From assembly GCA_015064895.1 (NCBI GenBank), contig SVRI01000012.1, forward strand, positions 1,146 to 65,145: a DNA stretch of 64,000 nucleotides. The letters run 5' to 3'. Source of the DNA: Oscillospiraceae bacterium. GTDB taxonomy: Bacteria; Bacillota; Clostridia; Oscillospirales; CAG-382. Within the stretch, counting starts at the first letter, position 1. Every line of letters begins with the position of its first letter. The notes below the pieces were generated by a model. That model saw only the letters and a list, made by a program, of their open reading frames with translations. It made no database searches and was not told the origin of the DNA. A program made the translations under genes and the position numbers. This document shows positions 1-64,000 of the stretch, in pieces.

Positions 1-974
1 TCGCAAAGGCTGAAAGCGCACAGGATCTCGAAAATGTAAGAGTATCCTACCTCGGCAAAAAGAGTCCGCTTACAGCGGTTCTCAAAAATATGGGTTCGCT
101 TACCCCCGAAGAAAGACCTGTTATGGGCGCTCTCGGTAACAGCGTAAGAGAGGCAATCACCAATGCTCTCGAAGAAGCAAAAAAAGAGATCGGCAAGAAA
201 GAGCTTGCAAAGAAACTTGAGAAGGAAACTATCGACGTAACACTTCCTGCAAAGAAGTGCTCCTGCGGTAAACTTCATCCTCTCACATCCATTCAGAGAG
301 AAATGGAAGAAATTTTCCTCGGCATGGGCTTCTCCATTGCAGAAGGTCCTGAAGTTGAAACAGATTATTACAACTTCACAGCCCTCAATACTCCCGAATT
401 CCACCCTGCGCGTGACGTTCAGGATACATTCTATATCACAGATAAGGTGCTTCTCAGAAGCCAGACAAGTACAACACAGGTTCATGCTATGGAAGAGAAT
501 AAACCTCCGATAAGAGTTATTTCTCCCGGACGTGTTTACAGAAGTGATGCCGTTGACGCAACACATTCTCCCATGTTCCACCAGTGTGAAGGTCTTGTAA
601 TTGATAAGGGCATTACAATGTCCGACCTTAAGGGAACACTTCTTCTCTTTGCTAAGCAGATGTTCGGTGAAAAGACAGAAATCAGATTCCGTCCTCACCA
701 TTTCCCGTTTACAGAACCCTCCTGCGAGGTTGACGTTTCCTGCTTCGTATGCGGCGGAAGCGGCTGCAGCGTATGTAAAGGCGAAGGCTGGATTGAAATT
801 CTCGGTGCCGGCATGGTACACCCCAACGTTCTCAGAATGAGCGGCATTGACCCTGAAGTATATTCCGGTTTTGCCTTCGGTATGGGTATTGAAAGAATAG
901 TTATGACAAAGTTCGGCATAAGCGATATGCGTCTTCTCTATGAAAACGATGTACGCTTCCTGTCACAGTTTTAA
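1..974 (+). CDS. pheS: phenylalanine--tRNA ligase alpha subunit; the 5' end lies upstream of the window
   Basis: The frame is open from base 3 ([31 protein letters not shown]...), so the ORF-track Met at 90 is internal. Class II aaRS motifs [22 protein letters not shown] and [11 protein letters not shown] are present. pheT starts 20 nt downstream. Confidence 0.95.
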
Positions 975-993
975 GTAAAGGAGGAAGTCTATA

Positions 994-3384
994 ATGAAAT
1001 TATCAATGAACTGGTTAAAGGACTACGTAAAAGAAGACTTTGACCCCAAGGCTTACTCCGATAAGCTCACAATGACAGGCTCAAAGGTAGAAGGCTACGA
1101 ATGCCCTGCCGACGAAATCAAAAATGTAGTAGTAGGTAAGCTTATTACCGTTGAAAAGCACCCCGACTCCGACCATCTTCTTATTTGTATGGTGGATATC
1201 GGTGAAAGCGAACCTGTACAGATCGTTACAGGTGCACAGAATGTAAAGCCCGGCGAACTTGTTCCTGCGGCTCTTCACGATTCCTACCTTCCCGGCGGTG
1301 TTCATATCAAGGCAGGTAAGCTCAGAGGAGTTCCCTCCAACGGTATGCTCTGTTCACTCGGCGAACTCGGTCTCGACAAGCACGACTTCCCCTATGCAGA
1401 GGAAGACGGCATATTCCTGCTTCAGGAAGACTGCAAGCCCGGCGATGACATTTGTAAGGTTCTCGGACTTGACGACGTGACTGTTGAATTTGAAATCACA
1501 TCCAACCGTCCCGACTGTCTTTCCATGATAGGTCTTGCAAGAGAAACTGCGGCATCTTTTGATACAGATGTTACTATTCCCACACCTGTTGTAAAAGAAA
1601 CAGATAACGGCAAGACAATTAATGACTATATCAGCGTTGAAGTTCTCGACTCAAAGCTTTGCCCCAGATACACGGCAAGAGTTGTTGAAAACGTAAAGAT
1701 TGAACCCTCACCCAAATGGTTAAGAAGCAGACTTCGTGCCTGTGGTATCAGACCCATCAATAACATCGTAGATATCACAAACTACGTTTGCCTTGAGTAT
1801 GGTCAGCCTATGCACGCTTTTGATGCATCCTTCCTCGGTGGCTCAAAGATTGTCGTAAGACACGCTGAAAAAGACGAAAAGATTACAACACTTGACAGCA
1901 TCGAAAGACAGCTTTCCGAAGAAATGCTTGTTATCGCAGACGCAGATAAGGCAGTTGCAGTTGCAGGTGTTATGGGCGGCGAAAACAGCGAAATCAATGA
2001 TAATACAAAGACAATTGTATTTGAAAGTGCAAACTTCAACGGTCCTTCTGTAAGACTTACAGCAAAGGCAATCGGTCTTCGTACAGAAGCCTCCGGAAGA
2101 TACGAAAAGGGACTTGATCCCGAAAACACACTTCCTGCAATCGAAAGAGCTTGTGAGCTTATCGAAATGCTCGGTGCAGGTGAGGTTGTAAAGGGTATTA
2201 TCGACGTATATCCCGAAAAGCCTCAGAAGAGAGCAATTCCCTTTGATGCAGACAAGATTAACGCATTCCTCGGTACAGATGTTGCCGAAGAAGAAATGAA
2301 AGCAATTTTCAAGAAGCTTGATATTGAACTCGTAGACGGCGTTCTCTATCCTCCGTCATACAGAGCAGACCTTGAATGTATGCAGGATATCGCGGAAGAA
2401 GTTATCCGTATCCACGGCTACGACCTCATTCCCACAACAAACTTCAAGGCAGAGGCACTTGTTGGAAGACGTAACGCAAAGCAGAACAGCTTAAAGCTTA
2501 TTGATGAGCTTCTCATTGGCGAGGGCTACTATGAAGTGCAGACTTTCTCCTTCATCAGTCCTAAGTATTATGACAATATCTGTATGCCCTCTGATTCACC
2601 TCTCAGAAAGTCTGTTGTTATTTCCAATCCTCTCGGTGAAGATACAAGCATCATGAGAACAACCGCAGTTCCCAGTGTTCTTGAAGTACTCAGTACAAAC
2701 AGAAGATACAGGAACAAGAATGCAAGAATCTATGAAAACGCAAAGGTTTATATCACAAAGGAAGGCGAAGATCAGCCCGATGAACGTATGTCAACGGTAA
2801 TTGCGGCATACGGCGATGTAGACTTCTACGACATGAAGGGTGTTTGCGAAAACATTCTCGACCTTCTCGGCATCAAGGCTTATGATTTTGTACCCAACAC
2901 AGAGGCTCCTGCATTCCATCCCGGAAGATGTGCGTCTGTACTCAGCCGTGATGGCGAAAGACTTATCGTGTTCGGTCAGCTTCATCCCGCAGTTCAGGAA
3001 AACTACGGTCTTGACATAGAAAGCTATGTTATCGTTTGCGATACAGAGCTTATGATGACAATGCAGAATTTTGATAAGCACTATAAGGCTCTTCCCAAGT
3101 TCCCCTCATCCGAACGTGACCTTGCATTTGTTTGCGATAAGGCACTTACATCGGGTGAAATCAAGAAGGCTATCAAGAAGTACGGCGGAAAGCTTCTCGA
3201 ATCCGTTGAAGTGTTCGACATCTTCGAGGACGAAGAAAAGGTAGGCGCAGGCAAGAAGTCCATGGCATATAACCTTGTACTCAGAAGCCCCGAAAAGACA
3301 CTTTCCGTTGAAGAATGCGACAAGGCAGTTGCCAAGATTCTTAAAGGACTTGAATTTGACCTTGGTATTACTTTGAGAGGTTAG
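994..3384 (+). CDS. pheT: phenylalanine--tRNA ligase beta subunit
   Basis: 796 aa. N-terminal tRNA-binding domain (VVGKLITVEKHPDSDHLLICMVDIG), B3/4-B5 core and a C-terminal FDX-ACB-like tail. AAGGAGG at 978-984. Classic pheS-pheT pair. Confidence 0.95.
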   Translation: MKLSMNWLKDYVKEDFDPKAYSDKLTMTGSKVEGYECPADEIKNVVVGKLITVEKHPDSDHLLICMVDIGESEPVQIVTGAQNVKPGELVPAALHDSYLPGGVHIKAGKLRGVPSNGMLCSLGELGLDKHDFPYAEEDGIFLLQEDCKPGDDICKVLGLDDVTVEFEITSNRPDCLSMIGLARETAASFDTDVTIPTPVVKETDNGKTINDYISVEVLDSKLCPRYTARVVENVKIEPSPKWLRSRLRACGIRPINNIVDITNYVCLEYGQPMHAFDASFLGGSKIVVRHAEKDEKITTLDSIERQLSEEMLVIADADKAVAVAGVMGGENSEINDNTKTIVFESANFNGPSVRLTAKAIGLRTEASGRYEKGLDPENTLPAIERACELIEMLGAGEVVKGIIDVYPEKPQKRAIPFDADKINAFLGTDVAEEEMKAIFKKLDIELVDGVLYPPSYRADLECMQDIAEEVIRIHGYDLIPTTNFKAEALVGRRNAKQNSLKLIDELLIGEGYYEVQTFSFISPKYYDNICMPSDSPLRKSVVISNPLGEDTSIMRTTAVPSVLEVLSTNRRYRNKNARIYENAKVYITKEGEDQPDERMSTVIAAYGDVDFYDMKGVCENILDLLGIKAYDFVPNTEAPAFHPGRCASVLSRDGERLIVFGQLHPAVQENYGLDIESYVIVCDTELMMTMQNFDKHYKALPKFPSSERDLAFVCDKALTSGEIKKAIKKYGGKLLESVEVFDIFEDEEKVGAGKKSMAYNLVLRSPEKTLSVEECDKAVAKILKGLEFDLGITLRG

Positions 3385-3495
3385 TTACTTTCTCTTTACT
3401 GAAAAGAGAAAGTAACCAAAGAGAAAAGAACTCGAGACTGCTTTCTTGGTTTAATCTGTATCACAGATGCCCGAAAGAAGCAGAGTTTTGTTTTC
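3384..3495 (+). terminator. hairpin pair downstream of pheT (putative terminator region)
   Basis: A perfect 14-bp stem (gttactttctcttt / aaagagaaagtaac, 3384-3416) overlaps the pheT stop but has no U-tract. A second, bulged stem (ctgctttctt / aagaagcag, about 3438-3485) is followed by TTTTGTTTT. Confidence 0.45.
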
Positions 3496-3895
3496 TTGTA
3501 GGGGACGGCGTCCTCGACGTCCCGCATGGTTTTATTATAACGAATCCCTTGCTACCTGTAAATGGTGCAAGGGATTTTTGCTTATATTTGTACCACCGCC
3601 AAATGAGGGTAGATTAGCCGCCACGGCAAAAGAGGGCAGGTCTGCGGAATGAGGGCGGTAGAGTGATTTGGATAGTTGAGAGCCCAAATTTTGACAGTAG
3701 CGTAGAAGAATAATATTCCAATTATTCGAGTCAAAATTTGCAAATTGGTACTTAGTTGTTCCCGAATGAGCCATCCCCTCTTGTTGAGTGGAGAATTTTT
3801 GGTACTTTTGTTTCGGGACAAAAGTACATAATAAAAACCCTAGAATAAAAATATAAAAAAGAGCATGGCTTTCATCCATACTCTTTTCAATAATA

Positions 3896-4219
3896 CTACA
3901 TTATCCTTAAAAGAATCATGTATAATACCGTCGCAACTCCAATGCTTATAAAACTGTTTCTCCATATCCAGTGAAGAACACCCGCACATAAAACGCCGAT
4001 AAGCTCAGGGATTCCGTGAGTACCTGCCAAAACATCCGTGTTTCTCAGTGCATAAATCACAAGCGTTGCAATAACGGCAGGGGGAAGCACTTTGCCGAGA
4101 TACAGAATAATCTTCGGAACCTTTTCCGCATCCCTGAATACAAGAAAGGGAATGGCACGTGTAAGCATTGTACAAACAGCACATACGGCAATGATAAGTA
4201 TAAGCTTTGTCGTTGTCAT
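3896..4219 (-). CDS. azlD: AzlD-family branched-chain amino acid transport protein
   Basis: 107 aa, almost entirely hydrophobic helices. Its start overlaps the stop of the upstream azlC-like gene by 4 nt (4216-4219), the typical azlCD arrangement. Confidence 0.8.
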   Translation of the reverse strand: MTTTKLILIIAVCAVCTMLTRAIPFLVFRDAEKVPKIILYLGKVLPPAVIATLVIYALRNTDVLAGTHGIPELIGVLCAGVLHWIWRNSFISIGVATVLYMILLRIM

Positions 4220-4947
4220 GCTTTCTGCACCTCCTTTTCCGCTTCGGTGTGCTTGTTATAGATGCTTTTTGTGAAAATCAGCACTACCGATGAAAGAACA
4301 AGAGAGGGGAAGATAAAGTCGTCGGGACCGAGAATGAGTAAAAAGACAACCGAGGAAATAAATCCCGTAATTGCGGGAAGCTTGTAGGAGTTTGACTTCC
4401 ACTGCTCAACGAAAAGCACAACAAACAGTGCCGTCATTGAAAAGTCAACACCCGTAAAGTCAAAGGGAATGGAGCCTATGAGATTTCCGATAACAGAACC
4501 GATAATCCAGTAGGAGTGGTCAAAAAGCGAGATAAAGAGCATTGTCAGAGGATGAGCGTTGTCCTTTTCCGTAAAACAGAGAACCGAGTATGTTTCATCC
4601 GTAAGCTCTAAAATGTTTATCCATTTTTTCTTGCCAAGCACATTGAAACGGGTAAGAAAGCTGAGACCGTAGAATATGTGGCGGGAATTAAGCAGTATTG
4701 TCATAACTCCGCAGGTAATAAGGGGTGCATTGTCCGCGATGAATTCGCACATTAAAAACTGCCCCGAGCCTGCATATATAAATAAACTCGATATAAACGC
4801 CCAGAAAACACCGTTGCCTGTTTCTCTCAGCATAATACCAAAGGTGATACCTAAGAACAGATAGCCGTACATAACAGGCTGTGAACGTTTAAAGGAGTAT
4901 GAAAGTATCTTTTTCAAAATACGACATTCCTTTCTTTTTTCAAACAT
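4216..4947 (-). CDS. azlC: AzlC-family branched-chain amino acid permease component
   Basis: Polytopic membrane protein (YGYLFLGITFGIMLRETG..., GSGQFLM...). I chose the ATG at 4947 (MFEKRKE...) as the start. The ORF-track start at 5115 would run through the divergent promoter and into the next gene. Confidence 0.8.
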   Translation of the reverse strand: MFEKRKECRILKKILSYSFKRSQPVMYGYLFLGITFGIMLRETGNGVFWAFISSLFIYAGSGQFLMCEFIADNAPLITCGVMTILLNSRHIFYGLSFLTRFNVLGKKKWINILELTDETYSVLCFTEKDNAHPLTMLFISLFDHSYWIIGSVIGNLIGSIPFDFTGVDFSMTALFVVLFVEQWKSNSYKLPAITGFISSVVFLLILGPDDFIFPSLVLSSVVLIFTKSIYNKHTEAEKEVQKA

Positions 4948-5028
4948 TATGAGTATAGCACCGGCAATTTCTTTTATCAAGATGAAATTGTAAATAATGG
5001 CAAATCTTTTCATTTTAACAAATACCCC

Positions 5029-5057
5029 TTGAAATCTCCCCATAAATGGTATATAAT
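5029..5057 (+). promoter_or_regulatory. sigma-A type promoter for the DUF1858-trmK unit
   Basis: TTGAAA (5029-5034), 17-nt spacer, TATAAT (5052-5057). It lies 36 nt upstream of the ATG at 5093, which has a GGAGG RBS. Confidence 0.55.
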
Positions 5058-5092
5058 AAACCCATAAAGCAAAAACACGGAGGTAAATTACT

Positions 5093-5293
5093 ATGGCAAA
5101 GATTACAAAAGACACAATTGTCGGCGATATTCTTGATCTTGCACCCGAAGCTGCGCCCCTTTTCCTTGAAATAGGTATGCACTGCCTCGGCTGTCCTTCA
5201 GCTAGAGGTGAAACTGTTGAAATGGCTTGTGCCGTTCACGGCGTTGATGCAGACGAGCTTCTTCAGAAGATCAATGATCTTATCGGAGAATAA
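5093..5293 (+). CDS. DUF1858-type small protein (hybrid-cluster-protein-associated redox disulfide domain)
   Basis: 66 aa. Matches the DUF1858 pattern, with the motif IGMHCLGCPSARGETVEMAC. Confidence 0.75.
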   Translation: MAKITKDTIVGDILDLAPEAAPLFLEIGMHCLGCPSARGETVEMACAVHGVDADELLQKINDLIGE

Positions 5294-5296
5294 TTC

Positions 5297-6058
5297 GTGG
5301 GAAGAGATATAACAACCCCATCGACAAGGCTGGTAGCGGCGGCAAAGATTGCCGCCGCTTCTTTGTATGATGGCGAAGACACAGACAATTTAGTTGCCAT
5401 AGATGTCGGCTGTGACCATGCAAAACTCGCAATTTACCTCGTGCAAAGCGGCATCTGTAGATATGTTACGGCATCCGATGTAAACGAAGGACCCGTAAAA
5501 AAGGCAAGGGAAAATGTGAGTAGACGTACTCTTATGGGTAAACCCCTGTCGGATAGTATAGAAGTTGTCCACACCGACGGTCTTTTTGGACTTTCGGATA
5601 GAAATGCCAACCGCATATTCATACTCGGCATGGGCGGTGAAGTCATTTCGGGAATTTTAGACAGGGCAGACTTCATAAAGAGCGAAGAAAACAAGGGCAA
5701 AATTAAATTTATCCTCCAGCCCATGACAAGCGAAGATAAACTTCGTGAGTATTTGCTTGAAAATGGCTATAATATCCTTGATGAAGAAATGGTGCTTGAT
5801 AAGGACAGGGTGTATGCCGTGATGTCGGTTTGTTTTGACGGTGTAAAAAGAGAATATACCCCTGCCGAAAAGCTGCTCGGAAGATATAATGTACAAAAAG
5901 GCGGTGAACTTTTCTGCCGTCAGCTTGACAGAAGAATCAGAATTACCGAAAAAGCCATTGCCGATAGAAAAAAAGCAGAGCTTGATTGTGCTGAGTTTGA
6001 GGAACTTTTGAGAGAAATGCTCAAGATACGAAAACTGCATGAAGCCTCCCTTGTGTAA
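5297..6058 (+). CDS. trmK: tRNA (adenine(22)-N(1))-methyltransferase TrmK-like class I SAM methyltransferase
   Basis: AIDVGCDHAKLAIYLV (SAM-binding DxGxDH motif), GMGGEVISGIL and a C-terminal coiled-coil region. GTG start. The last 5 codons and the stop (EASLV*) are supplied by the repeat module at 6042. Confidence 0.8.
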   Translation: MGRDITTPSTRLVAAAKIAAASLYDGEDTDNLVAIDVGCDHAKLAIYLVQSGICRYVTASDVNEGPVKKARENVSRRTLMGKPLSDSIEVVHTDGLFGLSDRNANRIFILGMGGEVISGILDRADFIKSEENKGKIKFILQPMTSEDKLREYLLENGYNILDEEMVLDKDRVYAVMSVCFDGVKREYTPAEKLLGRYNVQKGGELFCRQLDRRIRITEKAIADRKKAELDCAEFEELLREMLKIRKLHEASLV

Positions 6059-6100
6059 AGGGAGGTGGGTTTGCACAAGGTGCAAACTCGGAGGGATTGT
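6042..6100 (+). repeat. hairpin repeat module, copy 1 (forward)
   Basis: aagCCTCCCTTgtgtaAAGGGAGG (8-bp stem) + tgg + GTTTGCACaagGTGCAAAC (variable hairpin) + tcGGAGGGATTGT, immediately before the ATG at 6101. Confidence 0.9.
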
Positions 6101-6469
6101 ATGGATAGAAAACATAACAAATCAATAGTTCCTACGGCACGTATGCTCCGAAAGAATATGACAAAGGAAGAAAAGCATTTGTGGTATGATTATCTGCGTA
6201 CATATTCTGTAAAGTTTTCAAGGCAAAAGGTGCTTGGAAAATATATAGCTGATTTTTATTGTGCAGAGGCAAAACTTATCATTGAACTTGACGGTTCTCA
6301 GCATTATGAAGAAAAAGGAATTGAATACGATGCAGAGAGAACCGCATATTTGGAAAAATACGGTTTGAGAGTTATAAGAATTGAAAACATAGAAATAAAC
6401 AAGAATTTTGATGGTATTTGCGAATATATTGACAGACTGGTACAACAATCCCTCAGTCAGCAAAGCTGA
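6101..6469 (+). CDS. DUF559 (Vsr-like endonuclease fold) domain protein
   Basis: 122 aa. ARMLRKNMTKEEKHLWYDYLR..., FSRQKVLGKYIADFYCAEAKLIIELDGSQH..., RTAYLEKYGLRVIRIEN is the typical DUF559 pattern. The ATG at 6101 lies 5 nt after the module GGAGGG. The last 8 codons lie in the inverted module. Confidence 0.85.
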   Translation: MDRKHNKSIVPTARMLRKNMTKEEKHLWYDYLRTYSVKFSRQKVLGKYIADFYCAEAKLIIELDGSQHYEEKGIEYDAERTAYLEKYGLRVIRIENIEINKNFDGICEYIDRLVQQSLSQQS

Positions 6470-6494
6470 CAGCTCCCTTTACACAAGGGAGCCG
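6444..6494 (-). repeat. hairpin repeat module, copy 2 (inverted orientation)
   Basis: See the reverse-complement alignment under the mobile_element entry. The variable hairpin here is GTCAGCaaaGCTGAC. Confidence 0.9.
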
Positions 6495-6519
6495 TAGATA
6501 CGTGCAGCAGGAGAAAGTA

Positions 6520-7023
6520 ATGAAGAAGCTTTTAACGATATTGGGACCCAATGGTGTAGGAAAGAGTACAACAGCGAAAGCTTTTGTTGAACAATATGAA
6601 AATTCTGCATATGTTGATGCTGAATGGTGTCGTTATATGAATCCGTTTTCTTTTACTGAAGAAACAAAACAGGTTGTAATCAAAAATCTTTATTGTTTGT
6701 TATTTAATTATTTTTCGTGTAGTAAGATAAATACAGTGGTGTTTCCGTATGGCTGGCATGGGGAAAGAAAATGCATATACGATAGAGTGATTGAAAAACT
6801 GAAAGAACAAAAAATAGACTTTGAAGAGTATATAATTGTTTTAGACTGTTCTAAAGATGAAATAATGAGACGAGCTATAAAAGACGGCAGGGATGAAGAA
6901 AGAATAAAACGAGGATTGGAAAATACCTTTTTGTTCTATAATGATTTTGACTATCCTAGAATTAACACTACAAATATAACCCCGTTAGATGTAGCAAAAC
7001 AAATAAGATTGCTAATACCGTAA
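6520..7023 (+). CDS. small P-loop NTPase (AAA/nucleoside-kinase-like), function unknown
   Basis: 167 aa. Walker A is LGPNGVGKST. AGGAGA RBS at 6509-6514 before the ATG at 6520. The gene sits between repeat copy 2 and copy 3. Confidence 0.65.
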   Translation: MKKLLTILGPNGVGKSTTAKAFVEQYENSAYVDAEWCRYMNPFSFTEETKQVVIKNLYCLLFNYFSCSKINTVVFPYGWHGERKCIYDRVIEKLKEQKIDFEEYIIVLDCSKDEIMRRAIKDGRDEERIKRGLENTFLFYNDFDYPRINTTNITPLDVAKQIRLLIP

Positions 7024-7075
7024 AAGCCTCCCTTGTGTAAAGGGAGGTGTCACCGCGAGGTGACGGAGGGATTGT
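7024..7075 (+). repeat. hairpin repeat module, copy 3 (forward)
   Basis: aagCCTCCCTTgtgtaAAGGGAGG + t + GTCACCgcgaGGTGAC + GGAGGGATTGT. Confidence 0.9.
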
Positions 7076-7097
7076 AAAAAGAAAGGGAGAAAACAAC

Positions 7098-7865
7098 ATG
7101 ACAACAGTAAGAGACATAGATAATTTTATTTCCGAAATATCCCCAAAGGAGCTTTCTGAAAGCTGGGACAATGACGGGGTTATGATTTGCTCGCGTCCCG
7201 ATAAAAGTGCAAAAAAAATCCTTGTTGCCCTCGATGCAACGTCAGATGTTATCGACTATGCAGGCAAAAAAGGTTTTGACCTCATAGTTACCCACCACCC
7301 CTTTATTTTCAAGAAACTTTCACGTATCACGGGCTTTGAATATAAAAACCTTGAAACACTTATAAAAAATGACGTTTCAGTGCTTTCCTACCATACAAGA
7401 CTTGACTCTGCACAGGGCGGTGTTAATGATGTTCTTGCACAAACTCTCGGACTCGGTGATATAAAAGGCTTTGGCGGTGATAGGGGAGACTTTGGCAGAA
7501 TCGGCAGTCTTTCTGAGGAAATGTCGGGAAGGGAGTTTGCACTCTATCTTAAAGAAAAGCTGGGATGTGACGTGAGATGTGCGTTTAATGACAGCAAAAT
7601 GATAAAGACGGTTGCCGTTCTCGGCGGTTCGGGTAAGGACTTTGTGTATGAAGCCATGATGACAGGTGCAGATGCCTATGTCACATCGGAAATTCCCCAT
7701 AACCTTTTCATTGATGCAAAGGTTCGTGACTTTGCACTCTATGACTGCGGTCACTACTATACTGAAAATCCCGTTTGTGAAAAGATTAAGAGCCTTTTGA
7801 CAGATAAGTTCTCGGATGTTGAGGTTGAAATTTTTGATATAAAGAGTCCGTATGTGTGCTATTAA
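7098..7865 (+). CDS. Nif3-family dinuclear metal centre protein (YqfO-like)
   Basis: WDNDGV, LVALDAT, DLIVTHHPFIF, SYHTRLD and CGHYYTE motifs. The ATG at 7098 follows AGGGAGA. The ORF-track start at 7047 lies inside the repeat module. Confidence 0.9.
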   Translation: MTTVRDIDNFISEISPKELSESWDNDGVMICSRPDKSAKKILVALDATSDVIDYAGKKGFDLIVTHHPFIFKKLSRITGFEYKNLETLIKNDVSVLSYHTRLDSAQGGVNDVLAQTLGLGDIKGFGGDRGDFGRIGSLSEEMSGREFALYLKEKLGCDVRCAFNDSKMIKTVAVLGGSGKDFVYEAMMTGADAYVTSEIPHNLFIDAKVRDFALYDCGHYYTENPVCEKIKSLLTDKFSDVEVEIFDIKSPYVCY

Positions 7866-7879
7866 GAGGAGATAAAGAT

Positions 7880-8374
7880 ATGAAAAGAGGAATCACACGC
7901 AGAGAACGTGAAGTTACAGATTTAAATGAAATAATCGGCATACTCGACAGGGCAAAGATTGTCCATGTGGGCATGGTGGATGAGGGTAAACCCTATATTG
8001 TCCCCATGAACTACGGCTACACAATGATTGACGGTAAGCTGTCCCTTTACCTTCACGGTGCAACGACGGGTAGAAAACTCGATATTCTAAGAGTAAACCC
8101 CGAGGTTTTTGTTGAAATAGATACAGATATTGTACCTTTTGAAGGGGAATCGGCATGCCAGCACGGTATTTGCTATTCGTCTGTAATGGGTGAGGGAAAA
8201 GCTACAATCATTGAGGATGCCTGTGGCAAAATCGACGGTCTGAAGAAATTGATGAAAACACAAACAGGCAAGGACTTCGAGTTCAACGATAAAATGGTTG
8301 CAGGTGTAACAGTTATCAGAATTGACGTCGAAGAATATACGGCAAAGAAAAGACCTATGCCGAACAGAGGTTAA
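7880..8374 (+). CDS. pyridoxamine 5'-phosphate oxidase family (Nim-like) flavoprotein
   Basis: MKRGITRREREVTDLNEIIGILDRAKIVHVGMVDEGKPYIVPMNYGY matches the Nim/PNPOx-like N-terminal pattern. RBS AAGAGGAG. Confidence 0.8.
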   Translation: MKRGITRREREVTDLNEIIGILDRAKIVHVGMVDEGKPYIVPMNYGYTMIDGKLSLYLHGATTGRKLDILRVNPEVFVEIDTDIVPFEGESACQHGICYSSVMGEGKATIIEDACGKIDGLKKLMKTQTGKDFEFNDKMVAGVTVIRIDVEEYTAKKRPMPNRG

Positions 8375-8377
8375 AAT

Positions 8378-8498
8378 GAGTTTGACCGCCCTGCTTATGG
8401 CGGTCAAACGGTAAAACAATCGAGAAATAATAATAAAACTTCAATCCTTTGCAGAAAGGTGACAAATTCGAGTTCTTTTGCCTGCTTTTCTGCGAAAG
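8378..8498 (+). repeat. tandem intergenic repeat, unit 1
   Basis: Hairpin GTTTGACCGCC-N8-GGCGGTCAAAC, then aatcgagaaataa.aataaaacttcaatcctttgcagaaaggtgacaaat.cgagttctt...ttctgcgaaag. It repeats 195 bp downstream at roughly 85% identity by eye. Confidence 0.85.
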
Positions 8499-8572
8499 GC
8501 GGCGAGTCGCCGCTGACAAAACACGGGGCATTTTGGTTTGAACCAAAGCTGAAGTGTCGCACAAAAAGTAAA

Positions 8573-8693
8573 GAGTTTGACCGCTTGCCTTAACGGCGGT
8601 CAAACGGAATACCAATCGAGAAATAAAGATAAAACTTCAATCCTTTGCAGAAAGGTGACAAATGCGAGTTCTTTGCTAAGCTTTCTGCGAAAG
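8573..8693 (+). repeat. tandem intergenic repeat, unit 2
   Basis: Same layout as unit 1, with a different hairpin loop and a conserved stem. It ends 15 nt before the rqcH start. Confidence 0.85.
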
Positions 8694-8707
8694 AAAGCGT
8701 GAAACAT

Positions 8708-10507
8708 ATGCCATTTGATGCAGGCGTAATGGCGGCGGTAGTAAAACAACTGAAAGACACCGTCATCGGCGCAAGAGTAGATAAAATATACCAGCCCGAA
8801 AGGGATGAAATAATACTGTCGGTAAGATGTGCAGGGGAAAGTAAAAAACTCCTGCTTTCTGCCTGTGCGGGAAATTCACGTGTCGGTTTTTGCAAAGCAG
8901 AGCGTGAAAATCCCATGCAGCCGCCCATGTTCTGTATGCTTCTTCGTAAGCATCTGTCGGGTGCACATATACTCGACGTACAGCAAATCGGTTTTGACAG
9001 AGCAGTTGAAATAAAGCTGACAAGTGCCGACGAAATGGGATATTCTTCGGTTAAATATCTCGTCTGCGAAATCATGGGCACATACAGTAATGTTATTTTC
9101 CTCGATGAAAACAGAAGAATACTCGGCGTGCTTCATCCCATTTCCCTTTCGACTACAAATAAACGTCAGGTGCTTGTTGGCTTTGAATATGAAAACCCTC
9201 CAAAGCAGGAGGGCAAAACAGACGCTCTTGATGTAGATAAGGAAACCTTCCTTGCCAAAACTAAAAATGACGTATCAAACGGTTTTACGGGTGCTGCAGA
9301 TAAGTACCTTATTTCCAATTACGCCGGTCTTTCGCCACTTGCCGCAAGAGAAATCGTCTACAGAGCTACAAAGGCTACAAATACGCCCCTTTGCGATTGT
9401 GATGCAGATAAGATGTGGTTCTATTTTGATTCCATCTACGGCGGAGTAAGAAAAGGCGAATTTAACCCCTGCCTTGTTACAGATATAAAGGGTAAGGTCA
9501 TTGACTTTTCCTTCTGCGAGATACGCCAGTACGGCGGGAGCGGTGTTGTGACAGGATTTGATGATATCAGTGAGCTTCTTGATGCTTTCTACTTTGAAAG
9601 GGATAAACAGGAGAGGGTAAAGCACAGAGGTCAGGATATACTGCGGCTTCTCACAAATGCTTCAACACGTATTACCAAGAAAACAGCACTTCAGCGTGAG
9701 AGTCTTGCCGAGAGCGCACAAAAAGAAGAATTTAAACGCTTCGGCGATATAATAACTGCAAATATTTATCTGCTAAAAAAAGGACAGACAAGTGCAGACC
9801 TTGTGGATTACTACGATGAAAATACACCAACCGTCACCGTAAAACTCGATGAAAGAATGACCCCTGCCCAGAATGCACAGTACTATTATAAAAAGTATAA
9901 TAAGGCAAAGTCGGCAGAAGTTATGCTCACAAAGCAGATAGCTGAATCCGAAGCGGAACTCAGATATATTGACACGGTTTTTGATTCCCTCACTAAAGCC
10001 GATACAGAATCAGACCTTGCACAGATTCGTACAGAGCTGTCAGCATCAGGCTACGGCAAAACTCTTGACAATCTGAGACGCAGTATGACAAGGACAAAGA
10101 AGGAGTATAAAAACGCACTTAAGAAGGACTATAAGCCAATGCGTTTTATGACGTCGGGCGGATATGAAGTCCTTTGCGGTAAAAATAACCTTCAGAATGA
10201 CTATATAACATGCGAGGTTGCCTCCAAAGACGACTACTGGTTCCATATAAAGAACGCACCCGGATCTCATGTGATTCTCAGATGCGGTAAAGATGAACCG
10301 CCTGCAGAGGATTTCACAGAGGCAGCGATGATTGCGGCATACTACAGCTCGCAAAAGGAACTTCCGCAGGCACCCGTTGACTATACAAGGGTAAGAAATG
10401 TAAAGAAACCCTCAGGCTCAAAACCGGGATTTGTAATTTATGAAACAAACTATACCTGCTATGTTACGGCGGATGCCGAAAAAGTGGAAAAGATGAAGTT
10501 GCAGTAA
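8708..10507 (+). CDS. rqcH: NFACT-family ribosome quality control protein RqcH (FbpA-like)
   Basis: MPFDAGVMAAVVKQLKDTVIGARVDKIYQPERDEIILSVR N-terminus, central coiled coil and C-terminal DUF814-like WFHIKNAPGSHVIL. The ATG at 8708 is the chosen start. The ORF-track start at 8645 lies in repeat unit 2. Confidence 0.85.
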   Translation: MPFDAGVMAAVVKQLKDTVIGARVDKIYQPERDEIILSVRCAGESKKLLLSACAGNSRVGFCKAERENPMQPPMFCMLLRKHLSGAHILDVQQIGFDRAVEIKLTSADEMGYSSVKYLVCEIMGTYSNVIFLDENRRILGVLHPISLSTTNKRQVLVGFEYENPPKQEGKTDALDVDKETFLAKTKNDVSNGFTGAADKYLISNYAGLSPLAAREIVYRATKATNTPLCDCDADKMWFYFDSIYGGVRKGEFNPCLVTDIKGKVIDFSFCEIRQYGGSGVVTGFDDISELLDAFYFERDKQERVKHRGQDILRLLTNASTRITKKTALQRESLAESAQKEEFKRFGDIITANIYLLKKGQTSADLVDYYDENTPTVTVKLDERMTPAQNAQYYYKKYNKAKSAEVMLTKQIAESEAELRYIDTVFDSLTKADTESDLAQIRTELSASGYGKTLDNLRRSMTRTKKEYKNALKKDYKPMRFMTSGGYEVLCGKNNLQNDYITCEVASKDDYWFHIKNAPGSHVILRCGKDEPPAEDFTEAAMIAAYYSSQKELPQAPVDYTRVRNVKKPSGSKPGFVIYETNYTCYVTADAEKVEKMKLQ

Positions 10508-10517
10508 GGAGAAACAG

Positions 10518-11648
10518 ATGAAAAAAACAATAAACGTCGCAGTTGTCGGCAAAGGTGCAATGGGAAGAACGCACTCTGCTTCCATTGCAATGCTCAAATA
10601 CAGCTTTAAAGATCTGCCTTTCGAGGTAAAACTGCATACACTTGTAACAAGAAATAAGGAAACCGCAAGAGCCGACGCAGATGCTCTCGGCTTTGAAAAC
10701 TATGCCCTCAGTTTTGAGGAAATGCTAAAAAATCCCGAAATTGATGTGGTTGATATCTGTACACCCAACAATCTCCACCTTGATGAAATAAGAAAGGCGG
10801 TTGAAGCGGGCAAGCACATCCTTTGCGAAAAGCCCCTCGGTATCAGTAAAGCTGAGGCAGACGAAATAATGTCGCTCATCGACGGCAAGGATAAGTGCTA
10901 CGGTATGGTTTTCAACAACAGACACCTTTCTTGTATTATGCGTGCAAAACAGATTGTTGAAGAAGGAAAACTCGGAAGAATCCTGTCTTTCAGATGTGCC
11001 TACCGTCATTCTTCCGGTACTGACCCCGAAAAAAATGCCGGTTGGAAGCAGAATAAGGATATATGCGGAGCAGGCGTTCTCTTTGACCTCGGTTCCCATG
11101 TCATCGACCTTCTTTCCTGCGTTCTCGGAGATAAGGAAGAAAACAGAATAAGAGAAGTCAAGGCTGTACCCCAGATAGGCTTTGAAACACGAAAGGGTGC
11201 TGACGGCAAGGAGTGGAAAACCAACGCAGAAGAAGCAATCTATGTAATTGCAACCTTGAATTGCGGTGCTGTCGGAACACTTGAAGCTACAAAAATCTGT
11301 GTCGGTGCAAATGATGACTTTACCCTTGAAATTTTCGGTACGGACGGCTCTTTGAAGTTTGACCTCATGCAGCCAAACTATCTTGAATTTTACGACAACA
11401 AGGCTGTTGGTGCACCCATCGGCGGATACAAGGGTTATACAAGAATCGAATGTGTCAACAGACTCAATGACATAATTCCCGACAGCGTACTTCCGGGTAT
11501 GCGTGCACCTATCGGCTGGCTCCAGGGACATGTCAACAGCATGAGAAATTATTTTATGTGCGTGTATGAGGGTAAAACACCCTCACCCTCTTTTGCAGAC
11601 GGTGCGTATGTGAATGAAGTTATGGAAAAGTGCCTTGAAAGTACATAA
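10518..11648 (+). CDS. Gfo/Idh/MocA family NAD(P)-dependent oxidoreductase
   Basis: Rossmann N-terminus VAVVGKGAMGRTH, and the CEKPLG motif. Confidence 0.85.
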   Translation: MKKTINVAVVGKGAMGRTHSASIAMLKYSFKDLPFEVKLHTLVTRNKETARADADALGFENYALSFEEMLKNPEIDVVDICTPNNLHLDEIRKAVEAGKHILCEKPLGISKAEADEIMSLIDGKDKCYGMVFNNRHLSCIMRAKQIVEEGKLGRILSFRCAYRHSSGTDPEKNAGWKQNKDICGAGVLFDLGSHVIDLLSCVLGDKEENRIREVKAVPQIGFETRKGADGKEWKTNAEEAIYVIATLNCGAVGTLEATKICVGANDDFTLEIFGTDGSLKFDLMQPNYLEFYDNKAVGAPIGGYKGYTRIECVNRLNDIIPDSVLPGMRAPIGWLQGHVNSMRNYFMCVYEGKTPSPSFADGAYVNEVMEKCLEST

Positions 11649-11661
11649 AAGGAGAAATATA

Positions 11662-11832
11662 ATGGAAAGAATATTTTTTGTAAAGAACGGCGAGCTTAAA
11701 GAAGTGAATAATTGGCTTCAAAAGGGCGGCAGGGTAAAACATATTCATGCTGTGCCGGAAAATGTTTCTTGTGGTACCGGCGGTTACAACGAAGGTGACA
11801 TATATGCCTATGTCGTTGTAGAATTTGATTAA
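11662..11832 (+). CDS. small hypothetical protein (56 aa)
   Basis: The ATG at 11662 follows AAAGGAGA and lies 14 nt after the oxidoreductase stop. No recognisable motif. Confidence 0.45.
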   Translation: MERIFFVKNGELKEVNNWLQKGGRVKHIHAVPENVSCGTGGYNEGDIYAYVVVEFD

Positions 11833-11851
11833 ACTCCAAAAGATTGCCCCA

Positions 11852-11937
11852 AAGCCTCCCTTGCCTAAAGGGAGGGGGACCACCGTAGGTGGTGGAGGGA
11901 TTTCGAAAGCTGTCACCGTAAGGTGACTGAGGAGGTT
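11852..11937 (+). repeat. hairpin repeat module, copy 4 (forward, with duplicated variable-hairpin arm)
   Basis: aagCCTCCCTTgcctaAAGGGAGG + CCACCgtaGGTGG + tGGAGGGATTT + GTCACCgtaaGGTGAC + tGAGGAGGTT. Confidence 0.85.
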
Positions 11938-11997
11938 AAAACGGTAAGAGTTAAAAGTGTTTTTTAACCTCATCCGTCAAAATCAAAGATTTTGCCA

Positions 11998-12028
11998 CCT
12001 TCCCCGTTCGTTGGGGAAGGCTTTTTTT
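11998..12028 (+). terminator. intrinsic terminator
   Basis: CCTTCCCCgttcgttGGGGAAGG followed by CTTTTTTT. Confidence 0.7.
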
Positions 12029-12068
12029 ACCGATTACATCTGCAAAACCACCGCTCACACAAAAAACA

Positions 12069-12097
12069 TTGAAACGAGCTTTTTTACATGCTATCAT
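12069..12097 (+). promoter_or_regulatory. sigma-A type promoter for the LytTR/DUF3021 pair
   Basis: TTGAAA, 17-nt spacer ending in TGc (extended -10), then TATCAT. It is 22 nt upstream of the ATG at 12120. Confidence 0.5.
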
Positions 12098-12119
12098 ATC
12101 TGCGAAAGGAGGAAACGCC

Positions 12120-12551
12120 ATGAAGATTAAAATCGTAATTGACAAAGACAGAGACGAAGAAGTTTTAATTATCGCCAAAGAAAGAACAGAGCTTGTGGAC
12201 AAAATAGAAAGACTTGTAAAAGGCGACGAAAGTATTGTGGCAAAACGCGACAGAGTGTCCTATAATATCGAGCTTTCGGAGGTTGTCTGCTTTACTTCGG
12301 ACGATAATAAAGTCTTTGTCCATGCAGGAAAGGATATTTTAGAGGTGGATGAAAAACTCTATGAGCTTGAAGTGTCGCTTCCCGACAATTTTATTAAAAT
12401 CAACAAGTCCTGCATTGCCAATATTGAAAAAATCAAATCCTTTGATGCAACCATTTCGGGAACACTTGCCGTAAGCTTCAAAAACGGCTACCGTGATTAT
12501 GTATCAAGACGCAGATTGAAGTATGTGAAAGAGAGGTTAATGAAAAAATGA
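12120..12551 (+). CDS. LytTR-domain DNA-binding protein
   Basis: The C-terminal half matches the LytTR pattern (ELSEVVCFTSDDNKVFVHAGKD..., FIKINKSCIANIEKIKSF). RBS AAAGGAGG. Confidence 0.8.
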   Translation: MKIKIVIDKDRDEEVLIIAKERTELVDKIERLVKGDESIVAKRDRVSYNIELSEVVCFTSDDNKVFVHAGKDILEVDEKLYELEVSLPDNFIKINKSCIANIEKIKSFDATISGTLAVSFKNGYRDYVSRRRLKYVKERLMKK

Positions 12552-12952
12552 AAAAGTATGTAAAGGAATTCTTCCATATCGGAGCAATGTTTGCAGGCTT
12601 CGGGCCGATAATCTACGCCGTAATTGCACTCACGACACCTGCGGCTATGTCAGACGGAAAAACAGTGTTTATTGCAATAATATCAACTTATCTTCTTGCT
12701 TTTTTACAGGCAGGCTCGTCGGTGTTCAACAGAATAGAAGGATGGTCTTTGCCAAAAGGATTGTTTTTCCATCTTACGACGCTTTATGCTGCATATATTA
12801 CCTGCTATCTTGTAAATTCATGGCTGCCATTTGAGGCTCTGGTTATTGTGAAATTCACAATAGCATTTGTGGTTTTGTATTTGGCTGTATGGGGAATTGT
12901 ATATGCTTTGGTAAAACATGAAAGCAAGAAGTTAAACAAAAACTTGAAGTAA
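12548..12952 (+). CDS. DUF3021-like small membrane protein
   Basis: 134 aa with four hydrophobic helices. Its start overlaps the LytTR gene stop by 4 nt. This is the usual LytTR-DUF3021 pairing. Confidence 0.65.
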   Translation: MKKYVKEFFHIGAMFAGFGPIIYAVIALTTPAAMSDGKTVFIAIISTYLLAFLQAGSSVFNRIEGWSLPKGLFFHLTTLYAAYITCYLVNSWLPFEALVIVKFTIAFVVLYLAVWGIVYALVKHESKKLNKNLK

Positions 12953-12993
12953 ATAATAAACTGTGCTATACTTGTTCCAAAGGGGATGAGCAT

Positions 12994-13740
12994 ATGATAA
13001 AACACAATATGGGACTTGTGTCGGTTTCATTCAGACAGTGTACACCTTTGGAAATACTGCAAGCAATGAAGAAAACAAGCCTTTCCCGTATCGAATGGGG
13101 AAGTGATATACATGCACCCTGCAAAGACATCGGAAGATTACAAGAGCTTTGTGAACTTCAGAATGAATACGGTATAGACTGCTGTTCATACGGCACCTAT
13201 TTCCGATTGGGAACTGACGCTTTAAATGAGCTTGCGGATTATGCCAATGCCGCAAAAATTCTCGGCACAAACCTACTTCGTATATGGTGCGGAGATAGAG
13301 GTGAGCACCTTTTTTCAAATCAAGAAAAAAAGCACTTTTTTGAAGAGTCAAAAAAGGCGGCAAATATTGCACAAGACTTAGGTGTTATCCTGTGCATGGA
13401 ATGTCATAACAATACATATACCGAAACGCTTGAAGGAACACTTGAGCTTATGAACGAGGTTTGTTCACCGTGCTTTCGTATGTATTGGCAGCCCAACCAG
13501 TTTAAGGATTTTAAAACCAATATGGAATATGCAGAGAGCATTTCGCCGTATGTTGAAAATGTCCATGTTTTCAATTGGGAGGGCAATAATAAATACCCGC
13601 TTTGTGAGGCGGTTGGCGTCTGGAAAGAGTATATTTCCTGTTTTGATAAGCCAAAAAATCTTTTGCTTGAATTTATGCCTGACGGCAGAATAGAATCCCT
13701 TGAAAAAGAAGCAGGGGCACTTTATGATATAATAGCTTAA
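12994..13740 (+). CDS. sugar phosphate isomerase/epimerase (xylose isomerase-like TIM barrel)
   Basis: 248 aa. The pattern IEWGSD..., LLRIWCG..., LCMECHNNTY..., YWQPN is typical of AP-endonuclease-2/xylose-isomerase-like TIM barrels. Confidence 0.7.
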   Translation: MIKHNMGLVSVSFRQCTPLEILQAMKKTSLSRIEWGSDIHAPCKDIGRLQELCELQNEYGIDCCSYGTYFRLGTDALNELADYANAAKILGTNLLRIWCGDRGEHLFSNQEKKHFFEESKKAANIAQDLGVILCMECHNNTYTETLEGTLELMNEVCSPCFRMYWQPNQFKDFKTNMEYAESISPYVENVHVFNWEGNNKYPLCEAVGVWKEYISCFDKPKNLLLEFMPDGRIESLEKEAGALYDIIA

Positions 13741-13766
13741 AAGGAGCCGAAAGGCTCCTTTTTTAT
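13741..13766. terminator. bidirectional terminator between convergent genes
   Basis: AAGGAGCCgaaaGGCTCCTT flanked by A- and T-runs. Confidence 0.7.
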
Positions 13767-14902
13767 ATCGAAATATCCTTGACGTTTTTTAAAAATGTGT
13801 CAACATCCTCGCCTGAGTTTAAATGAGATACCGATACCCTGACAGCACCACGGTCGGACGTACCCAAAGCCTTGTGGCACAGAGGTGCACAATGAAGTCC
13901 CGCTCTTGTGCATATTCCTTTCTGAGACAAAAGCATAGCTGTTTCTTCCGAATGAAGACCTTTTACGTTGAAAACTACTGTTGATACCTTGTTCTGCGTT
14001 TTCCCGTACAGCGTGACGTTTTTCATGTCTGATAAAGCATCTGTTATTCTTCTTTCCAGAAAACTGCATTTTTCGGTGACGGTGCTTTGACCGTACAAAA
14101 CTATGTGCCTTATTCCTTGATTAAGGGCAATTATACCGGGTACTCCGACGGTTCCCGACTCAAGCCTTTCGGGAAGCGGCATGTCCTGAAAAGCATTGAG
14201 TGAAGCAGTGCCGTTACCTCCCTGAATAATGGACTTGGGTTCAATGTTTTTGTCAAATATACAGAACCCCGTACCCATTATGCCGTAAAGAGATTTGTGT
14301 CCTGCAAAGCAAACTGCGGAAAAGTAAAGCGATGACAGGTCTATTGGATAAAGACCGGCAAGCTGTGCCGCATCAAATATGAGAGCTATCCTTTTCTGAC
14401 GGCATATTTCGCCTATCTCTTTGTAGGGCATGATTTTTCCCGTAACATTCGAGCACATGGTTATGACACACATTTTTGTTTGGTCGGAAAGTACTTTAGT
14501 AAAGTTTGAAATAACAATATCATCGTTTTCGAGTGCATCAAAGACCTTGACACGGATATTTTTGTTTTGTCTTTCCATTTCCTTTACGGGGCGGATGACC
14601 GAGTTGTGCTCAAGATTTGATATGACTATTTCACCCTCATTTCCCATAATGCCTTTTATGGCAAGATTGAGAGCATAGGTGGTGTTGTAGGTGAATATTA
14701 CATTCTCGGGGTGACTGAAGTTGAAAAATGAGCATATAGCCTCACGGCAGGAATATACGGCGTTCATGGAATATAGTGAAAACTCATGTCCACTTCTGCC
14801 GGGATTCCCGCATCTTAAAAAGCTTTCGTTTACGGCGTTTATGACATTTTTTGGCTTTGGCCAGCTTGTTGCGGCATTGTCAAGATATATAAGACGGCTC
14901 AT
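13763..14902 (-). CDS. class V aminotransferase / cysteine desulfurase family protein
   Basis: 379 aa. PLP-lysine context AGHKSLYGIMGTG and the C-terminal RAGLHCAP motif. Confidence 0.85.
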   Translation of the reverse strand: MSRLIYLDNAATSWPKPKNVINAVNESFLRCGNPGRSGHEFSLYSMNAVYSCREAICSFFNFSHPENVIFTYNTTYALNLAIKGIMGNEGEIVISNLEHNSVIRPVKEMERQNKNIRVKVFDALENDDIVISNFTKVLSDQTKMCVITMCSNVTGKIMPYKEIGEICRQKRIALIFDAAQLAGLYPIDLSSLYFSAVCFAGHKSLYGIMGTGFCIFDKNIEPKSIIQGGNGTASLNAFQDMPLPERLESGTVGVPGIIALNQGIRHIVLYGQSTVTEKCSFLERRITDALSDMKNVTLYGKTQNKVSTVVFNVKGLHSEETAMLLSQKGICTRAGLHCAPLCHKALGTSDRGAVRVSVSHLNSGEDVDTFLKNVKDISI

Positions 14903-15123
14903 CTTGAATCAAGGATGTCAACTATCCTTATCCCTTCTCCTGTGATAATGCTCACGGCAGAATCAAGTATGGAAGCATCTACTGCAAGAGCATAACCGCA
15001 GCCTCCGAGTGCCTGTATGCTTTTTATTTTTTCAAGCCTTGAATGAAGACCGAATCTTTTTAATAGAGTCATGGAACGAAGTGCATAGGTGACGGACGAA
15101 AAAATCAAGTATTTTGTATTCAT
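14899..15123 (-). CDS. DUF3343-like small protein (putative S/Se carrier-like)
   Basis: 74 aa (MNTKYLIFSSVTYALRSMTLLKRFG...GGCGYAL). The ATG at 15123 follows GGAGG. Its stop overlaps the downstream desulfurase-family start by 4 nt. Confidence 0.65.
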   Translation of the reverse strand: MNTKYLIFSSVTYALRSMTLLKRFGLHSRLEKIKSIQALGGCGYALAVDASILDSAVSIITGEGIRIVDILDSR

Positions 15124-15243
15124 AAGAATACCTCCTTGCTCTTGGAGAAAAAAAGTCTCCTGCCATATAGTATGAATAAGACACGGCATATGTCAGCTTC
15201 ATAACCCTGTACGGCAGGAGATTTAATATATATTTTGCTTGAT

Positions 15244-16773
15244 TTATCTTATGAAATAGTCGCTTACAACTTCTCTTTCGTCAAAATGTGTTTTTACTCC
15301 CTTGACGTCAAGATATGTTTCCTGACCCTTTCCGGCAAGAAGAACTATGTCGCCTTCCCGTGAAAGGTCAATTGCTCTGTAAATGGCGTCACGCCTGTCC
15401 TTTACGATTTCGTACTTTCCGTCTGTTTTTCCGATACCTATAAGAATGTCGGCAATTATGTCGTCAAGCTCTTCAAAACGTGAGTTGTCGGCAGTAATTA
15501 TCGAAAGATCGGCGTATTTTCCGCTTATTTCTCCCATTTCGTATCGTCTGAGCTTGGAACGGTTGCCTCCGCATCCGAATACACATATGATTCGTTTTGG
15601 ATTGTATGCTTTTACCGCACTAAACAAGCTTTCCATACTCATTGCATTGTGTGCATAGTCGATGATAACAGGTGCTTTCAAACCGGGATGTTCGACAGGC
15701 TCAATTCTGCCGATTACCTTAACATTATTCAACGCTTTTTTTATGTGGTCAAAGCCTACTCCGAGAGTAAGAGCCACACTTGCGGCACACAGTGCATTGA
15801 ATACCGAGAATTTTCCCGGAACACTTACTTCAACCGATTCCTTTACATCATCCGATATAACGTCAAAATGTGTTTTCATACCGCCGTCAATGTAAAAGCT
15901 TTCATTTTCGGCTCTGTATGTTGCATTCTCCGTTTCGCATCCGTATGTTGTTACGGGAACATCGTATTCCTTGCAGACATCGAGTACATACTGTGCTTTG
16001 TCGCTGTCCGCATTGATTACTGCCTTTTTGCACATTGTAAAGAGCTTTGATTTGCAGTAGAGGTAATCGTCAAAGTCGGAGTGTTCACCTTCACCTATGT
16101 GGTCGGGAGAAATGTTTGTAAAGACTCCCACTTCAAATTCAATGCCGTATACTCTGTACATCATAAGTGCCTGGGAGGATACTTCCATAACAATATGGGT
16201 AGCACCAAGAGACAGCATTTTTGCAAAAAGTGCGTGAAGATCGCGGCTTTCGGGTGTGGAATGACTCATTTCTTCAAAATAATCTTCAAAGTATGCACCT
16301 GTTGTACCTATAATGCCGCAACGCATACCTGCCTCATTGAGAATTTTTGAAATCATAAATGAGGTGCTTGTTTTTCCTTTTGTTCCCGTGATACCGATTA
16401 TGCTCAGTTTTTCGCAGGCACAGTCATAAAAGTGCTTTGAAACAATGGCAAGCGCACGTCTTGCGTTTTTCACAAGGAAGAAGGATACGTTTTTATACTG
16501 TTCCTTATACTGTCTGTACATTTCTGCGTTTTCACATATTACGGCAAGTGCACCGTTTTCGACGGCTTTGGGTATATAAAGATGCCCGTCTGTGACAACG
16601 CCTGTTATTGCAACGAAAATATATCCGTCTTTCACTTCTCTTGAGTCAAAGGCAACGCCTGTTACATCGCCGAATATTCCATCGCATGACATGGTTGTGA
16701 GATTTGCACCGTCACGAAGCTGTTTTTCGGCAAATTCTTCGGTAAGTATTTCGCATAAGTTTTTGAGTTTCAT
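15244..16773 (-). CDS. murE: UDP-N-acetylmuramoyl-L-alanyl-D-glutamate--2,6-diaminopimelate ligase
   Basis: GITGTKGKTSTSF P-loop, DYAHN and GCGGNRS motifs. The ATG at 16773 lies 5 nt after GGAGG. Confidence 0.9.
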   Translation of the reverse strand: MKLKNLCEILTEEFAEKQLRDGANLTTMSCDGIFGDVTGVAFDSREVKDGYIFVAITGVVTDGHLYIPKAVENGALAVICENAEMYRQYKEQYKNVSFFLVKNARRALAIVSKHFYDCACEKLSIIGITGTKGKTSTSFMISKILNEAGMRCGIIGTTGAYFEDYFEEMSHSTPESRDLHALFAKMLSLGATHIVMEVSSQALMMYRVYGIEFEVGVFTNISPDHIGEGEHSDFDDYLYCKSKLFTMCKKAVINADSDKAQYVLDVCKEYDVPVTTYGCETENATYRAENESFYIDGGMKTHFDVISDDVKESVEVSVPGKFSVFNALCAASVALTLGVGFDHIKKALNNVKVIGRIEPVEHPGLKAPVIIDYAHNAMSMESLFSAVKAYNPKRIICVFGCGGNRSKLRRYEMGEISGKYADLSIITADNSRFEELDDIIADILIGIGKTDGKYEIVKDRRDAIYRAIDLSREGDIVLLAGKGQETYLDVKGVKTHFDEREVVSDYFIR

Positions 16774-16788
16774 GTTATCCTCCAAATG

Positions 16789-17937
16789 TCAGACAGTATG
16801 AATAAGTGTATTGTTGCCCTCGTCAATTGCTTTGATAAGGGTATCGATTTCATCTTTTGTGTTGTATTTTGAAAAGCTTATTCTGAGTGTTGAATCGGCT
16901 CTTTTGTTGTCAAGACCGAAGTTTGATAAAACCCTGTTGTCGGCATTTTTCGATGAACATGCAGAGCCTGACGAAACATAAATGCCTTTTTCGGAAAGAA
17001 ATCTTAAAAGTATTTCACTTCTTATTCCCGGAACCGAAATGCTGAGTATGTGAGGGGCAAAGTTTTCTTTTGAATTTATAAGAACATAAGGACAGTTCTT
17101 TTCAAAGCTTTCTCTTGCGTGTGAGCAAAGTTCCTTTAATAATTCGAGCCTTACGGACTTTTCTTTCATGTATTCCTCTGCTGCCATCCCGAAAGCTGCA
17201 ATTCCGGGCAGGTTTTCGGTTCCCGAACGAAGATTGCCTTCCTGACCTCCACCAATTATTCTTGCGGGTACTCGTATGCCCTTTTTTATAAAGAGTCCGC
17301 CGATACCCTTGGGTGCATGGATCTTGTGACCGCTTATTGATATCAAATCCGCACCGAGACATGACAGGGAGTAGGGGAGCTTGCAAAAGCCCTGTACGGC
17401 ATCTGTATGAAGATATGCATCGGGAGCATTTCTTTTTCTTATGGCATCAAGTGCCTTTATGTCATAGATTGCACCCGTTTCGTTATTTACGAGCATACAG
17501 GAGATAAGCATGGTTCTACTGTCAATTGCCTTTTCGGCAAAGTCAAGACCGAGCACTCCGCCTTTGGTGGGTATGCGTCTTATCTCAACACCCTTTTTCT
17601 CAAGCTCTTTTGCACACATTTCAACACTTGGATGTTCGGAATCGGATATTACAATGTTGTTTTTTCTTTTGCCGAACACCTCGTATGTGCCGAAAAAGAC
17701 GGTGTTGTTTGACTCTGTACCGCAGGAAGTGAATAACAAAGTCCCGTCTTTGGGTGTAAATCCCATGGCAGACATGACAGAGCTTCTTGCCTTTTTCAGT
17801 ATATGCTCGCTCTCAAGTCCTTTTGCATGGGCAGATGACGGATTTCCGTAAAAGGATGTCATTACATCAAAAGCCGCCTTTGCCGCAGAGTCGCTTACTC
17901 TTGTTGTTGCCGCATTGTCAAAATATATTTCGCTCAT
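16789..17937 (-). CDS. NifS/IscS-type cysteine desulfurase
   Basis: SGHKIHAPKGIGGLF (PLP lysine) and SSGSACSS (active-site Cys loop). Confidence 0.9.
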   Translation of the reverse strand: MSEIYFDNAATTRVSDSAAKAAFDVMTSFYGNPSSAHAKGLESEHILKKARSSVMSAMGFTPKDGTLLFTSCGTESNNTVFFGTYEVFGKRKNNIVISDSEHPSVEMCAKELEKKGVEIRRIPTKGGVLGLDFAEKAIDSRTMLISCMLVNNETGAIYDIKALDAIRKRNAPDAYLHTDAVQGFCKLPYSLSCLGADLISISGHKIHAPKGIGGLFIKKGIRVPARIIGGGQEGNLRSGTENLPGIAAFGMAAEEYMKEKSVRLELLKELCSHARESFEKNCPYVLINSKENFAPHILSISVPGIRSEILLRFLSEKGIYVSSGSACSSKNADNRVLSNFGLDNKRADSTLRISFSKYNTKDEIDTLIKAIDEGNNTLIHTV

Positions 17938-18064
17938 AAATCACATTTCCTTATGATAGTATCTTTTATCATTTTACAGCAAATCAAGAAAAAAAGCAAT
18001 AGATTAAACAAAACAAAAAAGACGCAAAGGATTTTTACCTTTGCGCCTTTGATTAAGTACTGTA

Positions 18065-18895
18065 TTATTTGTTGGCTTCAATAAATCTCATGATGATTGT
18101 AGCCGCTTCTGCTCTTGTGGCATTGTCCTGAGGACAAACGGTTGTCTTTGTCTTACCGTTGATAAGCTTTGTGTTAACCGCCCACTGCATAGCTTCGGAA
18201 GCCCATGAAGAAATTGATTCATAATCTTCGTATTCTCTTACAGCCATACCGCCCTGAGTTACATCGTAACCCTTAGCGTTTGCATATCTGTACATGATAG
18301 CTGCAATCTGTTCTCTTGTGATGGCATTGTTGGGAGCAAATTCTGTTTCGGAAACACCGTTAACGATGCCGTTTTCTGCCGCCCAGATAATGGGAGCACC
18401 GTACCAGTCGGAAAGACTTACATCCGAGAATGTGCTGTCGGATTCAAGCCTGGGAGAACCTTCAACTCTGTAGAGAATTGTTACGAGCATAGCTCTTGTA
18501 AGTGTCTGGTTGGGAGCGAATTCGTTTTCGCTTACACCGTTCATGATGCCGTTTTCGGAAGCAAACTTAACAGTGCCAAAGAACCAGTCGTTTTCTTTAA
18601 CATCGGAGAAGGGGTTTGTCCATTCCTTGACTTCCTCTTCATTGTCGTCAAATTCTTCTCTTTCATTGTTGGGTCTTGAGGGACCGCCGTTGCCTTTGCC
18701 GTCGTTATTATCGTCTTTGCCGTCGTTATCTTCATCATCACCGTCATCGGGATTCACAACGGGTTCGTCATCGAAAAGACCGCCGAGGTCAATTTCAACT
18801 TCTATTGTTGCCGCATAAGCGAATATGCTGAGACCGGAAATGAGCATTGCAAGACAAACGAGAATTGATAAAAGCTTTTTGTTCATGATAATCAC
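18065..18895 (-). CDS. secreted S-layer-homology (SLH) domain protein
   Basis: Signal peptide MNKKLLSILVCLAMLISGLSIFAYA, an acidic D/E/N/G-rich linker, then three SLH repeats (FSDV..DWF.., FSDVSLSDWYG.., ISSWASEAMQWA..). Confidence 0.85.
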   Translation of the reverse strand: MIIMNKKLLSILVCLAMLISGLSIFAYAATIEVEIDLGGLFDDEPVVNPDDGDDEDNDGKDDNNDGKGNGGPSRPNNEREEFDDNEEEVKEWTNPFSDVKENDWFFGTVKFASENGIMNGVSENEFAPNQTLTRAMLVTILYRVEGSPRLESDSTFSDVSLSDWYGAPIIWAAENGIVNGVSETEFAPNNAITREQIAAIMYRYANAKGYDVTQGGMAVREYEDYESISSWASEAMQWAVNTKLINGKTKTTVCPQDNATRAEAATIIMRFIEANK

Positions 18896-19140
18896 CTCAT
18901 GTGTTTATTTGCAGTATACTGCATAGTTTGATTCAATTATACAACATATTTTTCTGCATTTCAAGTGTGATAAAACAAAAGATTATAAAAATTTTCTGTT
19001 AACAGACGATAATTGCGTGCGTTTTAGTGAATAAGAATCAAAAATATTAATGTATATATGCATAAAATTGTGAATGTTGCACAAAAAAAGAATCTCAACT
19101 ATGTCGAAACGACAAAAATTAAAAATTAGCCCCTGCAAGA

Positions 19141-19169
19141 TTGACAAATATGTCACATTTTGCTATAAT
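19141..19169 (+). promoter_or_regulatory. consensus sigma-A promoter
   Basis: TTGACA, 17 nt, TATAAT (both hexamers are perfect). It is 35 nt upstream of the ATG at 19205, which has an AGGAGG RBS. Confidence 0.65.
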
Positions 19170-19204
19170 ATTAAAGACGGAAAACACGGAAATCAGGAGG
19201 CTTT

Positions 19205-20041
19205 ATGAGCAAAAGTTATATTGTTACTTCGTTCAAAGGCGGAGTGGGAAAGACAACTTTATCTGCAAATCTTGCCATGAGCCTTGCGCGCCGTGGACAT
19301 AAAGTCGTGGCGGTTGACTGTGACCTGGAATCAAGATGCCTTGATATCGTACTTGGTCTGGAAAATGCAACGCTTTTTAATTTGTGTGACTGCATTAAGG
19401 GAACATGTACCGTGGACAGTGCACTTGTACGGGATGAAAGATGCGAAAATCTGTATTTTATTTCCGCACCGGCTTTTTATCCCGAGCGTCATGAAATAGG
19501 TACTGCATCCGATTCTTTTTCTCGGGAGTCCATTGAGAATTTTGTAAAAGAGCTCACCAACCGTTTTGATTATGTCATTTTTGATTTGCCTGCACGTCCA
19601 GATAATTTGTACAGACACCTTGCTTGTCTTGTTGATGCGGCATTTGTTGTGTCGCTTCATACCGCGGCATCCATAAGAGCTGCCGAAAAAACGGCAATAG
19701 CTCTTAATGAGCTGACAGGCTACGGTAAGGATAACCTGACAGCCGGAGGACTTGACATAAGGCTCATTGTCAACGGCTTTAAACCAAAGGATGCAAAAGC
19801 GGGTGCCAATGTCGGTCTCTATGATATAATTTCAAAAACGAAAATGCAGCTTTGGGGTGTTGTGCCGTTCAGTATTGCCATGTCAAAGGGACAGGAAATG
19901 GGCAAGCTTGCGTATGAGCTTTATAAGGGTTCTACACCATTTTGCAGAGCCGTTGAAAATATATCCACAAGATGTGAGGGATATAAGGTTCCGCTGTTTG
20001 AGGGCGTAGATACGGGCGTCAAGAAAAAGCAGGTTTTCTGA
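19205..20041 (+). CDS. MinD/ParA-family deviant Walker A ATPase (orphan; no minC/minE nearby)
   Basis: SFKGGVGKTTLSANLA (deviant Walker A KGGxGK[ST]) and VIFDLPA (Walker B-like). Confidence 0.8.
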   Translation: MSKSYIVTSFKGGVGKTTLSANLAMSLARRGHKVVAVDCDLESRCLDIVLGLENATLFNLCDCIKGTCTVDSALVRDERCENLYFISAPAFYPERHEIGTASDSFSRESIENFVKELTNRFDYVIFDLPARPDNLYRHLACLVDAAFVVSLHTAASIRAAEKTAIALNELTGYGKDNLTAGGLDIRLIVNGFKPKDAKAGANVGLYDIISKTKMQLWGVVPFSIAMSKGQEMGKLAYELYKGSTPFCRAVENISTRCEGYKVPLFEGVDTGVKKKQVF

Positions 20042-20093
20042 TTATTGCGTAACACATTAAAGTAACAAACAGAGAAAGGATTGATTGGTTTAT

Positions 20094-20504
20094 ATGGAAA
20101 TAGCAATCATAGCATCAGACACAAAAAAAGAACTCATCGCGGAATTCTGTATTGCATATCAGGGTATTTTGTGTAAACACGAACTGTGTGCAACAGATGC
20201 CACGGGTAAATATATTTCCGAAGCAACGGGTCTTGACATTGAATGTCTTATGACCGGTATGCAGGGCGGTATCGAGCAGATAGCGTCGAGAATTGCCTTC
20301 AATGAAATAGACCTTCTTCTTTTCTTCAGAAATACGATTGCTGCACCCGAATACAAGGAAGCGGAGCATAATATTTTGAGACTCTGCGATATTTATAACG
20401 TACCTTTTGCCACAAATATTGCTACGGCAGAAGCACTTATCCTTGCCCTTGACCAGGGTACGCTTGATTGGAGAAATCTTGTAAATCCCAAGGCTAAGCG
20501 GTGA
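20094..20504 (+). CDS. mgsA: methylglyoxal synthase-like protein
   Basis: MEIAIIASDTKKELIAEF...LCATDATGKYI...GGIEQIASRI...IDLLLFFRN matches the MGS-like fold pattern. An alternative TTG start at 20085 is possible. Confidence 0.75.
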   Translation: MEIAIIASDTKKELIAEFCIAYQGILCKHELCATDATGKYISEATGLDIECLMTGMQGGIEQIASRIAFNEIDLLLFFRNTIAAPEYKEAEHNILRLCDIYNVPFATNIATAEALILALDQGTLDWRNLVNPKAKR

Positions 20505-20655
20505 AGCACCGCTGCAAATTTCACGGGGCATTACGGTAATTGACAAATTCTCTACTCGCGAAACCGACCTTTTGTTGCCGCATATAAGGCACGCGGCAAC
20601 AAAATACGACACCGACGCAGTATCGGTGCCGTAAAATTTTTTATCACGGATGTCA

Positions 20656-20691
20656 TCCCGACCACCAACAACGGCGGTCGGGACTTTTTTT
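20656..20691 (+). terminator. intrinsic terminator
   Basis: TCCCGACC...GGTCGGGA stem followed by CTTTTTTT. Confidence 0.7.
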
Positions 20692-21205
20692 ATTTGGAAA
20701 CTCTTATTTCCTCAATCTCGCAAACATAAACCGTGTGATAATCCTTGTTCGGATAATTCTTGTCAATCAAAGACTTGTCAATAAAGTCAGCCTCTTTCAT
20801 GTCTGCGGCAAAAAGCTTCTTGCCGATAACCGTTACCTTTGCATCTTTAAACTCAACAATGCCTTTGTCCGAAACGGTCACACTTAAGCCTGCCTCGGAT
20901 AACTTGTCACCGTCACGTCCGGAATTTCTTCCGCAGTAGGTGAGTGCCTTTTTCTTGTCCTCGTCAAAGAAGGACAGGGAAATGAACTCTGAATTGTCAA
21001 TAAACTCTTTGGTATATCTTTGGGGTCTTACAAAACAGAAAAATACATTCTTGTTCCAAAGAACACCCATGCCTCCCCAGCTTGCCGTCATTGCATTGTA
21101 GGGCAGGGGTTTGTGCTTTTCATCGTATGCCGCAATAAGACACCATGAATCGTCAAACATTCGGAATACATTTTCACCAAAATCCTTTGGATTTACCAAT
21201 GTCAT
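20690..21205 (-). CDS. flavin reductase-like FMN-binding domain protein
   Basis: 171 aa. NAMTASWGGMGVLWNKNVFFCFVRPQRYT is the typical family pattern. Confidence 0.8.
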   Translation of the reverse strand: MTLVNPKDFGENVFRMFDDSWCLIAAYDEKHKPLPYNAMTASWGGMGVLWNKNVFFCFVRPQRYTKEFIDNSEFISLSFFDEDKKKALTYCGRNSGRDGDKLSEAGLSVTVSDKGIVEFKDAKVTVIGKKLFAADMKEADFIDKSLIDKNYPNKDYHTVYVCEIEEIRVSK

Positions 21206-21291
21206 AATATCACCTCAAAATAATATATGCAAATAGGCTCCTGTTATGAAAATGCCCTCGGAAAACCGAGGGCAAATTTTGCATAAACTAA

Positions 21292-21382
21292 CTTTCGCTC
21301 GTGCGTAGCACGAATATCGCTCCCCGATAGGGGAATATCACCGCCCGAAGGGCAATATAACTTTTCCTGCCTTGCAGGAAAA
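21292..21382. repeat. array of four short variable hairpins separated by a conserved 7-nt spacer
   Basis: cTTTCGC-TCGTGCgtaGCACGA, ATATCGC-TCCCCgataGGGGA, ATATCAC-cGCCCgaaGGGC, aATATAAC-TTTTCCTGCcttGCAGGAAAA. It lies downstream of the gdhA stop. Confidence 0.6.
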
Positions 21383-21409
21383 AATTCACTGTTTAAAATC
21401 CTGTGGATT

Positions 21410-22753
21410 TTAAACTATACCCTGTGCCATCATAGCATCTGCAACCTTCTGGAAGCCTGCGATGTTAGCACCTGCAACAAGGTTGTAACCGAGACCGTAC
21501 TGCTCGGAAGCTTTTGCTGCATTGTTGTGGATGTTGATCATAATCTGTTCAAGCTGTGCATAAACCTGATCGGGGCTGAATACTGTGTGACCTGCATTCT
21601 GACCCATTTCGATACAAGAACAAGCAACACCGCCTGCGTTTGCAGCCTTGGAAGGACCAAGTACTACGCCGTTAGCCATGAGGTATGCCATAGCTTCGTT
21701 TGTTGTGGGCATGTTGGATGCTTCGCAGAGGAACTTAGCACCGTTTGCAACCATAACTTCTGCTTCCTTCATGCCGATTTCGTTCTGAGTAGCACAAGGA
21801 ATGTAAAGGTCTGCCTTAACGCCCCAGGGCTTTTCGCCGGGGAAGAACTTAGCGTTGGGGAACTTTTCTGCGTAAGGTGCACAAACATTCTTGCCGGATG
21901 CACGAAGTTCAAGCATAAAGTCTTCCTTTTCCTTTGTGGAAACGCCGTCGGGATCGTAGATGTATCCGTCGGGACCGGAAATTGTGAGAACCTTTGCACC
22001 GAGCTGGTTGAGCTTTTGAACAGTACCCCAGGATACGTTACCGAAGCCGGATACAACAACAGTTTTGCCTTCGAGGCTTTCACCGAAGTGCTTAAGCATT
22101 TCTCTTGCAAAGAATACTACGCCGTAGCCTGTAGCTTCTGTTCTGCCGCTAAGACCGCCGTAGGGAATACCCTTACCTGTGAGAACGCCTTCGTATACGT
22201 TCTTGAGTCTCTTGTACTGACCGAACATGTAGCCGATTTCCTTAGCACCAACACCGAGGTCGCCTGCAGGTACGTCTGTTTCAGCACCGATGTGTCTGTA
22301 AAGCTCTGTCATAAAGCTCTGACAGAAACGCATGATTTCTCCATCAGACTTTCCTGTGGGGTCGAAGTCAGCACCGCCCTTGCCGCCGCCGATGGGAAGA
22401 CCTGTAAGGCTGTTCTTGAAGGTCTGTTCAAAACCAAGGAACTTGATGATGCCGAGATATACGTTGGGTGCGAATCTGAGACCGCCCTTGTAAGGACCGA
22501 TTGCAGAGTTGAACTGTACTCTGAAGCCGCGGTTAACCTTAACGTTTCCGTTGTCATCAACCCACGGTACTCTGAAGGAGATAACTCTTTCGGGTTCAAC
22601 GAGTCTTTCGAGAAGAGCTGCCTTTTCATATTCGGGATGCTTTGCGATTACGGGTTCAAGGCTTGTGAGAACTTCTGTTGCAGCCTGGATAAACTCGGGC
22701 TGTTCAGCATTCTTTGCCTTTAAGTCGTCGAGGACTTTCTGTAAGTAGGACAT
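21410..22753 (-). CDS. gdhA: NADP-specific glutamate dehydrogenase
   Basis: GGGKGG catalytic-lysine motif (LPIGGGKGGADFDP) and GFGNVSWG dinucleotide-binding motif. The ATG at 22753 lies 7 nt after GGAGGG. Confidence 0.95.
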   Translation of the reverse strand: MSYLQKVLDDLKAKNAEQPEFIQAATEVLTSLEPVIAKHPEYEKAALLERLVEPERVISFRVPWVDDNGNVKVNRGFRVQFNSAIGPYKGGLRFAPNVYLGIIKFLGFEQTFKNSLTGLPIGGGKGGADFDPTGKSDGEIMRFCQSFMTELYRHIGAETDVPAGDLGVGAKEIGYMFGQYKRLKNVYEGVLTGKGIPYGGLSGRTEATGYGVVFFAREMLKHFGESLEGKTVVVSGFGNVSWGTVQKLNQLGAKVLTISGPDGYIYDPDGVSTKEKEDFMLELRASGKNVCAPYAEKFPNAKFFPGEKPWGVKADLYIPCATQNEIGMKEAEVMVANGAKFLCEASNMPTTNEAMAYLMANGVVLGPSKAANAGGVACSCIEMGQNAGHTVFSPDQVYAQLEQIMINIHNNAAKASEQYGLGYNLVAGANIAGFQKVADAMMAQGIV

Positions 22754-23104
22754 GATAATTCCCTCCAAATAAAATATATGTTATGTATTTATACACTTGA
22801 ATAAATGGGTGCATTCCGTACATTGCACATAGTTTATCACATATTTTTTAGTAATGCAATAGGTAAATTGTAATTTTGAGACATTTTTTTAAAAAAATTC
22901 ATAAAATCATCAAATTTTACGGAAAATGTCGTTTTTTTGGCGGAATTTGAAAGAATGATGTGCAAAAAATTCAAAAACTTTAGTTTGTTTTATGTTTCTT
23001 GATATTTTTTTGTCATTCTTGCGTAATTATTAACAAAATTTCGGTTTTATCGGAATAACCGAATGTGATAAAATGTATGGGCGATTGAAAGGAATGATTT
23101 CAAA

Positions 23105-23887
23105 ATGAGCAAAAAGAAGACTGTAAAAAAAGGTATTGACACAACAAGCCTTGTCATGCTGATTGTGTTCTTTGCAATAATCATCGGAGCACTTGTGGCA
23201 GTTGGAGTGGTTGTCGTTAACAGACGAAACGGCGATAAGCAGCAGGATCAGGGTGCAAATGCTTCCTATGCTAACATTGACGGTACTGCCGATGAATATG
23301 ATGAGATAATGAACAATCTCACCCCGGAACAGATTGCAACGATGTTTCCCGATGCTCAGCCCGGCAGTACATACAGCTATGTGGATGATGACGGAAATCT
23401 CAAGGAAATTACTATCCCCGCTGATTATAAAAATCCCAATTCAAGTGTGTCGATAGAAGATGCGGTTGCTTCATCAAAGTACAAGTTTGAGAATTATACT
23501 GACCTTACCGATAAGTTCATGGAAGTATGCAGCGAAGGAAATGTGGATGAACTGTATCATTTGTATTTCCCCGGATTTCTTGAAGATATGAGACTTAATA
23601 TGGAACAAGTGCCGACCAAGGAAGTGTTTGATGCAAACATGAGCGCAAGTATGAAAAGAGTAACCGGTTTTAATGAATATGAGTACGGTTCCCCCGAACT
23701 TAGTCATGCCGGCTCACCCGGTTCGTATTCGGCTTTTATTTACGGTCAGGTGAACGGCGGAAAACAAATACCCCTTGACCTTACAAAAATCGAAGACTGC
23801 GTGAACCTTGTGACATATGATGATAATATGTATGAGAGTAATCATTTCATGGTTAAGATTGGCGGATATTGGTATTTTATCGTATAA
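23105..23887 (+). CDS. single-pass membrane-anchored hypothetical protein
   Basis: 260 aa. Lys-rich N-terminus, one TM helix (LVMLIVFFAIIIGALVAVGVVVV) and an extracytoplasmic domain with no motif I recognise. It is the first gene of the plus-strand block. Confidence 0.6.
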   Translation: MSKKKTVKKGIDTTSLVMLIVFFAIIIGALVAVGVVVVNRRNGDKQQDQGANASYANIDGTADEYDEIMNNLTPEQIATMFPDAQPGSTYSYVDDDGNLKEITIPADYKNPNSSVSIEDAVASSKYKFENYTDLTDKFMEVCSEGNVDELYHLYFPGFLEDMRLNMEQVPTKEVFDANMSASMKRVTGFNEYEYGSPELSHAGSPGSYSAFIYGQVNGGKQIPLDLTKIEDCVNLVTYDDNMYESNHFMVKIGGYWYFIV

Positions 23888-23915
23888 TAATTTGAGAATA
23901 GTATGAGAATGAGAA

Positions 23916-23950
23916 AAAACGATTTCGTGTGTACGGGATCGTTTTTTTTT
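23916..23950 (+). terminator. intrinsic terminator
   Basis: AAAACGATTTCGTgtgtACGGGATCGTTTT stem running into a T9 tract. Confidence 0.6.
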
Positions 23951-24147
23951 GACTTTGAACAGGTATTGTTGTAATCAAACAAAATTTCAGTCTGATGTGT
24001 GCAATATCACCAAAATAAAGAGATAAAAATCTACATATCGGAGAGAGGATAAGGATAAAAAATTCGTTGTTCTGTAACTTTGTGTTTACATTTCGATGTT
24101 ACCATGAATACGTATATTTGTACACTCGTAGTAAAAGGAGAAAAATT

Positions 24148-27100
24148 ATGAGAAGACTTTTAAGTGTAGTGCTCGCAATCGTGATGGTTATGTCAACTGT
24201 TGCTTTTGCAATACCTTCTGCGGTAACAAATACCGATAACGCAGAAGAACAGACAAATGCACCGGAGGAAAATGCTGTGGCAGAACTTACAGCGGCAAAG
24301 GCACTCAAACGAGGCATTAACATGCTCACAGGAAACAAGAATGCCTTTGACGGCGAAACCGAAACCGATATTTCCTGGGCAACAGCAGGTTCTATCCCAG
24401 CTTCCGACTTGGCAGTTGTGGATGACCCCACAGGTGAACGCGGCGGCAAGGTGTTCCAGGCAACACAGGCAGTAAACGACAAGGGTTACCCCAACTTCAA
24501 CATGCAGTTCGGCGGCGACCTTGATACAGATATCGGTCATACATATCTTTATGTAGCATTCGACTATCAGAAGTATGTACCCGAAACCGAAGGCTATATT
24601 GAAAACACTGCTTTCTGGGTTCTTAACTCTACTGCTGCAGCAGGTACATTTGCTGTTTTCAATCCTGCTCTCGGTGCAAATGAAGGCTGGAAGCATTTTG
24701 GAAAGATAATTGATTACACAATAAATACCACCGGCGACAGTATGTATGATACAACCACAAACGAGTATTATACAGATCAGGATCTCAATAAGTCGATGGT
24801 TTTCCAGTCGGGTAAGAATACAGCCAATACTGTTCCCGCATATCTTCTCTTCGACGATATTATCGTTGCTCCTGCTTACAAGGTTACATATTATAATAAG
24901 GCAGGCACAGATGTTGTAAAAACAGACTATATTGCAGTTGACGAAGAAGGCAACCTTCTTGAAGCATTCGAGCCCGCTGCTATCATTTCCGGTTCTACCG
25001 TTTACAGCGACTGGTCTCTTACACAGGGCGGTTCCGTAAAGAGTTATATTACACTTGATGAGTCTTTCAACGAAGATATTGTTCTTTATGCAACAACCGA
25101 AGGAGATGCTACAGCTACTGCAAAGGTAGTTCTTGATAACAAGCTTACCAAGGCAGGCGATACAGCAGTTGCAACAGCGAAGTTCCTCGGCGACCCCGTA
25201 TTTGACCCCTTCTCAATCACATGGTCTTCAGCTCATCCCGCTGTTGCAGAAGTAAGCTATGATAAGGCTACCGGTATTGCAACGGTTACAGCAAAGTCGG
25301 AAGGTTATGCAGATCTTACATTCTCAAGCGGCTCTCTTACATTTACTGACAGAATCTATGTAACAGACGATCCTATCGTAGCTTCAAGCGTTACAAGCGG
25401 TGCTGAAATTTCCGAATTTGCAGGCGTTGACCTTGAGCTCTATGAATATGTAACCGTAAATGTTACAAACACATCTTCTTCTGCTAAGAAGGTAACTGTT
25501 TCTCTTGACAGTGCCGAACTCGATAACGAAATCGGTTTCAACTTCGCAGAATGGGATATTGAAGTTCCTGCGAATGTTACAAACTACGATGTATACGTTG
25601 ACCTTACAAATGAAGCATTGTGGAAAGATGATTCCGAAAGCATTACAGTAACAGCACAGAGCGGTGTAACAATCAACAATGCAAAGCTCTGGCCTGTTCT
25701 CACACCCGAGATTGAACTTGGACTTACATCTCCTACAGACCTCATTTCCACAGCAAACGGTACAGTTACCGTAACAGGTGCATTTACTTGCGACCTTGAA
25801 GGTGTATATGACGAAACATTCACACTTACTGTTGATACAGATCCTACAATCGCTTCCTATACAATCAGCGGTAATAACGTTACAGTTAAGGCGGGTACAG
25901 CAGGTACATGCGTTGTAACCGTAACAGCTACAAGTAACGAAGATCCTTCAGTTAAAGCAGTAAAGAAGATTCTCGTAGATATCGGTAACACTTCCGGCTA
26001 CGGACTTACACTTGATGCCGATTCCACAAGCATCAACGGCGATGCAATTGCAACAATTACTCCTATTGTTCACTCTGCATCAGGAAGTGTTGATAACTTC
26101 AGCATCGAATATGCAATGTCTGCTGACGGCTATGCGTCTCTTCTCAAGAACGGCGACGGCACAGCAACAGTTACTCCTCTTAAGGACGGCTCCGTAACAA
26201 TTACAGCAACAGCTGTTGTCGGCGGCAATACTCTTACAGATGACATCACACTTACACTTACAAATATTCCCAGAAGAACCGTAGCATACGACTTAAAGCT
26301 TATGCTTATCGGTAACTCCTATCTTGAACACGGCTATCTCGCAACAGCCGATAAGACTCTCTATAACGGTTATATGGATAAGACCGATGTTCCCCGTGGT
26401 ATGGCGGCAACTTCTCCTGAACTCGACTACTATGCACAGCTTTGCAAGAGACTCGAAGCAGGCTTTGAAGGCTCATTCACATCCAAAAAGCAGGGCGGTG
26501 CCGTAATCGAACAGGCTTGGAAGAAGGGTCTTGCTTCAGGTACACCTTCCGATCTTACAGGCTGGGATCCCGATGTTTCCCTTGCAGCAATGCAGAATGC
26601 ATGGGCACCCATTGTAGATTATATGGATAAGGAACAGCCTAACCTTATTACAATTCAGCTTGCTGAAAACGCAGCTCATGCTAAAGAAGAATCCGCAACA
26701 TTCTTCTATGATGAAGTATGCAAGATGATTGATGCTCACAGACCCGAAAACTCCGTAGTAGTTATCATTTCTCCTATGGGTACACAGGTATCCTCCAATG
26801 TACAGCAGGTAATCGCCGCAAAGTACGGATTCTACTGGGCAGATAACACATGGATCGGTGACGAAAACGGCTGGGGTGCAAGCAATCCCTACCTTGCATT
26901 CGGACACTATCCCGATTATACGAACTCCGCTGTGGTTGAATTCCGTACACACCCCGGTAACCTCGGTATGGAAGAAATTGCAAAGAGTGCATACGCAATC
27001 TTCGAAGAAAAGATTCCTACAGCTATTAAGCCTACTCTCGTAACACTTCCCGACAGCTTCACAATCGAAGGTGCTGACACAATTACAGCAAAGGGCGGTA

Positions 27101-28938
27101 CAGCACAGCTTACAGCTGTTCCGAATCCTGCATCTGCAACAGATAAGGTTTACTGGTCTGTAAACAACGAAAACCTTGCAACAGTTGATGAAAACGGTCT
27201 TGTTACAGCACTGCTCAACGGTACGGTAACAGTTACTGCAAAGTCTATCTACGACGAAGAAGTTGTTGCAACAAAGACAATTACAATTTCCGGTCAGATA
27301 CCTCATTACACTCTTACATATGCTTCCGGCGTTGCAGGTGGCGAAACGGTAAATAACATTCCCGCAGCTTTCGCATATGCGGCTGGCGAATATGTATTCC
27401 CCGCACTTGTTGCAGTTCCTGAAAGAAACGGTTATAAGTTCCTCGGCTGGTCTGAAACTGAAGGCGGCGAAGTAGTAAAGAGCGTTAACATGACTTCTGC
27501 TAAGACAGTATATGCAATTTGGGAACTCGCTGACAGCTGGTCGTTCGATAACGACGGTGACCTTGAAGGTATCGGCGTTGCAGGCTTTAACACTAAGGTT
27601 GAAGGCGGCGTAATGTCAACTATTTCCTATGACGGTCAGGCAGTCGGCTTCTCCGATGCAACACTTATACTTGATGCGTCTAAGTACAGTGCATTCAAGA
27701 CAAACATCTCAATGTCTACCGTAAACAGCGGCGACTACTTCACTCTTACAATCACAACAGATGAAGGCAACAAGACATTTACCGCTGAAACACTTGTAGG
27801 TGCAAATGACTACACATTTGACCTTTCTGAAGTAACAGGCACAATCACAGGCTTCAGCCTCTACACAAGCAACAGCGCAGACGGTGTTGGCATGACAGTT
27901 GATTATGCAAAGTTTGTTGAAGCTGCATCAAGAGGCGAAGAAGTATATGATAGCCTTGACGTTAATTCCTACACAACACTCGATGCAAGCAACAATCTTA
28001 TCACTGTAAATAATCTTACAGTAAACAGCACACTCGTTCTCGAACCTGGTTCTTACGTATTTGAAAACGTAAGCGGCACAGGTAAGATTGAGGCATCCGT
28101 TAACGCAAATGTGCTCATAAAGAATGGCACAAAGCCAACAGGCTACGTTGAAATCGAAATCGGTGCTAAGGCTGAAAATGCTATCAGATACGCAGAAGTT
28201 GACGGTGCTCAGTACAGAATTTACGAAGAAGAAGGCAACACCAAGTACGGTATGATTCTCGGTGATGAAAGCAAGCTTCTTGAAATTACATCTGTTGGTT
28301 CTGAAACAGCTTCCAAGTACTATCTTGTAAAGGACGGTGCAGGCTCTGAAATTTCTATGGGCACATATGCTAATAAGGCAGATGAAAAGACCATCAGAAA
28401 TGATGAAGTGACAAGTAACAGGACTGGTGCAAGATTTGCAGCGAGCGTTTCTAAGAACTTTGAAAACGTATCCGGTATCACAATCACAGAACACGGCTTT
28501 ATTGTTGGTCTTGAAGAAACAATCAATGCCAACGGCGGTCAGCTCAACTTTGACCTCAAGAATGAAGCTTTTAACGACGGCAGAGGCGCTTATGTTTCCG
28601 GAAAAGCATTTGTTAGAGATGAGTATAACATGATAGCAAATCATGACTCTTATGCTTCTGACAGTGCATATGTATTTGCAGCTATCCTTGTTGGTGCACC
28701 TGAAGCTCAGTACAACAAGAGACTTGTTATCAAGACATATACAAAGCTTACAATTAACGAAGAAGAATTTGTTGTATACGGTCAGCCCATGGTAGAAAGC
28801 TTCTACTCACTTGCTGCAAAGCTTAAGGGCGATACAACTCTTCCCGAAAACGTTCAGACTATTATCAACGGAATCGTTGAAAATGGCGAAAACTTCGGCA
28901 ATGAAGAGGCACTTCCCGGTGACGACCTCTGGAGCTAA
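24148..28938 (+). CDS. giant secreted mosaic protein A (1596 aa): CBM-like domain, Big_2 repeats, SGNH-like esterase, Flg_new repeats, shared C-terminal module
   Basis: The ATG at 24148 follows AAAGGAG; the ORF-track start at 24067 is an upstream extension. Signal peptide MRRLLSVVLAIVMVMSTVAFA. SGNH-like blocks LIGNSY / QLAENA / FRTHPGNLG. Flg_new signature PERNGYKFLGWSETEGG...VYAIW. Several Big_2-like segments (e.g. LTAVPNPASATDKVYWSVNNENLATVDENGLVTA). Paralogous to 29134-34512. Confidence 0.85.
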   Translation: MRRLLSVVLAIVMVMSTVAFAIPSAVTNTDNAEEQTNAPEENAVAELTAAKALKRGINMLTGNKNAFDGETETDISWATAGSIPASDLAVVDDPTGERGGKVFQATQAVNDKGYPNFNMQFGGDLDTDIGHTYLYVAFDYQKYVPETEGYIENTAFWVLNSTAAAGTFAVFNPALGANEGWKHFGKIIDYTINTTGDSMYDTTTNEYYTDQDLNKSMVFQSGKNTANTVPAYLLFDDIIVAPAYKVTYYNKAGTDVVKTDYIAVDEEGNLLEAFEPAAIISGSTVYSDWSLTQGGSVKSYITLDESFNEDIVLYATTEGDATATAKVVLDNKLTKAGDTAVATAKFLGDPVFDPFSITWSSAHPAVAEVSYDKATGIATVTAKSEGYADLTFSSGSLTFTDRIYVTDDPIVASSVTSGAEISEFAGVDLELYEYVTVNVTNTSSSAKKVTVSLDSAELDNEIGFNFAEWDIEVPANVTNYDVYVDLTNEALWKDDSESITVTAQSGVTINNAKLWPVLTPEIELGLTSPTDLISTANGTVTVTGAFTCDLEGVYDETFTLTVDTDPTIASYTISGNNVTVKAGTAGTCVVTVTATSNEDPSVKAVKKILVDIGNTSGYGLTLDADSTSINGDAIATITPIVHSASGSVDNFSIEYAMSADGYASLLKNGDGTATVTPLKDGSVTITATAVVGGNTLTDDITLTLTNIPRRTVAYDLKLMLIGNSYLEHGYLATADKTLYNGYMDKTDVPRGMAATSPELDYYAQLCKRLEAGFEGSFTSKKQGGAVIEQAWKKGLASGTPSDLTGWDPDVSLAAMQNAWAPIVDYMDKEQPNLITIQLAENAAHAKEESATFFYDEVCKMIDAHRPENSVVVIISPMGTQVSSNVQQVIAAKYGFYWADNTWIGDENGWGASNPYLAFGHYPDYTNSAVVEFRTHPGNLGMEEIAKSAYAIFEEKIPTAIKPTLVTLPDSFTIEGADTITAKGGTAQLTAVPNPASATDKVYWSVNNENLATVDENGLVTALLNGTVTVTAKSIYDEEVVATKTITISGQIPHYTLTYASGVAGGETVNNIPAAFAYAAGEYVFPALVAVPERNGYKFLGWSETEGGEVVKSVNMTSAKTVYAIWELADSWSFDNDGDLEGIGVAGFNTKVEGGVMSTISYDGQAVGFSDATLILDASKYSAFKTNISMSTVNSGDYFTLTITTDEGNKTFTAETLVGANDYTFDLSEVTGTITGFSLYTSNSADGVGMTVDYAKFVEAASRGEEVYDSLDVNSYTTLDASNNLITVNNLTVNSTLVLEPGSYVFENVSGTGKIEASVNANVLIKNGTKPTGYVEIEIGAKAENAIRYAEVDGAQYRIYEEEGNTKYGMILGDESKLLEITSVGSETASKYYLVKDGAGSEISMGTYANKADEKTIRNDEVTSNRTGARFAASVSKNFENVSGITITEHGFIVGLEETINANGGQLNFDLKNEAFNDGRGAYVSGKAFVRDEYNMIANHDSYASDSAYVFAAILVGAPEAQYNKRLVIKTYTKLTINEEEFVVYGQPMVESFYSLAAKLKGDTTLPENVQTIINGIVENGENFGNEEALPGDDLWS

Positions 28939-28965
28939 CCCAAAACAATTAAAACACAAAGTTTT

Positions 28966-28994
28966 GCACACCCGATTTTCGGGTGTGCTTTTTT
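28966..28994 (+). terminator. intrinsic terminator
   Basis: GCACACCCGattttCGGGTGTGC followed by TTTTTT. Confidence 0.8.
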
Positions 28995-29133
28995 GTGCAT
29001 AGTAAATAAAAATGTATACGGAAATTCTAAGGTTTAAAACAGGATAAATGGCGAAAAATACATAAAAAGTTAATAATTTTCGCCTATAATATAAACGTAT
29101 ATTTTTATTTAAATTCAGAAGGAGAAGAATTTT

Positions 29134-32100
29134 ATGAAAAAGCTTTTAAGTGTACTCCTTGCACTTGTCATAGTGTTTTCAACCGTGGCTTTTGCAATTC
29201 CTTCTGTTGTTACCGTTAAGGATACAGCAGAGGAAACAGTTGTAGTACAAGACGAAAATCCTGCCGACCTTATGGGTATAGGCTATAAGGTTCAGCGTGG
29301 TATTAACATGCTTACAGGCACAAAGGATGCCCTCACAGGTGAAAACTATGCCATCTACGGCGGCATTTTCAATACTGCTTACGCTGATACAAAAATAAGT
29401 GCAAGCGTTAACCCTAAGGACAGCACAGATAAGGTTTTTGTATTTAATATTCCGAGTCCTGCGGCACAAGGCAGAGGCGACTATGTAAACTTCAGCGTTC
29501 AGTTCGGACCGTACTCTAACGGTGCATGGGCAAATCTTAGCAACTATATGTCCCACAAATATATGTATGTTTCTTTTGATGTAATGAAGGAAGTTGTTGA
29601 TGCTTCTGCAGGATATACTGCAGGGGATTCCTTCTGGATTATGAACTCTAATGTTACAAGCGGCAACAACTCATTCCTTACTCCCAAGAATGTTACTCCC
29701 ACAGCGGGCTGGCAGCATTTCAGTAAGGTTTGTAACCTCATGCTTACAAATCAGGAAGAAGGTACATCTACAGGCAGAGAAGACCCTAACCAGATTATCT
29801 TCCATATGTATGTAGACAATGCAAATAAAACAGATGTAAACTTCTATTTCGATAATATGATTATCGCTCCTGCTTATAAGGTTACATATTATAATAAGGC
29901 AGGTGATACGGTTGTTAAGGAAGATTATATTGCTCAGGATGCAAGCGGAAATCTTCTTACATCCTTCATGCCTCAGGGTATAGTTGCAGGCAGAGCTTCC
30001 TATAGCGGATGGTCTGCTGCTAAGGGCGGTACACCCATTACTGAAGCGATTGTACTTGATGAAAATAATAATTCCGATATCGTTCTCTATGCTACACAGG
30101 AATTGGACGCATTCGACAATGCAACACTTTCTTCTGATGCAAAGCTCGATAAGCTCGGTGCAACAGCAACTGTTACAGCTAATCTTGTTGGTAATCCCGA
30201 TGTTAATGCAGACTATGTAACATGGTCTTCAAGCAATGAATCGGCTATTACCGTTGTAAATAACAAGGACGGTAAGACAGCAACACTTAAGGCTGTTGGT
30301 GAAGGTAAATCCACAATATCATATACTTATCAGTATGCAACGGGTTCATATGCGACCGTTACACAGGAATTTGAAGTGGCAGTTGGTGCAAAGACAGAAT
30401 TCTCAGGTCTTAACACAGACGTTTACGAATATATCACATTGAATGTGACAAACAGCGGTGCCGAAAGCAATGTAACTGTTTTCTATTCAACAGATAAAGA
30501 TGTAGGCACAAAGGAAATTAAAGTTCCGGCAAACGTTACAGGCTACGATGTATACGCAGATATGACTAAGGAATCTGCATGGAACGGCACAATTTCAAAC
30601 ATTTCCGTTTCCGAAGGCAGCGGCGTAACCGTTAATAACACAAAGCTTTGGGCAACTCTCAACACAGACCTTGCTCTTAAGTTCAATACAGAATCCACAT
30701 TTATCGGTACTCCCAATTCTTCACTCAATATCGCAGCTTTGGTTGACTGCGACCTTGAAGGCGTATACGATAAGACATATACATGGACAACAAATATTAC
30801 AAATAATTGTGCTGTTGTTACAGAACAGGCTGACGGCTCACTTACAATCTCGGCAGGTGAAAATGCAGACGGCTTTGTAACGGTTACGGCTACAAGTAAC
30901 GATACAAGTAAAAACGTTTCAATCACAAGAAGAATATTCGTAAAGACAGGTGTTGATGACGGCTCTAAGGCCATTGCTTATACATGGAACTTCGACGATA
31001 CAGCCGGCACAAAGAACTGGTATAACGGCGGCGGACACCACGCACAGTCCAAGGTTGAAAACGGCACCCTTACTCTTGTAAGAACAGCTGCTAAGCTTTC
31101 GGGTGCTTCTTCAACAAGCCTTGTTACAGTATCAAGTACAACAGGCGGTTATTCTCTTACTGCCAAATCATCGGGTTCCTATGCGGAATCGGGACAGAAT
31201 TCTGTAGAGTTCTCCATGACAGATTATCCCTATTTCTGTTTCAAGGCAAAGACAACAAATCCCGGAACATATAACATTAAGGGTTATTTCACGGCGGACG
31301 GTGTTTCTCATGCAGAGAGCAGAGCAAGGACAGCTGATTTTGAGTTAACAGACGAGTATCAGCTCTTTGTATTTGATCTTACTTCTATAGCAAATTCCTC
31401 GGAGCTTAAGGGTAAGAATTACGGCGGTATTATGCTTGTTAACCAGACAAATTCCGTAATTGATGCTTCCACAATTAATTCTTCAAATGTAGCATCTTCT
31501 CCTCTTACATATTCTTCATATAATCCCGTTATTATTGACGAAGTGTTCTTTGCCAACTATGATGCTTCAAACACTCTTGAAGTAGGTCTTGACCTCACTG
31601 CAGACAAGTATTCTATTAACGGTGAAGGCACATTTACACTTACTTCCGAGTTATTCTCCAATAAGGCAATCACAAACACAAATGTTGTTTACTCTGCTGA
31701 CAGCAATATCGTAACAGTATTCAACAACGGTGACGGAACAGCAACCGTAACACCCGTCGGAAACGGTACAGTTACAATCACGGCAAAGTCTGTACTTGAT
31801 GAATCGGCTACAGATTCTGTTACACTCACAATAAGCGGTGTTCAGACAAAGCTCGTAGCATATGACCTTTCCATGGTGTCTCTCGGTAACTCCTACCTCT
31901 GCCATAACTATGCAGAGTGGTTTGACTTGTCAAAATACAACGGTTGGATTGATGAAACAGACGTTGTCCGCGGTATGGCTGCTTCCGAGCCCGACCTCGA
32001 CTATTATGGCAGAATCCAGTATTATATCAATAATAATTTCAACTGCTCGCTTAAGGCAAACAGATTTGCAAATAACCTTATCGAAATTGCCTGGAAGAAG

Positions 32101-34512
32101 GGTCTTGCAGATCAAAGTGATACTTCAAACCACGAAAACTTTGACTATACAAAGGCAAAGAATGCAATCCTTGATGCAATGACAGCGCAGCTCAAGTACA
32201 TTCAGGATGAACAGACAAACATTATTACAATCCAGCTTGCAGAAAACGCGCAGTTCGGCAACTACGGTGAAATTGCTTCCTTCTTCTATGATACAGTGTT
32301 CTCTGCCATTGATGAGGTAAGACCGGCTGAGTCCGTAGTAGTAGTAATTACGCCCTTTGGTTCCAATGCGGCTACAAATGCAGAAATTTCAAAGGCTCTG
32401 GAATACGGCTTCTGTGTTGCTAACTGTACAGATATGACAGATAGCAAGTGGAAAGCGTTTGATCAGTATCCAAACTTCAATAACCCCAACTCCTCCAGCG
32501 ACTTCCGTTCTCACCCCGGTGACCTCGGTATGGACGAAATAGGTAAGCGTGTATTTGCACAGCTTGAAACAGCAATTCCTGCAACAATTCCTGCAAGCTA
32601 CATCTACGTTCCCGATTCCATTTCCATTACAGGCGGAAATGCTATCACAGAGGATAAGGGCACACTTCAGCTCGGTGTTGAGGTAACTCCTGCTGAAAAC
32701 TCCACAGACAGCGTATTCTGGTCTGTTGATAACCAGAACATTGCAACGATTGATGAAAACGGTGTTCTTACGGCAGTAAATAACGGAACAGTAAATGTAA
32801 CGGCAACGTGTGCATACGATGAAAGAGTCAAGGCAACACTTGCAGTTACAGTTTCAGGTCAGGTTCCCGCGTATACTGTTACATATGCGGCAGGTACAAC
32901 CGATACAGTAACAAATCTTCCCGCAGCAGATGCTTACGCAAAGGGTACATATACTCTCAGCACTTCTGCTCCCGAAAGAAACGGTTATAAATTCCTCGGC
33001 TGGTCACTCACAGAAGGCGGCACACCCGTCAAGACTGTTGAGATGACAGAAAATAAGACGGTTTATGCCACATGGACACTTGCTTACGAATGGAACTTTG
33101 ATACAGAAGGCGACCTTGAAGGCATCAGCCTCGGCGGCTTCCATACATACGTAAGATACGAAGAACTGCCCGCAATGGTAGTAGGTACTGTAACCTCCTA
33201 CGGCGATGGTGTAACAGTATTTGATAATACACTTCTTCTCGATTCTGCTTCGTATAACGAATTTGTTGTCAGACTTCAGCCCACTCAGGCAACCTCCACA
33301 GATACTCTTGACCTTACCGTTACAAGTACAGACGGCACATATAACTATTCAGTACCCATGATAAAGACATCCATGGAAGAATATAAATTTGATCTTTCGG
33401 ATGTTACAGGCACAATTACAGGCTTCCTTTTAAAGCCCAGCGTAATTGAACTTTCGCTTTATATTGACTACATGAAGTTCCAGAAGGGCAAGATAAAAAT
33501 TGTTGAAGATACGGTAGTTGATTCTCTTACAATAACAAAAGATACAACAATTGCAGCAGGTGACTATACATACACAGTATTAGGCTCTGTTTCTGTTCCC
33601 GAAGGTAAGACGCTTTATCTTGAAGCTGGTACCTATAACTTTGCAGGAGACCTTACAGGTAATGTTGTGGCATCTCCCAACGCAAATGTCGTTGTATACG
33701 GCGAAAACAAGCCCAAAGGTTATGTTGAAATCGACCTTGGTCAGAATAACGGCACAAGATATGCAGAGGTTGACGGTATTCAGCTTCCCATCAAGGAAAA
33801 CTCAAGCTACCTTTACGGTGTAATCACAGACAAGAATCTTCTTGTTCAGATTGTCGAAAAGGGCGGTGCAAGCCTTGCATCGGAAGTGGTGACTGAGGAT
33901 GTTTCCACAGAATACTATCATGTGAATGCTGCAGATGAAACCTATGAGCTGCTTCCCATGAGTAATTACATGATGAATGTTGAAGGTCAGGATTTGAGAG
34001 CCCCTGATGAAAAGATTAATCAGATGGGTGTAAGATTCAAGGCACAGGTGTCAGCTGCTTCCAAGAATGAAACAGTATATACAATAACAGAATACGGCTA
34101 TATCATCGGTCTTGAGGAAACAATTAATGCAAACGGCGGTCAGCTTAATTTTGAACTTGAAAACAAAGCTGATTCAAAACTTGCGTATGTTTACGGCAAG
34201 GCGTATGTGAAGGGCGAATTTGATAAGATATATGACAGCTCGAATGACGACTATTATGTATTTGCAGGCGTTCTTCACGGTGCACCCAAAGGTAAGTACG
34301 ATACAAATATTGTTGCAAAGACATACACCAAGGTTACTGTAGGTACAGATAATTATGTAATCTATGGAGAACCCATGGTTGCAAACTTTGTTGAACTTGC
34401 TCTTGCACTTAAGGGTGATGAAACTCTTCCCGAAGACTTGAAGTCGGTTGTGGATGAGGTTATTGATGATACACTCGGCAATGATTCCGGTTTTGACTGG
34501 GGCGAACTTTAA
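29134..34512 (+). CDS. giant secreted mosaic protein B (1792 aa), paralog of A with an extra central insert
   Basis: RBS AAGGAGA. Signal peptide MKKLLSVLLALVIVFSTVAFA. Same domain order as A (LGNSYLCHN / QLAENA / FRSHPGDLG; PERNGYKFLGWSLTEGG...VYATW). It has an additional roughly 200-aa CBM-like segment (AYTWNFDDTAGTKNWYNGGGHH...) that A lacks. Confidence 0.85.
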   Translation: MKKLLSVLLALVIVFSTVAFAIPSVVTVKDTAEETVVVQDENPADLMGIGYKVQRGINMLTGTKDALTGENYAIYGGIFNTAYADTKISASVNPKDSTDKVFVFNIPSPAAQGRGDYVNFSVQFGPYSNGAWANLSNYMSHKYMYVSFDVMKEVVDASAGYTAGDSFWIMNSNVTSGNNSFLTPKNVTPTAGWQHFSKVCNLMLTNQEEGTSTGREDPNQIIFHMYVDNANKTDVNFYFDNMIIAPAYKVTYYNKAGDTVVKEDYIAQDASGNLLTSFMPQGIVAGRASYSGWSAAKGGTPITEAIVLDENNNSDIVLYATQELDAFDNATLSSDAKLDKLGATATVTANLVGNPDVNADYVTWSSSNESAITVVNNKDGKTATLKAVGEGKSTISYTYQYATGSYATVTQEFEVAVGAKTEFSGLNTDVYEYITLNVTNSGAESNVTVFYSTDKDVGTKEIKVPANVTGYDVYADMTKESAWNGTISNISVSEGSGVTVNNTKLWATLNTDLALKFNTESTFIGTPNSSLNIAALVDCDLEGVYDKTYTWTTNITNNCAVVTEQADGSLTISAGENADGFVTVTATSNDTSKNVSITRRIFVKTGVDDGSKAIAYTWNFDDTAGTKNWYNGGGHHAQSKVENGTLTLVRTAAKLSGASSTSLVTVSSTTGGYSLTAKSSGSYAESGQNSVEFSMTDYPYFCFKAKTTNPGTYNIKGYFTADGVSHAESRARTADFELTDEYQLFVFDLTSIANSSELKGKNYGGIMLVNQTNSVIDASTINSSNVASSPLTYSSYNPVIIDEVFFANYDASNTLEVGLDLTADKYSINGEGTFTLTSELFSNKAITNTNVVYSADSNIVTVFNNGDGTATVTPVGNGTVTITAKSVLDESATDSVTLTISGVQTKLVAYDLSMVSLGNSYLCHNYAEWFDLSKYNGWIDETDVVRGMAASEPDLDYYGRIQYYINNNFNCSLKANRFANNLIEIAWKKGLADQSDTSNHENFDYTKAKNAILDAMTAQLKYIQDEQTNIITIQLAENAQFGNYGEIASFFYDTVFSAIDEVRPAESVVVVITPFGSNAATNAEISKALEYGFCVANCTDMTDSKWKAFDQYPNFNNPNSSSDFRSHPGDLGMDEIGKRVFAQLETAIPATIPASYIYVPDSISITGGNAITEDKGTLQLGVEVTPAENSTDSVFWSVDNQNIATIDENGVLTAVNNGTVNVTATCAYDERVKATLAVTVSGQVPAYTVTYAAGTTDTVTNLPAADAYAKGTYTLSTSAPERNGYKFLGWSLTEGGTPVKTVEMTENKTVYATWTLAYEWNFDTEGDLEGISLGGFHTYVRYEELPAMVVGTVTSYGDGVTVFDNTLLLDSASYNEFVVRLQPTQATSTDTLDLTVTSTDGTYNYSVPMIKTSMEEYKFDLSDVTGTITGFLLKPSVIELSLYIDYMKFQKGKIKIVEDTVVDSLTITKDTTIAAGDYTYTVLGSVSVPEGKTLYLEAGTYNFAGDLTGNVVASPNANVVVYGENKPKGYVEIDLGQNNGTRYAEVDGIQLPIKENSSYLYGVITDKNLLVQIVEKGGASLASEVVTEDVSTEYYHVNAADETYELLPMSNYMMNVEGQDLRAPDEKINQMGVRFKAQVSAASKNETVYTITEYGYIIGLEETINANGGQLNFELENKADSKLAYVYGKAYVKGEFDKIYDSSNDDYYVFAGVLHGAPKGKYDTNIVAKTYTKVTVGTDNYVIYGEPMVANFVELALALKGDETLPEDLKSVVDEVIDDTLGNDSGFDWGEL

Positions 34513-34531
34513 TTAAATAACTGAGTTTTTT

Positions 34532-34561
34532 GTCCGCATCGAAAGATGCGGACGTTTTTTT
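34532..34561 (+). terminator. intrinsic terminator
   Basis: GTCCGCATCgaaaGATGCGGAC followed by GTTTTTTT. Confidence 0.8.
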
Positions 34562-34569
34562 GTTTTAGC

Positions 34570-34598
34570 TTTACAAAATGATTACTGAGTGATATAAT
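34570..34598 (+). promoter_or_regulatory. sigma-A promoter with extended -10
   Basis: TTTACA, 17-nt spacer ending in TGa, then TATAAT. It is 21 nt upstream of the ATG at 34620. Confidence 0.55.
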
Positions 34599-34619
34599 GA
34601 AAAAAAGAAAGGGGATATA

Positions 34620-37600
34620 ATGATGAAGAAAATAGTTGCTCTTATGCTTGCTTTGTTGACGGCGTTGACAATGGCTTCATGTAAAAAAGAGGAAAAGAAG
34701 CCTCAGGCACCTGCACCTGTAGCTGATGAGGTTAAGGAAGAACAGGTTGAGCAGAAGGTTGAGATTAAAAACATTATTTTTCTCATACCCGACGGCGCAG
34801 GATACGGCTCGTTCGACTTTGCAAATGATGTAAAAGCTGAAGGAGGCTTCAACTCCCAAAAATATCCCAATAAAACATATACAAGTTTTAGTGCCATGTC
34901 TATGAAAAAATACCTTGCAGGCAGTATTATGACTCTCAACTGCAACGGAGACATCACAGACTCTGCTGCAGCGGGTACGGCACTGTCTTCGGGATATAAA
35001 ACAATAAACCAATATGTCGGTGTTGATAAAACCGGCAAACCCCGTGCTACAATCCTTGAGGCTGCACAGACAAAAGGTATGGCAACAGGTCTTGTAGCTA
35101 CATATGAGTGGATGCATGCAACACCTGCTGCGTTTTCTTCACATGTCATAAATCGAAACGATTATAAGAATATTTATGAGCAGATTGAAAACCAAAATAT
35201 AGATGTTGTGCTCGGATCAGGTTACGGTGCAGTTTCTTCGTATGCAACAATAGATAACGCAGTCGAAAACGGATATACTGTCGTAACAACAAGAGAAGAC
35301 CTTGAAAGTGTTAAGCCCGGCGACAGAATTTGGGGAAACTGTACAAATAACAGTTCTCCCTATGATATTAATCTTACCGCCGAACAGCCCACTCTTGCAC
35401 AGATGACAAAGGCGGCAATAACGGCACTTTCGGACGATGAAGACGGCTTTTTCCTTATGGTTGAAGGCTCAAAGGTGGATACCGGCGGACATGCAAATGA
35501 TGCAGTTGTTGTGGCAAGTGAATATCTTGCATTTGATGCTGCATTCAAGGTGGCGGTTGATTTTGCCAAAAAAAGAAATGATACAGTTGTAATAGCGGCA
35601 CCCGACCACGATACAGGCGGGCTCAAATACTCGGAAATTGAAGACATTATGTCTGTTGTGAATGAAGTACGCTCAGGTACCGATTCGGATGTTATAAAAT
35701 GGGAGTCAGGAAGCCATACTGCTCAGAATGTCGGTGTATGGATTTATGTTCCCGAAGGAACACCCTTTATTGAAGGGCTCAATTCGACTGTGGGCGACAC
35801 ACCCGAAACAAGAGAAAACTATGTTGTGGAAAATTCCACATTATCACCGTATCTTGCATCACTTTTGGGTGTCAATCTTGATGAGGTCTCAAAAGAACTT
35901 TTTGTTGATGTAACTGATATAGGCAGATATTCTTCAGATTCGGGCAAATTCTCGTTTAATAACGGTAATAAGTATGTATACCGTAATTCCGATGAATACT
36001 ATAAAGACGGAGAGAAAATAAGCACGAACGGCAAGGTTGCCGTGGAAGTTGCGGGAAGATTCTATGTTCCTTCCGAAATGATAGATGAAGATGACTGGAA
36101 TTATCTTTCCGAAGAAGGTTCGTCTGAAATGGGCGGTTCGGGTACTGCAGATGACCCGTTTATAATTGATGAGGCATGGGACTTTATTGAATTTACCGAA
36201 CGTGTTGCCGGAGGAGAAACCTATGAAGGAAAGTATTTTCTCCAGGTGAGTGACATTGATTTGACAAAACGAACAGATTTCAAGGGTGCAGGTGCCGAAT
36301 GTCAGTTTGCAGGTATGTATAACGGTAACGGTAAAACAATTTCTGTAGACCTTGTTGCTGAAAACGATGAGTGTGTATTCCCCGAAATTGCAGGTACTTT
36401 AATAAATGTGCATGTCGACGGTAAAATCAAGTCTGAAAATGCGTCAGGGAATGCTGTTACAGGCGGTATTGCAAGAAGCGTTGCGGCTTCGGGTGAAATA
36501 CTTAACTGTTCGTCCGATGTTGAAATTTCAGGTTGCAATGTATACGGTATTGTCGGCACAAATAATGGCTATGTTGGTATGTGCTATTTTGGCGGAACTC
36601 TTGAAGGAACAGGCGATGTTTTTGTAATATCGTCAAATTCTGACGGCGGTGTCATTGAAAAATGCTACTATTCCGATTCTTTGAGTGCTTACGGGCAGGA
36701 TGGAGCAGAAGCGGTAACGACTGAGCTTGCACAGACAACTGTGGAAATACTTAATGGTGGAAGAACTGCACTTGTAGCAGCATCAGGTGAAGATAAAATG
36801 TGTTTGTGGAGAGTCTCGGAAGAAGACGGAATGCCTGAAATGTATATGCCGGCACCCAGGGTTACCGATGTTGTTGTAACACCTTCCTCGGCAACCGTAA
36901 ATAGGGGCGACGGACTTCAGCTTTCGGCTGTTGTACAGGGTGAATACGGACCGTCACAACAGGTAATCTGGTCATTGGAATCCTCGGCAGGCGGTTCTGA
37001 ATCTGTTGTGTATGAAGACGGATATCTTTATGTGGACGTAAATGAATCGGCTCAAAGCCTGACTGTTATGGCAAAATCCGCAACCGACGGAAGTGTAACA
37101 GGTATTTGTACCGTTACTGTAGGAGAAACGGTGCTTTCAGAAGCCGACGGTACAAGAGCAAGACCTTACCTTATAAATAACGAACAGGATTTCCTTGCTT
37201 TTACAAACGAAATAATTTCGGGAGACAGCAAGTCAGGTCTTTATTACAGACAGACAAAGGACCTTGATATGTCGGCTGTTCCCGAGTATAACGGCATTCA
37301 AAGTACCCACTCCTTCAACGGTATTTATGACGGAAAAGGTTATACAATTAAAGTTGCGATTGAATCCGAAAGCGATAACAGTCTGTTCGGCTCGTGCAGA
37401 GGTATGATTATGAATGTAAGAACCGAAGGTACAGTTGTAGGAACGGCAAATCCCGCCGGTATATGCAGAGCAGTCAGGGATAACGGAATTGTTGTCAATT
37501 GCATATCCGACTGTGATATCACGGGCGGAACGGAAGCATCGGGTATTGTACGATCCAATTATCACCTTGTGGCAAATACCTTCTTTACGGGTAAATTGTC

Positions 37601-37850
37601 TTCACCGGCACCGCATCTTACATGCTGTGTTCAGGAAAATGCCGAGGTTTATAATAACTGTGCAATTGAAACAGCCTCATATATAAACGGAACGGAGACT
37701 GTTTATTCAGAGGATGATTATTCGCCGGAAACTGTTGTTGCAAAGATGAATCAGGGCAGGGTAAAGGCGAGTATGATGGCAGGTGTACCTGTTTCGTCAC
37801 TTAATGAGTGGAATGCTGATGGAAACGGAAAGCTTGATTTTGTAAAATAA
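34620..37850 (+). CDS. lipoprotein C (1076 aa): alkaline phosphatase domain fused to two GLUG-type beta-helix modules and a Big_2 domain
   Basis: Lipobox-like LTMASC. PhoA-type catalytic set: LIPDGAGYG, TDSAAAGTA (Ser nucleophile), EGSKVDTGGH (E-x4-D-x3-H), APDHDTGG and GSHT. GLUG-type module openers are DDPFIIDEAWDFIEFT...YFLQVSDIDL...FAGMYNGNGKTI and ARPYLINNEQDFLAFT...YRQTKDLDM...FNGIYDGKGYTI. Big_2 segment is VVVTPSSATVNRGDGLQLSAVV. Confidence 0.85.
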   Translation: MMKKIVALMLALLTALTMASCKKEEKKPQAPAPVADEVKEEQVEQKVEIKNIIFLIPDGAGYGSFDFANDVKAEGGFNSQKYPNKTYTSFSAMSMKKYLAGSIMTLNCNGDITDSAAAGTALSSGYKTINQYVGVDKTGKPRATILEAAQTKGMATGLVATYEWMHATPAAFSSHVINRNDYKNIYEQIENQNIDVVLGSGYGAVSSYATIDNAVENGYTVVTTREDLESVKPGDRIWGNCTNNSSPYDINLTAEQPTLAQMTKAAITALSDDEDGFFLMVEGSKVDTGGHANDAVVVASEYLAFDAAFKVAVDFAKKRNDTVVIAAPDHDTGGLKYSEIEDIMSVVNEVRSGTDSDVIKWESGSHTAQNVGVWIYVPEGTPFIEGLNSTVGDTPETRENYVVENSTLSPYLASLLGVNLDEVSKELFVDVTDIGRYSSDSGKFSFNNGNKYVYRNSDEYYKDGEKISTNGKVAVEVAGRFYVPSEMIDEDDWNYLSEEGSSEMGGSGTADDPFIIDEAWDFIEFTERVAGGETYEGKYFLQVSDIDLTKRTDFKGAGAECQFAGMYNGNGKTISVDLVAENDECVFPEIAGTLINVHVDGKIKSENASGNAVTGGIARSVAASGEILNCSSDVEISGCNVYGIVGTNNGYVGMCYFGGTLEGTGDVFVISSNSDGGVIEKCYYSDSLSAYGQDGAEAVTTELAQTTVEILNGGRTALVAASGEDKMCLWRVSEEDGMPEMYMPAPRVTDVVVTPSSATVNRGDGLQLSAVVQGEYGPSQQVIWSLESSAGGSESVVYEDGYLYVDVNESAQSLTVMAKSATDGSVTGICTVTVGETVLSEADGTRARPYLINNEQDFLAFTNEIISGDSKSGLYYRQTKDLDMSAVPEYNGIQSTHSFNGIYDGKGYTIKVAIESESDNSLFGSCRGMIMNVRTEGTVVGTANPAGICRAVRDNGIVVNCISDCDITGGTEASGIVRSNYHLVANTFFTGKLSSPAPHLTCCVQENAEVYNNCAIETASYINGTETVYSEDDYSPETVVAKMNQGRVKASMMAGVPVSSLNEWNADGNGKLDFVK

Positions 37851-37853
37851 ATA

Positions 37854-37886
37854 AAATCCCGCACGCTGAGGTGCGGGATTTTTTTG
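37854..37886 (+). terminator. intrinsic terminator
   Basis: AAATCCCGCACgctgagGTGCGGGATTT followed by a T-run. Confidence 0.8.
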
Positions 37887-37944
37887 TATAAATTTCAAGA
37901 GCATAAGAACCATAAAAGTGCTAAAAAAATATGAAAAATGGATA

Positions 37945-37973
37945 TTTACATATTGTGCAAATTGTGATACAAT
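37945..37973 (+). promoter_or_regulatory. sigma-A promoter with extended -10
   Basis: TTTACA, 17-nt spacer ending in TGa, then TACAAT. Same architecture as the promoter at 34570. Confidence 0.5.
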
Positions 37974-38029
37974 GATAGTAATTAAAATTGTGACTTTTTA
38001 ACAAAGTTCATAAAAAAGGAGAATGCTTT

Positions 38030-41000
38030 ATGAAAACCAGAGCTCTCAAAATAGTATCATTTCTTCTGGTAATCTGTATGATTTGCATGGGCATGCCCAT
38101 GACGGCTTTTGCGGTACCTTCTGCTGTAACTGTTGTTGAATCAGCACAGGAAGTGACGGCAAACGATTCCGAAGAAATTGCTACCGGAGAAGCTGCGGCA
38201 GAGACGACACCGCAGATCAAAAACATTATTTACCTCATTCCCGACGGTGCCGGATACGGTTCTTTGGATTTTTCCAATGACGTAAAGCAGGCAGGCGGTT
38301 TTGATGATGCGAAATTCCCCTATAAGACACCTGTAGACGATAGTCCCATGACACTTTTTGACTATCACGCAGGCTCTATGGTTACGCTCAATATTTATAA
38401 TGCCATGACAGACTCGGCTGCTGCCGGCACTGCTCTTTCGACGGGTTATAGGACAGTCAATAACTATCTCGGTCTTGACAGAAGAAAGATGCCCCATGCA
38501 AACCTTACTGAAGCTGCTCAGTCGGTAGGTAAGGCGACGGGTCTTGTTTCTACATATGAATGGCCTCATGCAACACCTGCTTCCTTTGCAGCTCATGCAA
38601 TTCAGAGAACAGACTATGCTGATTTCTACCGTCAGATTGAAAACAAGAATCTTCAGGTAGTTCTCGGTAATGGCTACGGCTCTGTTGCGGCCTACGGTGC
38701 TACAATGCAGACGGCTATTGATAACGGTTATACAATCGTTAAGACAAAGGCAGAGATGGCGGCTGTACAGCCCGGTGATAAAATCTGGGGTAATGTATGC
38801 GAAACAAGCTTTGACTTTGATATTTATAACGGTGCGGATACATCCACTCTTGCCGAAATGACACAGGCGGCGATCACCGCACTTTCCGGTGATGAAGACG
38901 GCTTCTTCCTTATGGTAGAAGGTTCAAAAGTTGATACAGGCGGACACTCCAACAACACAGCACAGATGTCCTCCGACTATATTGCATTTGATGAAGCTTT
39001 CAAGGTTGCGGTAGAATTTGCAAAGTCTAGAACTGATACGGTTGTAGTTGCAGTTCCCGACCACGATACAGGCGGTCTTTACTATGATACACTTGTTGCT
39101 TCCAGTAATCTTGCTACAGCAGTCGCCGAAACACAGCAGGGTAACAACTCTACTCTTGTTACTTGGGAATCCGGCTCTCATACAACACAGGAAGTTCCTT
39201 TCTGGTGCTACTATCCCGAAGGAATTACAGGTATTGAAGGTGCGGCAGAACCCGGTCGTGACTACTATGTTGATGAAAACGGCAACAAGAACCCTGTAAG
39301 AACAGAAAACGTAATTGATAACACGGATATTGCTCCCTGGTGTGCTTCTTTAATGGGCGTTGACCTTGATGAGCTTACAAATAACCTTTTCGTAAATGTT
39401 ACCGATATCGGTCTTTACGATGCGGCAACACAGAAGTTCACCTTTAATAACGGCGATAAGTACGCATATAAGGATCAGGCTGTTTACTATGAAAACGGCG
39501 TAAAGAAAGATATGTTCGGTCAGATGATTGTTATTGAGGAAACAGTTTATGTTCCCCGTGAAATCATCGACGAAGAAGACTGGAACTATGTAACGGAAGA
39601 CTTTGACGGCGTTACGGGTGCAGGTACTGAATCCGACCCATATGTTATCGACGATGCTTGGGACTTTATGGAGTTTACCAATAATGTTGTCGCCGGTGAC
39701 AGCTATGAAGGCAAGTATATCATTCAGGGTGCCGATATTGACCTTTCCAATAAGAACACATACACAGGTATGGGTACAGCTACCTTCAAGGGTAACTATG
39801 ACGGTAGAGGTTATACATTGAATGTTGCAATTTCCGCAACAGGAAGTAATGCCGCAACAGTCTTTGGCGTAAATGAAGGAAGAATTATGAATGTCGGTAT
39901 AACCGGTTCTCTCAGCGCTGAAAATGCACACGCTGCATCTTTTGTTTACAGAAACGGCTACGGAACAATACTTAACTGTTATTCCCTTGCCAATGTTACA
40001 ACTTCCGGCGACGGATATTCTAATGGTCTTATTTTCCAGAACTATGCTTCCATAAATAACTGCTATTTCGGCGGTACTGCAAAGACTGCCTCCACAAGCT
40101 GTAACAGTGAGGGCGAGTTCCTTAATGTATACTATGTTGAAACAGCAGGTTCTCAGATAAATAACGGCACAGGCGTTTCGGCAGAGGTTGCAAAGACAAC
40201 ACTTGCAGATACACTTAATTCCAAGCTTGATGAGCTTATTTCCACCTACGGTCTCGGTGAAGATGCTCTTAATAAGTGGACATATATTGGCGGTATTGAC
40301 TATCCTGTTCTCAAGGTAAAGACACCTGAAGTAACGGGTATTACGGTAACTCCAACAGCGGCAACCGTAAAACGCGGCGAATCCACAACACTCAAACCTA
40401 CCGTTCTCGGTATCTACAATCCTCCGCAGGATGTTGTATGGAATGTAAGCCCCGCAGCCACAAGTAAGGAGACAAAGTTCTATGAAGACGGCTTCTTCAA
40501 GATTGGTGCTGATGAAACTGTTTCTCAGTTCACAATTCAGGTTAAGGCTGCATACGGCGGTGCATATACAGCAACTGCTGTTGTAACTGTTGACCTTGCA
40601 TCTGACCCCGTAGTTAAGGAAGACGGTTCAAGAACTCATCCTTACCTTATTGAAACAGAAGAAGACTTTATCGAATTTACAGAAAATGTAAACAGCGGTA
40701 ACCAGTACAGTAATAAATACTTAAAGCAGACAAGAGACCTTGACCTTGACGGCTATGACGAATATAAGGGCAGATACACAGAAACCTACTTTACAGGTAT
40801 TTACGACGGAGACGGTCATACAATCAATGTAAATATTTATGTTGAACGTGATGAAGATAAGCAGTATGATGATATTTGTCTCTTTGGTTATATTTCAAGT
40901 GCAAGAATTTTGAATCTTGGTGTAACAGGTTCAATCAAGGCACCGGGTTACGTTTCAACATTTGCAAGAAATATGTCTTCGGCTTCACTTATTGCAAACT

Positions 41001-42463
41001 GCTGGAGTACAGTTCATGTAGAATCAATAGCCAAGGGCTTCGGCACACATCCCGGTAACGATGCTTCCGGCTTTGTACGTTCACCCTACGGCGGTGCATT
41101 TGTAAACAGCTACTTTGCAGGTGAGCTTATTTCTCCCGGCGGAACATCTCATCCTCTCGGCGGTTCGGGTTCGGATTATAAGGCAGTTTACTATAACTGT
41201 GCATATCTCGGACAGGTTTCTTTTGATGATGAAGAACAGGCGGAAATTACAGAAGAAGAACTCGAAGGTCTTGCATATAAGTTCAATGCAGGCATAGCAG
41301 AGTCGGCAAAGGTTGCAACAAGCTCCAACTCCAAGGGTTATGTTTATGTTCCTGCAATGTTCCGTGAATGGTTCGATGAAATCGGCGGTCCAAGACACGG
41401 TGCAAGAGATGATGCGGCACGTTTCAATAAAGAATTCAGCGGGGATAAATCCTTTGAAGAAGTTGTAATCGGTTCTGATGTTGAAATCAAGGCAAACGGC
41501 AATGTGATTTCAATCGACAGCCTTACTGTTAAGGAAGACTCGGCTCTCCACCTTGGACAGGGTACATATGTACTCGGAGATGTTACAGGTACAGTAACAG
41601 CATCTCCAAATGCAAACGTACTTGTTACAGGCGCAAATAAGCCCGAGGGGTATGTTGAACTTGATATCGGTACAGCTTCAGGTTCAAGATATGCCGAGGT
41701 TAACGGCTATCAGTACGATATCGTTGAAAACAGCGGTAAGTACGGTGTGATTACCGACAAGAATATGCTTATTCAGGTTGTTGAAAAGCCTGAGGCTTCA
41801 CTCTTTGCCGAAGAAGAATATGAAACAACAGGTACAAAGTACTATTATGTTGATGCTGAAAACGGCACATCCACTGAGCTTACATCACTTGATGGCTATA
41901 TGGCAAACTACAACAAGTATTCTATAAGAATGCCCGACCAAAGATTGAGTAATACGGCACTTCGTTTCAGAGCTCAGATTTCAAAGACATCAAAAGATGA
42001 AACTGACGAGTATGTAATTGATGAATACGGTTATATTATTACTCTTGAAGAAAAGCTCAGTAATAACGACTATTCACAGCTCAACTTTGACTTTACAATT
42101 CCCGGTAAGACAGCATACGTATACGGTGCTGCATATGTAAAGGGAAGCGTAGATAAAGTGTATGGACAAGATGATGAAGTAGCTGAGTTTGCAGCTGCAT
42201 TCCATGGTATTCCTACATTGGCATACGGTAAGAGAATTGTCGCAAAGACATATACAAAGGTAACTGTAAACGGCGAACAGTTTGTACTTTACGGTGAACC
42301 TATGGTAACAAGTGCTTATTCTGTTGCCAAGGAACTCGTAGACAGCGGCTCTGTTTCCGAAAGCGATGAAACTTATGGCTGCATCAAAGATATTATTGAT
42401 GCAACTACAGATGAAGGCTTCGGTAATGAAGCGGGCGGCGATACAGGAGACCTTTGGAACTGA
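38030..42463 (+). CDS. giant secreted mosaic protein D (1477 aa): alkaline phosphatase, two GLUG-type modules, Big_2, and the C-terminal modules shared with A and B
   Basis: RBS AAAGGAG. Signal peptide ending MTAFA. Phosphatase motifs LIPDGAGYG, TDSAAAGTA, EGSKVDTGGH, VPDHDTGG and GSHT. GLUG-type openers SDPYVIDDAWDFMEFT... and THPYLIETEEDFIEFT.... The C-terminal roughly 330 aa is collinear with the tails of A and B. Confidence 0.85.
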   Translation: MKTRALKIVSFLLVICMICMGMPMTAFAVPSAVTVVESAQEVTANDSEEIATGEAAAETTPQIKNIIYLIPDGAGYGSLDFSNDVKQAGGFDDAKFPYKTPVDDSPMTLFDYHAGSMVTLNIYNAMTDSAAAGTALSTGYRTVNNYLGLDRRKMPHANLTEAAQSVGKATGLVSTYEWPHATPASFAAHAIQRTDYADFYRQIENKNLQVVLGNGYGSVAAYGATMQTAIDNGYTIVKTKAEMAAVQPGDKIWGNVCETSFDFDIYNGADTSTLAEMTQAAITALSGDEDGFFLMVEGSKVDTGGHSNNTAQMSSDYIAFDEAFKVAVEFAKSRTDTVVVAVPDHDTGGLYYDTLVASSNLATAVAETQQGNNSTLVTWESGSHTTQEVPFWCYYPEGITGIEGAAEPGRDYYVDENGNKNPVRTENVIDNTDIAPWCASLMGVDLDELTNNLFVNVTDIGLYDAATQKFTFNNGDKYAYKDQAVYYENGVKKDMFGQMIVIEETVYVPREIIDEEDWNYVTEDFDGVTGAGTESDPYVIDDAWDFMEFTNNVVAGDSYEGKYIIQGADIDLSNKNTYTGMGTATFKGNYDGRGYTLNVAISATGSNAATVFGVNEGRIMNVGITGSLSAENAHAASFVYRNGYGTILNCYSLANVTTSGDGYSNGLIFQNYASINNCYFGGTAKTASTSCNSEGEFLNVYYVETAGSQINNGTGVSAEVAKTTLADTLNSKLDELISTYGLGEDALNKWTYIGGIDYPVLKVKTPEVTGITVTPTAATVKRGESTTLKPTVLGIYNPPQDVVWNVSPAATSKETKFYEDGFFKIGADETVSQFTIQVKAAYGGAYTATAVVTVDLASDPVVKEDGSRTHPYLIETEEDFIEFTENVNSGNQYSNKYLKQTRDLDLDGYDEYKGRYTETYFTGIYDGDGHTINVNIYVERDEDKQYDDICLFGYISSARILNLGVTGSIKAPGYVSTFARNMSSASLIANCWSTVHVESIAKGFGTHPGNDASGFVRSPYGGAFVNSYFAGELISPGGTSHPLGGSGSDYKAVYYNCAYLGQVSFDDEEQAEITEEELEGLAYKFNAGIAESAKVATSSNSKGYVYVPAMFREWFDEIGGPRHGARDDAARFNKEFSGDKSFEEVVIGSDVEIKANGNVISIDSLTVKEDSALHLGQGTYVLGDVTGTVTASPNANVLVTGANKPEGYVELDIGTASGSRYAEVNGYQYDIVENSGKYGVITDKNMLIQVVEKPEASLFAEEEYETTGTKYYYVDAENGTSTELTSLDGYMANYNKYSIRMPDQRLSNTALRFRAQISKTSKDETDEYVIDEYGYIITLEEKLSNNDYSQLNFDFTIPGKTAYVYGAAYVKGSVDKVYGQDDEVAEFAAAFHGIPTLAYGKRIVAKTYTKVTVNGEQFVLYGEPMVTSAYSVAKELVDSGSVSESDETYGCIKDIIDATTDEGFGNEAGGDTGDLWN

Positions 42464-42483
42464 TATAGTCAGAATTAAAATTT

Positions 42484-42516
42484 TCCGCACTCACACGGTG
42501 GGTGCGGAGTTTTTTT
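42484..42516 (+). terminator. intrinsic terminator
   Basis: TCCGCAC...GTGCGGA stem followed by GTTTTTTT. Confidence 0.75.
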
Positions 42517-42547
42517 GCAGATTATTGTAAATAAATAAGATAAATAC

Positions 42548-42576
42548 TTGCAAAATTCGTAGAAAGATGATATGAT
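42548..42576 (+). promoter_or_regulatory. sigma-A promoter with extended -10
   Basis: TTGCAA, 17-nt spacer ending in TGa, then TATGAT. It is 57 nt upstream of the ATG at 42634, which has an AAGGAG RBS. Confidence 0.5.
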
Positions 42577-42633
42577 AATTTTGTATACTTATGGATAATG
42601 GATAAAAATGCTGATTAAAGGAGAAAACAAGGG

Positions 42634-45600
42634 ATGAATAACGGTTTAAAGCCGTCAAAGGTAACAGTAAACATTGAAACAATGCCGTATTTTTCGGCAT
42701 CAATAGCGGATATGCGCATATCACCCGTAATAAGGTTGGTACTGGGCACGCCGGAGGCTGCAAAAAGCGGCAGACTTGAAATCAGTATAGTTGGTAAATG
42801 CAGGGATGTTGAATTTATACGCCGTGCAGATTTTGTCAAGGAAAATTTTAATACAGAGTCTTATAATTTAAAGAATACTCTTTCCTGTAATATCGATTTT
42901 GACTTTGACAGCTTTGAATATGACAATGCTTTTCTTAACAGCCTTGAAGAAGAAACAATGGCTGAAATCTATGTTCTCGTAAACTATTGCGGAACAGAAT
43001 ATGTTACCAAATCCCATATATCCCTTTTGCCTGCCGATACATGGCTCGGACTTGACGGTGAGCCCTCCGTTATTGCTTCTTTTGTAAAAGAAGATGAAAC
43101 TGTATGCGGCATATGTGACTCCTTGTGTGAAGATGAAAAAATCAGCTATAGCGTAAATTCCAAAAAGACCATAACAGCAGCAATCAAAGAGCTTTATAAA
43201 AGACTCAAAAATTGTAATATTATTTATACGCGTCCTGTCGGCTATGCTGCCAATGTCAAGCAGCAGATAAGAAGTGCAGATGTGATTTTCGGTGGCAGCA
43301 GCGTGCTTGCCACACCCCTTGAAATTGCAACCGTGTTTTCTTCATGCGCAAGAAAAATCGGTTTCGACACCTCACTTTTGTTTGTCAGAGGAAAAAAAGG
43401 TGAAATCTCGGTGCTTTGCGGCATTTACTTGGTAAAGAGCCCTGTAAATGTTCCTGTTTATGAAGATGCAGAAAGAATTAAGGCTATGCTTGACGCAGGT
43501 GACATGCTTGTTGTTGACCCGTCTGTTTTTGCTGCAGCACAGAACACGTCTCTTGTAATGGCGCTTGAACAGGCAGCAGAGTATTTTACAAAGAATCTCA
43601 GCAGCCTTGTATGCATGGTTGATATAGAATGTGCTAAAAGAAGCACCGGCGAAGCCGCTTATGACGAATTGGCATCACTTCCCGTAAAAAACGCCATGGC
43701 AAGAGTATACTCGTCTCTTGTGTCTGCACCCGTGATGCAGGTGCTTTCAGGTAAAAAGCGTGAAGAAATAGAAGAGATTCCGCTTTTGCTGGCTGATTTT
43801 GATTCGGTATTCAGAAACAATAATGACAGATTCAAACTTTTGCCGCTTGATTTTAATGTTGACCTTACCGATTTTGCGGCGATTGATAAAGATTTTTCTT
43901 CCATACTTACAATGTCATCACCCAAGGCGGGACAGCATTTCAGTCAAAATGAACTTGTAAGAATAAGAGAAAGATTTTCAAGACTCAAGGAAAAGATTAC
44001 CCGTGACGGTGAAATTACCACATCCTATTCCGAAGAGACGCTTTACAGATACGCGTCTGCCATGACCTTTGGCAAAAATAAAAGAGAACCTTATTTTGCC
44101 TTCGGATATGTAAAAATAACCGATAAGCTTACTGAAAGTGTAAGCTTTGCTCCTATTTGCCTTGTCAGGGCAAACCTTGAGTATGAAAACGGTAACTTCT
44201 ATGTAAATCAGATTGGTAACCCCATTGTCAATAAGGTGTTTATAAGAAATGCATTAAAGGATTCTGCACTTGGCTATGATTCCTTTATGAAATCTCTAAT
44301 GCCAACCGATAAAACAGAAATATTCGACATGTTTGAAAATATCCGTGTTGCACTTATGGAAACGGACGACAGACATGTTTATGAAATAGTAAGGGAAGCA
44401 CATATCGTAAATTTAGAAATTGATGACTATGTGCTCTGGTCAAATCTTGCACTTCTCAGAAAGAAGATGTCGGGCTCTGAAAATGTGTCCCGTGTGTTTG
44501 AGGATAAATTTGCTCAAGATGAGCAACTTGACCTTTCATATTCACCGTCAATGCCTTTGTATTCTCAGGCAATGAAGGCGGTAGTCAATGAAACAAGCAT
44601 GGTTGTTGAGGGTGCGTTTACTGCCGAAAAAGAAAATGTGCTTGTTGCACAGGCAGCAAAGAATATATTTGCGGGAAAGAGCACACTTGTTGTCACCGAT
44701 GACATGGAAATGTCGGAATATGTTTACGGCTTGCTTTGCGAAAAGAACTTTTCTGATGTTGCATTTGTGCTTGATGAAAGCGGAAAAGCGGAAGGTGCCG
44801 TAAAGAAAATTGCAGATAATATTGAAAAGTATAATAAGGAAGAAGATAACGGCATTGCTTTTGTAAATCCTGAGCTTTTGGAAGCAAATAAGGTTCTTCT
44901 TGATTATACAGACCGTATAAACAGAAAGCATAGCATGGGTATGTCGCTCAAGGAGGCGGAAATAGCATATCTTTCTGCAAGTGCAGGTACTGTTGAAAAC
45001 GATGATATTCCCATTGATAAAAAGATTTTCGAGTATGCCGATGAAAGCAAGCTTGATAACATATTCGAAAGGGTAGGAGAGCTTATAACAATAGCGGGAA
45101 ATCTCTGTAAAAAGAGTGGACTTCCCACACATACACCCCTTAAGAACCATCCTCTTTTCAATACAAATCCCCGTGATGATATTGATGAAGAAGTAAAGGC
45201 TCAAATCAGAACTGCAATAGAAAACACACTTCCCGTGCTTTCCGAATACAGAGATGTATTCCTTGATGTAAATGAAATACTCGGCTTTGATGAAAGAGAC
45301 CTTGATTCCTTCTATAAGCTGGAAAAACTCAATGATTTGTATAAACTGGTTCTCACTGCAAGAGATATTGACATACCCGAAAAGTTTGTTGAAAGCGATA
45401 TTGCAGATTTCTCAAAGAGTAAGCGTTTTGAAACAGAAAATAAAAAGCGTATGGAAGCAATCGAGTTTAAGCTCAATTTCTTCAGCCATGAAATTTTTGA
45501 AGATGTTGAAACACTTCTTCGAGGAGATGTTTATGACGAGGAAGAAGAAAAGGGCTTCCTCAAGAAGTTTATGCTTAAGAAAAACAGTCATGAAACGCTT

Positions 45601-47589
45601 ATGCAGTACGTTATCCCCGAAAGAAAATCGGATTTTCAGCAGCATAAGATTTCTGACATATATAAGCTTTTGTATGAATATAAATCCTGCGTTGTTGCAT
45701 TAAGACAAAGCGGAAACAATGTAAATGACGGTGAAGACAGCCTCAAGCTTGCAAAGGTATCCGAAAAGGCGGCATATATTGTCGGTGAAATAAGCTGTGC
45801 TTCAAGCGACAGAAAAAAACTTCTTTCCAATGTTTTCAGACTTATTTCGGTAATACCTGTAGACGCCGCTCTGGCAAGAAAGATAACGGTAGTAAGAGCA
45901 AGACTTGCTGAGCTTTATTCCGGAGAAAACAGCGTAACAAGCTTCCTGTCTGCTTCTATGGGTATAGATTTCAATAATCTTACCTTTGAAAACGGTATTC
46001 TCAGCTTTGACGGTATTGGAAAGTACCTTGAAGAAATCGAAAAGAAACTTGAACTTACCGAACTTTGGCTCATGTGGCTTAAAAAGGCAAATGAGGCAAG
46101 AGATTTTGTTCCTGGTTTTGTAAAATATCTTGAAGAATACGGTGCAGGCAAGAATGTTGACAGAATATTTGCCAAGAGCCTTCTTTCTCCCGTTGCGGAA
46201 TGTGTCAGAAACGCAAGCTTTGACGGTTTTTCGACAGAAAAACTCGGAAAGGCAAAGGATAAATATATTTCTCTTCTTAAGAAGGCATGTGAAACGTCAT
46301 ATAATAATACCTTTGAGGCTTATAAGAAGTCTGTAAAGCATATGGCTGAAACCAATGTGGTAAAGGCTGAGGATTTTGCCAATGTTTCCTTCAAGGATTT
46401 GATGTCCGGTAATGCAGGACTTGTTCAGAAGGTTCTTCCTGTTGTTATAGTTACAAAGAATGTGCTTTCTGAGGTTATGCCCTTTGAAGCAAAGTTCGAT
46501 ACTGTATGTATAATTGACAATAAGGATAACGGCTTTTCAATGCTCCCATCCCTTGCTTACGGTACAAAGGGTGTTGTCTTTAATATGTCAAGAACCGAAA
46601 GAAGCAGCCTTTGCGAAAGATTTGCAAAGCATGTGCCTTGCTATGATGTTTGTACTATTACCGATAATAAAGATGCCTGCCTTTTTGCATGGCTCAATGA
46701 ACTTGTTTTTGACAGTGACTGCATGGCCCCGGGCTTTAATGAAAAGAGCAATGTAGAGCTTGTTAGGATGAATGGCTCGTATGAACGGACAATCGGAAGG
46801 ACAAATAAGACCGAGGCTGAACTTGCTATAGTCAAGGCAACGGGTCTTTTGCAGGATGAAACAAAGAATGTTGTTATTACTGCATTTACAAAGGAACAGT
46901 GCACATCAATTGAAAAGCTTGTTTATATACTCAGTAAAAAGAACAAAATTCTTGATAAGGCAAGAGGCGAAGGCAGAGTATCGGTATGTACGCCTGACAG
47001 ACTCTATATGAAAAAGTATAATTGCCTTGTTGTATGTACATGCTTTGGTGCCGATAAGGACGGAAGAATCGGCTGGGATTTCGGTTACGGCTCTGTAAAC
47101 GGAAATCAAACAATTCCCGAAGCATATATAAGCATTGCTGACAGACTTACTGAAAAGACATATATTCTTTCAAGCCTTAATGTCAAGGATGCAAGATTCA
47201 TGAGACGTACAGGCAATAATACATCTGTGTTCAACAGCTTTTGTGAAATACTTGCCGACGGAAGGATTCCTCTGTGCATTGACCGTACAGAGCAAGTTAA
47301 AGAAGACAGCATTCTTTGCGATATTATTGCATGTATCGAACCCGGCAAATCCAGAGGCATGCTGTGTGAAGGCAAACACCCGATGAAGTTTGCACTTCGC
47401 GGTATACAGGATAATGATTTGTACATTCTTTGTGATAATGACATGGGTGTTTGTATGCATGACGAATTACTTATCAAGGAATACCTTGAAAGTGAAGGTA
47501 AGACGGTTACAACTCTTACACCAATGTCACTTGTAGGAGAAAAACTCTCTGAAACAATAAAGAGTCTTGTAGCCAAAACCGATAAATAA
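42634..47589 (+). CDS. 1651-aa cytoplasmic DUF4011 / SF1 (Upf1-DNA2-like) helicase-like protein with degenerate ATPase motifs
   Basis: No signal peptide. DUF4011-like core YFAFGYVKITDKL...FAPICLVRANLEYENGNFYVNQIGNPIVNKVF. The helicase layout is conserved but motif I reads PLYSQAMKAV...VVEGAFTAEKE (expected GPPGTGK[ST]). Motif II reads FDTVCIIDNKDN (expected DEASQ). Motif V-like is VVITAFTKEQ...VSVCTPDRLYMKKYNCLVVCT. The tail is nuclease-fold-like (LYILCDND...). Confidence 0.75.
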   Translation: MNNGLKPSKVTVNIETMPYFSASIADMRISPVIRLVLGTPEAAKSGRLEISIVGKCRDVEFIRRADFVKENFNTESYNLKNTLSCNIDFDFDSFEYDNAFLNSLEEETMAEIYVLVNYCGTEYVTKSHISLLPADTWLGLDGEPSVIASFVKEDETVCGICDSLCEDEKISYSVNSKKTITAAIKELYKRLKNCNIIYTRPVGYAANVKQQIRSADVIFGGSSVLATPLEIATVFSSCARKIGFDTSLLFVRGKKGEISVLCGIYLVKSPVNVPVYEDAERIKAMLDAGDMLVVDPSVFAAAQNTSLVMALEQAAEYFTKNLSSLVCMVDIECAKRSTGEAAYDELASLPVKNAMARVYSSLVSAPVMQVLSGKKREEIEEIPLLLADFDSVFRNNNDRFKLLPLDFNVDLTDFAAIDKDFSSILTMSSPKAGQHFSQNELVRIRERFSRLKEKITRDGEITTSYSEETLYRYASAMTFGKNKREPYFAFGYVKITDKLTESVSFAPICLVRANLEYENGNFYVNQIGNPIVNKVFIRNALKDSALGYDSFMKSLMPTDKTEIFDMFENIRVALMETDDRHVYEIVREAHIVNLEIDDYVLWSNLALLRKKMSGSENVSRVFEDKFAQDEQLDLSYSPSMPLYSQAMKAVVNETSMVVEGAFTAEKENVLVAQAAKNIFAGKSTLVVTDDMEMSEYVYGLLCEKNFSDVAFVLDESGKAEGAVKKIADNIEKYNKEEDNGIAFVNPELLEANKVLLDYTDRINRKHSMGMSLKEAEIAYLSASAGTVENDDIPIDKKIFEYADESKLDNIFERVGELITIAGNLCKKSGLPTHTPLKNHPLFNTNPRDDIDEEVKAQIRTAIENTLPVLSEYRDVFLDVNEILGFDERDLDSFYKLEKLNDLYKLVLTARDIDIPEKFVESDIADFSKSKRFETENKKRMEAIEFKLNFFSHEIFEDVETLLRGDVYDEEEEKGFLKKFMLKKNSHETLMQYVIPERKSDFQQHKISDIYKLLYEYKSCVVALRQSGNNVNDGEDSLKLAKVSEKAAYIVGEISCASSDRKKLLSNVFRLISVIPVDAALARKITVVRARLAELYSGENSVTSFLSASMGIDFNNLTFENGILSFDGIGKYLEEIEKKLELTELWLMWLKKANEARDFVPGFVKYLEEYGAGKNVDRIFAKSLLSPVAECVRNASFDGFSTEKLGKAKDKYISLLKKACETSYNNTFEAYKKSVKHMAETNVVKAEDFANVSFKDLMSGNAGLVQKVLPVVIVTKNVLSEVMPFEAKFDTVCIIDNKDNGFSMLPSLAYGTKGVVFNMSRTERSSLCERFAKHVPCYDVCTITDNKDACLFAWLNELVFDSDCMAPGFNEKSNVELVRMNGSYERTIGRTNKTEAELAIVKATGLLQDETKNVVITAFTKEQCTSIEKLVYILSKKNKILDKARGEGRVSVCTPDRLYMKKYNCLVVCTCFGADKDGRIGWDFGYGSVNGNQTIPEAYISIADRLTEKTYILSSLNVKDARFMRRTGNNTSVFNSFCEILADGRIPLCIDRTEQVKEDSILCDIIACIEPGKSRGMLCEGKHPMKFALRGIQDNDLYILCDNDMGVCMHDELLIKEYLESEGKTVTTLTPMSLVGEKLSETIKSLVAKTDK

Positions 47590-47609
47590 CAGTGGGAGGA
47601 AATGGCGTT

Positions 47610-48632
47610 ATGCCGACATTTTCCAAAAATTATATAGGTATAGATTTGGGTACTGCAAACACACTTGTGTGTACACCCGAAAAAGGCATAATTATAAGAG
47701 AACCGTCATATGTGGCATATGATATACGAACCGAGGAAATAATAGCTATTGGCAGCGGGGCAAAAAACCTTGTTGGCAAGACCCCTAATAATATATCGGT
47801 TGTCAGACCTCTTCGTGACGGGGTTATATCCGATTTTGAGCTTACCCTTGCCATGCTCAGCTATTTTGTGCGTCAGGCAATGAATAAGCTTTTGTTTGCA
47901 CGGCCCAAGGTTGTTGTGTGTATTCCTTACGGTGTATCTCAGGTTGAACACAGTGCACTCGAAAATGCACTTTTTGAAGTGGGCGTATCGAGTGTTGCAC
48001 TTGTTGAAGAACCGGTTGCTGCAGCAATCGGAGCAGGCCTTGCTTTTAAAAATCCGGTAGGAAATATGATTGTTGATATTGGCGGGGGTACAACCGAGGT
48101 TGCGGTGGTAACAGCGGGTGGAGTTGCCGTGTCGAAATCTCTGAGAGTTGCAGGGGATGAACTCAATGAAGCAATCGTTGAGTATATCAGAAAGAAATTC
48201 AATGTGGTTGTCGGTGAGATAACTGCTGAGGATATAAAAAAAGAAATAGGCTCTGCACATAAGAGCTCAGATGTGGGAATGCTTGAGGTAAGAGGCAGAA
48301 ATCTTATAACGGGACTTCCGTCGGTATTCAATATATATTCGTCTGAAATCAGAGTTGCAATGAAGCCGGTGCTTAACCAGATTGTAGAGGTTATCAAATC
48401 AACACTTGAGATAACACCTCCCGAACTTTGTGCAGATATACATACAGGTGGCATTACAATCTCGGGCGGAGGAGCACTTCTTTCGGGTATGAGTACCCTC
48501 ATAAGTGAAAACACTAAACTGGAGGTTTATATTGCAAGACGGCCTCTTGACTGTGTTATTGACGGTATTCATAAAATTATGACAAAGGAAGGCTATGAGT
48601 CTGTTTTGTCGGTTGCAAATCATAAAAAGTGA
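47610..48632 (+). CDS. mreB: MreB/Mbl-family actin-like protein
   Basis: IGIDLGTANTLV, RPLRDGVISDF, EEPVAAAIGAGL, IVDIGGGTTEVAV and ISGGGALLSGM are all present. The ATG at 47610 lies 9 nt after GGGAGGA and 20 nt after the stop of the upstream 1651-aa gene. No mreC or mreD in the window. Confidence 0.9.
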   Translation: MPTFSKNYIGIDLGTANTLVCTPEKGIIIREPSYVAYDIRTEEIIAIGSGAKNLVGKTPNNISVVRPLRDGVISDFELTLAMLSYFVRQAMNKLLFARPKVVVCIPYGVSQVEHSALENALFEVGVSSVALVEEPVAAAIGAGLAFKNPVGNMIVDIGGGTTEVAVVTAGGVAVSKSLRVAGDELNEAIVEYIRKKFNVVVGEITAEDIKKEIGSAHKSSDVGMLEVRGRNLITGLPSVFNIYSSEIRVAMKPVLNQIVEVIKSTLEITPPELCADIHTGGITISGGGALLSGMSTLISENTKLEVYIARRPLDCVIDGIHKIMTKEGYESVLSVANHKK

Positions 48633-48669
48633 TTAATAATAATTTATATAAAATGCGAGGTAAAAGGAA

Positions 48670-50331
48670 ATGAAAGAAACACTTACATCACTTACATTCA
48701 AAAACGGTGATAATGAAGCAAAAAAGAGACCCGTTTTCTGTATCGTAATGGACGGTATCGGTCTTGGCAAGGATAATATATCCAATGCAATTAAAAATTC
48801 AAGAACACCTACTCTTGATATGCTTATGTCAAAGTACCCCACACTTAAGCTCAAGGCTCACGGTACAGCGGTAGGTCTTCCTTCCGATGATGACATGGGA
48901 AACAGTGAAGTCGGTCATAACGCAATCGGTGCCGGTCAGGTTTTTGCACAGGGCGCAAAGCTTGTTTCAAACTCTATTGAATCAGGACTTATGTTTAATT
49001 CAAATTCCTGGAAGGAAATCGCTTCCGTTAAAGATACAGGTAAGACACTTCACTTTATCGGTCTTTTCTCTGACGGTAATGTTCACTCTCATATCGATCA
49101 CCTTAAGGCAATGCTCAGTCAGGCTAAGGTTGAAGGTATCAAGAATGTAAGAGTTCATATCCTCATCGACGGCAGAGATGTTGGCGAAACATCAGCTCTT
49201 GAATATATCAATCCCTTTGAAGAATTCCTTGCATCTCTTAACGGCGACGGCTTCGAAGCTAAAATTGCATCCGGCGGCGGCAGAATGAATATTACAATGG
49301 ACAGATACGAAGCTGACTGGTCCATGGTAGAACGCGGCTGGAAGACACACGTACTCGGTGAAGGCAGACAGTTCTCGTCTGCAAAGGAAGCTGTTGAAAC
49401 TTATAGAAGCGAACTCGGCTGTATCGACCAGGATCTTCCTCCTTTTGTTATTGCTGAAAACGGTACACCCGTCGGCACAATTGAAGACGGCGACAGCGTA
49501 GTATTCTATAACTTCAGAGGCGACAGAGCTATTGAAATTTCCAAGGCATTTGACGATAAGGACTTCGACAAGTTCGACAGAGTCAGAGTTCCTGCTGTTA
49601 CCTATGCAGGCATGCTCGAATATGACGGCGACCTTCACATTCCTTCAAGATACCTCGTATCTCCTCCCGAAATCAAGGGTACAATGGGTGAATACCTTGC
49701 AAATACAGGCGTTACACAGTATGCCCTCAGTGAAACACAGAAGTTCGGTCATGTAACATACTTCTGGAACGGTAACAAGAGCGGTAAGTTTGATGAAAAT
49801 ACAGAAACTTACGAAGAAATTAAGTCTGACGTAATTCCCTTCGAACAGAGACCCTGGATGAAGTGTGCTGAAATTACAGACAGACTTATTGAAGTAGCAA
49901 ATGAGGGCAAGTACAGATTTATGCGTGTAAACTTCCCCAACGGCGACATGGTCGGTCATACAGGTAACTACCTTGCAACAGTTGTTTCTGTTGAAGCACT
50001 CGACCTTCAGCTTGCAAGAATTTTGGAGGTTGTAGATAAGCTCGGCGGTGTAGCACTCATTACAGCCGACCACGGTAACGCAGATGAAATGTGCGAAATT
50101 GATAAGAAGACAGGAGAACCCAAGCTTGATAAAGAGGGCAATATGAAGTCCAAGACAAGCCATACATTAAATCCCGTTCCCTGTATTATCTACGATAATA
50201 AGTTTGCCGATAACTATAAGGTTATCGAAAAAGATACCTACGGTCTTTCCAATATCGCAGCAACTCTTGTTAATCTTATGGGTTACAAGGCTCCCGAAAT
50301 TTGGGATGAAAGTATGATTGAAGTCCTCTAA
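48670..50331 (+). CDS. gpmI: 2,3-bisphosphoglycerate-independent phosphoglycerate mutase
   Basis: [22 protein letters not shown] (catalytic Ser), TADHGNAD and other iPGM metal-site motifs. 553 aa. Confidence 0.9.
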
Positions 50332-50352
50332 TTTATATAAAGGATGTGTAGT

Positions 50353-52026
50353 ATGAAAAACATTATTAAGTTTTTTGCAGTTTCAATATTATTGTTTTCT
50401 CTTTCTGTAGTGGCTTTGGCTCTTCCGAGTGCCGTTGTTACTACAGACACGGCAGAAGAAATTGTTGCAAATGAAGGTTTTAACGCAAATCTTTCTGCAG
50501 ACGGAACAGAGCAGTCGCCCTATGTAATTAGTTCGGCAATTGATTTTAACAATTTTGCAGGACTAATTAAAAGCAATAATGCCGTATACGGGACGAAGTA
50601 TTATAAACTGACAAATAATATTGACTTCAAGGGCTACAGCCTTATACCTTTCGGAACAATGAACAGCCCCTTCAAGGGAACTCTTGACGGTAACGGATTT
50701 GCCTTGTTGAATACCCCCATTGCCGACACTGAGTATTCGGGTGTTATAGGTTATATTACTCAGGGTGCTGTTAAAAATCTTCGTGTATCCTATGCTGACA
50801 CACAGAATCTCTCTAAGTTTTCAAAGCTTAAGTATTTTGGCGGTATAGTCGGTTACGGTAAGGTTGCATCTTCAAAGACAGTTGATATTATCGGCTGTGA
50901 AACCGAGGGAAATATATCTGTTAATACTTCGCAGGCTGCTTACTTTGGCGGCATTGTGGGTTATTTGAAATGTGAAAGCGGAAACGGCTATATAAATGAC
51001 TGTGTTTCCAATATGCCTCTGAACATTACGGCAGACGGAAACGGATATGTTGGAGGTTTTGGCGGATATCTGTATTCCGGCTCAAATAAAGACTGCTATG
51101 TGACAAACTGTGTCAGCTTTGGTGATGTGTTTTTTGAGACAACGCTGAACGAAGCGACTGTTGGCGGTTTTGCGGCATATACCAATAAAGACGAGCCTGG
51201 TTGGTCAGGTTGGGCTGGAGAGGATGCTGAGCTTGCGGCATCATACAGCAATTTCCAGAATTGTGTTTCAATAGGCAGCGTCAGCGGTAAAGCCAAAAAC
51301 GAGGCAGATGGCGGCGGATTTATCGGATATGCGGATGGCGATGGAACTCTGAGTGTTGTCGGCTGCTATAATAATAACGATTGTTCTGTCAGTCTTCAGG
51401 CAACGTCTGTCAATAATACAGAGATCGGAGAAGTAAAAACAACCGAAAAAGAAAACCTTCTCAAAAAAGAGTTTTATCAAAATCTTTCTTTTGACTTTGA
51501 TAACAGCTGGTACTTTTCCTCGTCGGGACTTGGACTCAGAGGTGTGGCAAAGTCCCACGGTGCAGGTGAAACCCATAGCGAAAAGGACGTAAGACTTAAT
51601 TCCAACCCTGGTCTTCGTTTCCGTGCAACAATTGAAGTTTTAAAGCGTGACTACTGCTTCGAATACGGTTTTATTATTGCAAAGAAAGACGAGCTTGGTA
51701 CACAGGAACTGACTTTTGATTATACAGGTAGAAAAGTTTCCGGTGTTGCTTTTGACAGTACAACAGATAAGTTTGTTGACAAGGATGACACAACCCTTGT
51801 TATTTCGGGTGTTGTCACTAATATTCCCGAGGAACACTATGACGAAGTGCTTGTTGCACGTACATACGTTAAATTTATAAGCGGCGGCGAAACTGTAATT
51901 GTTTACAGCGATCCGCAGACCTCAAGTATCAATCTTTCGGCACAGACCGTAAGAGACAGCGAAAGCTATGAATATCTTACCGATGAGCAGAAGGAAATAC
52001 TTGAATCAATGCTTCCCGAAGCATAA
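50353..52026 (+). CDS. secreted GLUG-motif protein E (557 aa) with the shared C-terminal module
   Basis: Signal peptide ending VVALA, then the LPSAVVTTDTAEE motif. Module opener QSPYVISSAIDFNNFA...YYKLTNNIDF...FKGTLDGNGFAL. Repeated GG[IF][VGA]GY GLUG motifs. The tail GLRFRATIE...EYGFIIAKK...ARTYVKF...VYSDP is homologous to the tails of A, B and D. It starts 21 nt after the gpmI stop. Confidence 0.85.
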   Translation: MKNIIKFFAVSILLFSLSVVALALPSAVVTTDTAEEIVANEGFNANLSADGTEQSPYVISSAIDFNNFAGLIKSNNAVYGTKYYKLTNNIDFKGYSLIPFGTMNSPFKGTLDGNGFALLNTPIADTEYSGVIGYITQGAVKNLRVSYADTQNLSKFSKLKYFGGIVGYGKVASSKTVDIIGCETEGNISVNTSQAAYFGGIVGYLKCESGNGYINDCVSNMPLNITADGNGYVGGFGGYLYSGSNKDCYVTNCVSFGDVFFETTLNEATVGGFAAYTNKDEPGWSGWAGEDAELAASYSNFQNCVSIGSVSGKAKNEADGGGFIGYADGDGTLSVVGCYNNNDCSVSLQATSVNNTEIGEVKTTEKENLLKKEFYQNLSFDFDNSWYFSSSGLGLRGVAKSHGAGETHSEKDVRLNSNPGLRFRATIEVLKRDYCFEYGFIIAKKDELGTQELTFDYTGRKVSGVAFDSTTDKFVDKDDTTLVISGVVTNIPEEHYDEVLVARTYVKFISGGETVIVYSDPQTSSINLSAQTVRDSESYEYLTDEQKEILESMLPEA

Positions 52027-52037
52027 AGGGCATAATC

Positions 52038-52070
52038 AAAACTCCCGCAGATTTCTGCGGGAGTTTTTTG
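52038..52070 (+). terminator. intrinsic terminator
   Basis: AAACTCCCGCAGatttCTGCGGGAGTTT followed by TTTG. It is the first clear terminator after 42516. Confidence 0.8.
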
Positions 52071-52193
52071 TTGTAAAAGGAAGGGCAGTTTACATGCTTT
52101 TTTTTGCGGTTTACTAAACTCTACACACATTCGGTTTACATTTTTTCCATTGTATGTTATACTAAACATGAAAACAACAAAAGGAGAATGCAT

Positions 52194-52598
52194 ATGGCAG
52201 CTAAACAGACAAATAAAACGATGGGTGAAATGATAAGCTTTCTTCGTAAGGAAAAAGGTATGACGCAAAAAGAAATTGCTGATAAGTTATTTATAACTGA
52301 CAAAGCGGTTTCAAAATGGGAAAGGGATATATCATGCCCAGATACTGCTATAATGCCAAAACTTTGTGAGATACTCGGAGTTTCTGCTGAAGTGCTTTTG
52401 AGTTGCAAGTCTTCTCAGATTGAAAAGTGTTTTCAGAAATATTTTGTATTTAAAACCATACTCAAAGCAATTGCATTTTCCTTTGGAATTGTGACAGCAA
52501 TTTTTGGGTTGCTGGGATTGATTCCTGAAAATGTTGGTTTTGCTTTTTTAGGTATAGGACTTGCCTGTATAGGTTTGCTTCTTTTGTTAATGGATTGA
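52194..52598 (+). CDS. membrane-tethered XRE-family HTH regulator
   Basis: HTH_3 pattern MISFLRKEKGMTQKEIADKLFITDKAVSKWERDISCPD, followed by two hydrophobic helices. The ATG at 52194 lies 7 nt after AAGGAG. Confidence 0.8.
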   Translation: MAAKQTNKTMGEMISFLRKEKGMTQKEIADKLFITDKAVSKWERDISCPDTAIMPKLCEILGVSAEVLLSCKSSQIEKCFQKYFVFKTILKAIAFSFGIVTAIFGLLGLIPENVGFAFLGIGLACIGLLLLLMD

Positions 52599-52621
52599 TG
52601 TTTCAGGAAGGGCGTGCTACT

Positions 52622-54016
52622 ATGAGAAAGCGGTTTTGTTATATTACGTTTGCAGTTGTTCTTGTTTTGTTTCTGTTCAGTGCCTGTAAATCGGATGTTG
52701 AAAATGAAAATTCAGATGATTTGAAAATTGATATAGACAACACAAATGAAGAATCGATTAGTTTGGAAATTGATGTGGATAATAACGATGAAAACGCAGA
52801 AGATGTTTACAAAACCAACACAGTTAATAGCTCGGAATTTGTTTTTTCTAAAGATGAAAATACAAGAATAATAACAATTAATTTTTCGGAAGAAATTTTC
52901 GATGACACATATGATTTTGCTCCCATTGTTTCGCAATCTGAATTTGAATATGGTGAATATGTCCCTTTTGTAAGATATGCAGAAGGGGATGGTTATGCAG
53001 AAGCTGGAAGTGCGGGTTCAATGCCTTTTTATTCATATGCTTTTTTGACTGAGGACACTGAGAGCCTGAATGACGGCAAAGAGATACATAAGAAATTAAA
53101 TTCTGAGTTCCTTGTGCAAAACAACCTTTCAGAAGAAGACTTGCCTTGTGTACACCCATTCTTTTTTTCTGAAAACGACAAGGACAGAGCATTGGAATTT
53201 TACAATAACAGTCGTGTGATATATGTTTCGGAAGATGCAAAGACAGTAGGGAATTTTATGTTGATTCCAAATGAAAACAAAGAAGAATCTGTTCTTATTC
53301 CGTTTTCACATTATAAATATCAAATCTACCGCGATGGAAAAAATGTTGAAACTCTAATTAAAGAGACGGGCGAATATTATGAAAGTTATATGGATGGCGG
53401 GATACTGTCAGGTGATAACTGGGGAACACGGTATTCTTATGTTTCGGAAGATTCTCCCGCATACAAAGTAGAAGTGCCATATGCAGAAAGAATTTTTGTG
53501 AATAACAACAGTAATGCGGTTATGTTTGCGGATAGTGAGCATTTTAATGGTGGAAAACTGTATATTTGTTCTCCCGACGAAAAACGTATGGTTTATGAAA
53601 TCACAATGCCTACGATGGCTGGCAGCGTAGCAGAAGGTCATTATAAGGTTGAGCAATTGATTGATTCACGATTCTTACTAATAAGTTTAATGCGCGAATT
53701 TCCGGTCAATGGGCGTCCGCATAAAGCAAATTATCTTTCGATTTTATACGATCTTGAAAACGGAACGTATGAGATTTTGGAAGACTGTGTTTCAAATCCC
53801 GTAATTTCGCCTGATGGTAAGTATATGGCATTTATAAGAACAATTGCTAACAAAGAGGGCTTTGGATATTCCACTTTGGGATTCTTTATAAAAAACCTTG
53901 AGACCCAAAAATATTTATATTACGATTATGCAAATACCTATGGGGCAGACTATCTGAAATGCGGTATAGTAGGCTGGGTGTCGGAAGAAGGGCTTTTTAA
54001 ATTGATTGGAGAGTAA
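52622..54016 (+). CDS. hypothetical lipoprotein with a PD40/TolB-like repeat near the C-terminus
   Basis: Signal plus lipobox LFLFSAC, an acidic N-terminal linker, and NPVISPDGKYMAFIR (PD40-like). Confidence 0.6.
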   Translation: MRKRFCYITFAVVLVLFLFSACKSDVENENSDDLKIDIDNTNEESISLEIDVDNNDENAEDVYKTNTVNSSEFVFSKDENTRIITINFSEEIFDDTYDFAPIVSQSEFEYGEYVPFVRYAEGDGYAEAGSAGSMPFYSYAFLTEDTESLNDGKEIHKKLNSEFLVQNNLSEEDLPCVHPFFFSENDKDRALEFYNNSRVIYVSEDAKTVGNFMLIPNENKEESVLIPFSHYKYQIYRDGKNVETLIKETGEYYESYMDGGILSGDNWGTRYSYVSEDSPAYKVEVPYAERIFVNNNSNAVMFADSEHFNGGKLYICSPDEKRMVYEITMPTMAGSVAEGHYKVEQLIDSRFLLISLMREFPVNGRPHKANYLSILYDLENGTYEILEDCVSNPVISPDGKYMAFIRTIANKEGFGYSTLGFFIKNLETQKYLYYDYANTYGADYLKCGIVGWVSEEGLFKLIGE

Positions 54017-54027
54017 ATTTATATAAT

Positions 54028-54489
54028 ATGAAAAGATACTGGATACATTTTTTGATTTCAATTTCAATTATATTTTTGTTTTGTTCTTGCGGCGTCACAT
54101 TTGATGGGTATAGAAGCAATTTAGATGAAGAACGAAAAGCTTCCGGGTACTATGATGAATACAATTACTTATTTACTGTGCAAAAGGATGATTATATTGT
54201 TGATTTTGTTGTTTATGATGAGCATTATAGTATAATAACTATTTATACCAGAGGCGAAAATAACAAACAGTATAATGTGAGATCTTGTTCAACCGGTTCC
54301 ATTTCAGCCAGCCTATACTATACAAATGAATTAGATAAATATTATTGGGTTGAACATTGGAATATGCCTTTTAAAAAAAGCATTTTAATAGTCAGTAAAT
54401 CATATAATGATTCACATGAAAAGCTGAATGGTTTTGAATTTGAATATCGCGGCGAACCACATTTATTGTGTTATAAATTCGGTGATTAA
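54028..54489 (+). CDS. small hypothetical lipoprotein
   Basis: 153 aa. Signal peptide with FLFCSCG, Tyr/Asn-rich. No motif recognised. Confidence 0.5.
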   Translation: MKRYWIHFLISISIIFLFCSCGVTFDGYRSNLDEERKASGYYDEYNYLFTVQKDDYIVDFVVYDEHYSIITIYTRGENNKQYNVRSCSTGSISASLYYTNELDKYYWVEHWNMPFKKSILIVSKSYNDSHEKLNGFEFEYRGEPHLLCYKFGD

Positions 54490-54510
54490 GTATTGATAAG
54501 GAGAACAAAA

Positions 54511-54909
54511 ATGACTAAAACTACATTGTTGTTAAAAAGACTTTACAGCAACTTTAAATACATACTGTGTGGAACCTGCATATACTTTTTGCTTTTAATT
54601 GTGTATGATTTACTCGTTTTTGCAAGGAGCAAGGAAGAAATACTTGTTACTTATATTTGCGGTGCTGTCGTTTGCGTTTTAGCGTGGTTTGCAATGAAAT
54701 TTGTTTTATGGATTCAGGTAAAAAATCCCGTGTGTACCGAAAAAGTTTTTAATTTCTTTTCAATGTTTTTCCTAACAGGTTTTGCATTAGCGGCACTGAT
54801 ATTGTTTTTTGAATTTCTGTTGTGCAATTTTGTTATAGGAGCTTTTATATCACCAGTTGTCTGCCTTTCCGTGATTCATACTCAAGGTAAGAGAAAAGAA
54901 TTCAAATAA
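54511..54909 (+). CDS. hypothetical integral membrane protein
   Basis: 132 aa with four hydrophobic helices. The ATG at 54511 lies 7 nt after AAGGAG. Confidence 0.55.
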   Translation: MTKTTLLLKRLYSNFKYILCGTCIYFLLLIVYDLLVFARSKEEILVTYICGAVVCVLAWFAMKFVLWIQVKNPVCTEKVFNFFSMFFLTGFALAALILFFEFLLCNFVIGAFISPVVCLSVIHTQGKRKEFK

Positions 54910-54915
54910 TAATAA

Positions 54916-54958
54916 CACCTCCAATTGCCTTACAGCTTTTGGAGGTGAATTTGTTTTT
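54916..54958. terminator. terminator between convergent genes
   Basis: CACCTCCAA...TTGGAGGTG stem followed by AATTTGTTTTT. Confidence 0.65.
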
Positions 54959-54959
54959 A

Positions 54960-55520
54960 TTATGTCAGTTCTTCAATCTTATCCTTGATAATAAGGAAAT
55001 CTTTCATCATGTCGTCGCGTTTTCTCGGATCTCTTAGCAGTGCCGAGGGATGATAAACTGCAGTTATCAGATAGTCGCCCTTTTTGAACCATTTGCCGTG
55101 TTCCTGTGTGATCTTGAAGTCGGGCTTTATAATTTTGAATGCCGATATTCTGCCGAGACAAACAATAACCGTGGGATTTATTATCTTTAACTGTTCACGA
55201 AGATATCCGATGCACTGTTCCTCTTCTTCGGGTTTGGGGTCTCTGTTGTTGGGCGGACGGCATTTTAGGATGTTTGCTATATACGCGTCTTCTCTTGAAA
55301 GACCGATGGCATCCAAGTATTTGTCAAGCAGTTTTCCCGATGCACCGACAAAGGGAAGACCCTGTTCATCTTCGCTTTTGCCGGGAGCTTCACCGATAAA
55401 GAGAATTTTCGCATTTGCATTGCCCGAGCCAAAAACCACATTTGTCCTTGTTTCGCATAACGGACACTTTTGGCAGGTGTTACACACTGCCTTTAATTCG
55501 TCAAGTTGTTTTTGTTTCAT
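54960..55520 (-). CDS. family 4 uracil-DNA glycosylase
   Basis: Cys cluster CNTCQKCPLC, GEAPGKSEDEQGLPFVGASGKLL and HPSALLR motifs. Confidence 0.9.
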   Translation of the reverse strand: MKQKQLDELKAVCNTCQKCPLCETRTNVVFGSGNANAKILFIGEAPGKSEDEQGLPFVGASGKLLDKYLDAIGLSREDAYIANILKCRPPNNRDPKPEEEEQCIGYLREQLKIINPTVIVCLGRISAFKIIKPDFKITQEHGKWFKKGDYLITAVYHPSALLRDPRKRDDMMKDFLIIKDKIEELT

Positions 55521-55537
55521 TTGTTTTACCTCGTATT

Positions 55538-58261
55538 CTACGGATTGAAGTAGCAGATTGCGCCGTCGCTTTCGATGCCGCGGCTGTCGACAGCAACTAT
55601 TTTAAAGGTTGTTCGGCATGCTTTTTGCTGCTCGTAAACAAAATCAGGCTCATTAGTTTCGCCGATTAGTGTATATTTCCTGTCACTCTCAAAAGCGGCA
55701 TATACTCTGTACTTTGTGCTGTTTCCTTCCCATACAAATGAGAACTTGCCTTCAAAATAAGCATAATTCAAATCGAGAGGTTTTTCCGGCTTTACAAAGG
55801 GAGTGAAGCCGCAAAGGGTGTATTGCTGTCCCTCTTTTGTGTCAAACCATATAAGACAATCGCTGTCTTTCACAAAGGACACTTCATTTCCGTTTGCGTC
55901 AATAACCTTGCACCCTGCGATATTCGGATAGGAAATGCCGCACTTTTTGCCTTTCTTTGACAAAACGGAAATTGATGTAAGACAACCGTCTTTCCAGCTT
56001 GCAGAAACTTCAAATCCGCCTCTTGCACAAAGTCCCGAATATGAGCCGTTTTTCCAATTGTCGGGAAGTGCACAGAGAGGCTCAATGTATCCTGCCTGAC
56101 TCTGCAAGAGCATTTCACATATACCCGCCGCGGCACCAAAGTTGCCGTCAATCTGGAATGGCGGGTGTAAATCCCAAAGATTTGTTGCGGTATTAATTCC
56201 GAGAATTACGTTAAGTAAATCGTGGGCACGGTTGCCTTTCTTAGCTCTTGCCCAAAGACAGATTCTGTGAGCAACTGCCCAGCCTGTGGATTTGTCGCCT
56301 CGACCTTCAAGAACAACATTGGCTCCGTCAAGCCATGCGGGTGTTGTGGAGTTTATAAGATTTCCCGGGTAGAGTCCCACAAGGTGGGATATGTGCCTGT
56401 GCTGTTTTTCGTCACCTACAGAACCGTAGTAATCTTCCTCTCTGAATTCTTTTACCTGACCCGAAAGACCTATAATAATGGGGTCGTAGTTTTCAAGCTG
56501 TTCTGATATGGTTTTGAGTATTTCATACTTCCCTTCGGCTTTGTCGAGTATTCCAAGTTCCTTTGCCGCAAGCAGGGTGTGGTAATTGTTTAAGTACGCA
56601 AAGCTTTGTGCATAGGTTGTACCCTTTGTGTAGTACCAAACCTTGTCAACAAACATTTCGGGGCTGTCACAGTGCTGTACAAGATACTTGCCGTCTTGTT
56701 CCTTGTCAACGCATTTTGTGATGTATCTTGCCGCCTCTAAAAGTACGGGGAATACAATATTTTCGAGAATTTTTCTGTCTCCCGTGTACTGATAATACTC
56801 CCAGAAAAGCTGGGTTGTAAAGCCAAGGTGTCCTGCCGACCTGTCGCCCGTTATGTGATAGGGGTAGCATCCGACACCGATGCACCAGCCGTTGTTTCCT
56901 TCGCCGTCGTATTTGTCGGGAAAATGAGTCCGCATAACCGAGTCTGCATTCATTTTTGCCGCATCCATGTATGCCTTGTTGTAGTCGGCATAGCTTTCAA
57001 ATGTCTCGGCAAGATTTGTGCAGAAGGCAGGCCAGTAGTTCATCTGAACATTTACATTGTGCCAGTAGCCCGATGACCAGGGGGATATTCTGTACCTGTT
57101 CCAGGCACCCTGAAGATGAGAAGGGAGAGTGCCTTTTCGAGAGGAGGCAATAAGCAGATATCTTCCGTACTGAAAATAAAGTGCCTCAAGATATCTTGAA
57201 CAGTCACTTTTATCCTGCTCTTTGTATTTATATAAAAGCTTGTCTGTAGTAAGTTCCAAGTCTTCTCTGTCAAAATCAAGCTCGAGACTTACTCTGCCGA
57301 AAAGCTCTTTGTAGTCGTCAAGATGACGTGAAAGCAGATACTTGTATTTTTCGTCTATCGAAAGGGCAGAGGTGGCACTTTCGATAAGAGCCATTTCGCC
57401 CTCGACCTTTTTTCTTGTATCGTCAAGAGTGGTGATATTTGTAGGCTTGTGACCTTCGGGCTTTGTGAAGGTCTCGGGACAAAGCTCGTAGTCTGTGCCG
57501 AGAGTGATGATTATCAATGCATTCTCTGCATTCTCAACCTTGATTACACCGTTGGTGTCTATGTGTTCAAGTTCTGCCGTATCAACATATGTGTGCTCTA
57601 CTGTGTCGGCAGTCACATTTCCGTCGGAAAACACCTTGTAAATACCTAAAAAGTCAATGTCATAGCATGCCATGTTGCCCGAAAGCTCAACCACACCGAC
57701 GTTGTCCTTAATATATGAAATAACTTCACCTGTCTTTTTAGCACCGTCATCAGGTACTTTTGCAAAGTCCTGCTTGTAGGGAACGGTGGGACGCAGAACA
57801 AATGAAAGCTTGCCTTTTTCCGATGCCGACAGCCGTATTACAATACACTTATCGGGGTAGGATACAAAATAGCTTCTTTCATATGTAACACCGTCATATT
57901 CGTATTTTACACCCGAAACGGCAGTTTCAAGGTCGAGCCATCTTTGGTAGTTTTTGACCTTGTCAAAAGGATGACAGAAATCTATGTATGTTTCGGAAAA
58001 GTTGTTGAGACCGCCCTTTGTGTTGTGCCAGCTTATGTGAGGAAAATGCAGAGTCTTTTCGGAAATCTGTATGCGTTCTGTTTCTGTTCTTCCAAAAACG
58101 TTGATTCCTGTATATCCGTTGCCGAGAGGGAGCGACCAACGTTCCCAGCCGTCGTCAATGTTTTTGAAGATTTGCTCGTAGCTTGTGTCCGGAACTCTGT
58201 CTCTGTTTTCAAAACCGAAAGGGGCTTCTTTGTCATAGAATAATCTTAAAGGTGTTGACAT
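55538..58261 (-). CDS. glycoside hydrolase family 95 (alpha-L-fucosidase-like)
   Basis: 908 aa. WERWSLPLGNGYTGINVFGRTETERIQISEKTLH (GH95 N-terminal signature), HRHISHLVGLYPG and FQIDGNFGAAAGICEML. The ATG at 58261 follows GGAGTG. The ORF-track start at 58492 runs through the tRNA promoter. Confidence 0.85.
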   Translation of the reverse strand: MSTPLRLFYDKEAPFGFENRDRVPDTSYEQIFKNIDDGWERWSLPLGNGYTGINVFGRTETERIQISEKTLHFPHISWHNTKGGLNNFSETYIDFCHPFDKVKNYQRWLDLETAVSGVKYEYDGVTYERSYFVSYPDKCIVIRLSASEKGKLSFVLRPTVPYKQDFAKVPDDGAKKTGEVISYIKDNVGVVELSGNMACYDIDFLGIYKVFSDGNVTADTVEHTYVDTAELEHIDTNGVIKVENAENALIIITLGTDYELCPETFTKPEGHKPTNITTLDDTRKKVEGEMALIESATSALSIDEKYKYLLSRHLDDYKELFGRVSLELDFDREDLELTTDKLLYKYKEQDKSDCSRYLEALYFQYGRYLLIASSRKGTLPSHLQGAWNRYRISPWSSGYWHNVNVQMNYWPAFCTNLAETFESYADYNKAYMDAAKMNADSVMRTHFPDKYDGEGNNGWCIGVGCYPYHITGDRSAGHLGFTTQLFWEYYQYTGDRKILENIVFPVLLEAARYITKCVDKEQDGKYLVQHCDSPEMFVDKVWYYTKGTTYAQSFAYLNNYHTLLAAKELGILDKAEGKYEILKTISEQLENYDPIIIGLSGQVKEFREEDYYGSVGDEKQHRHISHLVGLYPGNLINSTTPAWLDGANVVLEGRGDKSTGWAVAHRICLWARAKKGNRAHDLLNVILGINTATNLWDLHPPFQIDGNFGAAAGICEMLLQSQAGYIEPLCALPDNWKNGSYSGLCARGGFEVSASWKDGCLTSISVLSKKGKKCGISYPNIAGCKVIDANGNEVSFVKDSDCLIWFDTKEGQQYTLCGFTPFVKPEKPLDLNYAYFEGKFSFVWEGNSTKYRVYAAFESDRKYTLIGETNEPDFVYEQQKACRTTFKIVAVDSRGIESDGAICYFNP

Positions 58262-58426
58262 ATTTCCACACTCCTTTTGCAAGAAATCTATGTAATAAGT
58301 ATAGCATGAATATCGTCGAAAGACAAGGAAAATTAAATATTTGAAACAAAAAAACAAATCAAAAAGCTGTGTTTTATGGCAAATTTCGAAAAAAGCTGAA
58401 AATGGTAAAAAAATCAAAAAAAGCAC

Positions 58427-58455
58427 TTGACAAGTCATTTCTTTTATGATAGAAT
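58427..58455 (+). promoter_or_regulatory. strong sigma-A promoter for the tRNA pair
   Basis: TTGACA, 17-nt spacer ending in TGa, then TAGAAT. It is 45 nt upstream of the tRNA-Met. Confidence 0.65.
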
Positions 58456-58500
58456 AATTGAGCGCGGTCAAGGGAAACCTAATCGCAGACAAGAGAATAT

Positions 58501-58577
58501 GGCGGAATAGCTCAGCTGGCTAGAGCATCCGGTTCATACCCGGCAGGTCGTTGGTTCAAATCCGACTTCCGCTACCA
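58501..58577 (+). tRNA. elongator tRNA-Met (CAT), CCA encoded
   Basis: GGCGGAATAGCTCAGCTGGCTAGAGC...TTCATAC anticodon loop...GGTTCAAATCC T-arm...CGCTACCA. The G1-U72 pair resembles the Bacillus elongator tRNA-Met. tRNA-Ile2 (lysidine) cannot be formally excluded by eye. Confidence 0.85.
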
Positions 58578-58652
58578 GGCCCGTTGGTCAAGCGGTTAAG
58601 ACACGGCCCTTTCACGGCTGTAACATGGGTTCGATTCCCGTACGGGTCACCA
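58578..58652 (+). tRNA. tRNA-Glu (TTC), CCA encoded
   Basis: GGCCCGTTGGTCAAGCGGTTAAGACACGGCCCTTTCACGGCTGTAACATGGGTTCGATTCCCGTACGGGTCACCA. It directly abuts the tRNA-Met. Confidence 0.9.
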
Positions 58653-58688
58653 AAAAACAAAGCACTCAAAAGAGTGCTTTGTTTTTTT
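58632..58688 (+). repeat. direct repeat copy 1 (tRNA-Glu 3' end plus terminator)
   Basis: cgattcccgtacgggtcaccaaaaaacaaagcactcaaaagagtgctttgttttttt, identical to 58821-58877. Confidence 0.95.
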
Positions 58689-58689
58689 T
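58658..58689 (+). terminator. intrinsic terminator of the tRNA operon
   Basis: CAAAGCACTCaaaaGAGTGCTTTG followed by T8. Confidence 0.85.
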
Positions 58690-58820
58690 ATTTAGATTAA
58701 TAAGTCGGGAATCGAACCCGAGAGGGCTTTTAGCGTTAAGAAAACAACCCTGTGTGGTTGTTTTTAGCTAAAAGGGCGAGGATGCTTGTCATCTGAGCAG
58801 ATAGTATGCGAAGCAGACGG

Positions 58821-58877
58821 CGATTCCCGTACGGGTCACCAAAAAACAAAGCACTCAAAAGAGTGCTTTGTTTTTTT
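58821..58877 (+). repeat. direct repeat copy 2 (orphan tRNA-Glu 3' end plus terminator)
   Basis: A 57/57 match to copy 1, 189 bp downstream. Similarity continues more weakly (atttagattaataagtcgggaatcgaaccc vs atttaattaatcaaacgggattcgagcc). Confidence 0.95.
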
Positions 58878-58983
58878 ATTTAATTAATCAAACGGGATTC
58901 GAGCCTAATTGTAATAATTATAGTTTACAATCATTCCACGTTATGATATAATAGCATAAACAGTTATTAGACAAGGATGTGAA

Positions 58984-59799
58984 ATGGTGGAAATCGTTCA
59001 GGAAAAGAAACAGTTTGACCTGTTCTGCAAAATCAAAACCTACAGTCATTCAAAGGTGTACCCGTTTCACTGGCATGAAAACTATGAAATATGTCAGGTT
59101 ATAAATAAGCCCTGTGCGTTCAGAATAGACGGTGAGCTGATAGAGGCAAATCCGGGTGATATTGTTGCCATAAATGAACAGACTGTTCATCAGTTTATTA
59201 TACATGAAGAGGATACTGAAATAAGGGTTATCCAGTTCAATTCCAATATTCTTTTTGGCATTACCGACAGAATACTTGATCTTAAAACACATATCAGAAA
59301 TCCTGAAATAGAAATGAAAAAGGAATTGAAGAATAATCTTGAGGCTCTTTTAAACCTTATGGAGCACGAGGAAAATATTGATAATTCCGACGATAATAAT
59401 TACTATAAAGCAATTACCGCCGCCCTTTATTTTTTGCTTCAGCAGAATTTTTCTGCAACCGAAAAAGGTGTTTCGGGCAAAAGCACAAAATCCGACTTTT
59501 ACAGAATAGTCGAATATATCAATGAACACTATACCGAAAGTATAACGGTAAACTCCATTGCAACCCATTTCTATTTCTCAAGGGGTAAGCTTTCTTCCGT
59601 GTTCAAAAAGTATGCGGGTGTCAGCATTAACGAATATATAAACCAACTGCGGATAAAGAATGCAAATAAACTGCTTCTGCAGGGACATTCCAGTACAAGC
59701 GCCGCACTTTCAAGCGGTTTTGAAAGCATAAGAACCTTCAACAACTGCTATAAGAGGATTATGGGTATGACTCCCGGAGAATATGTAAAAAGCCGCTGA
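58984..59799 (+). CDS. AraC-family transcriptional regulator (cupin + HTH)
   Basis: N-terminal cupin-like HWHENYE. C-terminal HTH_18 pattern (ITVNSIATHFYFSRGKLSSVFKK...GFESIRTFNNCYKRIMGMTPGEY). Confidence 0.85.
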   Translation: MVEIVQEKKQFDLFCKIKTYSHSKVYPFHWHENYEICQVINKPCAFRIDGELIEANPGDIVAINEQTVHQFIIHEEDTEIRVIQFNSNILFGITDRILDLKTHIRNPEIEMKKELKNNLEALLNLMEHEENIDNSDDNNYYKAITAALYFLLQQNFSATEKGVSGKSTKSDFYRIVEYINEHYTESITVNSIATHFYFSRGKLSSVFKKYAGVSINEYINQLRIKNANKLLLQGHSSTSAALSSGFESIRTFNNCYKRIMGMTPGEYVKSR

Positions 59800-59801
59800 T
59801 T

Positions 59802-60788
59802 TCAGCGGCTTAAATTTATAATTTTGTTATTCTTCATGCTTTCGGATTCGGCAAAGCTTATTTCCAGAGACCTGCAAACGTCCTCGGGACTGCATCTGTC
59901 GGGGGCTGCTCCGGTTTCAAGGCAATGGCAGAAGTAGTCAATTTCATTTGTTATAAGGTTGCCGTGCTTCATGCAGTCATCAAAAACTTCGGACAGGTGT
60001 GGGTTTTCCGTTATTCCGTCATCTGTATAAAGCAAAAACACCTTATCGGATAGCTTTAGGACACCCTTTTCAAATGATGCCTCAAATCCGGGACTGAATG
60101 GAAATGACGACGCATTTCTCCAGGATGCAGTGGCAGTGACAAGTGTGTCGCAGCCATAGTCAAAGACTGTTGTGCAGCAGAGAGCCGAGCCTTTGGTATA
60201 AATGCTTTTTGGAGTTCCGAAAAGGAAATTCACAATATCCGTGTCGTGTACGTGAACGTCTCTTACAACACCGCCGGATTTTTCAAGGTCTAACAGCCAG
60301 CCTCCCGTACTCCAATTCGGCTTTGGACCGTCACGGTATAATTCCAGGGACAGGAGTTTCCCAAAACGTCCGTCTTGTATACATCTTTTAAGGTATTCGT
60401 ATTTACGGGAAAATCTTACACACTGGGCAACCATAAGTGTGAGATTCTTATCCTTAGCCTTTTGTGTCACCGCATAAGCCTCTTCAATTGTTGAGGTAAA
60501 CGGCTTTTCACAAATGACGTTTACACCGTTTTCAAGTGCAGAAAGTGCAATTGTGCCGTGAAGAGGAGTCGGCACGCAGATGTTTACAAAGTCTAGTTTT
60601 TCTTGCTTGAACATTTCTTCGTAGTCTGCATAAAATCTGCAGCCGTACTTTTCGGCAACAGCCATACCTTTTTCCACGTCGGCGTTGCAGACTATTACCT
60701 CGGAAACAAGCATTTTCAAGGCTTCAAGGTGCTGTGTACCTATGTAACCCGTTCCGATAACGGCGGCGGTAAGATTATATTTTGTCAT
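59802..60788 (-). CDS. Gfo/Idh/MocA family oxidoreductase
   Basis: AAVIGTGYIGTQH Rossmann motif and CEKPF motif. It converges on the AraC gene with a shared hairpin (AGCCGCTGAttTCAGCGGCT) spanning both stops. Confidence 0.85.
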   Translation of the reverse strand: MTKYNLTAAVIGTGYIGTQHLEALKMLVSEVIVCNADVEKGMAVAEKYGCRFYADYEEMFKQEKLDFVNICVPTPLHGTIALSALENGVNVICEKPFTSTIEEAYAVTQKAKDKNLTLMVAQCVRFSRKYEYLKRCIQDGRFGKLLSLELYRDGPKPNWSTGGWLLDLEKSGGVVRDVHVHDTDIVNFLFGTPKSIYTKGSALCCTTVFDYGCDTLVTATASWRNASSFPFSPGFEASFEKGVLKLSDKVFLLYTDDGITENPHLSEVFDDCMKHGNLITNEIDYFCHCLETGAAPDRCSPEDVCRSLEISFAESESMKNNKIINLSR

Positions 60789-60982
60789 TTTTTAATCTCC
60801 CCATACTTTTCAATGTCATTATTTTAGCATATTTTATTGCGAGATACAAGAAAAAATATTCACAGTACTGGCAAAAATGTTCAAATTTGCCATTAACACA
60901 GACATATTTGCTTGAAGCAGGAGCGTGTTTATGCTAGTATGATAGTGGAAAATATGTTTATAATCAGAATGGGGGAAACAGT

Positions 60983-61849
60983 ATGAATTACGTTGATTTT
61001 TTCGGTCATAAGGTGTCAAAGCTGATTGCGGGCGATAATCCCTTTAACGGTCATTCCTATATTACCGAATACGTTTCCAAACAGGAAATGATAGATTATC
61101 ATACTGAGGACAAAATACTCGAAGCAATGCATGAAATGGAAGAAATGGGTATAAACACCATGCTTCCTCTTGCAGACCCATACATCATCAGAATCCTTCA
61201 GCACTACCGCTCGAACGGTGGTAAGATGAACTTTATATTCCAGACCTATTCGCCCATGATGTTAAGTCTTGAAACGGCATCTGTCAGCATGAATATGATG
61301 ATGAGCGTAGAACCCATCGGCGTATATCTTTCGGGTACATATACAGATCTTTGCCTTGAGACAAATACCATGCCAAAGCTCTATGAAATGTTAAAGCACC
61401 TTCGCACTTTTGACATTAAGCTGGGACTTGGAACACATTACCCCGAAATTGTTGAACTTTCCGAAAAGGAAAACTGGGACATTGACTTCTACATGGCATG
61501 TATGTATAATCTCAGACGAGGCAGAGAGGGAGAACAAAGCGGGTTTATTACGGGCAAGAACAAGAGCCTTATCCGAAAAATCATTCCCGAAGACAGGGCT
61601 GTTATGCTGAATACCCTCAAAAAGGTTGAAAAGCCGATTATCGCATTCAAAATTTTTGCCGGCGGACAGATGCTTGTAGAACGTGAAGAAGCTGACCGAC
61701 GAGAGAGAATAAAGGATGCTTATAATACCATTTTCACAACCTTAAAGCCCAATGATTTTGCCGTCGCAGGCGTTTTTCAGAAGTACCATGACCAAATAAG
61801 AGAAAATGTTGAGGTACTTAATGAATGGTACGAAGAGATCGGTAAATAA
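60983..61849 (+). CDS. hypothetical protein (288 aa), possibly a TIM-barrel-type enzyme
   Basis: Good coding periodicity and length. No motif I can name. It sits among sugar-metabolism genes. Confidence 0.55.
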   Translation: MNYVDFFGHKVSKLIAGDNPFNGHSYITEYVSKQEMIDYHTEDKILEAMHEMEEMGINTMLPLADPYIIRILQHYRSNGGKMNFIFQTYSPMMLSLETASVSMNMMMSVEPIGVYLSGTYTDLCLETNTMPKLYEMLKHLRTFDIKLGLGTHYPEIVELSEKENWDIDFYMACMYNLRRGREGEQSGFITGKNKSLIRKIIPEDRAVMLNTLKKVEKPIIAFKIFAGGQMLVEREEADRRERIKDAYNTIFTTLKPNDFAVAGVFQKYHDQIRENVEVLNEWYEEIGK

Positions 61850-61860
61850 ATGTAATGTAA

Positions 61861-61898
61861 AGAAACGAAGTTGCTTTCACTGCTTCGTTTCTTTTTTA
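61861..61898 (+). terminator. intrinsic terminator
   Basis: AGAAACGAAG...CTTCGTTTCT stem followed by TTTTTT. Confidence 0.8.
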
Positions 61899-61953
61899 AT
61901 TGATATTTTTCAATAAGTATGCTATACTGATTAAAAAGAAAAATGGTGATAAC

Positions 61954-62328
61954 ATGACCAGACAACAGCTTGATTTATACATAACAGAAAAATACTCAAG
62001 CCTTGCCGAATACCCGTGGCAGTCGGCACCGTCATTTGCTGTCTACCGCCACGGTAATAATAAAAAGTGGTTTGCCGTCATAATGGATATTCCAAAATCA
62101 AAGCTCGGACTTTGTGAGGATGGCATTATCAGCGTCGTAAACCTCAAAGCCGACCCTATGCTTATAGGCTCGCTAATTCAAAACGATGGTGTTTATCCTG
62201 CCTATCATATGAATAAAAATCATTGGATAACGGTGGAGCTTACCGATAAAACAAGCCCCGAACAAATCTCGTGGCTTTTGGAAATGAGCTATGACCTCAC
62301 GAATGTAAAAGTAATAAACAAAGCGTAG
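61954..62328 (+). CDS. MmcQ/YjbR-family protein
   Basis: EYPWQSAPSFAVYRHGNNKKWFAVIMDIPKSKLG...HWITVEL is the typical YjbR pattern. Confidence 0.75.
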   Translation: MTRQQLDLYITEKYSSLAEYPWQSAPSFAVYRHGNNKKWFAVIMDIPKSKLGLCEDGIISVVNLKADPMLIGSLIQNDGVYPAYHMNKNHWITVELTDKTSPEQISWLLEMSYDLTNVKVINKA

Positions 62329-62350
62329 AAGGCGTAATTGTTAACGTGTT

Positions 62351-63223
62351 TTATACGTGCGCTCTTCGTCTCCACTCGGTAGGTGTCATACCGCATTGGC
62401 GCTTGAATGCCCTTGCGAAATATTGAGGGTTTTCAAATGAGAGAAGCAGTGATATTTGCGTAATATTCATGGTACTGTTTCTGAGTAACTCTTTTGCCTT
62501 GTTGATTTTCATTTTGTTTGCATATGATGCAAGGCTTTCTCCCGTATGCTCTTTAAAGAATCGGCTTAAAAAACTTTTGCTGTAACCAAATGCACGGCAG
62601 ATTTCATCAACTCGTATGTTTTCTTCGCATCGCGATAAAATATATTCTTTTATCGCACCTATAAGGGGTTCATGCTCATCATGCTGTAACACAGGAATGT
62701 CCTGTGTTTTTTTCTTTGTTCTCATCAGAAAAATGAGTAAAAGCTCAAGGTAGCTTTTTATCAACTGTTCACTTCCGAGAGGGGGACTGGTTTGACGGAT
62801 AAGCTTTTTCAGTTCAGTCTCGTTTTTTGGAATGATGTAGCATTTTTCAGCCTCTTTTATGATTTCCGATACAAGGCTTTTGTGTACCTTGTCAAGGGTT
62901 GCCTCGAAACGCTCAAAATTCACCATTGCCATTGAGGATGATACAAATGAAATCACAAAAAAGTTCGGTGATGATTTAAAAGCTCTTATGGCATGAAATT
63001 CATTTGGCTTGTGAAATAACACATTGCCTTGTGTTAGTATAAATTCTTCTTCATTGTCTCTGCGTACTGCAACGCTTCCTTTGTCCACATATACCATTTC
63101 CCAAAAATCGTGGCTTTCACCGTTAAATACAAAGCTTTGACCGAATTCATAGTAATGAATTGTTACGATTCTTGTGATGTCAATGACTGTTTTTGGTCGT
63201 GTTTTAATATAATTCTTTACCAC
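62351..63223 (-). CDS. AraC-family transcriptional regulator
   Basis: C-terminal HTH_18 (IRVDEICRAFGYSKSFLSRFFKEHTGESL...FENPQYFARAFKRQCGMTPTEW). I chose the GTG at 63223, 7 nt after GGAGGG. The ORF-track start at 63289 has no RBS. Confidence 0.8.
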   Translation of the reverse strand: MVKNYIKTRPKTVIDITRIVTIHYYEFGQSFVFNGESHDFWEMVYVDKGSVAVRRDNEEEFILTQGNVLFHKPNEFHAIRAFKSSPNFFVISFVSSSMAMVNFERFEATLDKVHKSLVSEIIKEAEKCYIIPKNETELKKLIRQTSPPLGSEQLIKSYLELLLIFLMRTKKKTQDIPVLQHDEHEPLIGAIKEYILSRCEENIRVDEICRAFGYSKSFLSRFFKEHTGESLASYANKMKINKAKELLRNSTMNITQISLLLSFENPQYFARAFKRQCGMTPTEWRRRAHV

Positions 63224-63341
63224 AAAAATACCCTCCGAGTATACAATTGTATCCGTTTTGTGCACAAAAATGACTGTACGAAAATCCACTTACCAAATAC
63301 AATTATAGCATAGACAATAATAAAATCAAGGGGGTTTTTGT

Positions 63342-64000
63342 ATGAAAAAAGGAATAAGCATCTGGTCGTTTCCCGCAATGTCTTTGAATGATAGCTTTGC
63401 TCTCGCAAAGAAGGCAGGTTTTGAGGGTGTTGAGGTTGCTCTTGACGAGAAGAACGGAGAAATCACTTTAAACTCAACCGAAAAGGAATTGCTTGAAATT
63501 AAAAAACAGGCAAGTAATAACGGAATTGAGCTTTATAGCGTTGCAAGCGGACTTTATTGGTCATATTTTCTCAATGACGATGATGAAAAAGTCAGAATCA
63601 AGGCACGTGATATTGTGAAAAAGCAGCTTGAATGTGCTTCTGTTCTCGGCTGTGAATCTATCCTTGTAATTCCGGGTTGTGTAAATGCGGAATTTGCTGC
63701 ACCCGGCAAGATAGTAGATTATGAAACAAGCTATTACCGCAGTCTTGAATCAGTAAAACTGGTAAAGGAATACGCCGCACAGTACAAGGTTGAAATCGGA
63801 CTTGAAAACGTATGGAACAAGTTCCTTCTTTCTCCTCTTGAAATGAGAAGCTTTATAGATGCTGTTGACAGCGAATGGGTAGGAAGCTATCTTGATATCG
63901 GAAACACGTTGGCATTCGGATATCCTGAACATTGGATATCCACCCTTAATAAACGCATCAAAAAGGTGCATTTCAAGGACTACCGAACAGAAGCAGGCGG
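63342..64000 (+). CDS. sugar phosphate isomerase/epimerase (xylose isomerase-like TIM barrel); the 3' end lies beyond the window
   Basis: Not in the ORF track because the frame runs off the window. My translation from the ATG at 63342 gives MKKGISIWSFPAMSLNDSFALAKKAGFEGVEVALDE...ILVIPG...GLENVWNKFLLSP...YLDIGN...VHFKDY, which is UlaE/SgbU-like. Confidence 0.75.
   Translation, partial: MKKGISIWSFPAMSLNDSFALAKKAGFEGVEVALDEKNGEITLNSTEKELLEIKKQASNNGIELYSVASGLYWSYFLNDDDEKVRIKARDIVKKQLECASVLGCESILVIPGCVNAEFAAPGKIVDYETSYYRSLESVKLVKEYAAQYKVEIGLENVWNKFLLSPLEMRSFIDAVDSEWVGSYLDIGNTLAFGYPEHWISTLNKRIKKVHFKDYRTEAG

Follow-up and report, generated by a model that had tools for sequence, protein, structure and literature searches.

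A DUF559 nuclease gene bracketed by inverted triplex-motif repeats in gut Clostridia: a candidate nuclease-and-repeat system

The repeats named BoxC, PIT or TM have been known since the 1990s, and we know of no established origin, partner or function for them. BoxC repeats are also named PIT elements, which Hoyne et al. in 2000 reportedly searched for with loop limits of 0-10 nt. The TM_ECO repeats described by Holder et al. in 2015 form a triplex in vitro, occur as a type A and type B pair in inverted orientation, and mark variable regions (PMC4666352). In vivo, DMS footprinting of TM_ECO gave no protection and earlier tests of PIT elements had no effect; an association with mobile elements is not reported there, and no associated gene is named (PMC4666352).

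Two other described systems are relevant. In REPIN-RAYT, a gene of nuclease type lies between inverted copies of a dispersed structured repeat, inverted doublets are the form without a gene, each gene lineage has its repeat subfamily, and the system persists for a long time with mostly vertical inheritance (PMC2817692, PMC3116915). The Vsr-like (EDxHD) homing endonucleases, such as I-Bth0305I, provide a precedent for the Vsr-like fold in a selfish element (PMC3239194, PMC2677866).

In the window, i.e. the whole 64-kb stretch of DNA analysed, two small genes lie between trmK, encoding the tRNA m1A22 methyltransferase (5297-6058, + strand; Pfam PF04816 TrmK, E 1e-38), and its usual downstream partner, a NIF3-family gene (7098-7865, +; Pfam PF01784, E 3e-71). 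The first (6101-6469, +) encodes a 122-aa DUF559 protein, a Vsr-like PD-(D/E)xK nuclease (Pfam PF04480, E 1e-31), and the second (6520-7023, +) a 167-aa P-loop (AAA_18) protein with weak matches only in Pfam and NCBIfam. The original prediction had named trmK and nif3 as usual neighbours, correctly so, as about 55 related loci show. It had also taken the two small genes for an insertion into this conserved pair, and such they are, because in the closest relatives (L121, L123, L127 and others; L with a number denotes a related locus, L or R alone a module type) the trmK stop overlaps the nif3 start (ATGA).

The insertion is associated with a structured module of about 52 nt. The three copies originally noticed, about 50 bp long and in forward, inverted and forward orientation, were recovered at 6042-6100 (M1, +), 6445-6493 (M2, -) and 7023-7075 (M3, +), and orientation goes with sequence type, the forward copies being L and the inverted copy R. 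The L type is CCTCCCTT..AAGGGAGG with the tail GGAGGGAT, and the R type is GCTCCCTT..AAGGGAGC with the tail TGAGGGAT. M1, of the L type (covariance model 67 bits; triplex finder 8/8; DNA fold z-score -5.7), consists of AAG, the Y-arm CCTCCCTT (6045-6052), the loop GTGTA, the R-arm AAGGGAGG (6058-6065), hairpin 2 (6067-6089) and the third-strand tail GGAGGGAT (6090-6097), followed by TGT. M2, of the R type (68 bits; triplex finder 8/8), reads on the minus strand G, GCTCCCTT, GTGTA, AAGGGAGC, TG, GTCAGC-TTT-GCTGAC, TGAGGGAT and TGT. M3 is a solo module of the L type (73 bits; also found by the triplex finder), with its Y-arm at 7027-7034, R-arm at 7040-7047, hairpin 2 at 7049-7064 and tail GGAGGGAT at 7065-7072.

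Two further modules lie downstream. M4 (11851-11904, +; 42 bits; also found by the triplex finder) is of the L type, with its Y-arm at 11855-11862, R-arm at 11868-11875, hairpin 2 ACCACC/GGTGGT and tail GGAGGGAT at 11894-11901, and has a half R-like piece downstream of it at 11906-11925. It forms a compound doublet with M5 (11968-12026, -; 21 bits, E 3e-5; triplex finder 7/8), an inverted module of a diverged subfamily with the arm CCTTCCCC and the tail GGATGAGG. On the plus strand, hairpin 1 of M5 and a T-run resemble a terminator. Matches to the 19-mer CTCCCTTGTGTAAAGGGAG are located at 6046-6064 (+), 6473-6491 (-) and 7028-7046 (+), plus one with two mismatches at 11856-11874 (+); shuffled windows contain none. 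GGAGGGATTGT occurs at 6090-6100 and 7065-7075, and TGAGGGATTGT at 6445-6455 on the minus strand. Building a covariance model of the module had been suggested; used unfiltered it finds exactly these five modules in the 64 kb, as does a sequence-agnostic triplex-motif finder, with M4 and M5 placed at 11852-11904 (+) and 11970-12023 (-), and none is found in 20 shuffles of the window. A candidate module at 52038-52089 (covariance model E 0.13) was rejected as an ordinary terminator.

The modules are closely fitted to the genes. M1 contributes the last five codons of trmK and its stop TAA (6056-6058), which lies within the loop and arm of hairpin 1; in the relatives L348 and L352, trmK ends about 20 nt upstream of the module. 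The tail of M1 doubles, as predicted from its position, as the Shine-Dalgarno sequence of the DUF559 gene, GGAGGG ending 5 nt upstream of the ATG (6101). M2 holds the last eight or so codons of DUF559 and its stop TGA (6467-6469). On each of these points, direct reading agrees with what had been claimed for the left and right modules. The P-loop stop codon (7021-7023) adjoins M3, and both small genes are thus bounded by modules as claimed. The P-loop gene, however, stands in the opposite geometry, between M2 and M3 with both module tails pointing outward from it, and lies outside the conserved unit described below.

The module comprises an 8-bp pyrimidine/purine hairpin 1, a hairpin 2, and a purine tail, the mirror image of the hairpin 1 purine arm. 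Hairpin 1 is 99.8% paired, with compensatory changes at two pairs, and all five copies in the window fit. Hairpin 2 is free in sequence and conserved in pairing: all seven of its pairs show two-sided changes, the share of paired cells is 93.8% as against 76% in shuffled and 39-54% in slid controls, and G-U pairs are few. It measures 14-30 nt and sits in the second loop. The linker (loop 2), 16-24 nt long, folds into hairpin 2 and leaves about 3 nt unpaired. Because this linker exceeds the published loop limits for triplex motifs (1-6 nt in ITxF and 0-10 nt in Hoyne et al.), earlier searches would have missed these modules. For the DNA folds predicted, z-scores range from -3.6 to -5.9.

The original prediction overlooked that the tail mirrors the hairpin 1 purine arm and that it fits a triplex code, which is what links the module to the BoxC/PIT/TM intrastrand-triplex repeats. 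Under the code for an antiparallel purine triplex, a curated test found 178 of 184 tail positions to fit the purine arm among 23 subfamilies, and of 52 departures of the arm from the reference, 50 are matched by the tail, although the subfamilies are kin by descent and the true covariation events are consequently fewer than these counts imply. In the same test a direct repeat scored 78 and Watson-Crick pairing 120; on the latter value we reject the idea that the tail is conserved for pairing with the 5' arm (Shine-Dalgarno sequestration). In an automated mirror-code test, the observed score was reached by none of 100000 permutations. Some arms (CCTTCCCC, CCCCCCTT) have an unmatched tail position. 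Since the tail mirrors the purine arm, it could fold back into the groove of hairpin 1 on one strand, which would give an intramolecular purine-motif triple helix. Since it also covaries with the arm under the triplex code, the module is best classed with E. coli BoxC/PIT/TM among the class II intrastrand-triplex motifs, its loop 2 being occupied by a covarying hairpin. Rfam gave no relevant match for the window and eight related loci at gathering and permissive thresholds.

With BoxC/PIT/TM the clostridial modules share the order of the strands (pyrimidine arm, loop, purine arm, linker, mirrored purine third strand), the triples G.G-C, A.A-T and T.A-T, the inverted pairing of two types, and a location at gene ends or between genes, in loci that vary among relatives. 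They differ in having arms of 8 nt rather than 10 nt and of different sequence, a hairpin in the second loop, and clostridial hosts in which the repeats bracket a nuclease gene.

This bracketing holds well beyond the window. The L module, the DUF559 gene and the inverted R module form a unit of about 455 bp, and both modules are present at all of the 80 closest DUF559 homologues, which belong to different species. At all 80 loci, the L module ends 1-3 nt before the ATG and the R module covers the last codons. Across 58 loci, similarity is close to 100% between positions -55 and +400, counted from the ATG, and 0-5% beyond them, with sharp edges at the modules. The unit is discrete, as had been suggested for a DUF559 gene bracketed by inverted structured repeats. 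The P-loop gene is locus-specific cargo, outside the conserved unit, because the sequence beyond the modules is unrelated across the 58 loci. For 73/80 and 58/80 genes the triplex finder returned motifs at both ends in the correct orientation, the background being 20 motifs in 331 kb and 16 in 157 kb. Hundreds of gut Clostridia carry such a unit of gene and repeats, which lies in unrelated contexts in different genomes and genera. In most loci the gene is followed by the R hairpin 1 and a T-run, resembling a terminator; M2 is without this T-run. The same genomes contain dispersed solo modules and gene-less L/R doublets (gap about 22 nt), and the gaps of L/R pairs with facing tails fall into two groups, 5-60 nt (37 pairs) and 344-347 nt (9 pairs). 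The spacers of doublets bear a weak likeness by eye to the ends of the open reading frame (about 64% over 22 nt). As side observations, contigs in metagenome assemblies of gut Clostridia break at the modules, where the depth is 100-1000 times that of the flanks, and the repeats give rise to spurious peptides in protein databases.

At the trmK-nif3 junction the unit has been inherited vertically through speciation. Exact-protein look-ups returned this locus only, and hence no second insertion site within the species. The locus exists in four states. Module remnants flank the P-loop homologues of L343, L348 and L352 at this junction and that of L122 at another; a hybrid-hairpin scar is present in L343 and L122; the position of M3 is that of a solo module in L122; and in L352, hairpin 2 of M3 has been replaced by that of M1. 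The modules thus mark sites of gene gain and loss, and recombination between repeats has later removed parts of the insertion in related lineages. No clean target-site duplication was found on comparing the window, L122, L343 and empty sites, the junctions being 80-87% identical and too diverged, and among the loci compared there was no clean pair of empty and filled sites. 'Joints' in metagenomes were rejected as evidence for excision or empty sites, as they are other doublets elsewhere in the community, and the metagenome contigs leave polymorphism at this locus unsupported. Pfam matches within 3 kb on either side of the element include no transposase or integrase, and the 481-bp element has no match in plasmid and phage collections.

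The DUF559 protein matches PF04480 with 109.5 bits (cut-off 20.6), and its structure matches are PDB 3HRL (E 5e-15) and 3R3P (E 0.07). Across 13 clostridial and proteobacterial sequences, residues D51, E62, D64, H68, D77 and R80 do not vary, so that the catalytic core is intact, and they include the motif E, D, H, D of the EDxHD homing endonucleases. The Y1 transposase profile does not match the protein. With a dN/dS of about 0.05 and internal stops in none of 81 copies, the nuclease protein is under strong purifying selection. The repeats are under purifying selection too. DUF559 proteins are 74-83% identical between genomes whose TrmK proteins are only 33-39% identical. Several diverged copies are present per genome, each with its own repeat subfamily, and because copies within one genome (84-91% nucleotide identity) have diverged as much as those between genomes (86%), recent transposition is not indicated. 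The DUF559 clades track the module subfamilies: the clade of the window goes with CCTCCCTT/GCTCCCTT, the L020 copy with CCTCTCCT, the L155 clade with CCTTCCCT, and a clade 56-68% identical to L155 with CCTTCTCC or CCTTCCCC. In the L155 clade, the open reading frame lies loosely between the modules and has its own ribosome-binding site.

The association is not confined to Clostridia. Eight proteobacterial DUF559 genes, E. coli ycjD among them, were sampled blind to their flanks, and all eight have a triplex motif within 200 nt; the motif overlaps the 3' end of the gene in four and brackets it on both sides, in the clostridial geometry, in two. The family is very large, with at least 8000, at least 3864 and at least 6589 matches in three listings, and includes YcjD. 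Our literature search found no paper linking a DUF559 nuclease with these repeats.

The recurrence of the unit in Clostridia, and with E. coli BoxC repeats in Proteobacteria, suggests that DUF559 is probably the partner enzyme of the repeats. The original reading of a non-autonomous element with a nuclease as cargo is probably the wrong way round, because DUF559, the only gene of the unit, is under strong purifying selection and covaries with the subfamily, and the gene-less L/R doublets are the non-autonomous forms. On balance, we somewhat favour the view that DUF559 and the repeats constitute a nuclease-and-repeat system like REPIN-RAYT, the present unit being one of a large family. The nuclease would recognise and nick folded repeats of its own subfamily, and nicking would lead to the repeats being maintained or disseminated, as RAYT transposases do for REP/REPIN. 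The gene in turn would owe its ribosome-binding site to the L tail of the repeats and its terminator, at most loci, to an inverted hairpin 1 with a T-run. Of the REPIN-RAYT features given above, the bracketing by inverted copies of a dispersed repeat, the gene-less doublets, the match of gene lineages with subfamilies and the long persistence are shared, and inheritance is vertical at the present locus, with contexts that differ between genera. DUF559 is a Vsr-like PD-(D/E)xK protein and not an IS200/IS605-type HUH tyrosine transposase, the clostridial repeats are triplex motifs and not simple REP palindromes, and each genome has several diverged gene copies. The link between enzyme and repeats rests on adjacency and co-variation, which would be expected of any co-inherited unit.

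Other element types compare less closely. In IS200/IS605 single-strand DNA transposons, subterminal hairpins are recognised while the DNA is single-stranded, and non-canonical contacts between bases of the flank and the hairpin foot define the ends. The modules resemble them in having hairpin ends with predicted extra base interactions, and differ in that the ends are inverted instead of sharing one orientation, an HUH transposase is lacking, and the extra interaction would be a helix of eight triples. Integron attC cassettes likewise have structured imperfect palindromes around small promoter-less genes, with structure conserved over sequence as in hairpin 2; here, in contrast, there is no array and no integrase within 3 kb on either side of the element, the sites are dispersed, and the sequences of hairpin 1 and the tail are strongly conserved. 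As to terminal-inverted-repeat transposons and MITEs, the inverted L and R modules amount to terminal inverted repeats with AAAAG at the outer edge, and neither a transposase-family match within 3 kb of the element nor a target-site duplication at the trmK-nif3 junctions was found.

Among the alternative explanations, DUF559 may be a free-standing homing endonuclease that cuts the short spacer of a doublet, into which the gene is then copied by repair with the modules as homology arms, so that gene-less doublets would be targets and not derivatives. DUF559 is akin to I-Bth0305I (3R3P, E 0.07; PADLOC HEase, E 2e-4; PMC3239194), and with that group and 3HRL it shares fold, motif and small size. 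Also, the open reading frame exactly fills the space between the tails, the gap being either about 22 nt or about 345 nt. We nevertheless consider this unlikely: the copies within a genome are old and divergent, doublets vastly exceed occupied sites, and occupied and empty alleles of one doublet were not found among the loci compared. The loosely placed L155-clade gene and the many proteobacterial genes with a motif on one side only also speak against it. Unlike those of the EDxHD homing endonucleases, the present gene lies outside introns and inteins and is flanked by structured repeats.

It seems equally doubtful that DUF559 is a host repair nuclease for replication-stalling triplex or hairpin DNA, with repeat adjacency serving expression control only and the repeats spreading or persisting on other grounds. 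Strong purifying selection and vertical inheritance are in keeping with such a function, as are the L tail serving as Shine-Dalgarno sequence, the R hairpin and T-run serving as terminator, and the ability of R-type triplexes to arrest polymerases (PMC4666352). A host gene, however, would not need the repeat on both sides, nor would it be expected as a sharp-edged unit in unrelated contexts of different genera, more similar between genomes than TrmK is, or as several diverged copies per genome each with its own repeat subfamily.

A less probable explanation is that the modules are sites for homologous recombination or for some recombinase, and that DUF559, like the P-loop gene, is a frequent cassette. 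The original prediction had raised recombination of cassettes at structured sites, and part of it stands: the four locus states, the module-bounded P-loop gene at two different junctions, and the uptake of the M1 hairpin 2 by M3 in L352 agree with it, and the solo module in L122 and the hybrid hairpin found there and in L343 are the leftovers expected of recombination between modules. The cassette role of DUF559 stands less well, since this gene is in 80/80 units and other cargo is sporadic, the nuclease clade covaries with the repeat subfamily and the association extends across phyla, cassette arrays are absent, and the 3 kb on each side of the element hold neither an integrase nor a transposase. 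A two-gene defence system of DUF559 and the P-loop protein was also rejected, PADLOC giving only generic P-loop and weak nuclease matches and most units having no P-loop neighbour.

Finally, a role of the modules in the transcript, whether as terminators, as stabilisers or as switches sequestering the Shine-Dalgarno sequence, with the mirror incidental, is very improbable: their position at gene ends, the likeness of CCTCC/GGAGG to anti-Shine-Dalgarno and Shine-Dalgarno sequences and the predicted hairpins (z-scores to -5.9) would suit this, but the mirror code outscores Watson-Crick pairing of tail and 5' arm (178 versus 120), the coded strand is sense at one end and antisense at the other because the two copies are inverted, G-U pairs are rare in hairpin 2, Rfam has no match, and purine-motif triplexes do not form in RNA (PMC4666352).

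Returning to the nuclease-and-repeat system, a broader proposal may be put forward tentatively, at somewhat less than even odds: the DUF559 proteins, YcjD included, may be the missing partners of triplex repeats across phyla, reading the folded triplex, cutting, and propagating or maintaining the repeats. The question is open to direct test in E. coli by means of ycjD and BoxC, of which strain K-12 has 18 loci. Three-way covariation, here extending over more than 20 subfamilies and over two phyla, is evidence of the sort on which RNA structures were established, and such evidence has been rare for a DNA triplex. If the proposal is true, selection would be seen preserving a DNA triplex code through such covariation, three loose ends would be joined (the role of BoxC/PIT/TM repeats, the function of DUF559, and DNA triplexes in cells), and the unit would represent a new class of nuclease-and-repeat replicator.

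Copies of a roughly 52-nt module, consisting of a pyrimidine/purine hairpin (hairpin 1), a second hairpin (hairpin 2) and a purine tail, flank the DUF559 gene and follow the P-loop gene. In a search of the window, the 19-nt core of hairpin 1 is found exactly at 6046-6064 (+), 6473-6491 (-) and 7028-7046 (+), and with two mismatches at 11856-11874 (+); shuffled windows contain no match. The tail GGAGGGATTGT (TGAGGGATTGT on the minus strand) lies 3' of each of the three exact copies. The copies reported in the original prediction are therefore real. A covariance model built on 66 modules and run on the window without filters detects five, namely these three, 11852-11904 (+) and 11970-12023 (-). 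A sequence-agnostic motif finder returns the identical five, and none in 20 shuffles of the window.

Pfam assigns TrmK to 5297-6058, DUF559 to 6101-6469 (E 1e-31), an AAA_18 P-loop protein to 6520-7023 and NIF3 to 7098-7865. Direct reading of the sequence bears out the earlier description of how modules and genes interlock: the trmK stop codon lies within hairpin 1 of the first module, the DUF559 ATG is 5 nt downstream of GGAGGG, DUF559 ends, with its last ~8 codons and its stop codon, inside the inverted module, and the third module begins at the P-loop stop codon.

Repeats of other kinds are also present in the window. An 80-nt direct repeat (8399-8478 and 8595-8674, 93% identical, 196 nt apart) lies between a PNPOx-like and an NFACT-family gene. 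Two tRNA genes stand side by side at 58501-58877, where an identical 57-nt repeat (58632-58688 and 58821-58877) comprises the tRNA 3' end and a terminator hairpin. Several long paralogous segments at ~24000-42500 (60-84% identical, spaced ~3.5 to 8 kb) suggest a family of large repeated genes.

The modules are of two types, L for the forward and R for the inverted copies. The L type reads G-CCTCCCTT-GTGTA-AAGGGAGG-TG-(hairpin 2)-C-GGAGGGAT-TGT and the R type G-GCTCCCTT-GTGTA-AAGGGAGC-TG-(hairpin 2)-C-TGAGGGAT-TGT. Hairpin 2 is free in sequence and keeps its pairing, with two-sided changes at 7/7 pairs. For both hairpins, 93.8% of cells are paired, versus 76% in shuffled and 39-54% in slid alignments, and the pairing of both is well supported. 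A G.T pair closes hairpin 1 in 64 of the 66 rows of the module alignment A1 (columns 9/31), and the second pair of hairpin 2 is a conserved G.A mismatch in the L type (columns 33/53); these non-Watson-Crick pairs are of interest since mismatches are where Vsr-type nucleases act. Single-stranded module DNA is predicted to fold into two abutting hairpins and a free 11-nt tail (z-scores -3.6 to -5.9).

A listing of all pyrimidine/purine hairpins in the related loci examined yields many module subfamilies, in each of which the tail is the purine arm reversed and uncomplemented. The arm/tail combinations include AAGGGAGG/GGAGGGAT, AAGGGGGC/TGGGGGAT, AGGGGAGG/GGAGGGGT, GGAGAAGG/GGATGAGG, GGGAGAGG/GGAGAGGG, GAGGAAGG/GGAAGGAG and AAGGAAGG/GGATGGAT. 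The tail places G against a G-C pair, A or T against an A-T pair, and T against an inverted C-G pair at position 1, and T opposite such an inversion also belongs to the antiparallel purine-motif triplex code. Apart from this last element, the rule equals that code as published (PMC4666352). In an automated test, with the tail position set by hairpin 2 and a generic purine pattern alone, the tails fit their own arms at 155 of 192 positions, versus 119 +/- 6 for permuted arms, and 0/100000 permutations reach the observed value. In a curated table of 23 subfamilies, put together with the code already known, 178 of 184 positions fit (controls: 78 for the tail as a direct repeat, 120 for Watson-Crick pairing with the 5' arm). 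The tail follows the arm in 50 of the 52 departures from the reference arm, although the subfamilies share ancestry and independent covariation events are therefore fewer than these counts. The two tests support, at the level of sequence, a tail that fits the triplex code.

Among known structures, the DUF559 protein of the window hits 3HRL, itself a DUF559 structure, at E 5e-15; I-Bth0305I (3R3P), a homing endonuclease of the Vsr-like kind, is a weak match at E 0.07. Residues D51, E62, D64, H68, D77 and R80 show no variation across sequences from Clostridia and Proteobacteria. Among 81 copies none has an internal stop, 73% of the differences are at third codon positions, and dN/dS is ~0.05. 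Copies within a genome are 84-91% identical in DNA, comparable to copies from different genomes (mean 86%); the copies are old and diverged. DUF559 clades match repeat subfamilies. CCTCCCTT/GCTCCCTT is the subfamily of the window clade, CCTCTCCT accompanies the copy at the related locus L020 (66% identical) on both sides, and the clade of locus L155 is paired with CCTTCCCT and tail GGATGAGT. A further clade, 56-68% identical to L155, has CCTTCTCC or CCTTCCCC with tail GGATGAGG. In L155 the ORF is clear of its modules and carries a ribosome-binding site of its own, and therefore the association of DUF559 with the modules goes beyond translation signals.

An exact hairpin 1 21-mer occurs at at least 120 loci in many Clostridia assemblies. 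The gaps of tail-facing L/R pairs are either 5-60 nt (37 pairs, mode 22-24) or 344-347 nt (9 pairs), the latter being the DUF559 ORF. A scan for DUF559 gives at least 536 loci, and the best 80 of these, from different species with proteins 74-83% identical, all have both modules in the window geometry (80/80). The motif finder, having no knowledge of the sequence, places correctly oriented motifs on both sides of 73 of 80 window-clade genes and 58 of 80 genes in a second set (background, 20 per 331 kb and 16 per 157 kb). For 58 of the best 80 loci, similarity stays at ~100% between positions -55 and +400, counted from the ATG, and is 0-5% outside this range, apart from an extension of ~125 nt that follows the R module in about half of the 58. 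The extension (L194 3395-3520; also at loci L077, L088 and L069) comprises a second hairpin and the palindrome CTTGTCAATTTTCCTGACAAG, and also adjoins some gene-less doublets; Rfam has no match to it, and the window copy lacks it. The outer edge of the unit is an invariant G after an A-run, and therefore inverted hairpin 1 with its T-run looks like a terminator after DUF559 at most loci. The T-run is missing from the window copy, consistent with read-through to the P-loop gene and nif3. Over window positions 5996-7126, metagenome runs X1 and X7-X9 show an assembler depth at the modules 100-1000x that of the flanking sequence, and contigs break off at the modules.

A comparable repeat of E. coli goes by the names BoxC, PIT and TM_ECO. 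It reads CCCTCTCCCC-TTT-GGGGAGAGGG-TTA-GGGTGAGGGG and belongs to the class II intrastrand triplex motifs (Holder et al. 2015, PMC4666352). According to the same paper, MG1655 has 23 copies, including five inverted pairs, always of type A with type B; the triplex was demonstrated in vitro, loci differ between strains, no link to mobile genetic elements was reported, and DUF559, ycjD and Clostridia go unmentioned. In the clostridial module, hairpin 2 leaves ~3 unpaired nt between purine arm and tail, as many as the second loop of TM_ECO has (3 nt). In the 20 kb examined around ycjD, the DUF559 gene of MG1655, the single TM_ECO lies ~170 nt from the gene, and a degenerate BoxC-like piece overlaps the 3' end and stop codon of ycjD. 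In the E. coli K-12 locus L342 (11205-11440) this piece is followed, downstream of ycjD, by a partial copy of the gene's 3' end and then by an intact TM_ECO.

Seven more proteobacterial DUF559 genes, chosen without prior knowledge of their flanks, all have a triplex motif within 200 nt (7/7), in gene contexts that differ from genus to genus. An inverted motif overlaps the 3' end in Enterobacter and Klebsiella. L362 and L363 show the geometry of the clostridial unit: a forward motif covers the start of the gene, its end is covered by an inverted motif, and arms co-vary with third strands. A Cardiobacteriaceae genome has one motif 200 nt downstream. In Neisseria sicca (L364, 1734-2759) an array begins 145 nt after the gene, its forward and inverted motifs alternating with a period of ~280 nt. 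In Kingella kingae (L365, 1201-1669) the gene and, after it, a motif doublet lie between carA and carB, which are normally adjacent, and are another insertion splitting such a pair.

Four states of the trmK-nif3 junction are found among related genomes. In L121, L123, L127 and many more, the stop codon of trmK and the ATG of nif3 overlap (state 0); L122 has a solo L module at the position of the third window module (state 1); in L343 a hybrid hairpin comes first, then the P-loop gene, a forward module and nif3 (state 2); and the window arrangement recurs in L348 and L352, with neighbouring genes 83-100% identical (state 3). The intermediate states are readily explained as derived from state 3. 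The hybrid hairpin, which joins an L-type 5' arm, an inverted loop and an R-type 3' arm with a C.C mismatch, is the expected remnant of a deletion between the CTCCCTT repeats of the first two modules, and the solo module that of recombination between the first and third. In L122, a P-loop cassette with the same hybrid scar sits instead at the nif3-PNPOx junction, and in L352 hairpin 2 of the first module is present in the third. The scar, the solo module, the relocation and the hairpin replacement therefore mark the repeats as recombination points for gene gain, loss and relocation. Within the species, the exact DUF559 protein is always at this locus (23 contigs). A gene-less L/R doublet between a DUF1858 gene and trmK in one relative only (L144, 3792-3915) is a further presence/absence difference near the trmK operon.

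As to mechanism, the most likely reading is that a module on single-stranded or unwound DNA would fold into two hairpins and a triplex, that the DUF559 nuclease would recognise the fold of its own subfamily and nick there, and that nicking would drive copying, excision or recombination of the repeat. Weighing against this reading are the age and divergence of the DUF559 copies and the failure of published in vivo footprinting to detect the E. coli triplex (PMC4666352). Homing, in which DUF559 would enter doublets that stand empty, is unlikely, and it is similarly improbable that DUF559 is a host repair nuclease for obstructive structures. It is less likely again that the modules are recombination sites with DUF559 as mere cargo. 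Action of the modules at the RNA level is very improbable. The nicking model may be likened in function to REPIN-RAYT (PMC3116915, PMC2817692), from which the DUF559-module system differs in enzyme fold and DNA structure.

Intrastrand triplex repeats are already known, as are DUF559 and repeat-associated nucleases. What appears to be unreported is the cross-phylum pairing of DUF559 with triplex repeats, together with the three-way covariation and the clostridial variant, whose second loop is structured; no report of them was found in the searchable literature on DUF559, ycjD, intrastrand triplexes and BoxC/REP/RAYT (subscription journals being outside this scope), and module nucleotide and translated-peptide sequences gave nothing in the same literature. 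The comparisons demonstrate that nuclease and repeat form a discrete unit with dispersed gene-less derivatives, that nuclease clades are matched to repeat subfamilies with selection on both partners, and that the repeats mediate rearrangement. In gut metagenomes, the modules fragment assemblies.

Follow-up and report, generated by a model that had tools for sequence, protein, structure and literature searches.

Four of the five exported proteins encoded in the window, the 64,000-nucleotide stretch of DNA analysed here, carry the same pair of ends: a short N-terminal motif behind the signal peptide and a large C-terminal tail. As judged from the sequences, this leader and tail form a lineage-specific cassette that brackets the products of genes A, B, D and E and recurs around unrelated heads on many other secreted proteins of this small clade. 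The host belongs to an uncultured mammalian-gut lineage of Clostridia, whose metagenome-assembled genomes (MAGs) carry the labels Eubacteriales or Oscillospiraceae. Modular surface proteins are already a familiar theme; what is undescribed here is the C-terminal tail and its matching N-terminal motif.

Organization of the locus

Genes A to D are four large co-oriented reading frames on the + strand, with the sizes and positions given in an earlier, sequence-only reading of this DNA. Gene A (24148-28938) encodes 1596 or 1623 residues, depending on the start; the 1596-residue start is also the one given in public annotations of identical metagenome contigs. It is followed by B (29134-34512, 1792 residues), C (34620-37850, 1076 residues) and D (38030-42463, 1477 residues). 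Gene E, also on the + strand, starts at 50344 or 50353 and ends at 52026 (557-560 residues); between D and E lie a cytoplasmic gene F (1651 residues, 42634-47589), an MreB-like gene and iPGM. The summed length of A to E is 19,518 nt, matching the previous estimate of about 19.5 kb. Each of the four large genes is followed by a strong terminator-like hairpin (28966-28988, 34531-34554, 37853-37882 and 42483-42509, all +; the one 3' of C is bidirectional). The best promoter-like sites are those ahead of C (34570-34598, +; TTTACA-17-TATAAT, TG-extended, 11/12) and D (37945-37973, +). These sites agree with the terminator for each gene and the separate promoters for C and D that were proposed earlier.

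The products of A, B, D and E carry signal peptides; that of C has a lipobox (LTMASC). None of the five proteins has a C-terminal transmembrane helix or an LPxTG-like motif, and Pfam gives no SLH, dockerin or choline-binding match in any of them, in accord with the claim that classical anchors are absent. By their sequence features, the locus products are Sec-exported, modular proteins that are extracellular or reside at the cell surface. Module sharing among the five goes far beyond chance in BLASTP comparisons, which agrees with their description as secreted mosaics built from one shared kit.

Genes A and B

The similarity of A and B spans their full length, with 42% identity over 1011 residues and 37% over 633 residues (BLASTP). 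The order in A is signal peptide, N-terminal motif (AFA followed by IPSAVTNTD), β-domain, Ig-like stalk, putative SGNH-like hydrolase domain (aa 715-955; 26290-27012, +), Big_2 and Flg_new (aa 970-1123; 27055-27516, +), a further β-domain, and the tail (aa 1262-1596; 27931-28935, +), which ends in LPGDDLWS. B has the same order plus an extra β-rich domain of about 200 residues (aa 612-810; 30967-31563, +), which is absent in A and present in the A-orthologue of the relative L006. The remaining domains of B are a predicted α/β (SGNH-like) domain in an AF2 model (aa 907-1150; 31852-32583, +), Big_2 and Flg_new (aa 1162-1312; 32617-33069, +) and the tail (aa 1459-1792; 33508-34509, +).

The assignment of Big_2 and Flg_new holds in Pfam, at 53.6 and 22.9 bits in A (the latter under the cutoff) and 45 and 30.9 bits in B. 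The esterase named in the earlier reading is less well supported than was stated there. Invariant GNS, G, EN and HPG motifs and the α/β domain predicted by AF2, whose fold class in A is taken from the homologous B model, indicate that the head is probably an SGNH-type esterase, but the domain has no match in Pfam, the PDB or hhalign. The domains called CBM-like have neither sequence nor fold support, and no relationship among the three β-domains can be detected.

Genes C and D

The catalytic heads of C (34764-35879, +) and D (38216-39349, +) are assigned as alkaline phosphatase, as had been proposed. The Pfam scores are 201 and 162 bits, many alkaline phosphatases in the PDB match at an E value of 1e-31, and the catalytic motifs DSAAAGTA, DTGGH, DHDTGG and GSHT are intact. 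In C, the head is followed by a GLUG-like module (aa 483-725; 36066-36794, +), an Ig-like domain and a second GLUG-like module (aa 813-1076; 37056-37847, +). D begins with a signal peptide and the N-terminal motif (AFA followed by VPSAVTVVE). Its phosphatase leads into a first GLUG-like module, a hyperdivergent segment (39542-40264, +), an Ig-like domain (40277-40564, +; weak Big_2, E value 8e-4), a second GLUG-like module (40577-41404, +) and the tail (aa 1141-1477; 41450-42460, +), which ends in GDTGDLWN. The two proteins are 43% identical over 1020 residues, and the C-terminal part of D matches those of A (D 1124-1477 with A 1248-1596, E value 4e-42) and B (D 1139-1475 with B 1459-1792, E value 2e-65). 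These BLASTP matches agree with the view of D as a C-type head joined to an A/B-type tail.

The GLUG-like modules and gene E

A profile built from eight GLUG-like modules matches PDB 3n6z_A, a putative immunoglobulin A1 protease, over about 200 positions with an E value of 1.9e-18, even though the Pfam Glug model stays under threshold on these modules (best E value 0.0057). By this match, the modules of C, D and E are homologues of the solved IgA1-protease-like domain, and the GLUG assignment made earlier is upheld. The likeness extends to the modules of the relatives; none of them is accompanied by a protease domain. The GGxxG repeats are largely lost in the C and D copies, and the head of E contains five GG[IF]xxY repeats.

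Gene E encodes a signal peptide, the N-terminal motif (ALA followed by LPSAVVTTD), the GLUG-like head, and only the last β-sandwich and the helices of the tail. BLASTP links its residues 29-205 to the two GLUG-like modules of D (849-966, E value 7e-8; 505-668, E value 1e-4) and 415-541 to the D tail (1303-1441, E value 5e-10), in line with the architecture suggested earlier for E.

Mosaic evolution

A comparison with relatives, of the kind proposed earlier, shows variation in the locus: slot 3 is occupied by C or by another gene, X, or is empty, and synonymous divergence (dS) changes sharply within genes, as in D. In the phosphatase and the second GLUG-like module of D, dS to the orthologues is 0.15-0.21 (the phosphatase has 95% amino acid identity and dS 0.21 to L004; the second module has 96-98% identity), whereas in the first module it is about 2.2-2.3 (L004, L006). 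This module has 46-51% amino acid identity to three orthologues, and the sequence on either side of it shows 95-100% identity to L004 and L006 and about 80-95% identity to L022. Gene C was not found in the four relatives examined.

Of the repeated recombination among paralogues that had been suggested, recombination itself is supported by this heterogeneity between orthologues and by the content of slot 3, but an origin among the paralogues of the array is not. The paralogues are old (37-45% amino acid identity) and share no long near-identical DNA, the chimeric architecture of D is kept in at least three other MAGs, and the swapped segments could not be traced to a donor. By this evidence the genes are old paralogues diversifying by segment replacement, with fast change in the leader, the first GLUG-like module and the tail.

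The leader and the tail

The tail, about 255-335 residues, consists of β-sandwiches and a helical hairpin. Most tails finish in a disordered acidic-Leu-aromatic terminus with the motif GDDL[FWY], which is missing in about a quarter of them, including those of E and of X in L006. In an AF2 model of the D tail, β-sandwiches are accompanied by two helices, and the C-terminal peptide is disordered. The tail matches nothing in Pfam, NCBIfam or the PDB. Among 185,579 species genomes it occurs at 20 loci in eight related gut MAGs; one of these, JAZQIW01, has at least eight tail-matching loci, each on a separate contig. The tail is always C-terminal, and the heads include LRR_5, Flg_new, GDSL, Polysacc_deac_1, alkaline phosphatase, GLUG and unknown domains.

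The N-terminal motif, xPSAVTVxD/E, lies directly after the signal peptide and precedes an acidic disordered linker. A tail is present in 19 of 21 motif-bearing reading frames, and of the other two one belongs to a gene that is split and one to a gene that is cut; this association is biased since the loci were selected by the presence of tails. One complete motif-bearing protein (L018:6778-8835) apparently has no tail, and tail-less secreted proteins (an SLH protein, lipoproteins and others) mostly have no motif.

The two ends might have no shared function at all, having been inherited from one ancestral gene whose middles were swapped, which would make this an ordinary cluster of paralogous exoproteins. 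The age of all the modules (37-47% amino acid identity between paralogues) and the truncated or motif-less tails of E, X and some others fit such a history. It is nonetheless very improbable: certain tail positions stay invariant even between proteins with unrelated heads, the tail dN/dS of 0.22-0.27 indicates purifying selection, and motif and tail co-occur across very different heads.

Proposed function

It is somewhat probable that these are Sec-exported enzymes and binding proteins with a common lineage-specific targeting or retention cassette. The catalytic or binding heads (phosphatase, probable SGNH-type esterase, GLUG) are linked by Ig-like (Big_2) and Flg_new spacers. Leader and tail would keep the enzymes attached to the cell envelope or to a partner, substituting for SLH, LPXTG or dockerin modules. 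The proteins may serve to scavenge nutrients (phosphate, esters) and to bind at the cell surface. Such a targeting role is suggested by C, the lipoprotein paralogue of D, which has neither the leader motif nor the tail. Both conserved ends of the cassette are predicted to be disordered, as recognition peptides would be. Against this reading, no known family links the tail or the N-terminal motif to anchoring or sorting, and the neighbourhoods of tail-bearing genes showed neither a conserved partner gene nor a processing gene. In the contrast between C and D, the lipid anchor may replace the leader or the tail, and the comparison cannot tell which.

The tail changes faster than the heads (52-66% versus 88-95% amino acid identity between orthologues), which is unusual for a module that binds a conserved wall polymer. 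The tail might instead be a distal functional end, serving ligand, glycan or host binding or oligomerisation, in proteins that are released or held N-terminally. Exposed binding tips are often fast-evolving and mosaic between orthologues, as the tail is, and its β-sandwich (Ig-like) domains resemble many binding modules. By analogy with C, which has an N-terminal lipid anchor and the same head order, the C terminus of D may point outward. This role is rather unlikely, however, for a tail carried by enzymes and by binding proteins whose specificities are unrelated; some of these proteins already have binding domains. Its conserved core residues and conserved disordered terminal peptide are more readily explained by one common partner than by a range of ligands, and no similarity of the tail to CBM or adhesin domains was found.

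Comparison with known systems

The targeting or retention cassette invites comparison with several systems in which one module serves many proteins. The Cwp proteins of Clostridioides difficile, which are anchored by CWB2 and include CwpV, are a secreted multigene family, many of them in one co-oriented cluster and some strain-variable, and in each an envelope-targeting module common to the family is joined to a functional part that varies. The present locus has the same layout, but CWB2 is absent, the shared module, a putative wall binder, is a C-terminal β-sandwich tail paired with an N-terminal motif, and this module is the fast-evolving part. CwpV is described as a conserved cell-surface protein of C. 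difficile (PMC4737114).

In type IX secretion of the Bacteroidota, an N-terminal Sec signal and a conserved β-sandwich C-terminal domain (CTD) occur on dozens of unrelated cargo proteins. Cellulosomal enzymes of Clostridia have diverse catalytic heads and one small terminal dockerin that targets a common partner, with many copies per genome, and species-specific dockerin-cohesin pairs show fast co-evolving divergence. Both likenesses suggest that leader and tail could be a two-part sorting signal for dedicated machinery, cleaved after transport like a CTD or plugged into a scaffold like a dockerin. The many copies per genome, the diverse cargo, the strictly terminal position and the conserved unstructured peptides at both ends fit such a signal, and the divergence of the tail would parallel that of dockerin-cohesin pairs. 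Even so, a dedicated sorting signal is quite improbable. The tail is far larger than known sorting signals, being 4-5 times longer than a dockerin and lacking its Ca-binding repeats, and in contrast to a CTD it comprises two or three domains together with helices. NCBIfam sorting-domain models give zero matches, no CTD match is present in NCBIfam or Pfam, and neither the dockerin Pfam family nor a cohesin-like partner was found. T9SS genes were not seen, and neither the window nor the surroundings of other members contain a candidate gene for such machinery or for a scaffold. Phylum and envelope type also differ from those of type IX systems: the organism appears to be of the Gram-positive type, with SLH proteins, for which Sec export alone suffices.

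Honeybee Bifidobacterium has tandem clusters of group-specific outer-surface RCC1/Flg_new/LPxTG proteins with Listeria-Bacteroides repeats, which diversified after acquisition in the ancestor of the clade (PMC4449606). Those clusters resemble the present one in being tandem, lineage-specific and Flg_new-containing, but their proteins end in LPxTG sortase signals, for which there is no counterpart here, and their head domains differ. Fibrillar adhesins combine a stalk, an adhesive domain and an anchor. They are long surface proteins made of many domains, and their stalks contain Ig-like domains such as Big_2 (PMC8286594, PMC9210967). The proteins of this locus are similarly long, multidomain and equipped with such domains; they differ in lacking both extended series of identical stalk repeats and a recognised anchor, and in carrying enzymatic heads (phosphatase, SGNH-like) in the middle of the chain.

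Organization of the array and shared modules

Four giant genes follow one another on the + strand at 24148-28938 (A, 1596 aa with the start used in public gene calls), 29134-34512 (B, 1792 aa), 34620-37850 (C, 1076 aa) and 38030-42463 (D, 1477 aa), and the ORF listing places them where the sequence-only reading had put them. The fifth gene, E (50344-52026, 560 aa), is separated from D by three genes which that reading had not mentioned: F (42634-47589, + strand, 1651 aa, without a signal peptide), an MreB-like gene (47592-48632, + strand) and iPGM (48670-50331). The array is flanked by ordinary chromosomal genes, encoding PheT, NFACT, a Mur ligase, glutamate dehydrogenase and GH95, and identical metagenome contigs encode the same proteins. 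The nearest genome is MAG JAZQIW01, labelled Eubacteriales bacterium, in which D has 80% aa identity. The transcription signals proposed earlier recur as consensus matches only, with a strong hairpin and T-run 3' of each of A, B, C and D, and with the two best promoter-like sites of the region preceding C and D.

The proteins share modules in different combinations. By BLASTP, A and B are 37-42% identical over their full length, B having an extra segment of about 200 aa (612-810), and C and D are 43% identical over about 1020 aa. D 1124-1477 matches the C-terminal tail of A (E-value 4e-42) and D 1139-1475 that of B (E-value 2e-65). These matches bear out the earlier proposal that D combines the head of a C-type protein with a tail of the A/B type. 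E is similar to D in three places: E 415-541 to D 1303-1441 (E-value 5e-10), E 29-205 to D 849-966 (E-value 7e-8) and E 33-205 to D 505-668 (E-value 1e-4).

The leader motif and the C-terminal tail

Immediately behind the signal-peptidase site, tail-bearing proteins have a common motif, AxA|xPSAVTVxD/E. Both this leader motif and the tail are found in A, B, D and E; C, the lipoprotein paralogue of D, has neither. Among about 190 ORFs from the window and related loci, a signal peptide and the leader motif occur together in 21, all of them tail-bearing genes (two of them split or cut), in a sample that is biased because the loci were picked for their tails. Secreted proteins that lack the tail, such as the SLH protein, lipoproteins and others, are mostly without the leader motif. 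The one apparent exception is encoded at L018:6778-8835 (+ strand), a complete secreted protein of 686 aa that carries the leader-type motif VFA|MPSQTALTAEE and has no detectable tail; it directly follows a 186-aa tail fragment. At another related locus, a 239-aa ORF that has both a signal peptide and the leader motif (L021:1153-1869) lies directly upstream of, and overlaps, a P0045-like tail-bearing ORF without a signal peptide (L021:1803-3587); this pair appears to be a gene split by a frameshift or an error of assembly.

The tail has no sequence match in Pfam, NCBIfam or the PDB, the apparent matches of one tail profile being due to contaminating LRR columns. Its AF2 model (pLDDT 75) consists of a short beta unit, two beta-sandwiches and two helices, with the last 15 or so residues disordered; disorder is predicted at both conserved termini, the leader end and the tail end. 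Foldseek comparison of the model with PDB and BFVD gave only generic tandem Ig-like matches (query-normalised TM-score of at most 0.25). About three quarters of 34 tails, judged by eye, end within their last few residues in ..G-[DEGS]-L-[FWY], often as IG[IL]PGDDL[YFW]; a stricter terminal pattern is present in 14 of the 34.

The tail HMM matches A, B, D and E with E-values of 1e-49 to 1e-96. In homologues the tail is again C-terminal, behind LRR_5, Flg_new, GDSL lipase, polysaccharide deacetylase or unknown heads. A pattern scan of one genome for each of 185,579 species found 20 tail loci in eight MAGs, all of them Clostridia, Eubacteriales or Oscillospiraceae from mammalian guts, and one MAG has at least eight tail-matching loci on separate contigs. 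The homologue search returned 7-8 matches and missed known members, so its counts are no basis for a claim of rarity. The top matches of the representative search are all giant LRR proteins because its profile retained the LRR_5 head columns of three members; the clean tail HMM finds no further tails among them. A phage-borne, endolysin-type wall-binding module was also considered for the tail and rejected, as INPHARED (tblastn) and IMG/VR hold no match.

Multigene families of modular surface proteins are familiar, and so are mosaic surface genes. The distinctive trait here is a leader-plus-tail cassette found around many secreted proteins that are otherwise unrelated. This cassette is undescribed and restricted to one lineage. 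Taken together, the unannotated C-terminal domain family and the N-terminal motif mark out a secretome specific to the lineage, with no fewer than about 10 proteins in each genome. Little is known of how gut Clostridia of the Oscillospiraceae/Eubacteriales type, an abundant and for the most part uncultured group, display enzymes on their surface; the leader and tail could serve as tags for surface-protein prediction in these MAGs.

Export signals and the possible role of the cassette

Classical signal peptides are present in A, B, D and E, and C has a lipobox (LTMASC). The five proteins are modular enzymes and binding proteins that a lineage of gut Clostridia exports through Sec. The earlier statement that none carries a classical anchor holds in every check: A-E have no LPxTG-like motif, no C-terminal TM helix or hydrophobic segment, and no Pfam or NCBIfam match to SLH, dockerin, CW_binding (choline-binding), CWB2, LysM or GW. 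SLH domains are used elsewhere, as had also been stated, in a true SLH protein encoded at 18065-18895.

The leader and tail are most economically read as a device for targeting, retention or docking that the tail-bearing proteins have in common; it would replace the classical anchors that they lack. This reading is drawn from distribution, position, the pattern of conservation and the contrast between C and D. If it is correct, the Gram-positive repertoire would gain a new anchoring or sorting module. The reading is weakened by the fast evolution of the tail and by the search for a partner, which found no gene shared among the neighbours of other tail-bearing genes. Less probably, the tail may be a distal binding module. 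It may also, with lower probability still, be a cleaved sorting signal; T9SS CTD and PEP-CTERM-type sorting domains gave no NCBIfam or Pfam match, and there is no TM helix. Mere shared ancestry is a third and least likely alternative for leader and tail.

A bolder reading is speculative and rather unlikely: the leader motif and the tail, with its acidic-Leu-aromatic terminus, would form a two-ended sorting or docking signature of a previously undescribed surface-display pathway in this lineage of gut Clostridia. In role it would compare with the T9SS C-terminal domain or with dockerin-cohesin. There would then be a partner or processing factor yet to be discovered, and the rapid evolution of the tail would represent co-evolution with that partner.

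A wall-polymer cluster, consisting of a CsaB-like pyruvyl transferase (PS_pyruv_trans), DUF5693 and a MurJ-type flippase (L027:9472-14161), adjoins one tail-bearing GDSL gene. A pathway of the CsaB-like/flippase kind makes the ligand for SLH domains, and the proximity may be coincidental.

Domain identities of the heads

The sequence-only observation is confirmed, and its interpretation was largely right, with some domain names over-specific. Alkaline phosphatase (PF00245) is the firmest assignment, with 201.5 bits in C and 161.9 bits in D against a cutoff of 24.4, and D matches many PDB alkaline phosphatases with E-values down to 2e-31. The motifs PDGAG, TDSAAAGTA, EGSKVDTGGH, PDHDTGG and GSHT, which include the nucleophile Ser and the metal ligands, are present in both proteins. 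All catalytic motifs being present, C and D are confirmed by sequence as alkaline phosphatases with predicted activity. One Big_2 (PF02368) repeat each is established in A (53.6 bits) and B (45 bits; cutoff 22.8), and the remaining Ig-like units are weak Big_2 matches (E-values 0.0008-0.011). Flg_new (PF09479, cutoff 27 bits) stands for B (30.9 bits) and falls just under the cutoff in A (22.9 bits); the Flg_new-like N-proximal unit has no Pfam match.

The modules named GLUG are homologous to a solved GLUG-type domain, even though Pfam Glug (PF07581) stays under threshold. The D segment scores 9.7 bits (E-value 1.7) against a 20.5-bit gathering cutoff, four of eight modules give weak matches (best E-value 0.0057), and E gives none. 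The eight-module profile matches 3n6z_A, solved as a "putative immunoglobulin A1 protease", with an E-value of 1.9e-18 (positions 16-219 against residues 41-324), and E has five GG[IF]xxY repeats, so that the GLUG identity is supported by profile and motif.

The SGNH-like esterase proposed for A and B finds no significant match to a family model or structure. The best Pfam hit is Lipase_GDSL_2 at an E-value of 0.12 in one of 11 members, PDB sequence and profile searches gave no match, and hhalign against a true GDSL domain gave an E-value of 0.1, though with colinear blocks. In the 33-member A/B family, GNS, RGMAA, (A)EN and HPG are invariant and in the order expected of Ser (block I), Gly (II), Asn (III) and His (V), with the Asp of block V spaced non-canonically. 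Residues 907-1150 form a domain of alternating strands and helices in the AF2 model of B 1-1200 (mean pLDDT 78.5). An SGNH-like hydrolase is thus plausible but not significant. The CBM-like label likewise has no sequence match in Pfam, nor a PDB profile match for domain 1 or for the insert/domain 2. The model of B has beta-rich domains at 79-246 and 614-807, and hhalign profile comparison found no kinship of the three beta-domains to each other. Foldseek of the whole 1200-aa model is no test of the SGNH or CBM domains because Ig-array proteins (S-layer SbsB/EA1/Sap, titin, complement) dominated its matches. The heads include candidate extracellular phosphatases and esterases that are relevant to nutrient scavenging in the gut.

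Mosaicism and evolution

Recombination among the array paralogues, which had been proposed from their mosaic domain orders, is not demonstrated, since they share no long stretch of near-identical DNA. Recent gene conversion is rejected on the same ground, the best matches being 84-88% over 50-100 nt, and the window paralogues are old.

Comparison with relatives did reveal gene-content and mosaic variation. The order A-B-(slot)-D-F-MreB is conserved except in slot 3, the position between B and D. Among the relatives compared, C is found in the window's lineage only; in L006 the slot is occupied by X, which is 746 aa long and has a GLUG head and full tail, and in L004/L005, L022 and L024 it is empty. 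The L006 orthologue of A also has the B-type extra beta-domain.

Orthologues are sharply mosaic. Between the window and L004, the alkaline phosphatase of D is 95% identical in aa (synonymous divergence, dS, 0.21) and its Ig and second GLUG modules are 96% identical (dS 0.15), and the first GLUG module, GLUG1, is 48% identical (dS 2.3) and the tail 66% (dS 0.93). In A the head is about 90% identical (dS 0.34) and the tail 52% (dS 1.42). The drop at GLUG1 is seen against all three D orthologues, two of which are 70-92% identical to each other in this segment. The dN/dS ratio is 0.2-0.3 everywhere and so gives no overall sign of positive selection. The sequences compared include no donor of the divergent segments; C was rejected as donor of GLUG1, its 28-50% identity being no better than that of orthologues from other MAGs. 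The locus is a clear natural case of module-level recombination within giant surface-protein genes.

Adjacent housekeeping genes (window 19205-22768 against L004:254-3781) cover an approximately ten-fold range of dS, from 0.16 in GDH through 0.55 in a flavin reductase to 1.61 in a ParA-like gene. This spread suggests patchy inter-lineage recombination or strong codon bias in GDH, and because of it recombination between related lineages seems to be common in the region generally.

Neighbouring genes

Directly upstream of A in the window, L004 and L006 is U (23105-23887, + strand). This 260-aa protein crosses the membrane once, matches no family and is only 42-47% identical between these loci (dS 1.65); it might be functionally linked to the array. 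F ends 3 nt before the MreB-like gene, which follows F in L004 as well, and the order D-F is conserved in L004, L022 and L024 (59-62% aa). F has no Pfam, PADLOC or PDB match, and its single hit is a weak one at the N-terminus, to NCBIfam antiphage_ProA (135 bits; cutoff 1500); a role in defence was rejected, the PADLOC and literature searches being negative and the ProA score far under its cutoff.

Just downstream of E, an HTH_3 regulator gene (52104-52598, + strand) overlaps by 4 nt the start of a lipoprotein-like gene (52595-54016, + strand; 473 aa, weak PD40 repeat match), and the two genes appear to be coupled. A gut organism that forages on glycans would fit the GH95 (fucosidase-type) glycoside hydrolase at 55538-58492 (- strand) and the AraC-type regulator near it (58984-59799).

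Follow-up and report, generated by a model that had tools for sequence, protein, structure and literature searches.

A catalytically inert ProA/Hhe-type protein encoded directly upstream of MreB in uncultured Clostridia suggests a cytoskeletal partner derived from an immune enzyme

Introduction

The closest described relatives of the protein discussed here are large anti-phage proteins. An architecture combining a transglutaminase, an SF1 helicase, a Vsr REase and a wHTH domain (MTES_1575-type) was described by Anantharaman et al. (2013; PMC3710099). True ProA proteins bear the DUF4011, AAA_11/12, MTES_1575 and DUF3320 domains and score 830-890 bits on the model of the helicase-nuclease Hhe (NCBIfam NF042953), which places the protein analysed in the present work in the same superfamily. 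We describe here a locus in which a member of this superfamily has lost its catalytic motifs and is encoded next to mreB. The locus lies in what we call the window, i.e., the whole stretch of 64,000 nucleotides that was analysed.

Results

Four plus-strand genes, located at 42634-52026, are bounded by two strong terminators (Table 1). A sequence-only reading of the same DNA had proposed that they form an operon, and its gene coordinates were reproduced together with the short intergenic gaps of 20 nt (big gene/mreB), 37 nt (mreB/gpmI) and 21 nt (gpmI/secreted-protein gene, for which an alternative ATG is present at 50344). The Shine-Dalgarno sequence of mreB, GGGAGG, is placed 10 nt 5' of the ATG. 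In agreement with the earlier statement that no terminator hairpin separates the promoter from 52038, no convincing internal terminator was found between the two end terminators: the plus-strand sites, with 3 GC pairs and poor T tails, are weak ones, and the number of terminator-like sites, 13 vs. 8.8 ± 2.8 expected from shuffled sequences, is near expectation. Hairpins equivalent to the upstream terminator sit 5' of the promoter in L003-L007, L015 and L021. The promoter taken alone is an ordinary consensus match, and it was counted as validated because of its conservation in related loci, the -35 TTG and the TGnTAnnAT element being invariant across 17 aligned loci and the same layout being found in clade C. 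The leader, which like the promoter is conserved across all the clades, had no Rfam match. Gaps, end terminators and conserved promoter together uphold the proposed operon layout.

Table 1. Coordinates of the features of the mreB locus, counted from the first letter of the window.
Feature	Position	Strand	Description
Intrinsic terminator of upstream surface-protein gene	42483-42509	+	12-bp stem, 7 GC pairs, then TTTTTTT; insulates the operon
Sigma-A-type promoter	42548-42576	+	TTGCAA-17-TATGAT, upstream TG = extended -10
Conserved leader	42577-42633	+	TTGTATA just 3' of -10; ATGGATAA direct repeat; Shine-Dalgarno AAAGGAG; from alignment of related loci
1651-aa big gene	42634-47589	+	Cytoplasmic pseudo-enzyme, ProA/Hhe/MTES_1575-like, all catalytic motifs lost
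N-terminal Ig-like beta-sandwich, aa 10-135	42661-43038	+	AF2 model, pLDDT 81.8
Transglutaminase/papain-like core, aa 136-335	43039-43638	+	Foldseek match to TGM3, E 4e-4; without Cys and His
DUF4011-equivalent region, aa 336-640	43639-44553	+	hhalign onto the ProA region bearing Pfam DUF4011
RecA1, first part, aa 641-720	44554-44793	+	Degenerate P-loop G660-AFTAE-K666-E
All-helical insertion of ~540 aa in RecA1, aa 721-1260	44794-46413	+	AF2 model
RecA1 remainder and RecA2, aa 1261-1560	46414-47313	+	Of Walker B only D1295 is left; motifs V and VI gone
Degenerate Vsr-type (REase_MTES_1575-like) C-terminal domain	47314-47586	+	Only D1601 invariant; no DUF3320/wHTH tail
mreB	47610-48632	+	340 aa, bona fide MreB, nucleotide-binding motifs intact
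gpmI	48670-50331	+	553 aa, long-type cofactor-independent phosphoglycerate mutase
Secreted GLUG-like protein	50353-52026	+	557 aa, signal peptide and surface-family C-terminal module
Operon terminator	52038-52067	+	13-bp stem, 7 GC pairs, then T-run

As to transcription, one 223-nt contig (47445-47667), from a run only guessed to be RNA, bridges the big gene/mreB junction; for the remaining junctions no RNA run with coverage was found. The 3'-terminal part of the big gene contains promoter-like hexamers (46994 and 47138), from which mreB may be transcribed separately as well. A promoter-like site is also present between mreB and gpmI in the deep L001 clade, where these two genes lie about 200 nt apart.

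The product of the first gene keeps the whole ProA-type fold though every catalytic motif is gone. Its N-terminal sandwich matches the transglutaminase sandwich and pilin/Ig domains, and the transglutaminase-like core carries the family-specific motif DPSVFAAAQNTS. The two-RecA fold of residues 640-1560 (query model pLDDT 84.9) was matched by Foldseek to UPF1, Aquarius, Dna2, SETX, IGHMBP2 (probability 1.00 for these five) and ZNFX1, with E-values from 1e-6 to 1e-4. Pfam DUF4011 was detected in 1 of 22 relatives (E 1.3e-3) and not in the window protein even at E ≤ 10; the DUF4011 kinship previously proposed for the latter is nevertheless supported by the hhalign placement onto the DUF4011 part of ProA. 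On the NCBIfam ProA model (NF058533) the window protein scores 135.3 bits (E 1.6e-39), a partial match in three stretches that stays below the equivalog cut-off of 1500 bits, while the true members P0190 and P0202 reach 1942 and 2200. When aligned by hhalign to true ProA (probability 99.95, E 1e-37, 1485 columns), residues 25-1605 of the query correspond to residues 40-1702 of ProA, the end point falling within the MTES_1575 domain of the latter. The big protein is homologous over its full length to defence proteins of the ProA/Hhe/MTES_1575 group and is an inactivated derivative of a transglutaminase/DUF4011/SF1B-helicase/Vsr-nuclease anti-phage protein, a descent that the sequence-only reading had not noticed.

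The inactivation extends to all the former active sites. The Walker A site reads GAFTAEKE in the window protein and GPPGTGKS in ProA, the Walker B site IIDNKDN instead of FDEASQ, and the motif VI site SIA-DRLTE instead of NVAITRAR, with the arginine finger absent; at the Walker A position the P-loop is lacking throughout the family. The transglutaminase Cys, part of GTC in ProA, corresponds to T227 in the window protein and to ATP/ASP family-wide, and the His (GHA in ProA) is missing in the family. In the Vsr-type region, where ProA has ECDGxxYHS..RDRDR, H1609 is lost in deeper clades and no RDR motif is present. Across all family members neither GK[ST], DE, the motif VI arginines, the Cys/His nor E-x-D..H/RDRDR was found, while ProA has every one of them; fold search and motif analysis hence bear out the label of a dead helicase-like protein. 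Since K666, D1289 and D1295 are invariant in the family, the big protein may retain residual nucleotide binding. In all, 47 homologues with identities of 95-35% belong to this family, to which deeper clades are to be added. Conservation is strongest in the helical insert, whose residues 861-1010 show 44% identity when clade A is compared with clade B (12-27% elsewhere), and is weakest in the former catalytic cores.

The second gene encodes a genuine MreB, as indicated by Pfam MreB_Mbl (PF06723, 410 bits), PRK13927 (417, cut-off 293) and TIGR00904 (390, cut-off 366). In the alignment with Geobacillus MreB (7zpt, 345 bits) the motifs DLGTANT, DIGGGTTE and GGGALL were recovered, confirming the actin-fold nucleotide-binding motifs already noticed. 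Likewise, the reported lack of adjacent mreC and mreD was verified, as no MreC or MreD domain occurs in the window ORFs of at least 150 aa (64 kb) or in any related locus. The third product is recognized as GpmI by TIGR01307 (422 bits, cut-off 330) and scores 355 bits on NF003897, below the cut-off of 862; it aligns to the Trypanosoma brucei iPGM (3nvl) with 612 bits and a conserved catalytic serine motif.

Regarding the fourth gene, the description as a secreted GLUG protein of the surface family could be retained in part. The leader motif A[LF]A[LIV]PSAV..T.E and the C-terminal module are indeed common to this protein and to the giant proteins upstream (E 5e-12), whereas the GLUG assignment is weak (Pfam Glug E 8.7, 7.5 bits) and only faint also in the L004 homologue. 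Homologues of the gene follow gpmI in eight clade-A loci and in L018-L020, and are absent in L001/L011/L016/L022, L008, L010/L012 and all the clade-C loci.

Discussion

The association between the big gene and mreB was recovered in all the related loci for which downstream sequence was available, about 23 in three deep clades (L001-L016, L018-L022, L024-L026 and the window), and no member of the dead family without mreB downstream was found among them. This outcome of the comparison of related genomes supports the functional coupling that the sequence-only reading had set against mere coincidence, given the deep divergence of the three clades, the differing flanks and the tight or overlapping junctions. 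With the exception of L019 (142 nt), the gaps between the two genes measure 0-35 nt, five deep-clade loci without canonical mreB start being left out of the count, and in clade C the stop and start codons overlap (ATGA), with an internal Shine-Dalgarno sequence.

Could the pair simply be inherited synteny, i.e., a housekeeping mreB (and gpmI) lying by chance beside a large lineage-specific gene in an order kept by genome kinship? All the carriers are uncultured Clostridia MAGs, and vertical inheritance in one bacterial order inflates the apparent conservation of synteny; nonetheless, the adjacency persists while the identity of the big protein drops from 95% to 21-28%, and the immediate flanks are by then wholly different between clades (ftsK/bacA, dnaB/ftsH, spoIIGA-sigE, dap genes or surface proteins). 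Some long-range synteny does exist, given that Mur ligase, Aminotran_5, CbiA and Flavin_Reduct genes are found again, farther away, in L001, L003 and the window. Although gpmI and mreB count among the ordinary housekeeping genes, the third gene switches, gpmI being confined to clades A and B and replaced by tsaB with hpt in clade C, whereas the pair does not; moreover, the conserved promoter sits 5' of the big gene. We therefore regard coincidental synteny as unlikely.

A different possibility is that the module is still immune, with the dead ProA-like protein serving as a sensor or guard (e.g., of MreB), or making use of MreB filaments as platform or effector, at a defence locus fixed in the chromosome. 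MreB is a known phage target and pseudo-enzyme sensors are common in immunity. The nearest relatives of the big protein are the anti-phage ProA and Hhe, and its identity among loci (34-61%, vs. 70-85% for MreB and 81-98% for GpmI) is in line with the fast evolution expected under conflict. No effector domain is left, however, as the nuclease is degenerate and both protease and ATPase are dead, and PADLOC returned no family at E ≤ 0.1 for the big protein, MreB, GpmI or the GLUG protein. The context is one of core-genome housekeeping rather than a defence island, inheritance appears vertical with the sigma-A promoter conserved, and in the ProA loci examined an MreB gene was never found beside an intact ProA gene. 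A persisting immune function thus appears quite improbable.

The two downstream genes and the upstream surroundings do not share the constancy of the pair. The gene of the secreted GLUG protein, though frequent, is dispensable, and the giant surface block is lineage-specific: L004-L007 and L013, all close relatives, are the only related loci with such proteins upstream. The suggested tie to this 31-kb block and to surface-protein export was consequently not sustained, nor can gpmI and the GLUG gene be considered an invariant core, as clade C has tsaB/hpt and several gpmI-clade loci are devoid of the GLUG gene. That MreB and the scaffold organise the export or anchoring of GLUG and giant surface proteins in a four-gene unit, with gpmI as metabolic passenger, is very improbable, since the co-orientation of the GLUG gene 3' of gpmI with no terminator between, its presence at numerous clade-A loci as well as in clade B, and the features it has in common with the giants are outweighed by the many loci without it, by the restriction of the giants and by a big protein with no membrane or secretion feature.

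We consider it rather probable, as a single joint reading, that the region is one sigma-A-driven operon; that its core is a two-gene module, composed of a cytoplasmic protein of 1,570-1,690 aa derived from ProA/Hhe/MTES_1575 and of mreB directly downstream; that gpmI and the gene of the secreted GLUG protein stand outside this core, as clade-specific passenger or accessory genes on the same transcript; and that the big protein is an exapted non-catalytic scaffold working with MreB, as predicted from homology, motif loss and coupled adjacency. Such a putative non-enzymatic scaffold or adaptor would be made together with MreB and probably forms a complex with it; its role may be to regulate the MreB filaments or their placement, or to link them to a ligand, for which a nucleic acid bound in the inert helicase cleft and a peptide bound in the transglutaminase cleft, likewise inert, are candidates. 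A dead helicase-nuclease that is always upstream of mreB suggests the conversion of an immune enzyme into a partner of the bacterial cytoskeleton. More tentatively, and with somewhat less than even confidence, we propose that a ProA/Hhe-type anti-phage helicase-nuclease was exapted in an ancestor of a group of gut Clostridia as the inert, stoichiometric partner of a dedicated MreB, giving rise to a two-protein cytoskeletal module. If this is true, the locus would encode a previously unknown module of the cytoskeleton, in which, e.g., MreB filaments are tethered to DNA, RNA or other cargo via fossil clefts.

In comparison with known systems, the window protein shares with ProA/MTES_1575 the domain order (beta-sandwich and transglutaminase-like domain, DUF4011 region, split RecA1, RecA2, Vsr-like C-terminus) and the long helical insertion that interrupts RecA1. 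It falls about 300 aa short of ProA in length, has no DUF3320/wHTH tail and is devoid of the catalytic Cys/His, GPPGTGKS, DEASQ, motif VI and ECDGxxYHS..RDRDR; its gene belongs to a core-genome operon with mreB, whereas intact ProA genes are found in variable, defence-like contexts. Like Hhe, it is a large single polypeptide, with a DUF4011-equivalent and an SF1 helicase region, but it differs from this single-gene helicase-nuclease in having no Hhe/PADLOC match and no catalytic motifs, and in its link to MreB. With the Upf1-like SF1B helicases (UPF1, Aquarius, SETX/Sen1, IGHMBP2, Dna2, ZNFX1) it has in common the predicted two-RecA core, from which it departs by the degenerate motifs I, II, V and VI and by the ~540 helical residues inserted in RecA1; it is moreover bacterial and without evident RNA-decay context.

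A literature search retrieved no description of an MreB partner of the pseudo-helicase kind, and to our knowledge none has been described. As in mreBCD, RodZ and the Mbl/MreBH of Bacillus, a genuine MreB is encoded here with a dedicated, co-conserved neighbour, and, as for Mbl and MreBH, neither mreC nor mreD stands alongside. The elongasome partners of MreB are membrane proteins, whereas the neighbour in the present locus is a soluble pseudo-helicase of 1,650 aa.

Operon layout and transcription

The four plus-strand open reading frames lie where the sequence-only reading had placed them, separated by 20, 37 and 21 nt. A consensus scan returned two strong intrinsic terminators, with just weak plus-strand candidates between them, in agreement with the terminator-free interior claimed by that reading; the total number of terminator candidates was close to the shuffle expectation. 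The region appears to form an insulated, conserved operon, within an otherwise ordinary chromosomal context (pheST, trmK, rqcH, a Mur ligase gene and gdh). Neither MreC nor MreD was found among the window ORFs of 150 aa or more. Two genes past the second terminator form a separate unit that has an extended -10 promoter of its own. One encodes an XRE-family HTH protein of 164 aa and overlaps by 4 nt the other, whose 473-aa product is lipoprotein-like at the N-terminus and matches no family.

Features of the operon and its surroundings (window positions)
Feature	Position	Strand	Remarks
Four giant secreted proteins	24067-42463		1623, 1792, 1076 and 1477 aa
Strong intrinsic terminator	42483-42509
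Promoter of the large gene	42548
Conserved leader	42570-42633
Large gene	42634-47589	+	1651 aa
Hexamer pair, sigma-70-like	46994-47022		11/12
Hexamer pair, sigma-70-like	47138-47166		10/12
223-nt metatranscriptome-like contig	47445-47667		at least 99% identity
mreB	47610-48632	+	in-frame ATG 10 nt past GGGAGG
gpmI	48670-50331	+
Secreted protein gene	50353-52026	+
Strong intrinsic terminator	52038-52067
Two-gene unit	52104-54016
Promoter of the two-gene unit	52135-52163		extended -10

Hexamers resembling promoter elements are about as frequent as expected by chance (34 observed vs. 32.9 expected), and the site at 42548 is thus no evidence by itself; support for it comes from its conservation among the related loci, where TTGCAA or TTGAAA, a 17-nt spacer and TGnTAnnAT are kept in all clades, together with a GTATA-containing element at the transcript start. 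Noncoding conservation reaches past the promoter into the leader, as seen in the upstream regions of loci L003 to L026: in each of the three clades an inverted-repeat-like element, TATAC/GTATA, overlaps both the -10 and the start of the transcript, and close relatives have in common the direct repeat ATGGATAATGGATAA. These conserved leader elements may represent an operator. Rfam provided no match for the leader, and a riboswitch or leader RNA family was discarded, the sub-threshold matches at the terminator being attributed to chance. The two hexamer pairs inside the 3' end of the large gene (11/12 and 10/12 matches to the consensus) could act as an extra mreB promoter, with the overall number of such sequences being that expected by chance.

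Fragments of the operon were recovered in just two metatranscriptome-like runs. The junction between the large gene and mreB is bridged by a 223-nt contig whose source run is presumed to be RNA, and a 241-nt mreB fragment was present in a metatranscriptome. Coverage of gpmI derived mostly from relatives at 90-95% identity, and no run found covered the mreB/gpmI and gpmI/secreted protein junctions.

Ancestry and inactivation of the large protein

The 1651-aa protein had no significant sequence match in Pfam, PADLOC or PDB, and its ancestry was revealed only by NCBIfam, fold search and profile-profile comparison. The NCBIfam model "anti-phage protein ProA" (NF058533) matched it partially (E 1.6e-39, 135 bits, cut-off 1500). 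Residues 640-1651, as modelled by AlphaFold (pLDDT 84.9), resembled Upf1-like SF1B helicases (UPF1, Aquarius, Dna2, SETX/Sen1, IGHMBP2, ZNFX1 and nsp13). The model of residues 1-660 (pLDDT 81.8) contains an Ig-like sandwich and, after it, a transglutaminase/papain-like core, for which fold search gave weak but coherent support. phmmer, run exhaustively against 1.84 billion representative proteins, returned 94 relatives: the family itself, a more distant set of about 1,570-1,750 aa, and a set of about 1,900-2,000 aa. The latter are true ProA (1942-2200 bits on the ProA model), carry the Pfam domains DUF4011, AAA_11, AAA_12, REase_MTES_1575 and DUF3320, and also score high on the model of the defence helicase-nuclease Hhe (NF042953). 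The family is collinear with true ProA over 1,485 columns in profile-profile alignment (probability 99.95), and the architecture is the MTES_1575 one, noted as "transglutaminase + SF1 helicase + Vsr REase + wHTH" (Anantharaman et al., 2013, PMC3710099). Since no literature source on ProA as an anti-phage protein was found, the name stands on the NCBIfam label alone.

Catalytic motifs in true ProA and in the inactivated family
Site	True ProA	Inactivated family
Transglutaminase Cys	GTC	ATP or ASP
Transglutaminase His	GHA	no His
Walker A	GPPGTGKS	GAFTAEKE, K666 alone invariant
Walker B	FDEASQ	IIDNKDN, D1295 alone invariant
Motif VI	NVAITRAR	SIA-DRLTE
Vsr nuclease	ECDGxxYHS..RDRDR	D1601 alone invariant, no DUF3320 tail

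The losses of catalytic motifs are present in all relatives of about 1,600 aa. Conservation no longer centres on the former active sites: within the helical insertion, residues 861-1010 show 44% identity between the two clades that contain gpmI, as compared to 12-27% elsewhere. In light of both observations, the protein is best regarded as a multi-domain pseudo-enzyme. The previous label, "dead helicase-like, DUF4011-like", was correct with respect to fold matches and motif losses, though incomplete: what the comparisons establish at the sequence level is that the protein derives over its full length from a defence helicase-nuclease whose catalytic sites it has lost, and it is very probably inert. 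An active C-terminal nuclease, considered because clade A retains D-x-D..H, was ruled out, as in clades B and C conservation extends neither to the His and the second Asp nor to the RDR motif. Some distant members of about 1,630-1,750 aa (P0177, P0181 and P0183) have partial P-loops (GPRGSGKM, GRRSSGKK and GKIGTGKK) but no Cys/His, Walker B or nuclease motif, and may represent intermediate stages of inactivation.

Conservation of the pair with mreB

Homologues of the large protein were collected from 95% down to 35% identity, and contigs and species genomes were compared. The adjacency to mreB pointed out in the sequence-only reading recurs in the relatives, with the order large gene, mreB, gpmI at all such loci with downstream DNA, where identity to the window is 34-61% for the large protein, 70-85% for MreB and 81-98% for GpmI. 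Approached from the MreB side, MreBs of 63-66% identity are flanked by a protein of 1,616-1,645 aa and a 553-aa iPGM, the former being 25-28% identical to the window protein and missed by word-indexed search. In clade C, whose large proteins are 21-26% identical to that of the window, mreB is followed by tsaB and hpt instead of gpmI, and overlaps the large gene by ATGA, with the Shine-Dalgarno sequence inside the latter. The gap between the two genes is 0-35 nt with the sole exception of L019 (142 nt), five deep-clade loci being excluded from this computation because they lack a canonical mreB start. A metagenome scan added just three further loci.

The mreB N-terminus ISFIGIDLGTANT is encoded without ATG, GTG or TTG in L001 (14965-15000), L016 (14912-14930), L011 and L022, which belong to the deepest gpmI-containing clade. 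ATT, 10 nt past GGAGAGG and 5 nt past the stop of the large gene, is the sole plausible start, and gene callers consequently cut these MreBs to 308 aa, losing the first phosphate-binding motif.

The MreB itself is canonical by sequence (Pfam 410 bits, above two NCBIfam cut-offs, 345 bits against Geobacillus MreB), with complete phosphate- and adenosine-binding motifs. Its pairing with the large protein is evolutionarily stable and translationally tight, and a linkage between the two is likely. Flanks are wholly different between clades (ftsK/bacA, dnaB/tilS/ftsH, spoIIGA-sigE, dap genes, giant surface proteins), and it is unlikely that the adjacency is an inherited coincidence. As a control, intact ProA genes were found in variable defence-island-type contexts (HigB, MC2/CTD6, AAA_14) and without MreB; a module still immune, in which the defence-derived protein would serve as guard or sensor, is quite improbable.

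In clade B the operon lies directly 3' of spoIIGA (Peptidase_U4) and a sigE-like sigma factor gene (L018:1309-2974, L019:1179-2867), a position usually occupied by sigG. This points to spore-forming hosts, and hints at a possible developmental context. A sporulation-sigma promoter, considered because of these neighbours, was ruled out, the conserved promoter being sigma-A-like with an extended -10.

GpmI scores above the TIGR01307 cut-off and has an intact catalytic serine motif. It is of the long type (about 550 aa), nearest to trypanosomatid and plant iPGM, with 612 bits to T. brucei 3nvl vs. 323 to the Bacillus type. Its conservation across the lineage (81-98% identity) far exceeds that of MreB, and no gap-pgk-tpi-eno cluster is attached to it within the window. 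The fourth protein possesses a signal peptide and, as previously described, the leader motif and C-terminal module common to the four upstream giant surface proteins; its GLUG label is weak. Big_2 and Flg_new repeats occur in two of these four and alkaline-phosphatase domains in two; their homologues differ in number among related genomes. The giant surface-protein block is upstream in close relatives only, and in the two gpmI clades many loci have a gene for a secreted GLUG-like protein after gpmI while several do not; the surface-export operon of the sequence-only reading is very unlikely. The invariant unit is the dead ProA-like protein with MreB, which gpmI joins in two clades (A and B).

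Proposed function and comparison with known systems

We moderately favor the reading in which the dead ProA-like protein and MreB act together, probably as a complex, the former providing MreB filaments with a scaffold or adaptor. For a physical interaction between the two, the balance tips slightly in favor. Binding surfaces could be provided by the conserved helical insertion in particular, and also by the remnant clefts of the helicase and the transglutaminase.

The protein superfamily and MreB are each already known, and our literature search found no description of the inactivated clade or of its fixed MreB pairing. The family is rare and confined to uncultured gut Clostridia, and has therefore escaped annotation, every database source naming its members "hypothetical protein". 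The pairing leads to a testable hypothesis, and a real interaction could establish an MreB-associated module of a new type. An immune enzyme would then clearly have turned into a structural protein, because none of its transglutaminase, ATPase and nuclease sites remains in a fold that was retained. To our knowledge, the MreB partners known to date are membrane proteins that belong to the machinery for cell-wall elongation, and a giant, soluble MreB-associated factor would be new in kind.
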